A stretch of 24,000 bases of DNA from NCBI GenBank assembly GCA_036480335.1, contig JAZGGH010000106.1:12309-36308 (forward strand). The letters run 5' to 3'. Below, in pieces: positions 1 to 24,000 of the stretch; positions within the stretch are counted from its first letter, which is position 1, and each line of letters begins with the position of its first letter. The notes beneath the pieces were generated by a model. That model ran no database searches. It was not told where the DNA came from and was given only the letters and a program-made list of their open reading frames with translations. The DNA comes from Gammaproteobacteria bacterium. Lineage in GTDB: Bacteria > Pseudomonadota > Gammaproteobacteria > DSM-19610. The position numbers and the translations under genes were made by a program.

Positions 1-1
1 T

Positions 2-724
2 TTTCAGTTCTTCGAGATTGTGGCAAGAGGCAGCGCAGAGGCTAAAGTCGGGTCGTTTTCTGCATTGCATTAATTGCTGGCTGGGTAAGTGAATGCCATC
101 TGCGCCACTCAGGCGTGCCAGGTTTTCATTGCCATTTACCAGAACGCGAGCATTGAAATGATGTGCGCGTGCAATCAGTTTGCGGGTAAACGCCTGGTAA
201 TTGTCGTCTTGCATGCCCGATTCACGAATCTGAATCAGCCTGATGCCCTTTTCCAGAGCGGTTTCAAGCTTGTCCATAAAAACAGTAACACCCATTTTTT
301 CTGCGCAGGTGATGGCGTATACGTCAGGCAGGCTTAAATGCATCATCAGTTTTTCATTCGCGGGTAGCAGAGGTGAGATGCCTGCCTGGTTCGGATATTC
401 CCAGCTCAGATTTTGTCCTTCATTGCCAATAGGTTCATTTTCCCAGTTTGTTACGCGGAAAAAATGCAGATGGACTCGCCGATCAGGGTAATGATATTCA
501 AAATTCAGCCAGGGGTATGCATTCAGGATATGTATGCCCAATTCTTCATGCAGTTCACGTTTCAGCGCGGATGCAGGACTTTCTCCCTGTTCAATTTTGC
601 CACCAGGGAATTCCCAGTAGCCTTCCCAGGGTTTATCTGGAGGGCGTTGTGTCAGTAATACCTGGCCATTAGCCTGTATTAAAATGCCTGCGGAAACATG
701 GATGACTGGAGAATGACTATTCAT
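2..724 (-). CDS. Nudix hydrolase (MutT-like) fused to a ThiE/TenI-like domain; 3' end runs off the window
   Basis: Absent from the ORF track because there is no stop in the window. My translation from ATG 724-722 stays open to position 2: MNSHSPVIHVSAGILIQANGQVLLTQRPPDKPWEGYWEFPGGKIEQGESPASALKRELHEELGI... This contains a complete Nudix box (GX5EX7REUXEEXGU). The distal part (PDVYAITCAEKMG...IRLIQIRESG...GADGIHLPS...AASCHN) resembles the thiamine-phosphate-synthase-like domain fused to MutT in many proteobacteria. The + strand ORFs at 89-672 are its antisense shadows. Confidence 0.8.
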   Translation of the reverse strand, partial: MNSHSPVIHVSAGILIQANGQVLLTQRPPDKPWEGYWEFPGGKIEQGESPASALKRELHEELGIHILNAYPWLNFEYHYPDRRVHLHFFRVTNWENEPIGNEGQNLSWEYPNQAGISPLLPANEKLMMHLSLPDVYAITCAEKMGVTVFMDKLETALEKGIRLIQIRESGMQDDNYQAFTRKLIARAHHFNARVLVNGNENLARLSGADGIHLPSQQLMQCRKRPDFSLCAASCHNLEELK

Positions 725-730
725 CAGGAT

Positions 731-2218
731 TCAGGGCCATTGAGCCAGCCATGCCTGGCTGGCAGCGGCGGTGATATTCAGAATGCTGTCAGGCCAAAAG
801 CCCGGTAGCAAAATAAGGAGGGTGAGTATTGTAATCAGGAAGAGTTCTCTTGGTCGTAAATCCAGTGAATCCCTGATGACATCGTTGCTGACAGGCCCTA
901 AAAAGCTGCGCCGATAAATACGCAGAAAATACCCTGCGCCGAGGATGATGGCAAATAATGCCGCCAGACCTGCTCCCGTGTGTTTGGAAAGTGCGCTGAT
1001 GATCAGCAATAACTCGGCAGGAAACCCGTTGGTGCCGGGTACACCTATGCTGGCAAGTCCAAAGAAGAAATAAAAGCCTGCAAGTAAAGGCATGGCGGTA
1101 GCAATGCCGCCGAGTCGTATGATATCCGTTGATCCAATGCGGTGATGCAGGAAGCCGGTTAACAGGAAGAGGCCAGCGGAGACGGTGGTGAAATTCAGTA
1201 ATTGAAACAGCGCACCCTGTATACCATTGATGTTGAACGAAGCGATACCCAGCACCACAAGGCCAACGTGACTGATGCTGGAAAATGCCAGCATGCGGCG
1301 TAAGTTTGTCTGTGCCAGTGCCACCAGTGCGCCATAAAGGATACCCACCACGCCAAATCCGGCGAGTAACCAGTGGTATTCGGCAGCAGCCTGAGGTGCC
1401 AATGGCAGAGTAAAACGAATCAGGCCATAGACGCCAAGTTTTAAGCCGGTCATGATGGCGGCAATGGCTATCGGGCCTTCCATTGCAACGGTCGGCAGCC
1501 AGGTATGAAATGGAACCACAGGCACCTTGACGAGAAACCCGAGTAGCAGAAGGAAGAAAACCAGTTGCTGCATGTTAGCTGGCAGGTTCTCTGCTATTAG
1601 CACGGTGTAATCGAAGATTAAACCTTCCGGTATGCCACCACCATTGATGCTGGCATGATTGAATGCCAGCAACAGGAAGCCAAATAATAGAGGGATTCCA
1701 CCGGCCATCATAAACAGCGTGTATTTTACAGCAGCATAGCGTCTGTGTGGGCCTATGCCCCATAAACTGATCAGGAAGTAGATGGGGATCAATGTCAGTT
1801 CCCAGAAAAAGAAAAACAGCATCGTATCGAGCGCACAAAAAATGCCAAGTGTGGTACTTTCGAGCAACAGTAATAAAGTGTAGTAGAGGCGAGGCAGGAA
1901 GGTAACGCCGTTCCAGGAGGCGAGCAGAATAGCATTGAACAGTAAGACAGTCAGGGGCAGAAACAGGACGGAGATGCCATCAATACCTACGTGGTATTGA
2001 ATACCCAGGCTGGGAATCCAGCTGAGCCGTTCAACATACTGGAAGTTCGGGTTGCTACTGTCAAAGCCAAGCAATATGCCAAGCGCGAGAATCAGGTCGA
2101 CAACGGCGGTTGCCAGAGCAATCCAGCGCGAAAAACGTGCCGGAACAAGCCAGATCAGGGCTGCACCGATGGGTAGAGTGATCAGAATCAGGCTGATTAA
2201 AGGTAAACTGCTTAGCAT
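731..2218 (-). CDS. NuoM/NuoN/MrpD-class proton-antiporter-like membrane subunit (paralog 3, last gene of the DAB-type operon)
   Basis: 495-aa polytopic protein. Family signatures are visible: FFFFWELTLIPIYFLISLWG (TM5 Glu), GFLVKVPVVPFHTWLPTVAMEGP (TM7 Lys), GLKLGVYGLIRF (TM8 Lys) and GTNGFPAELLLI (TM12 Glu). It shares a strand with the upstream paralog and starts 23 nt after that gene's stop. Confidence 0.85.
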   Translation of the reverse strand: MLSSLPLISLILITLPIGAALIWLVPARFSRWIALATAVVDLILALGILLGFDSSNPNFQYVERLSWIPSLGIQYHVGIDGISVLFLPLTVLLFNAILLASWNGVTFLPRLYYTLLLLLESTTLGIFCALDTMLFFFFWELTLIPIYFLISLWGIGPHRRYAAVKYTLFMMAGGIPLLFGFLLLAFNHASINGGGIPEGLIFDYTVLIAENLPANMQQLVFFLLLLGFLVKVPVVPFHTWLPTVAMEGPIAIAAIMTGLKLGVYGLIRFTLPLAPQAAAEYHWLLAGFGVVGILYGALVALAQTNLRRMLAFSSISHVGLVVLGIASFNINGIQGALFQLLNFTTVSAGLFLLTGFLHHRIGSTDIIRLGGIATAMPLLAGFYFFFGLASIGVPGTNGFPAELLLIISALSKHTGAGLAALFAIILGAGYFLRIYRRSFLGPVSNDVIRDSLDLRPRELFLITILTLLILLPGFWPDSILNITAAASQAWLAQWP

Positions 2219-2241
2219 GAGAAGGATATTCCGTTACGCAT

Positions 2242-3789
2242 CTATTTCGGACTGACAGGGCTGTCTGTGTGTATTTCCGGTGTTGCATAAATCATTTCGA
2301 GGCTGTCCAGAGAAGGTTCGATCAGTTTCAGCCAGGGTTCTGAGTAGAATCCTGCGCCCAGTAATATCAGAATAATGGTGATTGCCAGAATGCGTTCCAT
2401 AAAGGTGGCTGGCTCCAGTTCTTTTTTGCGTGGTTCTATCTGAGGTGGAGACAGGAAGGCGCGCTGGAAGGACCACAACAGGAAACCTGCTGCAGCAACA
2501 TTGCCGAGGGCTGCTGCAATAGTGACTAAAGCCCCAAAGCGTTTGATGGAGGCTTCCATCATTAAATGTGCTGCATCAAATCCGGGCGTGCCCGGCATAC
2601 CGATAATTGAAAGGCCGGCAATCAGGAAGGCGGTGCCAATAAACGGGAATTGTTCAAACAGGTTCCCCAGTCGCGGCAGTGATAACGTATGGGTGCGGCG
2701 GTATATAAGCCCGGTCATAAACAGGAGCCCGGCGGTAGCCAGTCCGAAATTCACAGAGAGTAGAATACTGCCCTGAAAGCCCAGTTTATTCAGGGTAAAT
2801 AAACCGATAACGATGATGCTTGTATGACTGACGACCGCGTATGCCAGTAGACGGCGCATGTTTGTCTGTATTATTGCGAGTAAAGCAGCATAGAAAATAC
2901 CGATGACGGCAAAGGCGACTACCCATTCATCCCAGAGTTTGATGGCATCGGGCACCAGCGGAAAAACAAAACGGACTAATCCGTAGATGCCTGTTTTTAG
3001 TCCGAGCAGAAAGACGCCGGCGACGGCGACAGTGCCATGCTCGGCCATGACAGGCAGCCAGCCATGCAGTGGAAACAGAGGGATGCGAATCGCCAGTCCA
3101 TAAAACAGGAGAAAGAAAATACTCACGGAGAGAGATTCCGGAAGGGGTTCATTTATCAGGCTTTGCAGTTCAAATGACCAGATGCCGTTATGTGCATCGG
3201 CATAGTTCCAGCCAAGGATAAAGACGCCTGTGAATAACAGGGCTAAACCGGTACCCATGAATTGCAGATAGCGTTGCCGGGCAAGGTCTTCCTTCGGTGC
3301 GTTTGCCCAGGCTTTGAGAATGAAAGCGATTAATATCAGTTCAACTGTTGAAAGCAGCGAGAACCATAATAAATTCTGCGTGCAGAAAAGGCTTTGTAAC
3401 GAGGCTTCGATGGCGAACACAACCGCAATGAATTTTGAATATGGATGGATTTTTCGTATATGTCCATAAAGCACAATCAGCAAGGTAATGATGGTAGTCA
3501 TAAGCATGAATAGAACGGACATACCATCAACGGCTGCATGATAAATAACAGGAGGCAACAGGTCGAAGCGTTCTGATAATTGCAGAGCACTGGTCTTGCC
3601 TTCCAGTGTGTAGTACAGATTAATGGCAATCATTAACTCAGCGATGGAAAAACCAATGGCAGTGGCTAACAGAAGGCGGGAATGTCGCAGCAACAGAACC
3701 ATGCCAAGCGCAACCAGTGGCAATAATTGCAAGGTAGCCAGGATAGGGTATGCGGATTGTGCTGACCAGTGAAGTTCAGGGATGCTCAT
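2242..3789 (-). CDS. Divergent NuoM/MrpD-like membrane subunit (paralog 2) with substitutions at canonical charged residues
   Basis: 515-aa polytopic protein with the family core IPLFPLHGWLPVMAEHGT...GLKTGIYGLVRF. In a by-eye alignment the TM7 Lys is Arg (LAIRIP), the TM5 FWE motif reads LLSTVE, and the TM12 GFxAE reads GFDAAH. The start ATG shares 1 nt with the dabB stop (TAATG, 3787-3791). Confidence 0.8.
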   Translation of the reverse strand: MSIPELHWSAQSAYPILATLQLLPLVALGMVLLLRHSRLLLATAIGFSIAELMIAINLYYTLEGKTSALQLSERFDLLPPVIYHAAVDGMSVLFMLMTTIITLLIVLYGHIRKIHPYSKFIAVVFAIEASLQSLFCTQNLLWFSLLSTVELILIAFILKAWANAPKEDLARQRYLQFMGTGLALLFTGVFILGWNYADAHNGIWSFELQSLINEPLPESLSVSIFFLLFYGLAIRIPLFPLHGWLPVMAEHGTVAVAGVFLLGLKTGIYGLVRFVFPLVPDAIKLWDEWVVAFAVIGIFYAALLAIIQTNMRRLLAYAVVSHTSIIVIGLFTLNKLGFQGSILLSVNFGLATAGLLFMTGLIYRRTHTLSLPRLGNLFEQFPFIGTAFLIAGLSIIGMPGTPGFDAAHLMMEASIKRFGALVTIAAALGNVAAAGFLLWSFQRAFLSPPQIEPRKKELEPATFMERILAITIILILLGAGFYSEPWLKLIEPSLDSLEMIYATPEIHTDSPVSPK

Positions 3790-5357
3790 TACAGAATAAC
3801 CACAAAAGTGAGGAGTAACATTAACAGCAGGTAGCGTGGCCGGCTGAGCATTTCGTCAACCCTGGTGAGTACTTCTCCGAGACGAATAACGGCATGCAGG
3901 ATGCCGTCATCGCCACCTTTCAATACCAGATGCTCTTCAAACCAGTGCAGCAGTGATGCGATCCATTCCATCAGTTTGCCCAGTAAACCGCGACCACGAC
4001 CGATGTCTCCGGAATCGCCGTCCAGTTGCATGCTGTGTGTGCTTTTTTGTTTTTCCCATTGCGCCAGTGATGAGACAGCGCCAATTGAGCCAGGCAAACC
4101 CACCAGTCGATTAACAACCTGCTGGTCGAAGGCTTGTGCATCGCGGGCGAGTGCAAGTGTCGGTTTTACAAATAGCCAGTCAGTTATCTGTTCCAGCCAG
4201 AAACGTTGCAGGGCTGCGGTGTAAAGCTGACGACGTTTTTGAATCCAGGCAGGTACGAAGCGGGTGTGTCCATTCAGTAAATGCATCATGGCGGGTGCGC
4301 TGAGGAAGTGATAGGCGCGCCAGATAGCATGTGCGACAAGATGCCAGAGTGCAAATTCAAACCAGCCCAGCCCACAGGCAAGAAACATCAGTCCGGTCTG
4401 ACCGGTGGTCGAAAACATTAATGCACTTTTGACATCCGTTTGTACCAGGCTGCCAATAAATCCGTAGAGTGCGGTGGCTGCGCCAATGATGGCGATCATC
4501 CACATAAGTTCAGGGGTGTGCATCAATAAAGGTTGCATGCGTATCAGTAGGAAAACGCCGGCATGCACCATCAAAGAGCCATAAAAAATAGCACTTGAGG
4601 GGGTTGGTCCTTCCAGTGATCGTGCAATCCAGGGAGAAAACGGGATTTGCGCTGACTTGGCCATGGCTGCCAACAATAATCCTGAAGCAATCAGTCCGGA
4701 ATGAAGGCTATCCAGAACGCCTGTATGGATAAAGATATCCGGCCATTCTGTACTGTTTATCCAGAAGAAAGATAAAATGATGGCGAGTAAAAAGCCGGTA
4801 TCACCTATTTTGTTAGTCACAAATGCCCGAGTAGCATTGTCTGCGGCGGTGGTGCGTTCATGCGAGTAGGCAATCAGTAAATACGAACAAACGCCAGCAA
4901 GTTCCCAGCCGACAAACATCAGCAGGGTATTGCCGGCCATAACAATCAGCAGCATGGCGGCAGTAAAGAGGCTCATGATCATGAAAAAACGTGGGTAACC
5001 TGCTTCACGATGTAGATAGTTGACCGAGAAATGCAGCGTGATCAGAGACAGCAGGCTGACCAGATGCGCCATAATGAGCCCGGGAGTGTCCAGCAAAAAA
5101 CTGATGTTGATATGATAGTCGCCACTATGAAACCAGGTGAATACCTGAATATACCCCGGCAGTTTCCCGTTTATCAGGGCAAATAGGTCGGCGTACAGGA
5201 GTATTAGAAAAGACAGGGTAGCGGCACTCAGGGCAATGCGCCGGGTTTGCCGTTCACCGGCTTCATCCCGGTTGCTTCCAGAAACATAGCCTGCGGCAAT
5301 CATTAATGCGGCAAGCAGCGGCAGTGCTGGTACACATGCGATAATCCAGTCAGGCAT
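3789..5357 (-). CDS. dabB: DabB: NuoL/MrpA-like membrane subunit of a DAB-type CO2 uptake complex
   Basis: NuoL-class motifs are VGWELAGVCSYLLIAY and AAMAKSAQIPFSPWIARSLEGPTPSSAIFYGSLMVHAGVFLLIRM. It lies immediately downstream of the DUF2309 gene. I place the start at ATG 5357 (MPDWIIACVPALP..., 522 aa) rather than the track's 5444, because the longer ORF would overlap 95 nt of dabA. The chosen ATG sits in ATGCCTGA, an 8-nt overlap with the dabA stop. Confidence 0.8.
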   Translation of the reverse strand: MPDWIIACVPALPLLAALMIAAGYVSGSNRDEAGERQTRRIALSAATLSFLILLYADLFALINGKLPGYIQVFTWFHSGDYHINISFLLDTPGLIMAHLVSLLSLITLHFSVNYLHREAGYPRFFMIMSLFTAAMLLIVMAGNTLLMFVGWELAGVCSYLLIAYSHERTTAADNATRAFVTNKIGDTGFLLAIILSFFWINSTEWPDIFIHTGVLDSLHSGLIASGLLLAAMAKSAQIPFSPWIARSLEGPTPSSAIFYGSLMVHAGVFLLIRMQPLLMHTPELMWMIAIIGAATALYGFIGSLVQTDVKSALMFSTTGQTGLMFLACGLGWFEFALWHLVAHAIWRAYHFLSAPAMMHLLNGHTRFVPAWIQKRRQLYTAALQRFWLEQITDWLFVKPTLALARDAQAFDQQVVNRLVGLPGSIGAVSSLAQWEKQKSTHSMQLDGDSGDIGRGRGLLGKLMEWIASLLHWFEEHLVLKGGDDGILHAVIRLGEVLTRVDEMLSRPRYLLLMLLLTFVVIL

Positions 5358-8300
5358 GTTTGACCGCCGAATTCTGTTGATCGATGAGAGCAGGGGGCAG
5401 TGGCTCAGTATGTCCTTTGTACCAATCTTCAGAGTTGGAAACACGGGTTAAAGGCGTGTTTTCATGTTCCCAGGGAATGAATCCTTCTCCCGGTTTAAAG
5501 ACACTGATTTTGCCTGTTTCAGGATGAATCGCGCTGAGTAATAACCAGCCGTTGCCGACCAGTTGTTGCAGGGGCGGTTGGCGCATATAGATTTTTGTCA
5601 GGGTTTCTTCTGTGGCTTCAACGAGTACCTGTAAGCGCATGGCTTCGTGAATTTCTATCATTTGTTTGGGTAAGCCAGTGCGCAAATCGCTGGATGTTCC
5701 CTGCATGACGCCGAGCAGCCCTGTGACATTATGCGTGACTTTGGAGCCGCAGCCATACTGGTCGTTATTCACCGCCGAGAAATAATATTCGAGGTTGATG
5801 CCGGCGCCAACCGGACCGGCTGTTAATAAGATATTCTCGACAATGCTGCCGTCCGGGTCATAGGCCGGATCGTATGAAATCAGAAACACTCGCCGATCAA
5901 AAAATGCGCTCTGGCTGATGGAGCGCCGACCGATAATGGCGGCAGCATTGGTGGCATGCCCCAGTTCAGGCCGAGCCTGACTAAAATCTTTGCTGCGAGC
6001 GTAGATATGTCTCAACGCTTTTGTTCTGGAATCCCCTTTGGGCGCAGATGCCAGTCGGCGTGAGCGTTCATGTGCAGAACCCAGTGTGGCGATGTACAGA
6101 CCTTTTTGCAGATGGGTAAAGTTTTCCTGCAGCGATGCGGGTATCTGATCGCGGTCATACCAGATGATGTTTTCGTCACAAGTATTATGCTCTGCGCCCA
6201 GCACCCAGGTATCGTCTGGAATATCGATACCGCGTTCGCGCAACAAACGACGAATCGCAGGACGGTTTGCGATGGCGGCAAAAGCGCGAGCATTGGGCCC
6301 ACCATGCCGACCGCTACAGGCGCCGCAATCATAGGCGGCCAGATGGGGATTGTTTTCACTGATGGAGCCATGGCCCATCATGACAACAAAGGGAGCCAGT
6401 GTATGCTGCAGACCGATGGTGCGCAGAAAGCGTTCAATATGGTCTGCCTGCTCTATATCGGTTAAACCAACACGGGGTGTTTCGGGTGTTGCCGGTTTAT
6501 CAGGCTGCTCTGTATTGATCGTGATTTCTGTTGCTACCGGCACACTCAGGGTTTTGCGTTTGTTTTCCAGCCAGCGACCAAATCGGCTATACACCCAGGT
6601 TTTTGATGTCAGTACGGCGAGTGTAACCGGTGCATTTATTAGCACCAGACAGGTGGTTACGAGGAGATTACGGCGTGTTTCCTGGAAAACCAGATTCTGC
6701 AGCTTTTGTCCTGTTGAGAGGCGCTGTTTGCGTTTTTGCAACAGCGCTTCCTGGTGTGGTTGTGGGTGTTCCTGTATTTCATAGGAAGGTGTGGCAACCA
6801 CAGGGCACAGCGGGGTGATTTGTTCATCGTCCAGGCCCAGCCAGTTAATCGGCAAACCAAAAAACCCGCCTGCGCCGAGGGTTTCAATGTCCGGGTTATG
6901 CTCTTCCAAATGTCGCCGCATGCCTTCTTCGCGGTCATCCATGCAGAAAACGATTTGTGCATCGGGTCGTTTATCGCGTGTTTTCCAGAGCCCGCGGCCA
7001 TGATTTTGTATCACGGCATTGAATAACTGATCACGATAATGTCGTTCGTATGCCTGTAGCCAGATAAAGCTGGCCTGATGTTTATCCATGGCTTTAAGGC
7101 AATTAAATATCCTGTCAATCTGGGTTATATCCAGCTTGCGTATTTCAGCATCACTTAAGCCCAGATGTTGTGACAGGCGGAATAGTGGCCAGGCGCTATT
7201 GAACAAATTGTAGCTGCTCGGGTTGCCATTCGATGTGCTGTGTTGCCAGGTCCAGATGAGGTGTGCAAGGTGCCACCATTGCTGTTCATCCGGTGTGCAG
7301 ATGTCAGAACAGTTGAGGTGGTTTTGCGCCAGTGTTGATAAGTATTCGGGCAAGTGTTGGTTATAAAAATTTTGCCGCACCATGAATTCAGCCAGATGGT
7401 GTTTGAAGTACCAGCGAATCACATCAATACTGGCTTCGATCTGCCATAAATTCCGACACAGTCGCTGAGCAAACAGCCGCTCCAGCACCAGTCGCACGGC
7501 AAGATAATCCATCATGTTGACATTGACGTTTGTCAGGCCGTCATAGCCTGGACGGTTATGTCGCCACAGAAACATGCCCGACCATCCCGGTAGCTCAAGC
7601 GCCAGACGTTGCAGGTAGCTTTCCCATTTGCCTTCATCAATTCCGAGCCAGCGTAATTCGATAACAACCGTATCAAAAGCGTCTTCAGGCAAAGCATCTA
7701 GCGTATCTGCCCAATCCGGAAAATCATCAAAAACGCTTGTCTTATCAAACACAGCGCTCTTGCGCCAGAAAGTGTAGAAGCCTTCCTCTCTGCCCGGACC
7801 TGGCCAGGCAGAAAATCCCTGGTCAAGAAAGGCGGCCATATAACGGATCAGTAGTGGCCGCATTTGTTCCAGCAAATCTTCGCCGGTGAGTTTTTTTAGC
7901 ATGCCTTCCAGCGTGAGTTTCTCACCAATTTGACTGAATAATTTATCCATATCACGACGTGCATGTTTGCGGATGAGAAAGTCAATGACAGGCTGATCAT
8001 CAGGGTGATCATCATTTGCCAGCGTTTGTGACAACATGCTTTCAGCTTTTTCCGGTGTCAGGTCAAGCATGTCTTCCGGGTGGGCGATGAAATGATCCAG
8101 ACCCAGTATGTGCAGGCAGGCTGACCATAAATCAAAAATAGCCTGGTGTTCGTTCAGATCAGCTGTTTTCAGCAGGCGTTCGCGCGCAATGCTGTCAATG
8201 TCAGGCTGAAAGGCATGCAGCGCATTCAGTTCACCAAGCTGCCAGTTAATCTGGCATCCGGTGACCGGTTTAATCGGATGTAACAGCCGAGCGAGATAAA

Positions 8301-8643
8301 TATCTGCCTGGGAAATATCGCGGTCTGCTGCTTTGAAAATAATATCGCTGGCTTTGAGGTTGGCTGTTTCGTCAAGTGTTGTGCGCAGCTCGTCAAGTGT
8401 GATACGTCCCTGTTTGAATAAAGCGCGAAATCGGGTTTGTGGCAGATAGCCAAAATTGCCGGTGATCTCGCAGGCTTTTTCCACCGCTTCGGCGAAAGGC
8501 AGATGTTCAAATCCATGCAGGGTATTGTGATGAACGAAGTCTTTGATGGCTGCCTGCCCAGGCAGCACATGCTCCATATGTTGAATAGCACCACGTAAGC
8601 GCTGCAGTATTTCTTCGCGCGGACTGTGAGTCTTTCTAATCAT
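5350..8643 (-). CDS. dabA: DabA (DUF2309 family): beta-carbonic-anhydrase-like catalytic subunit of a DAB-type CO2 uptake complex
   Basis: 1097 aa, with an N-terminus (AIKDFVHHNTLHGFEHLPF) typical of DUF2309. A beta-CA-like metal site is visible: FCMDDRE (Cys567/Asp569/Arg571, nt 6931-6945) and MGHGS...YDCGACSG (His758 at nt 6370-6372, Cys773 at nt 6325-6327). The His-to-Cys spacing of 15 matches what I recall for Halothiobacillus DabA (C351, D353, H524, C539). The gene is translationally coupled to a NuoL-like gene. Confidence 0.85.
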   Translation of the reverse strand: MIRKTHSPREEILQRLRGAIQHMEHVLPGQAAIKDFVHHNTLHGFEHLPFAEAVEKACEITGNFGYLPQTRFRALFKQGRITLDELRTTLDETANLKASDIIFKAADRDISQADIYLARLLHPIKPVTGCQINWQLGELNALHAFQPDIDSIARERLLKTADLNEHQAIFDLWSACLHILGLDHFIAHPEDMLDLTPEKAESMLSQTLANDDHPDDQPVIDFLIRKHARRDMDKLFSQIGEKLTLEGMLKKLTGEDLLEQMRPLLIRYMAAFLDQGFSAWPGPGREEGFYTFWRKSAVFDKTSVFDDFPDWADTLDALPEDAFDTVVIELRWLGIDEGKWESYLQRLALELPGWSGMFLWRHNRPGYDGLTNVNVNMMDYLAVRLVLERLFAQRLCRNLWQIEASIDVIRWYFKHHLAEFMVRQNFYNQHLPEYLSTLAQNHLNCSDICTPDEQQWWHLAHLIWTWQHSTSNGNPSSYNLFNSAWPLFRLSQHLGLSDAEIRKLDITQIDRIFNCLKAMDKHQASFIWLQAYERHYRDQLFNAVIQNHGRGLWKTRDKRPDAQIVFCMDDREEGMRRHLEEHNPDIETLGAGGFFGLPINWLGLDDEQITPLCPVVATPSYEIQEHPQPHQEALLQKRKQRLSTGQKLQNLVFQETRRNLLVTTCLVLINAPVTLAVLTSKTWVYSRFGRWLENKRKTLSVPVATEITINTEQPDKPATPETPRVGLTDIEQADHIERFLRTIGLQHTLAPFVVMMGHGSISENNPHLAAYDCGACSGRHGGPNARAFAAIANRPAIRRLLRERGIDIPDDTWVLGAEHNTCDENIIWYDRDQIPASLQENFTHLQKGLYIATLGSAHERSRRLASAPKGDSRTKALRHIYARSKDFSQARPELGHATNAAAIIGRRSISQSAFFDRRVFLISYDPAYDPDGSIVENILLTAGPVGAGINLEYYFSAVNNDQYGCGSKVTHNVTGLLGVMQGTSSDLRTGLPKQMIEIHEAMRLQVLVEATEETLTKIYMRQPPLQQLVGNGWLLLSAIHPETGKISVFKPGEGFIPWEHENTPLTRVSNSEDWYKGHTEPLPPALIDQQNSAVKHA

Positions 8644-10109
8644 AATGACAGTCCGGAAAAAAGCGCGCCAAGCTGGGCGACAGACGCAGACATCATCGCC
8701 AGGACTGTGTGGGGTGCGATGCCGATGCTAACGATACAAACGGATAATAATCCGGCGGCAGCCACTTCGGAGCCGTGTAGATCCTTGATCTTGTGCATAC
8801 CCGGCCGTACCGGGCCTGTAAACAGGCGGCCGATTGTACGTATCGAATAAGCGGCGCTGATCATAATGCCCAGACTGACCAGCAGCATCACCCAGCCCCA
8901 GCGTTCAAATCCGCCAATGATGGTATGCAGTTCTGCGATGAAACCGGCAGTGCCTGGAATGCCCATTCCGGCCAGTAGTGCCAGTGAGGTGAAAAAGGCA
9001 AAGCGTGGGGTCACCTGAATCAGCGAACTGTAGTGATTAATGTCACGCGTGTTGGTGCGTTCATAGAGCAGGCCGATCAATAGGAACAGGGCTGCCGCGA
9101 CCAGCCCGTGAGCGACCATTTGCATCACTGCACCGCTCAGGCCGGCCTTGTTTAAAGAGGCGATTCCCAACAGAACAATGCCCATATGACTGACTGATGA
9201 ATAAGCAATCATGGCTTTCAGGTCCGTCTGTCGCCAGGCGAGCAGCCCACCATATATCAGGCTGAACAAAGCCAGGCCTGCGAGAATATTTTGCAATGCC
9301 AATGCGGCCTCGGGCAACATGGTGACTGCTCGAATCAGTCCGTAGCAACCCATTTTCAGCAGAATCCCGGAGAGCAGAATACTCACAGGGCTGGGCGCTT
9401 CAACATGCGCAAGCGGTAACCAGCCATGCAGGGGAAAAATCGGCATCTTGACGCCAAAACCCAGTAGCAGGCCGAGAAAAATCAGTATCTGGGTGTGGAC
9501 AGGCAATAATCGGGCGCCGGTGGCGATATCCTCTATATAAAAGGAATGCCCCGGGATCGCATCAAACACAACCAGCAAACTAATCAGCATGAACACGGAG
9601 CCGCCCATCGTGTATAACACAAAATTCAGTGCCGCCTGATGCTTGCGTTTTCCACCCCAGCGATCGATCAGAAAAAATAGTGGGATCAGTGTCAGTTCCC
9701 AGAAGATGTAAAACAGTGACCAGTCCTGTGCCATAAAGACACCCAGCATCGCCGTTTCCAGAATCAACATGAGTGAAAAATAGGCTTTGTAATTTGTCAG
9801 GATTTTATTAGAAACCAGAATAGCCAAAAAACATAGCAAGGTTGCCAGCAGCACCATCGGATAGGAAATCCCGTCGATACCCAGAGCAAAGGAGGTGCCC
9901 AGTCGCGTGTTCCAGGGAGTAATATGGCTGAACTGCAGTGCAGCAGAGGAAAAATCAAAATTGAATAACAGGCTCCACGACAGCGCCAGTGTGGCAACGG
10001 ATGTCGCGATCGCTATGGCGTGGATATGCTTTCGGCTCTGTTTCGGCCAAAAAGCAATCAGTACCGTCCCCAGGAGCGGCATGCCCAGTAATATGGTCAA
10101 TACATGCAT
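8640..10109 (-). CDS. NuoM/NdhD/MrpD-class proton-antiporter-like membrane subunit (paralog 1, first gene of the DAB-type operon)
   Basis: 489-aa polytopic protein with a fully canonical signature set: FYIFWELTLIPLFF, GFGVKMPIFPLHGWLPLAHVEAPSPVS, GILLKMGCYGLIR and GTAGFIAELHTI. Its stop overlaps the dabA start as ATGA (8640-8643). Confidence 0.85.
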   Translation of the reverse strand: MHVLTILLGMPLLGTVLIAFWPKQSRKHIHAIAIATSVATLALSWSLLFNFDFSSAALQFSHITPWNTRLGTSFALGIDGISYPMVLLATLLCFLAILVSNKILTNYKAYFSLMLILETAMLGVFMAQDWSLFYIFWELTLIPLFFLIDRWGGKRKHQAALNFVLYTMGGSVFMLISLLVVFDAIPGHSFYIEDIATGARLLPVHTQILIFLGLLLGFGVKMPIFPLHGWLPLAHVEAPSPVSILLSGILLKMGCYGLIRAVTMLPEAALALQNILAGLALFSLIYGGLLAWRQTDLKAMIAYSSVSHMGIVLLGIASLNKAGLSGAVMQMVAHGLVAAALFLLIGLLYERTNTRDINHYSSLIQVTPRFAFFTSLALLAGMGIPGTAGFIAELHTIIGGFERWGWVMLLVSLGIMISAAYSIRTIGRLFTGPVRPGMHKIKDLHGSEVAAAGLLSVCIVSIGIAPHTVLAMMSASVAQLGALFSGLSL

Positions 10110-10391
10110 GAGTTTTTCATTTTTAGGGTGTGGCGACGAGCTGTACTATTGCTCGCGAGTATTAGCAGCATAAATATACCATAATCAGGCAGGGTTGCAG
10201 GCGTTTCATTGGTCTGCAATCTACCCGTAAAATGATGGCGCATTTTATGTCATGGTCTTTGATAATCATGCAATATATTGCATTGCGATACTGCGATAAT
10301 TTTGTGCTACTGTCACCTGATCAAGGGAAACTGCAGGAGTTTTTCGAGAATTTTCTGTATTCAGTCAATTCTGATTCAGGATCAGAGACCG

Positions 10392-11540
10392 CTAAAAAGG
10401 TAGCAATATCTCTTTTGCTTTTTCCATTGCGTGGATGGCTAATTCAAGATCAACTTTGTCAGGATTTTCTGCGGACTGGGCATTGAGTTTTTCAAACAGC
10501 TCCGCTTGTTCCCAGGTCCAGTGATTGTCGTTCGTATCTTTAATATACGCTGCCCAGGGGATGAATTTTGTCAGTGGGAAAAGCTGGCCTTGATTGGGTG
10601 AAATATCCACATTCAGGCCGGATATGAACATGACGTTTTTTCCCCGATAAGCGTTGTCCTGCACGATAGTCCTGAACGCCCGATCAAATTCTACCTGGGT
10701 GTTGGCCTGGGCAGCGGTCAGGGCAGGCGATCCAGAAGTGACTATATAAGGCATGACGTCTAGCAGATTATTTTCCAGATGGTCACGACCTTCTTCCTGT
10801 TGCTGGGCCGTTTGTCGGCGAAAAAAGAACATGCCAGGATGCAGGCGATCGCCGATGGGTTCACCTTTGCCGGGCTTCCATTCATACCCTTGCAGGAGAT
10901 TGCGTAATGCAGGTGAGGGTGAGAAAGTTTTTGAGGTGCTCTGGGAGTGGCGTATTATCGGATTACCGCTCGAATCCACTTTAACCAGATCTTCCAGTTT
11001 AAGGATTAAGCCCTGGCTTCTGTCAGCATTATGTAGCTGATTATCAATAATAATTTCCGGGCCGGTTTTGCCCTCGCGCAGCAGAATGTTATTTTTGGCA
11101 AACGTATATTCACTCAGGTACCAGTCCAGTGCGCCACAGATTTTTCCACAGCTTGTGGTTTCTTCCTGCTGCTCAGTCTGCAGGCGTCGATAAACGCCAA
11201 ATGTTCTGGATTGTGGGTCGTATCCAACATGGCTCGCCTGGATGATGACAAGGTCCTTGCCATGATGTGCGTAAGGGCCGTGGCGATCAGTTGCCACGAC
11301 GCCTCCCACCAGGCCGTGGTTGAAGGGGAATGAGCCAAAATGCTTGGCAATCAATATGATAGGGTAGCCCTGGCTTTCGTCAGAACAAAATGCCCGCGAT
11401 GGCATGATTTTACCCTGCTCAAAACCTAGCGATTTAGCCAGATTATAAAGTTTTGGCACAAACAGGCTATATCGCATGGAAGTGGGTAGCATCTGGAAAG
11501 AATCAAGCAAGTCTGCAATTGAGCTGCTGGTGCCGTACAT
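10392..11540 (-). CDS. Soluble uncharacterized protein; candidate LCIB / theta-carbonic-anhydrase-like (beta-CA fold) protein
   Basis: 382-aa ORF with an AGGGA Shine-Dalgarno 6 nt upstream and no long hydrophobic segments. Candidate metal ligands are AFCSDESQGYP (Cys52, nt 11385-11387; Cys-x-Asp), ASHVGYD (His104, nt 11229-11231) and SCGKICGA (Cys131/Cys135, nt 11136-11150). The spacing is close to the Cys46/His102/Cys126 triad I recall for Phaeodactylum LCIB4. That the ORF is coding is solid; the family call is tentative. Confidence 0.5.
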   Translation of the reverse strand: MYGTSSSIADLLDSFQMLPTSMRYSLFVPKLYNLAKSLGFEQGKIMPSRAFCSDESQGYPIILIAKHFGSFPFNHGLVGGVVATDRHGPYAHHGKDLVIIQASHVGYDPQSRTFGVYRRLQTEQQEETTSCGKICGALDWYLSEYTFAKNNILLREGKTGPEIIIDNQLHNADRSQGLILKLEDLVKVDSSGNPIIRHSQSTSKTFSPSPALRNLLQGYEWKPGKGEPIGDRLHPGMFFFRRQTAQQQEEGRDHLENNLLDVMPYIVTSGSPALTAAQANTQVEFDRAFRTIVQDNAYRGKNVMFISGLNVDISPNQGQLFPLTKFIPWAAYIKDTNDNHWTWEQAELFEKLNAQSAENPDKVDLELAIHAMEKAKEILLPF

Positions 11541-11707
11541 AGCAATCCCTGTGATTATGATCGATGCCAGTGTACTTGGCTGGTTTGGTAATCGCCAGTG
11601 CAGGTGATTGAATCGTTAATTAAAGCCGATTCTGATACGATCTCATGCATTTTTAGTTAAAATATTTTTAGAGTCATTGTATAGACGATTGCTTAAAGCG
11701 ATCGCTA

Positions 11708-11733
11708 TTTATATAGATAATTATCTATATAAA
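11708..11733. promoter_or_regulatory. 26-bp perfect palindrome TTTATATAGATAATTATCTATATAAA in the cbbL / LCIB-like divergent promoter region; candidate CbbR (LysR) operator
   Basis: I checked all 13 base pairs on each arm around 11720/11721 by hand. The palindrome lies 137 nt upstream of the cbbL ATG. Its half-site ATTATCTATAT (11720-11730) recurs exactly at 19070-19080, just upstream of cbbR. The adjacent CTATTTATA (11705-11713) recurs at 19103-19111. Confidence 0.45.
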
Positions 11734-11869
11734 AGATAAGAAATTTCAATTGGCATAACTCTAGATGGTCTGTATGCTATATAGCTGATTTTTCACTGTT
11801 CTCTAAAAGTTTTGTTTAAAGGCTTTAAATTTTTCGATAACAATTTATTTGTTCACAGGAGACAACGAT

Positions 11870-13288
11870 ATGGCTAAAACCTATAGTGCGGGTGTAAAAG
11901 AATACCGCGAAACGTACTGGACACCAGATTACTCAGTAAAAGAAACAGACATTCTGGCTGTTTTCAAAATTACACCACAAGACGGTGTTCCTCGTGAAGA
12001 AGTTGCTGCTGCAGTAGCTGCTGAATCTTCAACAGGTACATGGACTACAGTGTGGACTGACTTGTTAACTGACCTTGATTACTACAAAGGCCGTTGTTAC
12101 GCAATCGAAGACGTTCCAGGTGATGACACGTGTTTCTACGCTTTCATCGCTTACCCAATCGATCTATTTGAAGAAGGTTCTGTTGTAAACATCCTTACGT
12201 CTTTAGTGGGTAACGTATTCGGCTTTAAAGCACTACGTGCACTTCGTTTAGAAGATATCCGTTTCCCAATTGCTTACGTTATGACTTGTAATGGTCCACC
12301 ACAAGGTATTCAAGTTGAGCGCGACATCCTAAACAAATACGGTCGTCCTTTATTAGGTTGTACTATCAAACCTAAACTTGGTCTTTCTGCTAAAAACTAC
12401 GGTCGTGCTTGTTACGAAGGTTTACGCGGTGGTCTTGATTTCACTAAAGATGACGAAAACGTAAACTCTCAACCATTCATGAGATGGCGTCACCGTTTTG
12501 ACTTCGTTATGGAAGCGATTCATAAAGCTGAAGCTGAAACTGGCGAGCGTAAAGGTCACTACCTAAACGTTACCGCTCCAACTGCTGACGAAATGATGCG
12601 TCGTGCTGAATATGCGAAAGAACTTGGCGCGCCTATCATTATGCATGACTACTTAACGGGTGGTTTATCTGCAAACACACAGTTAGCTCAATGGTGTCAA
12701 AACAACGGTATGTTGTTACACATTCACCGTGCTATGCATGCTGTACTTGACCGCAACCCGCACCACGGTATTCACTTCCGCGTACTCACTAAAGTTCTTC
12801 GTTTGTCTGGTGGTGATCACCTTCATTCAGGTACTGTTGTGGGTAAACTGGAAGGCGACCGTGACGCAACTTTGGGTTGGATCGACACAATGCGTGATTC
12901 ATTTATTAAAGAAGATCGCTCACGTGGTTTATTCTTCGACCAGGATTGGGGTTCTATGCCTGGCGTAATTCCAGTAGCTTCTGGTGGTATTCACGTATGG
13001 CACATGCCTGCACTAGTTTCTATCTTCGGCGATGACTATTGTCTTCAGTTCGGTGGTGGTACATTAGGTCACCCTTGGGGTAACGCTGCGGGTGCGGCTG
13101 CTAACCGTGTTGCTGTTGAAGCATGTGTTGAAGCGCGTAACTCAGGTGTTGAGCTTGAGAAAGAAGGTAAGGATATCCTTACTAAAGCGGCTAAACATAG
13201 CCCAGAGCTTGCAATTGCAATGGAAACCTGGAAAGAGATCAAATTCGAATTTGATACGGTTGACAAGATTGACGTAGCGCATAAGTAA
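11870..13288 (+). CDS. cbbL: RuBisCO large subunit, form IA
   Basis: [21 protein letters not shown]..., the catalytic [10 protein letters not shown] (carbamylated Lys at nt 12446-12448), HIHRAMHAV and [12 protein letters not shown]. The start is ATG 11870, with AGGAG (11857-11861) 8 nt upstream. The track's TTG at 11849 adds 7 unlikely residues. 472 aa. Confidence 0.97.
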
Positions 13289-13302
13289 AAGTGTCATCTA
13301 GC

Positions 13303-13341
13303 ACGTTCTGGCGGCGTTGTTTTTCGCGCCAGCCAGAACGT
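13303..13341 (+). other. Strong stem-loop in the cbbL-cbbS intergenic spacer (14 bp with one bulge, 10-nt loop)
   Basis: ACGTTCTGGC (13303-13312) pairs perfectly with GCCAGAACGT (13332-13341). Beyond a bulged A13331, GGCG (13313-13316) pairs with CGCC (13327-13330). No U-run follows, so this is not a classical terminator. It is more likely an mRNA stability or processing element. Confidence 0.4.
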
Positions 13342-13389
13342 ACTATCTAACTACTTTTCGCATAAACAAATTATTTTGGAGTAACTCAA

Positions 13390-13749
13390 ATGAGTGATGT
13401 ACAAGATTACAATTCGAGCTTAAGCGATGCTGCTGCAAGCCGTAAATACGAAACTTTTTCATACCTGCCTACTTTGAGCAAAGAATCTACTCGCGCTCAG
13501 ATTCAATATATCGTTGATAAAGGCTGGAATCCGGGTATCGAACACACTGAACCAGAAAATGCATTTAGCAATTACTGGTACATGTGGAAATTGCCTCTGT
13601 TTGGTGAAACCAACGTAGACACTATCATTGCTGAGCTTGAGGCTTGTCATAAAGCCCATCCGGACAATCATGTTCGTCTGCTAGGTTTTGACAACTTTGC
13701 ACAGTCTGCTGGTGCAGCAATGGTTGTTTACCGCGGCATATCTGTATAG
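13390..13749 (+). CDS. cbbS: RuBisCO small subunit
   Basis: 119 aa. [51 protein letters not shown] is a typical form IA small subunit. TGGAG Shine-Dalgarno upstream. The gene lies 101 nt after cbbL. Confidence 0.93.
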
Positions 13750-13775
13750 ATAACAGGTTGTCCTGTCGCTGATTG

Positions 13776-13812
13776 AAGCCTCTGCCGGACGCGTATCTGT
13801 CAGAGGCTTTTT
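13776..13812 (+). terminator. Rho-independent terminator/attenuator after cbbS
   Basis: AAGCCTCTG (13776-13784) pairs with CAGAGGCTT (13801-13809), giving a 7 bp GC-rich core plus 2 A-T pairs and a 16-nt loop. It is followed by a T5 run (13808-13812). Downstream cbb genes start only about 40 nt later, so it probably acts as a partial attenuator. Confidence 0.55.
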
Positions 13813-13852
13813 GCTAAATGCAAGGCAATATTTATTGCTTTAGGGAGTGGGT

Positions 13853-14164
13853 ATGAAGCGACCTGATAAATATATTGGCGTCCACAACGAAGTCAATGGT
13901 GGCATGACCACGATTGGAAAAATTATCCGTGATGCCTGGGTGTTTGATTTGATTGAAGAAACTGAAACCTGTGAAGGCTGGAATTTTGCGGGTATTGATG
14001 CCTTGCTGGATAAGGTCAATCATGAATGGGATAAATATGGTTGTTTAGCAAGTAATTTGCCATCTGAATTGTTTGAGAAACATCAACGAATTCATGGCCA
14101 GGCAATCAAGAATGCTCATGCTGCCGGTTGGTCTGGTGAGGTGGAAACTGAGGATGAAAAATAA
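13853..14164 (+). CDS. Small acidic hypothetical protein encoded between cbbS and cbbQ
   Basis: 103 aa from ATG 13853, with GGGAG (13843-13847) 5 nt upstream. The track's GTG at 13847 adds 2 residues. The sequence is MKRPDKYIGVHNEVNGGMTTIGKIIRDAWVFDLIEETETCEGWNFAGIDALL...EVETEDEK. I recognise no family. Support comes from the RBS, the ORF length and the in-operon position. Confidence 0.6.
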   Translation: MKRPDKYIGVHNEVNGGMTTIGKIIRDAWVFDLIEETETCEGWNFAGIDALLDKVNHEWDKYGCLASNLPSELFEKHQRIHGQAIKNAHAAGWSGEVETEDEK

Positions 14165-14237
14165 ACTATCCGGATAGAATTTATATTTAAGTGTAATTTA
14201 TAATAGAACAAGGTCTTGCAATTAAGAGAGAGTAGCT

Positions 14238-15059
14238 ATGTCCATTACTGAAAATGTTGTAGATACCGAACAATACATCATCAAAGATGAGCCTTACTAT
14301 GAGCCTGTTGGTCAAGAAATAGAGTTATACGAATCTGCCTATGACGTCCGTATGCCGATGATGATAAAAGGTCCTACGGGCTGCGGTAAATCTCGATTTG
14401 TAGAATACATGGCATGGAAACTGGGCAAACCATTAATTACGGTGGCTTGTAATGAAGATATGACCGCTTCTGATTTAGTGGGTCGTTTCCTGCTTGATAA
14501 AGATGGTACAAAATGGCAAGACGGTCCACTGACGACAGCGGCGCGTATGGGTGCTATCTGTTACCTTGATGAAATCGTCGAAGCACGCCAGGATACCACG
14601 GTTGTTATTCATCCACTTACCGATCACCGTCGCAGTCTACCATTAGATAAAAAAGGTGAGTTGATTCAAGCACACCCTGATTTTCAATTGGTTATTTCTT
14701 ATAACCCCGGTTATCAGAGCTTGATGAAAGACTTAAAGCAGTCAACCAAACAGCGTTTTGGTGGTATGGACTTTGATTATCCCGAAGAAAAAATAGAAAT
14801 CAGTATCGTTGCTAAAGAATCGGGTGTTGATGTTGAAACGGCTGAGAAGTTGGTACACATCGCTCACCGTGCACGTAATCTCAAAGGCCACGGCCTGGAT
14901 GAAGGTATATCTACTCGTTTGCTGGTTTATTCTGGTCAGTTAATTGGTAAAGGGGTAGCGCCACTGGATGCATGTAGCATGACAATGGTAACGCCTTTAA
15001 CAGATGATCCTGATATGCGTGATACACTGAATGCAGCGGTTGAAACGTTCTTTGGATAA
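14238..15059 (+). CDS. cbbQ: CbbQ, MoxR-type AAA+ ATPase subunit of the CbbQO RuBisCO activase
   Basis: 273 aa. The Walker A motif GPTGCGKS is at nt 14370-14393 and the Walker B is AICYLDEIVEA. The overall sequence resembles the CbbQ/NirQ/NorQ family, and a cbbO gene lies downstream. Confidence 0.93.
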   Translation: MSITENVVDTEQYIIKDEPYYEPVGQEIELYESAYDVRMPMMIKGPTGCGKSRFVEYMAWKLGKPLITVACNEDMTASDLVGRFLLDKDGTKWQDGPLTTAARMGAICYLDEIVEARQDTTVVIHPLTDHRRSLPLDKKGELIQAHPDFQLVISYNPGYQSLMKDLKQSTKQRFGGMDFDYPEEKIEISIVAKESGVDVETAEKLVHIAHRARNLKGHGLDEGISTRLLVYSGQLIGKGVAPLDACSMTMVTPLTDDPDMRDTLNAAVETFFG

Positions 15060-15249
15060 AGAGTTCACTACCTTCATAATAATTGAAGGTAAGTAAGCTT
15101 GCTGTCATGCAGCAGGTTAAATTCGCAAAAATTTAGAAATTTTTAGTTTCAAATAAGTGCTGTTATTTAATAAGTGTGATAGTACTTATCAATGCCAGTC
15201 ATGTCGCTTTTTGTAAAAGAGAATAGTGATTGGTGAATGAGATGAAATT

Positions 15250-17598
15250 ATGTCAATAAAGCTCGAAGACTACGAAGATTTTCTTAAAGATGCGGCTCCT
15301 GAAATCAGAGACGTATTAAACAGCACCTTTCAAGAAGCCTCACGGGTTATGTCACCAGCTGGCTTGCAAATCTATATGGATGGTGCAAAAAGTCTGTGCG
15401 ATTTAGGTCGTGGCTCAGATGTGGTTATTTCCTACATTCAAGAAATGCCACTGGTCGCAAAAGAATGTGGTGAAGATGTTATCGGTGATTGTTTAAGTGC
15501 AGCACTGAAACTTTCATCGATGACCTCTGCCGAAGTTGTCTCCCTGTTGTTTTCAAGTATGCCGTCTGCCGCTCGTAACCTGGGTGATGCTGAATTATTT
15601 CGTGGCTATTTAACCCTGATCCATCAGTTAGCCTCCACCGCTTCGCGTGGTGTGCGCCCAATGTTGAATCAAATTGACGAGTTGCTATCAAAATTAACCT
15701 TAAGTGGATTGCGGCGCTGGGCTAATTTTGGTTCTCAGGCTTATCGTCGTGATTTTGATAATCTTACGGCTTATTTCAATCTTGAGTCGGCTGATAGTCG
15801 CGCTATGTTGTCCAGGGAACGTCGCGGTATTCTATTTGTAAAAACTCAGCGCAGGTTAAATTTTTACCTCCGAGCTTTATGGGGACGTGATTTTTTCTTA
15901 CGCCCTACAGGTGCTGATTTTGCCGACTTTCGTCCTTATATCGAACACCGTATATTTCACCTGCCTGATGCGCTTGACGACTATGGCGATATCCCTGGAC
16001 TAGAAGTCTATCGTGCGACTGCAGCGCATATGGCATCACATATGGTTTATTCTTCGGAACCTATTTCAGCAGAGGGCCTCAGCCCTGCTCAAATGTTTTT
16101 TATCGGCCTGGTTGAAGATGCTCGTATTGAATATAAAGCCGTGGCTGAATTCCCTGGGCTTAAAAAGCTTTGGCGTCGGATGATGCAAGAAGCTGATCAT
16201 GAGAACAATAAACCAGAACATCGATCTATGCCGATTCTAGTGCATTTCTCACTTATGTTGCTAGATGATAGCATCACCTCAGATGACAAAGATTTAAATA
16301 ATCTCGCAAAGAATTTCCACGAAGGTATCGAAAAAAATCAGGATAACAACAAGTTTTGCTGGAATCTGGGTTTGGATATTTTCAACTTGTTCTCAAAGCG
16401 TAAAGAAGTCCCTAGCCTGCGTGTTTTGGAACGTATTGATATACCCTACCGTGATGACAATCGTTATGTTTGGGAGTTTGAAGAATTCACGGGAGACGTA
16501 GAGTTTGACTATGTGCCCGCCAGCCAACAACAGGTAAGACGTGAAGTTAGTGCGCTGATGATGGCGCACGAAGTGGATTGCGAACTGGCTGGTGATGATG
16601 CCCAGGAAATCTGGACCAATAAAGACGTCATGCGTTTTTACGAAGATGATTTAACTGATGGCGCTGCAAGTTTCAATGATGCCTGGGGTAAAGAGCCGGT
16701 TTCAGATCCTTATCATTATCAAGAATGGGATTACCAAATTCAGTTGCACCGACCTGATTGGGCAACGGTTTATGAGCGTCGTCAACCACGCGGTCATCTC
16801 GAAGATATTCAAATGATTCTTGACGAATATAAGCCAATTGCACATCGCATAAAACAAATCATCGACCTGCTCACACCTGAAGGTGTACAACGTGTGCGTA
16901 ATATGGAAGATGGTGATGAAGTCGATATCAACGCCGCCATTGATGCGATGATAGCGATCCGTATGGGTGAACAACCAAACCCCCGTATTACCATGCGCAA
17001 CGTATTAAAAACGCGTGATTTATCCGTGGTGTTATTGCTCGATTTGTCGGAATCTACCAACGAACCCATGAATGGTTCTGACAAAACAGTATTACAATTA
17101 ACGCGAGAAGCGTCTACCCTGGTGGCAACCGCTATCGAAGGTATTGGTGATCCGTTCGCCATTCACGGCTTCGCATCTGATGGCCGCCATGATGTACAGT
17201 ATTATCGCTTTAAAGACTTTAATCAGCATTTTGATGATGAAGCCAAATCACGTCTGGCGGGCATGAAAGGTGGACTATCAACCCGTATGGGAGCGGCATT
17301 GCGACATGCGGGTAATCACTTGTTAAAACAACAGGAACGACGTAAATTGATATTGATGATTACTGATGGAGAACCCGCAGATATTGATGAACGCGATCCA
17401 CAGCATTTGCGCCACGATACTAAAAAGGCAGTTGAAGAGTTGTATAGCACAGGCGTATTGACTTATTGTTTAACGCTTGATCCGAATGCGGATGACTATG
17501 TGAAAAGAATCTTTGGCGCGAATAACTATACCATTATCGATAATGTAGAAAAATTACCCGAACAATTGCCAACTTTGTTTGCCAGTCTGACGGCTTAG
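15250..17598 (+). CDS. cbbO: CbbO, von Willebrand factor A-domain adaptor of the CbbQO RuBisCO activase
   Basis: 782 aa. The C-terminal VWA domain carries the MIDAS motif VVLLLDLSEST (DLSES at nt 17041-17055) and a downstream ITDGEPAD. The size and the position after cbbQ are typical. Confidence 0.9.
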   Translation: MSIKLEDYEDFLKDAAPEIRDVLNSTFQEASRVMSPAGLQIYMDGAKSLCDLGRGSDVVISYIQEMPLVAKECGEDVIGDCLSAALKLSSMTSAEVVSLLFSSMPSAARNLGDAELFRGYLTLIHQLASTASRGVRPMLNQIDELLSKLTLSGLRRWANFGSQAYRRDFDNLTAYFNLESADSRAMLSRERRGILFVKTQRRLNFYLRALWGRDFFLRPTGADFADFRPYIEHRIFHLPDALDDYGDIPGLEVYRATAAHMASHMVYSSEPISAEGLSPAQMFFIGLVEDARIEYKAVAEFPGLKKLWRRMMQEADHENNKPEHRSMPILVHFSLMLLDDSITSDDKDLNNLAKNFHEGIEKNQDNNKFCWNLGLDIFNLFSKRKEVPSLRVLERIDIPYRDDNRYVWEFEEFTGDVEFDYVPASQQQVRREVSALMMAHEVDCELAGDDAQEIWTNKDVMRFYEDDLTDGAASFNDAWGKEPVSDPYHYQEWDYQIQLHRPDWATVYERRQPRGHLEDIQMILDEYKPIAHRIKQIIDLLTPEGVQRVRNMEDGDEVDINAAIDAMIAIRMGEQPNPRITMRNVLKTRDLSVVLLLDLSESTNEPMNGSDKTVLQLTREASTLVATAIEGIGDPFAIHGFASDGRHDVQYYRFKDFNQHFDDEAKSRLAGMKGGLSTRMGAALRHAGNHLLKQQERRKLILMITDGEPADIDERDPQHLRHDTKKAVEELYSTGVLTYCLTLDPNADDYVKRIFGANNYTIIDNVEKLPEQLPTLFASLTA

Positions 17599-17599
17599 C

Positions 17600-18043
17600 T
17601 CACGGCAGTGCCAATATTTTAGCTCCCTCGATGGGTAGCTGTTTGTCACGGTAGCGTTGATCAAGTAATTCCATTGCCTGGCGAAACTCTGCAATCAGAC
17701 GAAGTTGCAAATCACTGTTATTCTGTTCATAGAAGACCACTTCACATGGCATAGGATCAGTGAGCGCATCGCGGTCATGCGAAGAAGGGAATTTCCATGA
17801 AACCAGAATCATTCTGCCGCCTTCTTTTTCCCCAACAGCGTACGATTGGCTATCAACAAATACAATTTCATTGCTATCCAGTACTGCCATGAATTGCAGC
17901 GTGCGTATCGGTACGAATACATGGCCGGTCTTGCTGCGAACCTGTAAAGAATGGTAGAGGTTATATATATTGGCAGGCACCTGCCAGTTTCTACGGCTCA
18001 TTTCTCTGGGGAGAAAAAAAGTTTCAGTCACGATGGAGGTCAT
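17600..18043 (-). CDS. Hypothetical protein (147 aa) downstream of cbbR, convergent with cbbO
   Basis: An AGGAGAG Shine-Dalgarno lies about 7 nt before ATG 18043. Its stop (17600-17602) is separated by a single nt from the cbbO stop (17596-17598). I recognise no motif and see no hydrophobic helices. Confidence 0.6.
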   Translation of the reverse strand: MTSIVTETFFLPREMSRRNWQVPANIYNLYHSLQVRSKTGHVFVPIRTLQFMAVLDSNEIVFVDSQSYAVGEKEGGRMILVSWKFPSSHDRDALTDPMPCEVVFYEQNNSDLQLRLIAEFRQAMELLDQRYRDKQLPIEGAKILALP

Positions 18044-18122
18044 GTTTTTGCTCTCCTGAGTTCTATCCAGAACTGTATCTTACCGCATATTGATACGTTG
18101 GTTAAATTGAAGATGGGCTGGT

Positions 18123-19064
18123 TTAGAGTTTCCAGGGCGTAGCCACTAGTCTGGCACCTTCCTGCATGCAGAAATCGTGGAAAGCCTGCGCTACTAACGA
18201 TAGCTTCTTGCCTTCCGGATATACCAGATACCATTGTCGCTGAATAGGAAAATTTTCTACATCCAGTATCGTTAATGGGCCGTTAGGGTTTTCCAGTGTC
18301 AGCGCGGTGTGTGATAAAACTGAAATACCAAGACCGGCAACAATCGCGTGTTTAATTGCCTCGTTGCTGCCAAGTTCAAAACCGGTATTAGGCGTGAGTT
18401 TGTATTGGTTAAACAACCGGAAAACAGCATCCCTGATTCCTGAACCTGGTTCCCGCATAATAAAGGATTCGCTGGTTATTTCTTTCAGCGGTATATTCTT
18501 TCTACCCGCAAGCGGATGTTCGCTGCTGGCAATAACAACCAGTTTGTTCTCTGCAAAAGGCGATGCTTTTATTTTTATGCCCGGCGGGAAACTTTGGCCC
18601 AGAATATAAATATCATCTTCATTTCTGGACAGGCGCTCAATCAGATGTTCGCGGTTAATGACATTTAATGATACTTCAATGCCGGGAAAGCGTTTACTGA
18701 ATTCACCCAGTATTCGAGGTGCAAAATACTGGGCCGTTGTCAGTGCGGTCAGGCGCAGGCGACCATATTTCAGACCTTTCAGATCGGCAATTTCCATTTC
18801 GAGGCGAGAGAAGGTGCCGAAAATGTCCCGAGTGGCTTTGTATAATACCTCTCCAGCAGCGGTCATTTGTACTTTGCGATTCGCTTGCTCAAGTAATGGC
18901 ATGCCGATAGTTTGACTCAGCTTACTCATCTGCATGGAGACAGTGGGCTGTGTCAGGTGTAATATTTCAGCCGCTTTGGTAAAGCTGCCCTGGTGGACGA
19001 TAGCGGCAAACACCTGGAGCTGGCGCAGGCTGGCATGACGGGCGATGTTTTCAAGTTCTATCAT
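18123..19064 (-). CDS. cbbR: LysR-type transcriptional regulator, CbbR-like
   Basis: 313 aa. The N-terminal wHTH is LRQLQVFAAIVHQGSFTKAAEILHLTQPTVSMQMSKL. FIMREPGSGIRD matches the CbbR/CmpR-type co-inducer domain motif FIxREPGSGxR. The gene sits next to the cbb cluster. Confidence 0.8.
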   Translation of the reverse strand: MIELENIARHASLRQLQVFAAIVHQGSFTKAAEILHLTQPTVSMQMSKLSQTIGMPLLEQANRKVQMTAAGEVLYKATRDIFGTFSRLEMEIADLKGLKYGRLRLTALTTAQYFAPRILGEFSKRFPGIEVSLNVINREHLIERLSRNEDDIYILGQSFPPGIKIKASPFAENKLVVIASSEHPLAGRKNIPLKEITSESFIMREPGSGIRDAVFRLFNQYKLTPNTGFELGSNEAIKHAIVAGLGISVLSHTALTLENPNGPLTILDVENFPIQRQWYLVYPEGKKLSLVAQAFHDFCMQEGARLVATPWKL

Positions 19065-19069
19065 CAGCT

Positions 19070-19112
19070 ATTATCTATATTTATAGTGAGTTTGTTTTAT
19101 AACTATTTATAG
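19070..19112. promoter_or_regulatory. cbbR / phosphatase divergent control region carrying copies of the cbbL-operator motifs
   Basis: ATTATCTATAT (19070-19080) is identical to 11720-11730. CTATTTATA (19103-19111) is identical to 11705-11713. Both lie in the 80-nt spacer between the cbbR ATG (19064) and the phosphatase start (19145), which fits LysR autoregulation. Confidence 0.35.
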
Positions 19113-19144
19113 GTGTGTTGTCTAGCGGTTTTGGGAGGTGGACG

Positions 19145-19759
19145 GTGAGTGTTGAAAAAAAACAACAGGATACATTGATCGATGTAATCCGACACGGTGA
19201 ACCGGTAGGAGGCAGGCGTTTCCGGGGTTCGGGCATTGATGACCCGTTGAGTGAGTCTGGCTGGTCGCAAATGAATGCAACCATTGGCGACGCCAGTCCC
19301 TGGCATCGTGTGATTACCTCTCCTTTGCAGCGATGCAGGCATTTTGCAGAAGCACTGGGCAACAAGCTGAATATTCCAGTTACAACTGAAAACAACTTAC
19401 GCGAAGTTGGATTTGGGGGCTGGGAAGGTAAATCCCCAGAATTTCTCAAAGCAACAGACCCAGCGGGTTATACCGCATTTTATCAGGATCCTGTTAATTG
19501 TCGGCCAGAGGGGGCAGAGCCGCTTGCGGATTTTGCTGGCCGGGTAATTGTCACGCTCGATAATATGCTCGACCATTATTCCGGTGAGCATTTGCTGGTG
19601 GTTGCTCATGCCGGCGTTGTGCGTGCAGTATTGGGGCATGCATTAGGTCTGGAGCCAGTTGTCTGGTACAGAACACAAGTGAGTAATGCGGGTATTACAC
19701 GGTTAAGGTTTACGCCGGATCAGGTCAGGCTGGAGTTCCATAATCGCCTTTCACTTTAA
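19145..19759 (+). CDS. Histidine phosphatase superfamily protein (CobC / alpha-ribazole-phosphatase-like)
   Basis: The RHG catalytic motif is in TLIDVIRHGEPVGGRRFRGSGIDDPLSESGW, and a later VVAHAGVVRA supplies the second His. I place the start at GTG 19145, 6 nt after GGGAGG (19133-19138), rather than the track's GTG at 19115. About 204 aa. Confidence 0.75.
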   Translation: MSVEKKQQDTLIDVIRHGEPVGGRRFRGSGIDDPLSESGWSQMNATIGDASPWHRVITSPLQRCRHFAEALGNKLNIPVTTENNLREVGFGGWEGKSPEFLKATDPAGYTAFYQDPVNCRPEGAEPLADFAGRVIVTLDNMLDHYSGEHLLVVAHAGVVRAVLGHALGLEPVVWYRTQVSNAGITRLRFTPDQVRLEFHNRLSL

Positions 19760-20073
19760 CAGACTATTAATGGCCCAACCTGAATTCTTCCAGCATTTAA
19801 GGTTCTGCATGATTCAGATCAAGGCGCATATTGATTGCAATGCCATACTTGCGTGAATGCTTGAAGCCGCTTTCTATAAACAATTGTCTAGAGCAAGCGA
19901 AGTTTCCAGGTAAAAATCTATTTTTCCAGCCAGAATTTAAGACCTTAAGCCTATTGTTTTGCTGGGTTTTCCTGACATACTAAGTTAATCATGAAACAAT
20001 GGTTTGATATGTATTCTAATAATTGATATAAGCATTTTTATTGAGTGGTACAATTTTATTAATAATATGATGA

Positions 20074-21369
<1,296 letters not shown>

Positions 21370-21379
21370 CTTCTGTCTA

Positions 21380-21889
21380 TTAATTCGCACCCTTATTATG
21401 TTTGTCAGATTTCGGGTAATCAAATAAAAAACATTGCCCGGAATTCTGACAAATAGCTTTCCATGTGGAAAGATTGAATCTGAAACCGGCTACAGCTGCG
21501 GTGGGCAGTGCCATAGCGTTTCCTGCCAGGTAAGTGCTTAATTCGCTAAATCCCGGGTTATGTCCAACCAGTAATATACGTTTATCTTTCATTCTGAAAG
21601 TATCTATTATTTCCTGTAAGTTTTTTAATGAAGCTTCATAAATTTCCGCCTGTGTTTCGATAGCATCTTCAGGATATTGAAGCGCTGTTGCGATGATATC
21701 GGCTGTTGCCAGAGCGCGTTTTGCTGGACTGCTGATAATTCGGTCAGGCGTGTCAATTTTTGTCGCTAAATATGAACAGACCTTGTTTGTGTCCTGAATA
21801 CCACTGTCTACCAGATCTCGATCAAAGTCAGTTATAGAGGTAGAAAAAGTTTCCGAGCGAGCATGTCGAAAAAGAATCAATTCAAGCAT
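21380..21889 (-). CDS. sixA: SixA-like phosphohistidine phosphatase (histidine phosphatase superfamily)
   Basis: MLELILFRHARSE... with a later LLVGHNPG motif, about 169 aa, typical of SixA. The start is ATG 21889, 5 nt after AGGTGA. The track's GTG at 21898 adds 3 residues. Confidence 0.65.
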   Translation of the reverse strand: MLELILFRHARSETFSTSITDFDRDLVDSGIQDTNKVCSYLATKIDTPDRIISSPAKRALATADIIATALQYPEDAIETQAEIYEASLKNLQEIIDTFRMKDKRILLVGHNPGFSELSTYLAGNAMALPTAAVAGFRFNLSTWKAICQNSGQCFLFDYPKSDKHNKGAN

Positions 21890-22075
21890 TTCAATCACCT
21901 TGGCGCTTATACTTGATTTTATTGTAAAGCAAATCCTGCTTCATTTCGCTATTTCAGCCAATTTACTCATTGCATGGCACATGAATGTAGTTAAGCAATA
22001 TTCCATTGAGTAAGTAACTGATGCATTGTGTTTTTCTCTGATTTATTCATTGTTACCCGTATTTTGATAATTGAT

Positions 22076-22102
22076 TAAATAGATGAGCCGCTTTGCCGAT
22101 AA
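22076..22102 (+). promoter_or_regulatory. Sigma-28 (FliA)-type promoter upstream of the STAS-cheY-cheA genes
   Basis: TAAA (22076-22079), then N15, then GCCGATAA (22095-22102). This matches the consensus TAAA-N15-GCCGATAA exactly in the conserved positions. It sits 57 nt upstream of the STAS gene ATG. Confidence 0.6.
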
Positions 22103-22159
22103 CCGGTTTGTATTCAGATATTTTCAATACCTATTTATGACTTGCTCGATGGAGTACTC

Positions 22160-22456
22160 ATGCAACTGAGTCTGGAAAAAGAGTTGACGATTGCCTGTGC
22201 GGACAGTCTTCGTCAGCAATTACAGAAACTGGCAGATAATGATGATAAAGAGATATCAATTGATGGCTCTGCGGTGGAAAGGATAGATACCGCAGTCCTG
22301 CAGTTGTTTGTTTCCTTCTCGAAATTATTGTCCGGGCAGGAGCGACAATTAGCATGGCAAGACCCAAGTGAGTCATTGGTAGAGTCTGCTGAGCAAATTG
22401 GCCTGCGAAACATGCTGAATATTTCAACTGATGGCAAATGCAACAACCAGGAGTAA
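22160..22456 (+). CDS. STAS-domain protein (anti-sigma-antagonist-like) of a chemotaxis cluster
   Basis: 98 aa from ATG 22160, with GGAG 5 nt upstream. The pattern ...ISIDGSAVERIDTAVLQLFVSF... is typical of the STAS proteins found directly before cheY-cheA. Confidence 0.7.
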   Translation: MQLSLEKELTIACADSLRQQLQKLADNDDKEISIDGSAVERIDTAVLQLFVSFSKLLSGQERQLAWQDPSESLVESAEQIGLRNMLNISTDGKCNNQE

Positions 22457-22462
22457 CAGGGC

Positions 22463-22825
22463 ATGGCAACAATTTTAGCTGTTGATGATTCAAATTCAAT
22501 GCGACAGATGGTGAGTTTTACTCTCAAGCAGGCTGGACATGAAGTGATTGAAGCCGCGGATGGTGTTGAAGCACTGTCAGCTGTAAAGGGTAAGTCAATC
22601 AATCTCGTCCTGTCAGATGTGAATATGCCAAATATGGATGGCCTCACTCTCGTTAAGGAACTGAGACAGCTTCCCGATTTTAAATATACGCCAATTTTAA
22701 TGCTGACAACGGAAGCTGGGGCAAATAAAAAACAGGAAGGTAAGGCAGCGGGTGCTACAGGATGGCTGGTAAAACCATTTAATCCTGAGCAGTTACTTTC
22801 TACAATAAATCGTGTTTTAGGGTAA
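22463..22825 (+). CDS. cheY: CheY response regulator
   Basis: 120 aa single receiver domain. It has the ILAVDDS acidic pair, LVLSDVNMPNMDG (phospho-acceptor Asp), a conserved Thr in LMLTTE, and GWLVKPF (conserved Lys). Confidence 0.9.
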   Translation: MATILAVDDSNSMRQMVSFTLKQAGHEVIEAADGVEALSAVKGKSINLVLSDVNMPNMDGLTLVKELRQLPDFKYTPILMLTTEAGANKKQEGKAAGATGWLVKPFNPEQLLSTINRVLG

Positions 22826-22831
22826 GTCACG

Positions 22832-24000
22832 ATGTCAATCGACATCAGCCAGTTTCATGCTGTCTTCTTCGAAGAGAGTTTTGAGGGGCTGGAGATCATG
22901 GAAACAGAGTTGCTTAATCTGTCAGAAGCGGATGATGCGCCAGATGTAATTAATACTATTTTTCGGGCTGCGCATTCAATAAAAGGTGGTAGTGCAACTT
23001 TTGGTTTTTTGAATATTGCGGATTTTACCCATGTAATGGAAACATTGCTGGACCAGATGCGAAATAATGAACGTCCTGTTACACCTGATGGTGTTGAATT
23101 ATTGCTGGAAGCGACAGATGTACTGAATACGATGCTGACTCAGGTTCAGAATGATGAGCCAGTGGATGAAGCACGGGTTACAGAGGTTAAAAATCAGCTT
23201 GAAGTTATGCTGGGCGCTAAGCCTTCACAGGAAGAAACTGTGGAGAAACAATCAGAAGCTGATGTTAGCAACAAAATTTGGTCTATAAAATTCGTCCCAC
23301 ATCCCCATTTGTTGACCACAGGAAATGATCCAGTCAGGATGTTTCGTGAGTTGGCTTCTCTGGGTAACCTGAGCGTCAGTGTTTCTATTGATAAAGTTCC
23401 TGATCTTGAGTCGATTGAGCCAGATGATTGCTATTTATCCTGGGAGTTGGAGATATCAGGGGATATAAGCAAGGAACAAATTGATGAAGTATTCGATTGG
23501 GTAGATGGTGATTGTGATCTGAGTATTGAAGCTGTCATTGCTGAGAGTGATCCGGTCGCGACTGACGATAATAATAAACAGGCAGAAGCGCCGCCATTAA
23601 AAGATGTAGCGAAGCCTGATAGACGCGAAGGAAATGAACGTAGAAAGAAAGCAAAGCCAGCTGAGAGTAGCTCAATTCGTGTCGGTATCGATAAGATAGA
23701 TACTCTGATCAATATGGTTGGCGAGTTGGTAATAACTCAGTCGATGCTTGGTCAGATAGGTGCGGACATTGAAGAAGAAACAATTAATACAGATCGTATC
23801 GAACGCTTAGTAGAAGGCCTTCAGCAACTGGAAAGAAATACGCGCGAATTGCAGGAAGCGGTTATGCAGATTCGCATGCTGCCTATCAGTTTTGCATTTA
23901 ACCGGTTTCCACGCGTAGTACATGATTATTGCCGCAAATCAGGTAAAAAAATAGATCTGAAAATTTCAGGTGAGACTACCGAGCTAGATAAGACGGTGAT
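22832..24000 (+). CDS. cheA: CheA histidine kinase, N-terminal part (runs off the window)
   Basis: Absent from the ORF track because there is no stop in the window. Translation from ATG 22832 gives MSIDISQFHAVFFEESFEGLEIMETELLNL...FRAAHSIKGGSATFGF. The Hpt phospho-His falls at codon 48 (nt 22973-22975), as in E. coli CheA. The later dimerisation/HATPase lead-in is SSIRVGIDKIDTLINMVGELVITQSML. Confidence 0.9.
   Translation, partial: MSIDISQFHAVFFEESFEGLEIMETELLNLSEADDAPDVINTIFRAAHSIKGGSATFGFLNIADFTHVMETLLDQMRNNERPVTPDGVELLLEATDVLNTMLTQVQNDEPVDEARVTEVKNQLEVMLGAKPSQEETVEKQSEADVSNKIWSIKFVPHPHLLTTGNDPVRMFRELASLGNLSVSVSIDKVPDLESIEPDDCYLSWELEISGDISKEQIDEVFDWVDGDCDLSIEAVIAESDPVATDDNNKQAEAPPLKDVAKPDRREGNERRKKAKPAESSSIRVGIDKIDTLINMVGELVITQSMLGQIGADIEEETINTDRIERLVEGLQQLERNTRELQEAVMQIRMLPISFAFNRFPRVVHDYCRKSGKKIDLKISGETTELDKTV

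Follow-up and report, generated by a model that had tools for sequence, protein, structure and literature searches.

The stretch of DNA analysed here (the window, 24,000 nt) contains five genes on the minus strand, which read from their open reading frames have the order M1-DabA-DabB-M2-M3 and together span positions 731-10109. The first gene of the operon encodes M1, a NuoM-type antiporter-like protein of 489 aa (8640..10109), followed by DabA, a long-form beta-carbonic-anhydrase-like cytoplasmic subunit of 1097 aa (5350..8643, PF10070), the NuoL-like DabB of 522 aa (3789..5357, PF00662 and PF00361), M2, a divergent NuoM-type protein of 515 aa whose charge axis is modified (2242..3789, TIGR01972), and the NuoM-type M3 of 495 aa (731..2218, TIGR01972), which is the last conserved gene. 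An independent gene caller applied to the source contig reproduced all five product lengths, in agreement with the five-gene operon proposed in the first-pass annotation. For dabB, the ATG at 5357 was preferred over the GTG start of the 551-aa ORF in the list of open reading frames, since it fits the start of the NuoL model, the gene caller and the lengths of homologues. Direct reading of the minus strand also confirmed the four junctions reported earlier, these being an ATGA stop/start overlap between M1 and dabA (8640..8643), an 8-nt overlap (ATGCCTGA) between dabA and dabB (5350..5357), a 1-nt overlap in TAATG between dabB and M2 (3787..3791) and a 23-nt spacer between M2 and M3 (2219..2241). 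The lack of NuoA/H/J/K, Mrp small-subunit and redox-module genes noted at that stage was borne out, as profile matches detected none in the window, none was found within 10 kb past its left end, and none was recurrent across 80 related loci.

The identification of the 1097-aa protein as DabA is secure, with a match to PF10070 (E 2e-237) covering residues 20-1034, and a match to the solved structure of DabA2 (9rd0_A) with an E-value of 2.5e-72. Both sets of predicted zinc ligands were found in the translation: the CxDxR motif is present as CMDDR (C567, D569 and R571; 6931..6945, minus strand) and aligns to FCIDVR of DabA2, while H758-N14-C773 (HGSISENNPHLAAYDC; 6325..6372, minus strand) aligns to the GHGS and DCGAC motifs of the same structure, and these zinc-site motifs are invariant in 12 diverse DabA homologues. 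DabA has just one hydrophobic segment, seen as a single Kyte-Doolittle peak (residues 660-678; 6610..6666, minus strand); it aligns to the DabA2 region with the finger-like motif and is likely to form a membrane-inserting finger or elbow. Residues A671, P672, L678 and K681 are conserved in this region, and DabA2 Glu444 aligns to N670, which is not conserved.

The best NCBIfam models for DabB are those of NuoL, and its AlphaFold model superposes on TM1-11 of E. coli NuoL with an rmsd of 1.8 Å over ~360 residues. Path residues of NuoL are kept in it, as E152, R/K183, D186, K234, H265, D308, H343 and R347 do not vary among 69 orthologues. Scores against NdhF1 and NuoL (222 and 181 bits) exceed those against DabB2 (110 bits) and NdhF3 (97 bits), and the NdhF3 model TIGR01960 gave 150 bits against a cut-off of 588.7; by these scores DabB resembles true NuoL/NdhF1 more closely than it does DabB2. 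The C-terminal region (3792..4277, minus strand) consists, by hydropathy, of ~140 non-hydrophobic residues (361-503) and a final hydrophobic helix (504-522). Within it, a weak alignment (domain i-E 5.6) links residues 374-429 to the part of NdhF1 that holds the lateral helix (568-623); the model is of low confidence beyond residue 414, with the C-terminal 110 residues having a pLDDT below 50, and a long lateral helix suitable for clamping three more subunits was not confidently predicted in it. DabB keeps a Glu at the position of NuoL E144, where DabB2 has an Ile (Ile151). This Glu was considered as a marker of DabB proteins with a neighbouring subunit and rejected, as it is also kept in the two-gene DAB of Methylomicrobium lacus.

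The assignment of the three additional genes as NuoM-type PF00361 proteins was upheld by Pfam and NCBIfam matches, PDB matches and the tree, with all Mrp models far below their cut-offs (for example 155 versus 542-586 bits for the MrpD type). M1 matches PF00361 with an E-value of 7e-71 and the NuoM model TIGR01972 with 485 bits (cut-off 263.8), has ND4/NuoM as its best PDB sequence matches, scores equally well against NdhD1/NdhD3 and NuoM, and groups with genuine NuoM in 36/50 bootstraps. Its residues E138, K221, K252, H308, H334 and E393 align to E144, K234, K265, H322, H348 and E407 of E. coli NuoM, and these proton-path residues are invariant in 73/73 orthologues; with a mean identity of 62%, M1 is better conserved than any of the other four proteins, DabA included. 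M3 (461 bits against TIGR01972) has an invariant set as well, consisting of E140, K231, K260, H317 and E402 in 56/56 orthologues. M2 (291 bits, with E. coli NuoM as best PDB match) has T, A, V or L in place of the TM5 Glu and A or V in place of the TM12 Glu, while R235 (TM7), K265 (TM8) and H408 are kept by all 63/63 orthologues. The invariant sets of M1 and M3 and the invariant altered set of M2 indicate that the extra M subunits are under selection for function. The earlier suggestion of several working channels is supported for M1 and M3, which are predicted to be such channels from their residues; M2 is not a canonical channel and is probably a connector or a modified channel.

Long DabA homologues (~1090-1140 aa) form at least 120 clusters, and the sample comprised 80 genomes, taken at species level, that encode a DabA of this long type (~1,100 aa). 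The complete M1-DabA-DabB-M2-M3 array was present in 61/80 genomes and was cut by contig ends in another 15, as expected from the proposed synteny with dabAB; a few genomes, such as L061 and L069, have a long dabA with no membrane genes nearby. The array occurs in Gammaproteobacteria, Betaproteobacteria and Magnetococcales, with sulfur oxidisers, nitrifiers, methanotrophs (many of type I) and magnetotactic bacteria as hosts. The best match of each paralogue is its positional counterpart, making the M genes orthologous by position, and such orthologues of M1-M3 were found in 55-73 genomes over a DabA identity range of 46-75%. In the tree, 50/50 bootstraps recover M1, M2 and DabB each as a monophyletic group, and the pairwise-identity matrices of the five proteins correlate with r values of 0.76-0.91. 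Depending on the junction, 77-92% of loci share the tight spacing seen here (an overlap or a gap of ≤30 nt), with 67/73 for M1/dabA, 62/68 for dabA/dabB (the 8-nt overlap being the commonest, 26/68), 55/62 for dabB/M2 and 43/56 for M2/M3. The gene order is no local accident, and all the checks proposed in the first-pass annotation that lend themselves to computation gave results in favour of its reading.

Located 282 nt upstream of M1 is a gene for an LCIB/theta-carbonic-anhydrase-like protein of 382 aa (10392..11540, minus strand). Its match to PF18599 (E 4.5e-5, 23.3 bits) is slightly under the cut-off of 25, most of its homologues carry this domain, the best six Foldseek PDB matches are all LCIB-family proteins (model pLDDT 66), and C52, D54, H104 and C131 are invariant; the gene adjoins the operon in 7 other loci. 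Divergent from and head-to-head with the operon lies a form I RuBisCO cluster on the plus strand (11849..17598), comprising cbbL, cbbS, a 105-aa ORF, cbbQ and cbbO, with Pfam matches to RuBisCO_large, RuBisCO_small, AAA_5/CbbQ_C and VWA. In other loci the operon repeatedly has SulP, CsoSCA-like, LCIB-like, PRK or cbb genes as neighbours, with a SulP/STAS family gene directly upstream of M1 in 19 loci and absent from most, and a CitMHS-type transporter recurs nearby in 7-8 loci. The context of the operon is inorganic-carbon metabolism.

We consider it fairly probable that the five genes specify a single conserved unit, an energy-coupled (vectorial) carbonic anhydrase of the DAB type that is redox-independent and has a lengthened membrane arm; it is best read as a free-standing, proton-motive-force-driven complex with an arm of four antiporter-like subunits. 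DabA would hold its zinc site on the cytoplasmic face of DabB with its hydrophobic hairpin inserted into DabB, as in DAB1 and DAB2, and inward proton flow through the membrane part may gate or drive one-way hydration of CO2 to bicarbonate, which would be trapped in the cytoplasm and serve RuBisCO and other carboxylases. The three NuoM-type subunits, together with which DabB is always encoded, would most likely align beside DabB as NuoM and NuoN do beside NuoL, with the channels of M1 and M3 linked to DabB via the central charged axis, of which M2 would retain only the central Arg/Lys/His. Cryo-EM of DAB1 placed DabC, which is needed for function, in alignment with those NuoM helices that border NuoL (bioRxiv 10.64898/2026.05.01.722082), and the predicted arm would occupy the side taken by this half-NuoM-like protein; since DabC sits there, the NuoM-side docking surface on DabB is real. 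Coupling of DAB to the proton motive force is documented for DAB2 (PMC13144422; 10.1101/476713). We infer physical co-assembly of the five products, along with their stoichiometry and order, coupling to protons rather than sodium, the direction of flow and a raised H+/CO2 ratio. Against a single unit, the weak lateral-helix similarity and the lack of a confident clamp helix in the DabB model may be cited, as may the few genomes with an isolated long dabA and the non-conserved position to which the finger Glu444, essential in DAB2, aligns. In complex I, acidic residues in TM5 and TM12 couple each subunit to its neighbours; M2 has neither of them, and a continuous charge relay through four subunits is therefore not assured; furthermore, 3 or 4 H+ per CO2 would be extravagant for energy-limited lithotrophs.

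Synteny and co-variation would also be expected from separate machines under common regulation, and a possible, if rather unlikely, alternative is an ordinary DabAB pump encoded with a separate M1-M2-M3 cation/proton transporter that, for example, removes the proton from CO2 hydration or builds a sodium gradient for SulP-type bicarbonate transporters. The SulP/STAS and CitMHS-type genes near some operons are consistent with such a division, as is the location of M1 and M2/M3 on opposite sides of dabA, but SulP is absent from most loci, an ATGA overlap joins M1 to dabA, and three classes share one fixed, interleaved order. Antiporter-like PF00361 subunits are not known to function unless an L/MrpA-type partner and small subunits are present, and neither a separate partner of this type nor the small subunits were found nearby. 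DabAB pairs do suffice for activity in other systems (10.1101/476713).

It is improbable that DabA and the L-plus-three-M module dock on a redox core encoded elsewhere, such as complex I or a relative, with CO2 hydration driven by electron transfer in place of proton motive force, in the manner of NdhF3/NdhD3/CupA in cyanobacterial NDH-1MS. In favour of this reading, ndhF3-ndhD3-cupA is also an operon restricted to specialised L-type, M-type and carbonic-anhydrase-like parts, DabB resembles NdhF1/NuoL more than DabB2, and M1 scores and groups as described above. Against it, DabB falls below the cut-off of the NdhF3 model TIGR01960, the operon has no NuoN-type subunit, linker or redox gene and none recurs nearby, and four antiporter-like subunits on a core that already has NuoN would give an unprecedented arm length. 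DAB complexes also operate without engaging complex I (10.1101/476713).

Type I methanotrophs, which are many of the hosts, assimilate most of their carbon via the RuMP pathway, and this would suit a reverse or ion-homeostasis role, in which CO2/bicarbonate chemistry builds membrane potential or controls pH and does not serve to accumulate carbon for fixation, a role originally put forward for Mps and YbcC. The COGNAT survey suggested that YbcC might drive ion export (PMC5700660), and MpsAB was first described as a membrane-potential-generating system (PMC6689103). We regard this role as quite improbable, as the DAB2 and DAB1 data support one-way hydration that consumes proton motive force, and the operon is head-to-head with RuBisCO here and near PRK, SulP and carbonic-anhydrase-like genes elsewhere. 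Finally, the loss of two canonical charged residues from M2 might suggest decaying or functionless duplicates carried with dabAB, but this is effectively refuted by the conservation of M1-M3, which are full length and orthologous in 55-73 genomes with invariant key residues, M1 being more conserved than DabA.

Literature searches did not find a characterisation of the five-gene system, in line with the first-pass annotation, but its association with NuoM genes had been remarked in passing in 2017, when 'clade C' neighbourhoods with ybcC upstream of a nuoL homologue were reported to 'frequently contain' COG0659 (SulP) and COG1008 (NuoM) (COGNAT, PMC5700660). That survey predates the assignment of DAB function and proposed an exergonic ion-exporting enzyme; the fixed five-gene order, three orthologous M families and residue patterns are reported here. 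The Mrp cation/proton antiporters (MrpA-G) are also redox-free and built around PF00361 subunits, but MrpB/C/E/F/G are absent here and Mrp models score below their cut-offs. Like the NuoL-NuoM-NuoN arm of complex I, the operon combines one L-type subunit with M-type subunits carrying an axis of Glu (TM5), Lys (TM7 and TM8) and Glu (TM12); DabB superposes on NuoL, and M1 groups with NuoM. The operon differs in having four antiporter-like subunits instead of three, a carbonic anhydrase as catalytic partner and a DabB in which TM12-15 and the TM12 Lys are missing, and it has neither a NuoN-type subunit nor NuoH/A/J/K, a Q-module or an N-module. Cyanobacterial NDH-1MS/MS' (NdhF3/F4, NdhD3/D4, CupA/B, CupS) also has an L-type and an M-type subunit encoded with a zinc CO2-hydrating protein, so that a complex-I-type membrane arm ends in a vectorial carbonic anhydrase. 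CupA is unrelated to DabA, however, and NDH-1MS is driven by electron transfer via the shared NDH-1M core, of which the operon, with its three M-type genes, has no sign; DabB also matches NdhF3 (6tjv_F) worse than NdhF1.

The nearest known systems include the DAB systems themselves, described earlier as two-gene units, which is correct for DAB2 but not for DAB1, where DabC is a third subunit at the NuoM position next to DabB. DAB2 of Halothiobacillus neapolitanus (DabA2/DabB2, PDB 9rd0, PMC13144422) shares the Cys-Asp-(Arg)-His-Cys zinc site in a PF10070 protein, the hydrophobic DabA hairpin, a NuoL-like PF00361 partner with TM1-11 matching NuoL, and the absence of redox partners, whereas it has two subunits in place of five genes, a DabA shorter by ~270 residues (about 125 of them N-terminal, 89 in the middle and 38 C-terminal), the distant DabB2 with its Ile151, and the essential Glu444. 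DAB1 of Thermocrinis albus and H. neapolitanus (DabA/DabB/DabC, bioRxiv 10.64898/2026.05.01.722082) has a long DabA (~1,000 aa or more), dabA upstream of dabB and a required extra subunit on the NuoM side of DabB, all resembling the operon described here. As described, DabC is about half of NuoM, belongs to no Pfam family and has hydrophobic residues at the NuoM proton-path positions, in contrast to the three full-length NuoM-type proteins found here, two of them with complete path residues. If the single-complex reading is correct, the operon would represent a third DAB architecture beside the two-subunit DAB2 and DAB1 with DabC, and a larger, so far uncharacterised form of the bacterial pump for CO2 uptake.

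Five genes on the reverse strand make up the operon at 731–10109: M1 (10109..8640, 489 aa), dabA (8643..5350, 1097 aa), dabB (5357..3789, 522 aa from an ATG overlapping the dabA stop codon), M2 (3789..2242, 515 aa) and M3 (2218..731, 495 aa), and the same five products were returned by a gene caller on the public source contig. The ORFs and their junctions (ATGA, ATGCCTGA, TAATG and a 23-nt spacer), read from the sequence, are as described in the first-pass annotation, with dabA and dabB being co-oriented, adjoining and overlapping by 8 nt. The 1097-aa protein was confirmed as a match to DUF2309 (PF10070; E 2e-237, 790.7 bits, residues 20–1034), and DabB matches PF00662 and PF00361. The three extra genes, which had been described as NuoM-like, indeed all match PF00361 and exceed the 263.8-bit cut-off of the NCBI NuoM model TIGR01972 (M1 485 bits, M2 291 bits, M3 461 bits). 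Promoter and terminator scans gave counts near the shuffled expectation. The G+C content is 0.48–0.53 over the DAB operon (window 1–10000) versus 0.41–0.46 in the cbb genes and the remainder of the window (11000–24000), a contrast which could derive from membrane-protein codon content or from horizontal acquisition.

In DabA, the CxDxR motif reads CMDDR (C567, D569 and R571) and C773 lies 15 residues past H758 in the translated sequence, so that the hallmark ligands previously noted are in place. These five residues align to the zinc-site motifs of the DabA2 structure (PDB 9rd0), using C351/D353/H524/C539 as the DabA2 zinc ligands for comparison, and are invariant in an alignment of diverse long DabA homologues. 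The protein is approximately 270 residues longer than DabA2, most of the surplus being N-terminal or separating the first conserved block from the catalytic core, and contains one hydrophobic segment (residues 660–678) placed where DabA2 has its finger motif. The proton-path residue Glu444 of that finger aligns to N670, with Ala, Ser, Ile or Leu in most orthologues, in a region where the alignment is weak. Clustered at 50%, the DabA family comprises 1,760 representatives with E 1e-30 or better, of which the best matches aligning over the full length number approximately 25 (41–65% identity); as these shade gradually into other long DabA types, the long-DabA clade is not sharply bounded. Seven DabA-family proteins of 1250–1437 aa (P0380, P0381, P0385, P0386, P0394, P0395 and P0399) were considered as DabB fusions and rejected, since PF10070 was the sole Pfam match in the four that were scanned (P0381, P0386, P0394 and P0399), and they are better explained by bigger insertions.

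An alignment of 12 long DabA homologues was used to scan one genome per GTDB species, which gave at least 589 relatives, and the best 80 of these (46–75% identical, all approximately 1,090 aa) were taken with 10-kb flanks, their ORFs being annotated by BLAST against the window proteins. The five-gene order proved to be syntenic with dabAB in related genomes, the point on which the first-pass annotation had staked its claim: a complete M1-DabA-DabB-M2-M3 array on a single strand was present in 61/80 loci, and a further 15/80 carried a partial array ending at a contig edge. Only about four of the 80 loci depart from the pattern, namely two Methylococcales metagenome-assembled genomes (MAGs) with an orphan dabA (L061:7989–11240 and L069:1879–5115), one locus with frameshifted M1 and dabA, and one lacking dabB in the 2 kb left on the contig. 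The two orphan genes have housekeeping neighbours (methyltransferase, Ham1, APH, EamA), with no PF00361 genes within approximately 10 kb.

The best match of every M gene was in all cases the window gene of the same position. In a bootstrapped neighbour-joining tree M1, M2 and DabB were each monophyletic (50/50), M3 was monophyletic in 31/50, and M2 and M3 were sisters in 33/50. The M1, M2 and M3 families sided with E. coli NuoM, apart from NuoN and NuoL, in 47/50 bootstraps, and M1 paired with E. coli NuoM in 36/50. Junctions were overlapping or at most 30 nt apart for M1/dabA in 67/73 cases, dabA/dabB in 62/68, dabB/M2 in 55/62 and M2/M3 in 43/56, with an 8-nt overlap as the commonest dabA/dabB junction. 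Pairwise-identity matrices of the five proteins from 55 complete loci correlated with r of 0.76–0.91, and M1 had the highest mean identity of the five (62%, versus 51% for DabA). The five-gene unit is old, inherited as a block and under selection.

Gammaproteobacterial hosts include Thiohalophilus, Sedimenticola, Thiodiazotropha and Solemya symbionts, Thiothrix, Chromatiaceae and Acidiferrobacterales, as well as Methylobacter, Methylomicrobium and Crenothrix; betaproteobacterial hosts are Nitrosospira sp. NpAV, Nitrosomonas sp. Nm132, Sulfuricella and Thiobacillus, and the Magnetococcales form a third host group. A Thiothrix MAG has a tandem dabA-dabB duplication within the array (L026:8439–23111, M1-dabA-dabB-dabA-dabB-M2-M3). 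M1-dabA-dabB with 52–62% identity to the window was also found on contig JAIVTC010000400.1 (L016), binned as 'Candidatus Bathyarchaeota archaeon'; this copy is probably not archaeal but due to contamination in binning. An apparent DabB-M2 fusion ORF in locus L015 has part of dabB in another frame and was dismissed as a frameshifted assembly, not a natural fusion, and there were no fusions among the best 120 DabB homologues.

The membrane subunits were aligned to E. coli NuoL, NuoM and NuoN, and key positions were then checked in 56–73 orthologues. M1 has the full NuoM set, with E138, K221, K252, H308, H334 and E393 corresponding to NuoM E144, K234, K265, H322, H348 and E407, all invariant, and in M3 the residues E140, K231, K260, H317 and E402 are likewise all invariant. 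In M2, the TM5 Glu is replaced by Ala, Thr, Val or Leu and the TM12 Glu by Ala or Val, systematically across orthologues; Arg is constant at the TM7 position, the Lys of TM8 and the His beside the TM12 position are invariant, and the equivalent of NuoM H322 is kept in 59/63. Based on the residues kept or altered, M1 and M3 look like working channels and M2 looks like a modified or connecting channel. The DabB model superposes on NuoL TM1–11 at 1.8–2.5 Å, and the protein keeps E152, R/K183, D186, K234, H265, D308, K310, H343 and R347. Past TM11 there are approximately 140 non-hydrophobic residues followed by one C-terminal hydrophobic helix. A lateral helix was sought in the predicted structure, where residues 414–522 have a pLDDT below 50; part of the non-hydrophobic stretch is weakly similar to the beginning of the NuoL lateral helix, in a region where the model is unreliable. 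DabB scores 222 bits with NdhF1, 181 with E. coli NuoL, 110 with DabB2 and 97 with NdhF3, and in a tree built without DabB1 or DabB2 sequences it falls with E. coli NuoL in 50/50 bootstraps. A Glu at the position of NuoL E144, which is Ile in DabB2, was considered as a marker of DabB subunits with a neighbouring subunit, but is not diagnostic, since the DabB of a two-gene system in Methylomicrobium lacus (locus L070) has this Glu too.

The gene upstream of M1 (10392–11540, reverse strand, 382 aa) lies 282 nt from it, between cbbL and the operon, and encodes an LCIB-like protein. It scores 23.3 bits with PF18599, just under the cut-off of 25, and PF18599 is found in most of 2,500 homologues; a PDB sequence search gave nothing relevant, and the six best Foldseek PDB matches of its model (pLDDT 66, putative active-site loops below 50) are all of the LCIB family (E 1.6e-4 to 2e-2). 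Residues C52, D54, H104 and C131 are invariant, with C52, H104 and C131 as putative zinc ligands, and the product is probably an LCIB/theta-type carbonic anhydrase. The function of a cytoplasmic carbonic anhydrase beside a pump that accumulates bicarbonate is hard to explain unless the enzyme is regulated or localised. A divergent region of 308 nt separates the LCIB-like gene from cbbL, cbbS, a 105-aa ORF, cbbQ and cbbO on the forward strand, beyond which lies a LysR regulator gene. The 105-aa ORF (13847–14164, forward strand) and a 147-aa ORF (17600–18043, reverse strand) flank cbbQ/cbbO and have no Pfam match; both recur by cbbO in Nitrosomonas (L071 and L076, 37–43% identity), the former also in locus L001, and they may be uncharacterised RuBisCO-associated proteins. 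On the other side, a co-oriented NUDIX/ThiE-like gene (1–724, reverse strand) starts 6 nt past the M3 stop codon and leaves the window, and it is not conserved in the related loci. Further downstream the source contig encodes a Psr/Dms-type molybdoenzyme and ATP sulfurylase. Database entries identical to the window proteins are assigned to a Gammaproteobacteria MAG, and the host is probably a sulfur oxidiser.

The recurrent neighbours of the array are tied to inorganic carbon. The LCIB-like protein recurs in 7–8 loci, and SulP/STAS-family genes are found in 19 (for instance L057:485–2662, forward strand), usually a short way upstream of M1 and in the same orientation (median gap 189 nt), in agreement with the COG0659 remark in the COGNAT survey of ybcC neighbourhoods. 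In eight loci, including Nitrosospira sp. NpAV, M3 is directly followed, on the opposite strand, by a gene for a protein of approximately 370–430 aa matching the CsoSCA catalytic domain (L041, L030, L047, L048, L049, L057, L058 and L065; PF20686, 24.2 bits versus a cut-off of 21.5, L041:17913–19205, reverse strand), a second kind of carbonic-anhydrase-like neighbour. Phosphoribulokinase (5 loci), cbb genes (3) and a CitMHS-type transporter (8) also recur. Taken with the CsoSCA-like and SulP genes that neighbour the array in other loci, the LCIB-like gene here suggests a variable inorganic-carbon island with the five-gene DAB at its core; in this window the island contains no carboxysome genes.

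In the two-subunit DAB2, DabA2 has a buried β-carbonic-anhydrase-like site and TM4–11 of DabB2 form a NuoL-like half-channel completed by the DabA2 finger motif, with activity requiring channel and finger residues and the proton-motive force, not sodium (PMC13144422; 10.1101/476713). The five-gene unit is predicted to work likewise. In DAB1, a third subunit, DabC, sits at the place of NuoM beside NuoL and is required despite having no proton path (10.64898/2026.05.01.722082), so that DabB-type subunits do make use of the surface on their NuoM side. Read most simply, the present operon would have full-length NuoM-type subunits that occupy and extend this side of DabB, coupling DabA-DabB to two intact channels (M1 and M3) and one altered channel (M2). 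We consider it probable on balance that the five proteins form one DAB-type complex driven by the proton-motive force. More speculatively, more channels may provide a larger driving force or a pump usable at low proton-motive force, and one channel may export the proton released by hydration. That the complex is a single free-standing arm in which one L-type subunit and three M-type subunits power one carbonic-anhydrase site, without a quinone module or Mrp small subunits, we propose with more hesitation, as somewhat short of an even chance. Such a complex would be the first case of antiporter-like subunits forming a chain on their own, and would lend itself naturally to tests of lateral charge or proton signalling between them; it would also be an evolutionary bridge, with DabB still NuoL-like, DabC as a vestige of an M subunit and DAB2 as the fully reduced form.

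The five-protein assembly is one that we infer from sequence, and several observations weaken it: M2 lacks inter-subunit coupling residues, the essential Glu444 of DabA2 is unconserved at the position to which it weakly aligns, the E144-position Glu absent from DabB2 also occurs in a two-gene DAB, and long dabA stands alone in a few genomes. It is unlikely that the operon encodes two separate machines under common regulation. A module docking on a redox core, as in NDH-1MS, is very improbable, and flanking ORFs of at least 80 aa within 5 kb of the array, clustered over the 80 loci, included neither a recurring small membrane protein nor any Nuo, Mrp or redox subunit. Genes for NuoH, NuoA, NuoJ, NuoK and the Q/N-module, for the small subunits MrpB/C/E/F/G and for redox proteins are absent from the window, as the first-pass annotation had stated, and also from the 10 kb beyond M3 and from the recurrent neighbours of the 80 loci. 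A reverse or homeostatic role for the five-gene unit is given slightly less credence still, and the reading of the M genes as relic paralogues is effectively excluded by their conservation.

The principal CO2-capture device known from non-photosynthetic autotrophs is the DAB pump, which is also a candidate for building carbon-concentrating mechanisms into crops and microbes used in industry. Structures of DAB1 and DAB2 first became available in 2026, and both view the complex as DabA with one proton channel (10.64898/2026.05.01.722082; PMC13144422); a third architecture, widespread and with as many as four antiporter-like subunits, alters this picture of the family, and suggests an origin for DabC. 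The five-gene form occurs in ecologically important nitrifiers, sulfur-oxidising symbionts, methanotrophs and Magnetococcales, with Nitrosospira sp. NpAV, Nitrosomonas sp. Nm132 and Methylomicrobium lacus as cultured hosts, and could reveal complex-I-type coupling rules through a simple, non-redox read-out. In M. lacus, a second, two-gene DAB (L070:3265–7784, reverse strand; DabA approximately 870 aa, DabB 32% identical) lies back-to-back with the five-gene operon, and this species is a convenient comparison system, since both architectures are in one genome.

The COGNAT survey of 2017 noted in one sentence that, where ybcC precedes a nuoL homologue, genes for NuoM and SulP often lie nearby (PMC5700660), and the original DAB study left genes "with divergent operon structure" out of its DabB tree (10.1101/476713). 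Operons of this form are unmentioned in the 2024 inorganic-carbon toolkit review and both 2026 structure papers, and a literature search that left out most subscription journals found no description beyond that of COGNAT.

Judged by gene content and profile scores, the operon is neither complex I, Mrp nor NDH-1MS, since the defining partners of each were sought and are absent. Complex I has L, M and N types, whereas here there are one L and three M types with no subunit grouping with NuoN, and its NuoH, NuoA, NuoJ, NuoK and Q/N-module were not found around this operon. Mrp has the small subunits MrpB/C/E/F/G and a C-terminal extension of MrpA, but no such ORFs are present here, and scores with the Mrp NCBIfam models are far under their cut-offs. 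NDH-1MS has an L subunit of the NdhF3 family, whereas DabB scores 150 bits against a TIGR01960 cut-off of 588.7, and no CupA/CupS-type proteins were present among the scanned ORFs. With the DAB family the operon shares a DabA that matches PF10070 and has the zinc ligands, and a NuoL-like PF00361 partner adjoining dabA. Its L-type subunit, however, does not sit with DabB2 and is nearer by bit score to NdhF1 and E. coli NuoL, and whereas DAB2 has two subunits and DAB1 three, with DabC, there are five conserved genes here, three of them for full-length NuoM-type proteins; the five-gene DAB fits neither of the described DAB architectures.

Follow-up and report, generated by a model that had tools for sequence, protein, structure and literature searches.

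The 24,000-nt stretch of DNA analyzed here (the window) may be an island that supplies inorganic carbon to a RuBisCO of form IAq that is free, i.e., not encapsulated, an explanation that we hold, taken in full, at about even confidence. At positions 731-17598, cbbL-cbbS-orf103-cbbQ-cbbO run on the plus strand, and an LCIB-like gene with a five-gene DabA cluster runs divergently on the minus strand. Such a locus would be a natural case of ‘pump plus free carbonic anhydrase (CA)’, which has so far been shown to function only in engineered strains. The same arrangement is found in the closest relatives (locus L003, and loosely L017) and is therefore no assembly accident.

All genes described in the original prediction were recovered at their positions by ORF calls and family profile matches. 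They are listed here with the neighboring features. The genome fragment is of the sulfur-bacterium type.

731-2218, minus: NuoM-like antiporter subunit 3, 495 aa, final cassette gene (PF00361 E 3e-61; TIGR01972 NDH_I_M 461 bits)
2242-3789, minus: NuoM-like antiporter subunit 2, 515 aa, position conserved in the cassette (PF00361 E 7.9e-34; TIGR01972 291 bits)
3789-5357, minus: truncated NuoL-like subunit, 522 aa, in the DabB position (Proton_antipo_N and Proton_antipo_M)
5350-8643, minus: long DabA, 1097 aa, beta-CA-like catalytic subunit (PF10070 E 2e-237)
8640-10109, minus: NuoM-like antiporter subunit 1, 489 aa, cassette gene one (PF00361 E 7e-71; TIGR01972 485 bits)
10110-10391, minus: 282-nt spacer from the LCIB-like gene to the DAB cassette, which may hold an internal promoter or leader (from sequence)
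10392-11540, minus: LCIB-like (theta-CA-like) soluble protein, 382 aa, putative cytoplasmic CA (PF18599 E 4.5e-5)
11541-11869, no strand: AT-rich divergent intergenic region, 329 nt, between the LCIB-like gene and cbbL
11870-13288, plus: cbbL, form IA RuBisCO large subunit, 472 aa (RuBisCO_large E 5.6e-138)
13390-13749, plus: cbbS, small subunit, 119 aa, with a long IAq-type N-terminus (RuBisCO_small E 5.9e-38)
13853-14164, plus: orf103, conserved 103-aa protein in the cbbS-cbbQ slot (conserved slot, homologs)
14238-15059, plus: cbbQ, AAA+ RuBisCO activase subunit, 273 aa (AAA_5 E 7.9e-33; CbbQ_C E 2e-32)
15250-17598, plus: cbbO, VWA-domain activase adaptor, 782 aa (C-terminal VWA domain E 1.1e-9)
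17600-18043, minus: orf147, 147 aa, running toward cbbO (convergent; L017 has a counterpart at 36% identity)
18123-19064, minus: CbbR-like LysR regulator, 313 aa (HTH_1 and LysR_substrate)

RuBisCO operon and carboxysome searches

The best solved matches of the large subunit are 9iqo (3e-288) and then the Halothiobacillus neapolitanus enzyme 1svd (1.5e-279). Compared with the carboxysomal small subunit 1svd_M of H. neapolitanus, the cbbS product has 7 additional residues between DY and KYETFSYLP, and the operon continues with cbbQ and cbbO instead of cso genes, bearing out the predicted non-carboxysomal IAq type. The orf103 product matches no Pfam or NCBIfam family; its homologs form 1745 clusters, with best matches at 76-89% identity, and its slot is identical in the canonical operons L095-L098. 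The position of cbbO 3′ of cbbQ matches that in L095-L097. For orf147, profile searches gave no family match, and ORFs of 150-151 aa occupy comparable post-cbbO positions in L095 and L097. The LysR gene has CbbR NF045990 as its top NCBIfam match (233 bits, below the cutoff of 450); it is divergent from cbbL in the canonical operons L095 and L097, but is displaced here, downstream of cbbO and orf147.

Carboxysome Pfam families had no match among window ORFs of at least 80 aa. A BMC shell probe (validated against PF00936 at 89 bits; tblastn at E ≤ 10) gave no match across the window and 1.39 Mb of related sequence from 98 loci carrying LCIB-like, DabA or orf103 genes, and carboxysome genes are absent from ~10 kb past each window end (~44 kb surveyed in total). 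The predicted lack of carboxysome genes in the window is thus confirmed and holds for ~20 kb of additional flank, and it may extend to the whole genome. The condensate-based arrangement proposed earlier gains no support: neither a CsoS2/CcmM-like protein nor a disordered linker is present at the locus, and orf103 is predicted to be small and mostly helical (three helices, pLDDT 77.5, with low confidence in the first ~17 and last ~7 residues). A fold search with this three-helix model returned no match.

LCIB-like protein, DabA cassette and intergenic regions

The LCIB-like protein scores 23.3 bits for PF18599, just under the cutoff of 25, and has no PDB match at the sequence level. When its AF2 model (pLDDT 74, pTM 0.78) was searched, the only significant PDB fold matches were LCIB-family structures. 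Among 30 LCIB-like representatives (28-56% identity), no substitution occurs at C52, H104 or C131, and D54 is nearly invariant. In the model, residues 44-91, including the proposed ligand C52 and D54, have pLDDT below 50, and confidence is moderate around H104 and C131 (block means of about 78 and 72, respectively). Neither a TM segment nor a signal peptide is predicted from the sequence, and no docking motif was found. The protein is a remote LCIB/theta-CA relative, predicted to be a soluble cytoplasmic zinc protein and most likely a carbonic anhydrase. Of the earlier ‘putative CA’ claim, the LCIB fold and the conserved zinc ligands are supported by model and alignment, and the CA activity itself stays putative. 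Chlamydomonas LCIB reportedly had no measurable in-vitro CA activity in the hands of Jin et al. in 2016. At L091, moreover, an ordinary beta-CA gene and the five-gene cassette lie beside the LCIB-like gene, so the LCIB-like protein may be no plain CA.

The cassette reads NuoM, long DabA, truncated NuoL, NuoM, NuoM. DabA aligns with the solved DabA2 (9rd0_A, E 2.5e-72), and its C567, D569, R571, H758 and C773 correspond to C351, D353, R355, H524 and C539 of DabA2. It carries ~270 residues more than DabA2 and a single hydrophobic segment (659-680), and homologs of ~1090-1140 aa are widespread. The NuoL-like subunit, whose start overlaps the DabA stop, covers just the first ~355 of 615 NuoL positions in the profile match, and is nearer to NdhF1/NuoL (6hum_F, 9e-65) than to DabB2 (9rd0_B, 1.4e-30). 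NuoM-like subunit 1 has ND4/NuoM/NdhD1 as its closest solved relatives (E 1e-90 to 1e-81), and the slot of subunit 3 is kept in L003, L014, L020 and L089-L094. The five-gene cassette is invariant in all six unrelated contigs sampled via DabA homologs, as well as in L003, L014 and L020, and a phosphoribulokinase (PRK) gene adjoins it in L089 and L090. The ‘DAB-type operon’ of the original prediction is thus genuinely DabA-based and keeps its zinc site intact, but it is a five-gene variant of the canonical two genes.

A single divergent control region of 329 nt had also been proposed. The length is exactly 329 nt, and the region contains a perfect 26-nt palindrome, TTTATATAGATAATTATCTATATAAA, at 11708-11733, together with promoter-like hexamers in both directions, which are in no excess over shuffled sequence; it is conserved poorly in L003 and L017. 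Because a spacer of 282 nt lies between the LCIB-like gene and DAB gene one, control of both units by one region is at most putative, as is co-regulation with RuBisCO. Nothing resembling a terminator occurs on the minus strand of this spacer. Its predicted folding is slightly stronger than that of shuffled sequence (z -2.56); it is partly conserved with L003 only, and is akin to the gaps of 127-870 nt upstream of NuoM1 in other loci.

Genomic linkage and rival explanations

Neighborhoods were counted at 80 species-level LCIB-like loci and at 6 loci sampled independently via DabA (L089-L094). The LCIB-like gene is recurrently linked to Ci uptake, with the cassette within 10 kb in 11 of the 80 loci (at least three gene orders), SulP adjoining it in 14, and Mrp or NhaD antiporters in others. 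It is missing from 5 of the 6 DabA-sampled loci. Tubeworm-symbiont genomes carry it with no cbbL or Ci-uptake gene detected in ~10 kb flanks. RuBisCO is near the LCIB-like gene in just 3 of the 80 loci, all from one lineage, and near the cassette in none of the 6, and GC3 changes by ~0.15-0.2 across the 329-nt spacer between the RuBisCO and LCIB-like arms. This rarity and the GC3 boundary suggest that any joint role with RuBisCO may have arisen recently or be incidental, and they speak against the juxtaposition as a conserved design.

The cassette and LCIB-like gene could instead serve a carboxysome encoded elsewhere, with the IAq adjacency a lineage-specific rearrangement without functional meaning and the IAq enzyme a high-CO2 isoform. 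IAc and IAq enzymes do co-occur in many chemolithoautotrophs, and the rare RuBisCO adjacency and the GC3 shift would fit. At L053, the LCIB-like gene lies beside a RuBisCO with a short IAc-like small-subunit N-terminus, on a contig that stops directly after cbbS, and the related lineage Thiosocius possesses carboxysomes (PMC7705117). However, the 10-kb surroundings of all 98 loci are free of BMC genes, and none of the cso genes is present in the ~44 kb around the window. Genes of carboxysome-serving DIC transporters often adjoin cso loci, whereas the linkage of the cassette is to genes for PRK, SulP and CA, not to cso. We regard a carboxysome elsewhere as unlikely, though a serious contender.

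Two other roles concern the supply arm itself. A distinctly improbable one is that the cassette and LCIB-like protein chiefly provide HCO3- to anaplerotic and biosynthetic carboxylations, or maintain ion/pH homeostasis like heterotroph DAB/MpsAB, with no CO2 rise for RuBisCO. The tubeworm-symbiont loci and the Mrp/NhaD sodium-cycle genes agree with it; DAB homologs are known in heterotrophs and pathogens (PMC13144422), and Flamholz et al. 2022 trace the gain from CA or DAB chiefly to the need for HCO3-, judging that genuine pumping of CO2 is unlikely given the membrane permeabilities that have been measured (PMC9894237). Against it is the recurrent CBB linkage (cbbLS here and in L003, L017 and L053; PRK in L089 and L090), and four antiporter-like subunits would be costly for a small anaplerotic demand. 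It is very unlikely, in turn, that the LCIB-like protein is a dedicated partner of ion-coupled Ci systems (e.g., a one-way CO2-recapture enzyme or CO2/HCO3- sensor) rather than a free equilibrating CA, although CO2 recapture is the role usually assigned to algal LCIB and the L091 beta-CA would be in line with such a partner. So would the antiporter-like modules that adjoin the gene both with DabA (cassette) and without it (Mrp clusters L032, L035, L041 and L042), the response-regulator receiver domain fused to one family member (P0123), and, in tubeworm symbionts, the position after a histidine-kinase-like gene (c10, identified by sequence reading) and the unannotated c23. The soluble protein without TM segment or docking motif, the variable gene order relative to the cassette, the absence of the LCIB-like gene from 5 of the 6 DabA-sampled loci, and the conserved C-x-D...H...C, a pattern of catalytic beta-CA-type sites, argue otherwise.

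Proposed mechanism and known systems

In the supply island that we prefer, the beta-CA-like site of DabA would hydrate CO2 to HCO3- at the cytoplasmic face, by analogy with DAB2, a reaction that ions passing through the antiporter-like subunits bound to it would make unidirectional. Further ion channels would come from the three extra NuoM-like modules, with a presumptive coupling stoichiometry. The LCIB-like enzyme would re-equilibrate some of the HCO3- to CO2, so that RuBisCO is fed and the supply of CO2 and HCO3- kept in balance, and CO2 otherwise leaking out could be recaptured by the DabA complex. The cbbL-cbbS-orf103-cbbQ-cbbO arm would provide the enzyme and its CbbQO activase.

The fold of the LCIB-like protein is shared with LCIB/LCIC of Chlamydomonas and the diatom theta-CAs PtLCIB3/4 (Foldseek probability ~1), with target-normalized TM of 0.59-0.64 to the top matches 6kfs, 5b5y and 5k5w_B and 0.51 to LCIC 5b5x. 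The conserved Cys-His-Cys, the C-S-D motif and the CO2-acquisition gene context are also alike, but the protein is only 10-15% identical to these, below the Pfam cutoff, ~380 aa long with large insertions, bacterial and cytoplasmic, and its CA activity is putative. Relative to the canonical form IAq operon (cbbR divergent, cbbL-cbbS-(orf103)-cbbQ-cbbO), the structural genes and their order are identical, including the 103-aa ORF (L095-L098), but the LCIB-like gene fills the slot divergent from cbbL.

DAB2/DAC (DabA-DabB) of H. neapolitanus and Hydrogenovibrio crunogenus, for which one-way, energy-coupled CO2 hydration is the likely mechanism (PMC13144422), has the same PF10070 DabA with an identical Cys/Asp/Arg/His/Cys site, and a DabA gene overlapping a downstream truncated NuoL-type PF00361 subunit. 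The cassette differs in having five genes rather than two, the longer DabA, three additional NuoM-type subunits and a NuoL-like subunit less close to DabB2, and it is neither within nor adjoining a carboxysome locus (window, flanks and related loci searched). This neighborhood type was noted previously only bioinformatically, as ‘clade C’ (PMC5700660). Cyanobacterial NDH-1MS/MS' (NdhF3/D3/CupA/CupS, NdhF4/D4/CupB) likewise places a soluble CO2-hydrating zinc protein on antiporter subunits of complex-I type, NuoL-like and NuoM-like. Here, in contrast, the CupA/ChpXY domain is absent, as are the NDH-1 core and a redox module. TIGR01960 scores 150 bits (cutoff 588.7), so that the subunits are no orthologs of NdhF3/D3, and energy would come from an ion gradient instead of electron transfer.

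The original prediction held that accumulated HCO3- is normally useful only with an enclosed CA and RuBisCO and would be short-circuited by a free cytosolic CA, a premise that is outdated in light of PMC9894237. The ‘conundrum’ of a transporter plus cytosolic CA in non-carboxysomal CBB organisms has already been discussed (Scott et al. 2024, PMC10880623). With DAB2, cytosolic CA and rubisco but without carboxysomes, RuBisCO-dependent growth occurred at about 1% CO2 and was weak in air; the three were compatible, beneficial at intermediate CO2, and proposed as an evolutionary CCM intermediate (Flamholz et al. 2022, PMC9894237). Those engineered strains (Escherichia coli CCMB1 and Cupriavidus necator) combine the same three functions as the window, which differs in being one natural locus with an LCIB-like CA rather than Can and a five-gene variant of DAB.

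Gene map and RuBisCO operon

The long ORFs of the window were mapped and then scanned against Pfam and NCBIfam, and gene calls made independently on the source contigs gave the same gene map. By these lines of evidence, the gene content of the predicted CO2-concentrating island and its 329-nt divergent spacer are present as originally described.

Features of the island
731-11540, minus strand: block transcribed in the order LCIB-like gene, NuoM, DabA, NuoL, NuoM, NuoM
First minus-strand gene: LCIB-like, 382 aa, near-threshold match to LCIB_C_CA (E 4.5e-5)
Gap of 282 nt, minus strand: between the LCIB-like gene and the five-gene cassette
First cassette gene, minus strand: NuoM-like, 489 aa
Next, minus strand: DabA, 1097 aa (PF10070, E 2e-237)
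Next, minus strand: truncated NuoL-like, 522 aa, its start overlapping the DabA stop
Last two, minus strand: two further NuoM-like, 515 aa and 495 aa
11541-11869: divergent spacer, exactly 329 nt
11870-17598, plus strand: cbbL, cbbS, a 103-aa ORF, cbbQ (AAA_5 and CbbQ_C) and cbbO (VWA)

The ~10 kb flank past the DAB cassette contains NUDIX/ThiE, molybdopterin oxidoreductase with FeS and DmsC subunits, an SNF2 helicase and ATP sulfurylase, and the opposite flank, ~10 kb past the RuBisCO-side end, contains a chemotaxis cluster. Such a cluster is opened by STAS, CheY and CheA genes at 22142-24000, where a 210-aa ORF on the minus strand (22213-22845) is spurious because it overlaps the genuine plus-strand STAS and CheY genes. 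A histidine-phosphatase gene divergent from LysR, an SQR-like flavoprotein gene (423 aa) and a SixA-like phosphatase gene occupy 19115-21898, and their synteny is kept in L017, one of the two closest relatives of the window locus. A 147-aa ORF (orf147, 17600-18043, minus strand), convergent with cbbO, encodes a protein without a family match. L017 encodes a counterpart of 36% identity, and a similar position after cbbO is taken by ORFs of 150-151 aa in two related loci, L095 and L097.

The large subunit is of form IA, as its nearest solved enzymes are 9iqo (3e-288) and the form IA enzyme of H. neapolitanus, 1svd (1.5e-279), and the solved enzymes of forms IB, IC and ID score lower. Badger and Bek are said to have reported in 2008 that the IAq small subunit carries an N-terminal insertion of ~6 residues relative to carboxysomal IAc. 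In the window, cbbS has 11 residues between DY and KYETFSYLP, where the carboxysomal H. neapolitanus subunit (1svd_M) has KQSL, and the N-terminal stretch compared is 22 residues versus 15 in 1svd_M. The long N-terminus is common to 9iqo_a, the nearest solved match.

CbbQ_C and VWA proteins come after cbbS and the 103-aa ORF, in place of csoS2, csoSCA and shell genes. Because CbbQO can also occur in cso clusters (PMC8718961), cbbQ/cbbO downstream is not decisive for IAq when taken alone. Combined with the form IA large subunit and the small-subunit insertion, it gives the operon the sequence pattern of a non-carboxysomal IAq enzyme, as had been predicted. On unrelated contigs, the canonical operon has cbbR divergent from cbbL-cbbS-orf103-cbbQ-cbbO, where orf103 denotes the 103-aa ORF; the CbbR-like LysR gene of the window lies after cbbO and orf147.

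The strongly conserved orf103 product (1745 clusters, best matches 76-89% identical, no family assignment) is always encoded between cbbS and cbbQ in IAq-type operons, as also at 8001-8312 in both L095 and L097. The protein may act with RuBisCO or with CbbQO as a factor that has gone unrecognised. Modelling gave a core of three helices between low-confidence termini, and no PDB fold matched it. Considered as a possible RuBisCO linker or chaperone, it was rejected as evidence for a condensate. No linker-like protein is present in the window, and the suggested condensate-based arrangement has no support.

Antiporter cassette and LCIB-like protein

The window DabA aligns with the solved DabA2 (9rd0_A) at E 2.5e-72. 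Its C567, D569, R571, H758 and C773 fall on C351, D353, R355, H524 and C539 of DabA2, and by this alignment it retains the residues of the beta-CA-like zinc site (C351, D353, H524 and C539 in DabA2). It has ~270 residues more than DabA2 and a single hydrophobic segment. The 522-aa NuoL-like subunit (Proton_antipo_N/M) begins 8 nt ahead of the DabA stop, coupled to it as a DabB would be. It matches DabB2 at 1.4e-30, but its match to genuine NuoL/NdhF1 is better (9e-65), and for the NuoM-like subunits the close matches are ND4/NuoM/NdhD1 (~1e-90). The prediction of a DAB-type operon thus holds for a DabA with its zinc site and a coupled NuoL-type subunit, but not for the architecture, as there are five genes instead of the two of dabB-dabA. 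By analogy with DAB, the unit would be an energy-coupled system for CO2 uptake and HCO3- accumulation.

DabA homologs of ~1090-1140 aa are common in gammaproteobacterial MAGs, Solemya symbionts, Sedimenticola and Thiogranum. The order NuoM, DabA, NuoL, NuoM, NuoM was invariant in all six contexts sampled through the long homologs, and the same order is found in L003, the other closest relative of the window locus, and in the loci of the Solemya velesiana symbiont (L014) and a lucinid symbiont (L020). A 2017 neighbourhood survey, predating the known function of DabA, had placed ybcC/DabA-nuoL loci with extra NuoM and SulP in a 'clade C' (PMC5700660). Our literature search found no functional study of the five-gene variant, and it is not mentioned in the passages searched of the 2026 DAB2 structure paper.

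Other related loci add observations on the cassette. In L093 (13362-16457), one of the six sampled contexts, the NuoL-like and the next NuoM-like subunits are fused into one 1031-aa protein, which supports physical association of both. In L061 (244-5209 and 12146-12346), NuoM1 and DabA each match in several pieces, and 1 kb downstream there is a second partial match to the LCIB-like gene. Pseudogenisation or an assembly error could account for this state. Phosphoribulokinase lies directly or nearly 3′ of the cassette in two unrelated large contigs (L089, 19673-20572; L090, 18016-18915), a link between the cassette and the CBB cycle that does not depend on RuBisCO.

The LCIB-like protein scores 23.3 bits against LCIB_C_CA (PF18599), below the gathering cutoff of 25, and the match covers residues 27-141 only. 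The same profile matches 22 of 30 diverse family members at E≤0.01, the best at 9.4e-9. The family comprises 2525 homolog clusters at 90% identity, mostly of 380-381 aa, and 447 clusters at 50% identity in an exhaustive library, with 409 species-level matches in GTDB genomes. The named homologs are those of tubeworm, lucinid and Solemya symbionts and of Sedimenticola. One LCIB-like locus, L065, belongs to Cocleimonas flava DSM 24830, an isolate that also bears the cassette. Neither a signal peptide nor a TM segment was found in the protein.

The AF2 model is moderate (pLDDT 74, pTM 0.78), with residues 44-91 weak. In a Foldseek search of the PDB, the significant matches were of the LCIB family only, namely 6kfs, PtLCIB4 (5b5y, 5b60, 5b5z), CrLCIB (5k5w) and LCIC (5b5x), and six of the eight matches had a probability of 0.99-1.00 and a target-normalised TM of 0.59-0.64. 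The protein is accordingly modelled with the LCIB fold. The invariant residues among 30 representatives of 28-56% identity include C52, H104 and C131, and D54 is at least 90% conserved. This Cys-His-Cys pattern with Asp is as expected for a putative beta-CA-type zinc site, and C52, H104 and C131 presumably correspond to the C46, H102 and C126 reportedly described for PtLCIB4 by Jin et al. 2016.

A profile search of the family against PDB sequences gave a chance match only. Therefore, the family is taken as a remote sister of canonical LCIB, and the relationship stands on the near-threshold Pfam match, the fold and the conserved residues. The prediction of a putative CA gains an LCIB fold and a zinc-ligand pattern but stays below the PF18599 gathering score; its CA activity is a prediction. 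In one family member (P0123, 486 aa, alignment A4), a response-regulator receiver domain is fused to the C-terminus (PF00072, E 5.6e-29), a hint that some members may act in signalling. No publication linking LCIB with these bacteria was found in the literature search.

Gene neighbourhoods and the divergent spacer

Genes within 10 kb of the LCIB-like gene were counted in 80 species-level loci. The five-gene cassette was found in 11 of them, a SulP/STAS transporter in 14, NhaD-like antiporters in 7 and Mrp-type antiporter clusters in 4. RuBisCO was near in only 3 (L003, L017 and L053). By these counts and the gene neighbours in L089, L090 and L091, the LCIB-like gene is tied to Ci-uptake genes generally, and the cassette to CBB genes. 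The LCIB-like gene and the cassette occur in at least three orders: same strand upstream, as in the window, same strand downstream, and divergent. The back-to-back arrangement with RuBisCO is confined to the window lineage.

In L053 (160-4443), cbbS-cbbL are divergent from LysR, and the LCIB-like gene follows. Its cbbS has a short IAc-like N-terminus (MAEVQDYKQAIKFETFSYLP), and the contig stops right after cbbS; the LCIB-like gene may thus also adjoin a carboxysomal-type RuBisCO. In L091 (6374-8303), a beta-CA gene (Pro_CA, 205 aa) adjoins the LCIB-like gene, both upstream of the cassette, so the LCIB-like protein may not be a redundant plain CA. In L041 (2595-12945), L042, L032 and L035, the LCIB-like gene adjoins a complete Mrp-type multisubunit antiporter cluster with a conserved ~90-aa ORF between antiporter subunits. 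SulP/STAS is alongside in L041, L042 and L032 and absent within the L035 locus; an NhaD-like antiporter is alongside in L041, L032 and L035 and absent within the L042 locus. These surroundings look like a sodium-cycle and bicarbonate-uptake neighbourhood.

GC3 is 0.51-0.62 in the LCIB-like, DAB and molybdenum-oxidoreductase genes (1-11540) and 0.34-0.39 in the RuBisCO operon and chemotaxis genes (11870-24000), and the boundary coincides with the 329-nt spacer, where the LCIB/DAB side has 0.51-0.60. This change suggests that the locus is a mosaic whose two arms differ in origin.

Within the spacer, at 11708-11733, 26 nt form a perfect palindrome, TTTATATAGATAATTATCTATATAAA, which holds a TNA-N7-TNA match. 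The spacer is poorly conserved in L003 and L017, and the palindrome was rejected as a shared operator because it is not kept there, where merely weak, different inverted repeats are found. Promoter-like hexamers are present in the spacer in both directions, in numbers not above shuffled sequence, and terminator scans likewise gave counts no higher than shuffled sequence. The 282-nt gap ahead of the cassette has no terminator-like site. No motif upstream of NuoM1 was common to the eight cassette loci, local similarity being with L003 only, so a conserved leader or promoter was rejected there. An Rfam scan of the entire window gave no match. Because of the shuffled-level promoter counts, the poorly conserved spacer and the lack of a common motif in the gap, joint control of both divergent units from one region is a hypothesis.

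Proposed Ci supply and comparison with known systems

Carboxysome genes were sought at three ranges. No carboxysome Pfam family matched any window ORF of ≥80 aa. A BMC probe, validated against PF00936 (89 bits), was run by tblastn on the window and on 98 related loci (1.39 Mb), with no match at E≤10. No cso genes were found in the ~10 kb read past each window end, ~44 kb of source contigs altogether. The predicted absence of carboxysome genes from the window was borne out by both the ORF scan and the probe.

The original prediction took a bicarbonate pump to be short-circuited by any free CA, a classical view that has since been revised (PMC9894237, PMC10880623). Flamholz et al. 2022 found that rubisco, DAB2 and a cytosolic CA without carboxysomes support growth at ~1% CO2 and weakly in air, with futile cycling only at extreme co-expression, and proposed that CCMs evolved by way of this carboxysome-less intermediate (PMC9894237). 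DIC transporters co-occurring with cytosolic CA in non-carboxysomal CBB organisms were discussed by Scott et al. 2024 (PMC10880623). Because the premise has been revised, the most likely reading, for which we see about an even chance, is that the window is a carboxysome-independent Ci-supply island. The DabA complex would hydrate and trap CO2, and the LCIB-like CA would rebalance CO2 and HCO3- for the free IAq RuBisCO and for HCO3--dependent carboxylases.

Other readings were weighed against the same data. The LCIB-like gene and cassette could partner a carboxysome encoded elsewhere in the genome, as carboxysomes occur in the related Thiosocius (PMC7705117) and an IAc-type RuBisCO may stand beside the LCIB-like gene in L053; we consider this rather unlikely. 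A mainly anaplerotic or ion-homeostatic role is decidedly unlikely. It is quite improbable that the LCIB-like protein has a non-CA role, as a sensor or a dedicated partner, a reading favoured by the adjoining beta-CA in L091 and the receiver-domain fusion in P0123.

A stronger claim is that the LCIB-like protein and the five-gene DabA complex form a true carboxysome-free CCM of sulfur-oxidising Gammaproteobacteria, a counterpart of algal CO2 recapture by LCIB. Cytosolic CO2 around the free IAq RuBisCO would then stay above ambient, held there by a dedicated theta-type CA and by a pump of high ion-to-CO2 ratio, with four antiporter modules. We regard this as unlikely; if true, the 'CA plus Ci uptake' stage that has been proposed in the evolution of CCMs would have a living representative.

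If the Ci-supply reading is right, the island is a natural, genetically compact test case for three functions encoded together, those of RuBisCO and its activase, of a cytosolic CA and of an energised CO2 pump. The idea at stake is that Ci uptake and CA are older than carboxysomes and of use in their absence, which has been shown to date only in engineered E. coli and Cupriavidus. Two widespread uncharacterised families are flagged, the five-gene DabA complex with its complex-I-type subunits and the bacterial LCIB-like family (~450 clusters at 50% identity). The two families are represented in chemosynthetic symbionts and in sulfur oxidisers of sediments, organisms of ecological importance, and both are candidates for simpler engineered CCMs in crops or industrial autotrophs.

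Every component family is already known, and the logic has been shown synthetically; new are the natural combination, the five-gene DabA complex and a bacterial LCIB-like family linked to Ci uptake. Unlike an alpha-carboxysome locus, the window locus has no BMC shell, CsoS2 or CsoSCA genes beside cbbLS. Cyanobacterial Cup/NDH-1MS has CupA/CupB (ChpXY) and NdhF3/D3-type subunits, whereas the window has neither: no window ORF matched ChpXY, and none of the antiporter-like subunits reached the NdhF3-family cutoff (TIGR01960 ndhF3_CO2, 150 bits versus 588.7), by which Cup/NDH-1MS membership is ruled out. The canonical IAq operon has cbbR divergent from cbbL, whereas the window has the LCIB-like gene in that slot. 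With the DAB/DAC pump, the window shares the DabA zinc site, judged by alignment, and the overlapping NuoL-type subunit, but DAB/DAC is a two-gene system and that of the window has five.

Follow-up and report, generated by a model that had tools for sequence, protein, structure and literature searches.

Introduction

Carbonic anhydrases (CAs) of the LCIB, or theta, type are discussed in the literature almost only as components of algal and hornwort CO2-concentrating mechanisms (CCMs), and the LCIB family is described as beta-CA-like. The closest described proteins are the theta-CAs PtLCIB3 and PtLCIB4 (5b5y) of the diatom Phaeodactylum tricornutum, soluble, plastid-targeted proteins linked to inorganic-carbon handling. 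Chlamydomonas LCIB (CrLCIB; 5k5w) and LCIC (5b5x) are proposed to interconvert CO2 and HCO3- around a RuBisCO that lacks a tight enclosing compartment. They have identical ligands, yet show no CA activity in vitro (PMC5876011). The same review describes CrLCIB His162/PtLCIB4 His88 and CrLCIB Arg194 as important to active-site integrity. Canonical LCIBs are compact single domains of ~220–260 residues.

Published DABs consist of DabA and DabB, with or without a small DabC, a half-NuoM-like membrane protein; no soluble LCIB-type partner is mentioned. Our literature search found nothing on bacterial LCIB members or on a link between them and DAB transporters. Databases nevertheless already tag relatives of the protein described here as LCIB-domain proteins. 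Here we describe a member from a sulfur bacterium, encoded between RuBisCO and a DabA-containing gene cluster, which we compare with these systems.

Organization of the locus

The window, the whole stretch of 24,000 nucleotides that was analysed, encodes a 382-residue LCIB-like protein divergently from cbbL and directly upstream of the DabA cluster, as a preliminary description of the sequence had it; the coordinates bear this out. The features are as follows.

10392–11540, minus strand: long-form LCIB/theta-CA-like gene; ORF of 382 aa, ATG start, stop codon 10392–10394
11541–11848, no strand: divergent intergenic region shared with cbbL (308-bp spacer)
11749–11720, minus strand: promoter-like site for the LCIB-like gene (promoter scan, 10/12 match)
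11708–11733: perfect 26-nt palindrome TTTATATAGATAATTATCTATATAAA, overlapping the −10 box of the promoter-like site (inverted-repeat search)
10110–10391, minus strand: 282-bp spacer that separates the leading gene of the DAB-type cluster from the LCIB-like gene
10173–10181, minus strand: extended −10-like element TGGTATATT, conserved in related locus L006
731–10109, minus strand: DAB-type cluster of five genes (Pfam, NCBIfam, gene calls)
8640–10109, minus strand: NuoM-like protein, 489 aa, first gene of the cluster
5350–8643, minus strand: DabA, 1097 aa
3789–5444 (3789–5357 by the gene caller), minus strand: NuoL-like DabB
2242–3789, minus strand: NuoM-like protein, 515 aa
731–2218, minus strand: NuoM-like protein, 495 aa
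11849/11870–13288, plus strand: cbbL (Pfam, gene calls)
13390–13749, plus strand: cbbS
13847–14164, plus strand: small conserved ORF of the RuBisCO operon
14238–15059, plus strand: cbbQ
15250–17598, plus strand: cbbO
18123–19064, minus strand: LysR-family regulator; best NCBIfam match CbbR, below the model cutoff

The LCIB-like ORF is supported by 2525 homologue clusters (371 representatives at 50% identity), and the gene caller also predicts it on two metagenome contigs. Sequence inspection revealed no evident signal peptide or transmembrane segment. ORFs that overlap it at 10753–11040 (plus), 11114–11350 (minus) and 10232–10486 (plus) were rejected as spurious, the main frame being strongly conserved. 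The palindrome TTTATATAGATAATTATCTATATAAA is a candidate operator, and elements of the divergent region are weakly conserved in related loci L006 and L020. On the other side of the gene, the minus strand of the 282-bp spacer contains no terminator-like site. In L006 this spacer is occupied by an extra 209-aa ORF. The lack of a terminator would allow the LCIB-like gene to be transcribed together with the DAB-type operon, but the conserved −10-like element and the ORF inserted in L006 make a separate promoter for the operon the more probable arrangement.

The downstream genes had been called a DAB operon. They do contain DabA, which matches the DabA2 cryo-EM chain 9rd0 (E 2.5e-72), its FCxDxR and DCGAC motifs lining up. 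The cluster is not, however, a standard two- or three-gene DAB but an unusual five-gene one with four antiporter-like subunits. Start and stop codons of successive genes overlap or abut, and the five-gene unit is kept in related loci L006, L017, L023 and L064. The plus-strand operon at 11849–17598 encodes a non-carboxysomal form I RuBisCO of the cbbLSQO type, and neither family searches nor gene calls revealed carboxysome genes anywhere in the window. The window also contains a sulfide:quinone reductase-like gene.

Family assignment and predicted fold

We compared the protein with known families at the levels of sequence, profile and predicted structure. Its sole Pfam family match is PF18599 (LCIB_C_CA; E 4.5e-5), which aligns residues 27–141 with model positions 7–122 of 223, although the score of 23.3 bits falls slightly short of the gathering cutoff of 25. 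Among 29 diverse relatives 21 match PF18599 at E<0.01 (best E 9.4e-9), and precomputed annotation places the family on most close homologues, including relatives at 66–84% identity. The protein is not covered by any NCBIfam model, and neither a single-sequence phmmer search of the PDB nor a profile of 18 close homologues retrieved an LCIB structure. With the profile of the 29 diverse sequences, the seven best PDB matches are all LCIB-family chains, representing five distinct proteins; PtLCIB4 leads them at E 3.7e-4 with the ligands in register. Profile–profile alignment with canonical LCIBs (hhalign) gave 94.4% in one comparison and 96% (E 3.9e-9) when query residues 25–345 were aligned with template positions 2–217 of 219 (216 positions).

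The predicted structure points the same way. An AlphaFold model built on a 69-sequence alignment (pLDDT 94.6, pTM 0.92; a shallow alignment gave a pLDDT of 59 in the catalytic region) is predicted to have the beta-CA-like LCIB fold. The top eight Foldseek matches in the PDB are all LCIB-family structures (E 4e-10 to 2e-5, TM-score by target 0.58–0.77), comprising 6kfs, PtLCIB4 (5b5y, 5b5z and 5b60), CrLCIB (5k5w) and LCIC (5b5x), and the next match follows only at E 0.02. PtLCIB4 resembles the model in overall fold (E 1e-9, TM-score 0.77 by target) at 12% identity in the structural alignment, whereas the match to the Chlamydomonas proteins is weaker (E 8e-8 to 2e-5).

Canonical beta-CAs share with the protein Cys/His/Cys zinc ligands, an Asp at +2 from the first Cys and an alpha/beta fold, but differ in the motifs that carry these residues. 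Their H-x-x-C contrasts with the 27 residues that separate His104 from Cys131 here, and their C-x-D-x-R with C52-S-D-E-S, which has no Arg at +4. Pfam Pro_CA gave no match at E<=0.01, and no beta-CAs are among the significant Foldseek matches.

Domain layout of the long form

The protein is nevertheless not a canonical LCIB. Its two LCIB-like lobes are separated by an insertion and followed by a tail.

11112–11468, minus strand: N-lobe, residues 25–143; homologous to the LCIB N-terminal half (Pfam, profile, hhalign 94–96%)
10791–11111, minus strand: family-specific insertion, residues 144–250; beta-rich subdomain absent from canonical LCIBs
10506–10790, minus strand: C-lobe, residues 251–345; matches the LCIB C-terminal half (hhalign)
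10395–10505, minus strand: C-terminal tail, residues 346–382; past the end of the hhalign match and without counterpart in canonical LCIBs

The insertion of ~105 residues is left unaligned by hhalign, and on its own (residues 144–255) does not match the canonical LCIB profile. In the high-confidence model it is predicted to form strands at 152–156, 161–166, 177–180, 196–199, 203–206 and 238–241. The C-lobe aligns as ISGLNVDISP...FPLTKFIPW with LGGIQINTP...DYFLPLRF, and the tail is modelled as two helices (345–353 and 365–373). The Foldseek alignment spans ~330 columns, and the TM-score is ~0.75 by target as against ~0.5 by query. PtLCIB3 and PtLCIB4 have neither the insertion nor the 37-residue tail, and the protein is larger than the compact single domain of canonical members. 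These two elements set it apart as a long form. The combined evidence of ligands, profiles and fold supports its membership of the LCIB/theta-CA lineage as a distinct long-form subfamily, which upholds the LCIB-like identity first proposed for it while removing it from the canonical group. The insertion and tail may serve in oligomerization or docking.

Predicted active site

The N-lobe contains all of the predicted metal ligands, together with Ser53, Asp54, a His-rich loop (H87–H93) and Arg119. Codons of the principal residues, all on the minus strand, are as follows.

11385–11387: Cys52, within FCSDE
11379–11381: Asp54, within FCSDE
11229–11231: His104, within SHVGYD
11184–11186: Arg119, in the N-lobe
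11148–11150: Cys131, within CGKIC
11136–11138: Cys135, within CGKIC

The Cys-His-Cys spacings are 52 and 27, as originally read from the sequence. The PtLCIB4 triad given for comparison, Cys46/His102/Cys126, fits the 5b5y chain sequence at an offset of 15 as well as the mutant names S47R and H88A in the PDB. Cys52, His104 and Cys131 align with these three residues in both hmmsearch and hhalign. The two proteins also share SHVG around the His ligand and a C-x-D-E motif, here FCSDE and in PtLCIB4 LCSDE, whereas CrLCIB has Arg in place of Ser after the first Cys (C-R-D-E). Arg119 aligns with CrLCIB Arg194, and the His-rich loop with CrLCIB His162/PtLCIB4 His88. The position aligned with His88 is Tyr90 in this protein and His in 78 of 80 relatives, the alignment of this loop being uncertain.

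Conservation of the ligands among orthologues is close to absolute. The three are among only seven invariant positions in 29 sequences with identities down to 27%, which means that the motif exceeds chance. In the diverse set Cys52 is kept in 58/58 sequences, His104 in 59/60 and Cys131 in 66/67, and in species-representative genomes the three are kept in 79–80 of 80. Asp54 (56/58), Glu55 (52/57), Arg119 (59/62) and His93 (56/59) follow closely. Cys135, by contrast, which the preliminary description had listed alongside Cys131, is kept in only 25/67 of the diverse set and 54/80 of the close genomes and does not belong to the conserved site. That the ligands, along with Asp54 and Arg119, stay nearly fixed across such divergent sequences is what a working metal site would lead one to expect. 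Cys52, His104 and Cys131 would hold the zinc, the water bound to it would be oriented by Asp54, and the pocket would be completed by Arg119 together with the His-rich loop.

Distribution and gene linkage

The long-form subfamily occurs in 409 species-representative genomes, mostly gammaproteobacterial, and also in some dinoflagellates, cryptophytes and Paulinella. It is concentrated in sulfur-oxidizing Gammaproteobacteria, and carriers among the 409 genomes include symbionts of tubeworms, lucinids and Solemya. Not all hosts are obligate autotrophs, exceptions including Competibacteraceae and Cocleimonas; Cocleimonas flava DSM 24830 (L068) is a cultured carrier. A tree built from distances among the bacterial and algal members carries no support values and is suggestive only.

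We gathered 80 related loci with a close alignment, a sample biased to relatives at >=56% identity (at least 56%). A DabA cluster, SulP transporter or RuBisCO lies within 10 kb of the LCIB-like gene in 25 of the 80, and about two thirds have no inorganic-carbon neighbour. The commonest immediate neighbours are SulP+STAS (12/145) and PF00361 antiporter-like subunits of DabA clusters (10/145); the RuBisCO large subunit is an immediate neighbour twice. Relative to the DabA cluster, the gene takes the upstream position in the window, L006 and L075; in L009, L017, L022, L023 and L064 it comes downstream, ~100 bp away. The proposed genetic link to energy-coupled CO2 uptake thus recurs in two gene orders, but placement beside RuBisCO or DAB is confined to a minority of loci and SulP is equally common.

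Proposed function and alternatives

We consider the protein to be, with good probability, a cytoplasmic zinc carbonic anhydrase of the LCIB/theta-CA lineage that serves inorganic-carbon uptake and a non-carboxysomal RuBisCO. By interconverting CO2 and HCO3- in the cytoplasm, the enzyme would link the bicarbonate accumulated by uptake systems (here the proton-coupled DabA complex, in other genomes a SulP transporter) to RuBisCO free of carboxysomes. The analysis establishes the homology and fold, the conserved ligands and the recurring linkage; binding of metal, catalysis, the direction of net flux and any physical contact of the enzyme with the DAB-type complex are inferences. By the logic of cyanobacterial physiology, an unconfined CA in the cytosol should run down the bicarbonate that an energized CO2 pump accumulates, so it is not obvious that the enzyme and DAB would simply co-operate.

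This difficulty is one argument for a different arrangement, to which we assign a low probability. The protein could be an accessory or second catalytic subunit, docked through its insertion or tail on the multi-antiporter DabA complex, and support vectorial, energy-coupled CO2 hydration, like CupA/CupS on cyanobacterial NDH-1MS, in place of free equilibrium CA activity. Placing a free CA next to such a pump appears counter-productive, the LCIB-like gene directly adjoins the five-gene cluster in two gene orders, and the family-specific extra domains are matched by three full-length NuoM-like subunits besides DabB as possible docking surfaces. DAB and cyanobacterial CupA/CupB-NDH-1 likewise tie a CA-like protein to antiporter-like membrane subunits and RuBisCO, a tie made here by gene adjacency. 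Pfam searches gave no match of the LCIB-like protein to DabA (PF10070), DabB (PF00361), DabC or CupA, and it is soluble where DabC is a membrane protein. Against docking, DabA already has a complete CA-type site of its own. Moreover, in most genomes the gene lies away from any DabA cluster, with equally many copies beside SulP, algal members have no such complex, and the DAB cluster seems separately promoted, with an unrelated ORF inserted between the two in L006. Hydrolysis of a sulfur-containing CO2 analogue, carbonyl sulfide (COS) or CS2, is very improbable. COS and CS2 hydrolases of the beta-CA fold exist, the family is concentrated in sulfur oxidizers and the window includes the sulfide:quinone reductase-like gene, but the neighbours of the LCIB-like gene are inorganic-carbon transporters and RuBisCO and not sulfur-oxidation genes, the nearest structures are CA-active LCIBs, and the family extends to algae and Competibacteraceae.

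It is likewise unlikely that the protein lacks catalysis, or is active only under certain conditions, and works as a sensor of CO2/HCO3-, a regulator or a scaffold, as proposed for the Chlamydomonas LCIB and LCIC that are inactive in vitro. Beyond this precedent, such a role would suit the Tyr in place of the His88 equivalent, the fusion of one relative (P0122) to a response-regulator receiver domain, and several tubeworm-symbiont copies that adjoin a sigma-54 two-component system. The window shows no sign of an LCIC-type paralogous partner, a further difference from Chlamydomonas. Against a sensor stand the near-absolute conservation of the site, and Ser53, which is the residue of active PtLCIB4 and not the Arg of CrLCIB. 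In a later report, LCIB itself complemented yeast and Arabidopsis deficient in CA (Kasili et al. 2023, as cited in PMC10473226).

Implications

A cytoplasmic CA of the LCIB type, the reading that we prefer, suggests that carboxysome-free bacteria use an alga-like enzyme for inorganic carbon. A broader scheme is speculative and, on balance, doubtful, though less so than the alternatives above. Carboxysome-free sulfur oxidizers, including many animal symbionts, might run an alga-like CCM in which a hitherto undescribed DabA supercomplex with four antiporter-like subunits, or SulP, loads bicarbonate and a dedicated long-form LCIB-type CA supplies CO2 around free RuBisCO or recaptures it there, with horizontal exchange of long-form genes with dinoflagellates, cryptophytes and Paulinella.

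The gene's recurrent neighbours, inorganic-carbon transporters of two unrelated classes and a non-carboxysomal RuBisCO, make it relevant to how accumulated bicarbonate is used in carboxysome-free autotrophs. The tubeworm, lucinid and Solemya symbionts that carry it feed whole animal communities. The occurrence of the long form in bacteria and algae alike is relevant to how a component of the algal CCM arose in evolution. Finally, as LCIB is a candidate part for minimal CCMs, the long form could inform their building in crops.

The gene and its family

The LCIB-like gene lies divergent to cbbL, 308 bp away, and 282 bp upstream of the DabA-containing cluster, with which it shares a strand. Codon positions place Cys52-Ser-Asp54-Glu, His104 (in SHVGYD) and Cys131/Cys135 (in CGKIC) in its product, whose sequence shows no evident signal peptide or membrane segment. 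The residues, the divergent cbbL and the downstream DAB-type operon are all as the preliminary description had them.

Features of the window
731–10109, minus strand: DabA cluster, encoding NuoM-like, DabA, NuoL-like DabB, NuoM-like and NuoM-like proteins with overlapping stop/start codons
10392–11540, minus strand: LCIB-like gene, an ORF of 382 residues
cbbLSQO and a LysR regulator; carboxysome genes are absent from the window
13847–14164, plus strand: small ORF between cbbS and cbbQ, 105 aa (103 aa in calls on both source contigs), without a Pfam or NCBIfam match
19115–19759, plus strand, and 21380–21898, minus strand: histidine-phosphatase-family genes, downstream of the cbb genes
20098–21369, plus strand: sulfide:quinone-reductase-like flavoprotein that matches type III SQR weakly, downstream of the cbb genes
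22142–22456, plus strand: small STAS-domain protein, downstream of the cbb genes

From the single sequence the LCIB signal is weak. The Pfam search proposed in the preliminary description returned PF18599 (LCIB_C_CA) as the sole match, covering the first half of the model only and, at 23.3 bits, falling below the cutoff of 25; NCBIfam gave no match, and neither phmmer nor a shallow profile found a solved structure. The missing power is supplied by the large family of homologues (2525 clusters at 90% identity; 371 representatives at 50%). Seven positions are invariant in a 29-sequence alignment reaching down to 27% identity, three of them C52, H104 and C131, and D54 is nearly so. The proposed ligands are likewise kept among orthologues in a 69-sequence alignment (C52 58/58, H104 59/60, C131 66/67), as are D54 (56/58), R119 (59/62) and H93 (56/59). 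Cys135, which the preliminary description listed beside Cys131, occurs in 25 of 67 only.

When a profile of the diverse alignment was compared with the PDB, LCIB-family crystal structures ranked first, led by PtLCIB4 (5b5y, E 3.7e-4) and followed by 6kfs, CrLCIB (5k5w), 9vzj and LCIC (5b5x). FCSDE falls on LCSDE, SHVG on SHVG and sCGK on CCGS, so that the ligands are in register with Cys46, His102 and Cys126 of PtLCIB4, the equivalence originally suggested. Counting along the 5b5y chain with an offset of 15 gives Cys46, Ser47, His88, His102 and Cys126, which fits the S47R and H88A mutants in the PDB. In a profile–profile comparison with 24 canonical diatom-type LCIBs, the N-terminal 114 columns aligned at 94.4% probability; a more permissive alignment gave 96% (E 3.9e-9), matching template positions 2–217 of 219 to residues 25–345. 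The profile alignment and the structural model agree on four parts.

Domain anatomy of the LCIB-like protein
Residues 25–143: N-lobe, holding all ligands
Residues 144–250: insertion of ~105 residues, folded as a small beta-rich subdomain
Residues 251–345: C-lobe, in which ISGLNVDISP...FPLTKFIPW corresponds to LGGIQINTP...DYFLPLRF
Residues 346–382: tail of two helices

Canonical LCIBs lack an equivalent of the insertion, which found no match when compared alone. Hence, the protein falls within the LCIB superfamily yet outside the canonical LCIBs, in a distinct long-form subfamily. The original observation is confirmed and its interpretation as an LCIB-type protein supported, with corrections.

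Comparison with characterized active sites

Ser53 follows the first ligand, as serine does in PtLCIB4, whereas CrLCIB has arginine here (C-R-D-E); the S47R mutant of PtLCIB4 was made to probe this position. According to a review (PMC5876011), the inactivity of CrLCIB and LCIC was attributed to disordered His162/161 and Arg194/193. Counted in the PDB profile alignment, Arg194 corresponds to the conserved R119. His162 (His88 of PtLCIB4) corresponds to position 90, which is histidine in 78 of 80 genomes but tyrosine both in the LCIB-like protein and in its closest relative. It is the single feature that lowers confidence in the activity predicted for this particular protein.

The DabA cluster and putative regulatory features

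The cluster is tightly packed, with two further full-length NuoM-like subunits after DabB. Its DabA has 1097 aa, ~270 more than the Pfam model span, and aligns with the DabA2 cryo-EM chain (E 2.5e-72), including the catalytic Cys/Asp and DCGAC motifs; these alignments mark it as a genuine DabA. The papers on the DAB1 and DAB2 structures report only DabA and DabB, in some cases joined by a small DabC. The five-gene unit thus resembles a DAB of an undescribed type, in which four antiporter-type subunits would form a complex-I-like membrane arm, reminiscent of NdhD3/NdhF3/CupA. The five-gene unit recurs in L006 (the closest relative), L017 (a Solemya velesiana symbiont), L023 (a Ctena symbiont) and L064.

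The LCIB-like gene is preceded by a promoter-like site (10/12 match), and a perfect 26-nt palindrome, TTTATATAGATAATTATCTATATAAA (11708–11733), in the promoter region shared with the divergent cbbL overlaps the −10 box of that site. The palindrome shows only weak conservation in L006 and L020. It is a candidate operator, and the LysR/CbbR-like regulator (18123–19064) is one protein that might bind it. No terminator-like site was found between the LCIB-like gene and the DabA cluster. In L006 an extra ORF of 209 aa (7120–7749, plus strand), without a family match, separates the two; of window 10110–10391, the ~120 bp nearest the cluster stay conserved there, including the TGGTATATT element (10173–10181, minus strand). 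The conserved element and the inserted ORF suggest that the DabA cluster probably has its own promoter.

Genomic context in other species

We surveyed 80 loci, each from a different species, by targeted tblastn, together with a Pfam census of immediate neighbours. By tblastn, a DabA-type cluster adjoins the LCIB-like gene in the window layout in L006. The order differs in L009, L017, L022, L023 and L064, where the LCIB-like gene follows the last NuoM-like gene at a distance of ~100 bp; such clusters also occur at L048 and L075 and, in part, at L020, L076 and L081. In 15/80 loci a SulP transporter is encoded within 5 kb, and cbbLS adjoins the gene in L006, L020 and L056. The census, which was unbiased, agrees: PF00361 is the commonest upstream family (9/72) and SulP+STAS the commonest downstream (10/73). 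A SulP+STAS transporter directly adjoins the gene in L028, L032, L033, L043, L044, L045, L076, L081 and others. This adjacency is a second, independent tie to inorganic-carbon uptake, the family including bicarbonate transporters.

The link to inorganic-carbon uptake thus recurs across genomes, with two unrelated transporter classes, yet is not universal: a DabA-type, SulP or cbbLS neighbour was found in 25/80 loci, and the other contexts are unrelated or ambiguous.

A ~660-aa CitMHS/TrkA_C (Na_sulph_symp-like) transporter (L004/L005, 2694–4682; L089, 849–2834) recurs close to the gene in tubeworm symbionts and close to P0148, a divergent member; it accounts for 5/72 upstream neighbours. This protein, too, may transport inorganic carbon or some other anion.

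Distribution and algal relatives

Relatives are encoded in 409 species-representative genomes. Carriers include Sedimenticolaceae, symbionts of Lamellibrachia, Escarpia, Solemya, Ctena and Lucinoma, Ca. Thiodiazotropha, Thiotrichaceae, Cocleimonas, Chromatiaceae, Acidiferrobacterales, Thiogranum, Competibacteraceae and Contendobacter. A 59%-identical copy sits on a 3.1-kb contig binned as Candidatus Bathyarchaeota (L073, JAIVTC010000184.1); because the distribution is otherwise gammaproteobacterial, this assignment is probably a binning artefact. One bacterial member (P0122, 486 aa) fuses the long-form domain to a C-terminal response-regulator receiver domain (PF00072, E 5.6e-29); this fusion points to phosphorelay control of, or a signalling role for, at least some members.

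The N-terminally extended long-form members are eukaryotic, from Paulinella micropora, Hemiselmis tepida and the dinoflagellates Polarella glacialis, Togula jolla and Durusdinium trenchii. Eukaryotic long-form sequences (P0125, P0134, P0135, P0141, P0144, P0146) share 36–48% identity with the bacterial protein. Algal sequences form at least three groups interleaved with bacteria in a crude neighbour-joining tree without support values, a pattern suggestive of horizontal transfer. Several bacterial and algal members already carry an LCIB-type name in UniRef; NCBI calls them hypothetical.

Predicted function

The best-supported reading is that the LCIB-like protein would act as a cytoplasmic zinc carbonic anhydrase equilibrating CO2 and HCO3−. 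Bicarbonate loaded by the DabA complex or SulP would have to become CO2 before a carboxysome-free RuBisCO could use it, and a soluble carbonic anhydrase encoded beside transporter and RuBisCO genes would fit that need. The proposed role mirrors that of LCIB in algae, where it converts CO2 and HCO3− into each other in the stroma surrounding the pyrenoid (PMC10473226).

Reviews name green algae, diatoms and hornworts as carriers of LCIB orthologues, and published DAB work deals with DabA and DabB with or without a small DabC, naming LCIB as a structural comparison only. Full-text literature gave no bacterial LCIB-type proteins in chemoautotrophs and no DAB or SulP link; many subscription papers lay outside this coverage, so an earlier mention is possible.

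In cyanobacterial physiology, free cytosolic carbonic anhydrase can dissipate the energized bicarbonate pool. Docking of the LCIB-like protein on the DabA complex, or activity only under certain conditions, therefore stay viable alternatives to a freely acting enzyme. As a predicted carbonic anhydrase, the LCIB-like protein is a long-form, bacterial, transporter-linked version of a known kind of enzyme.
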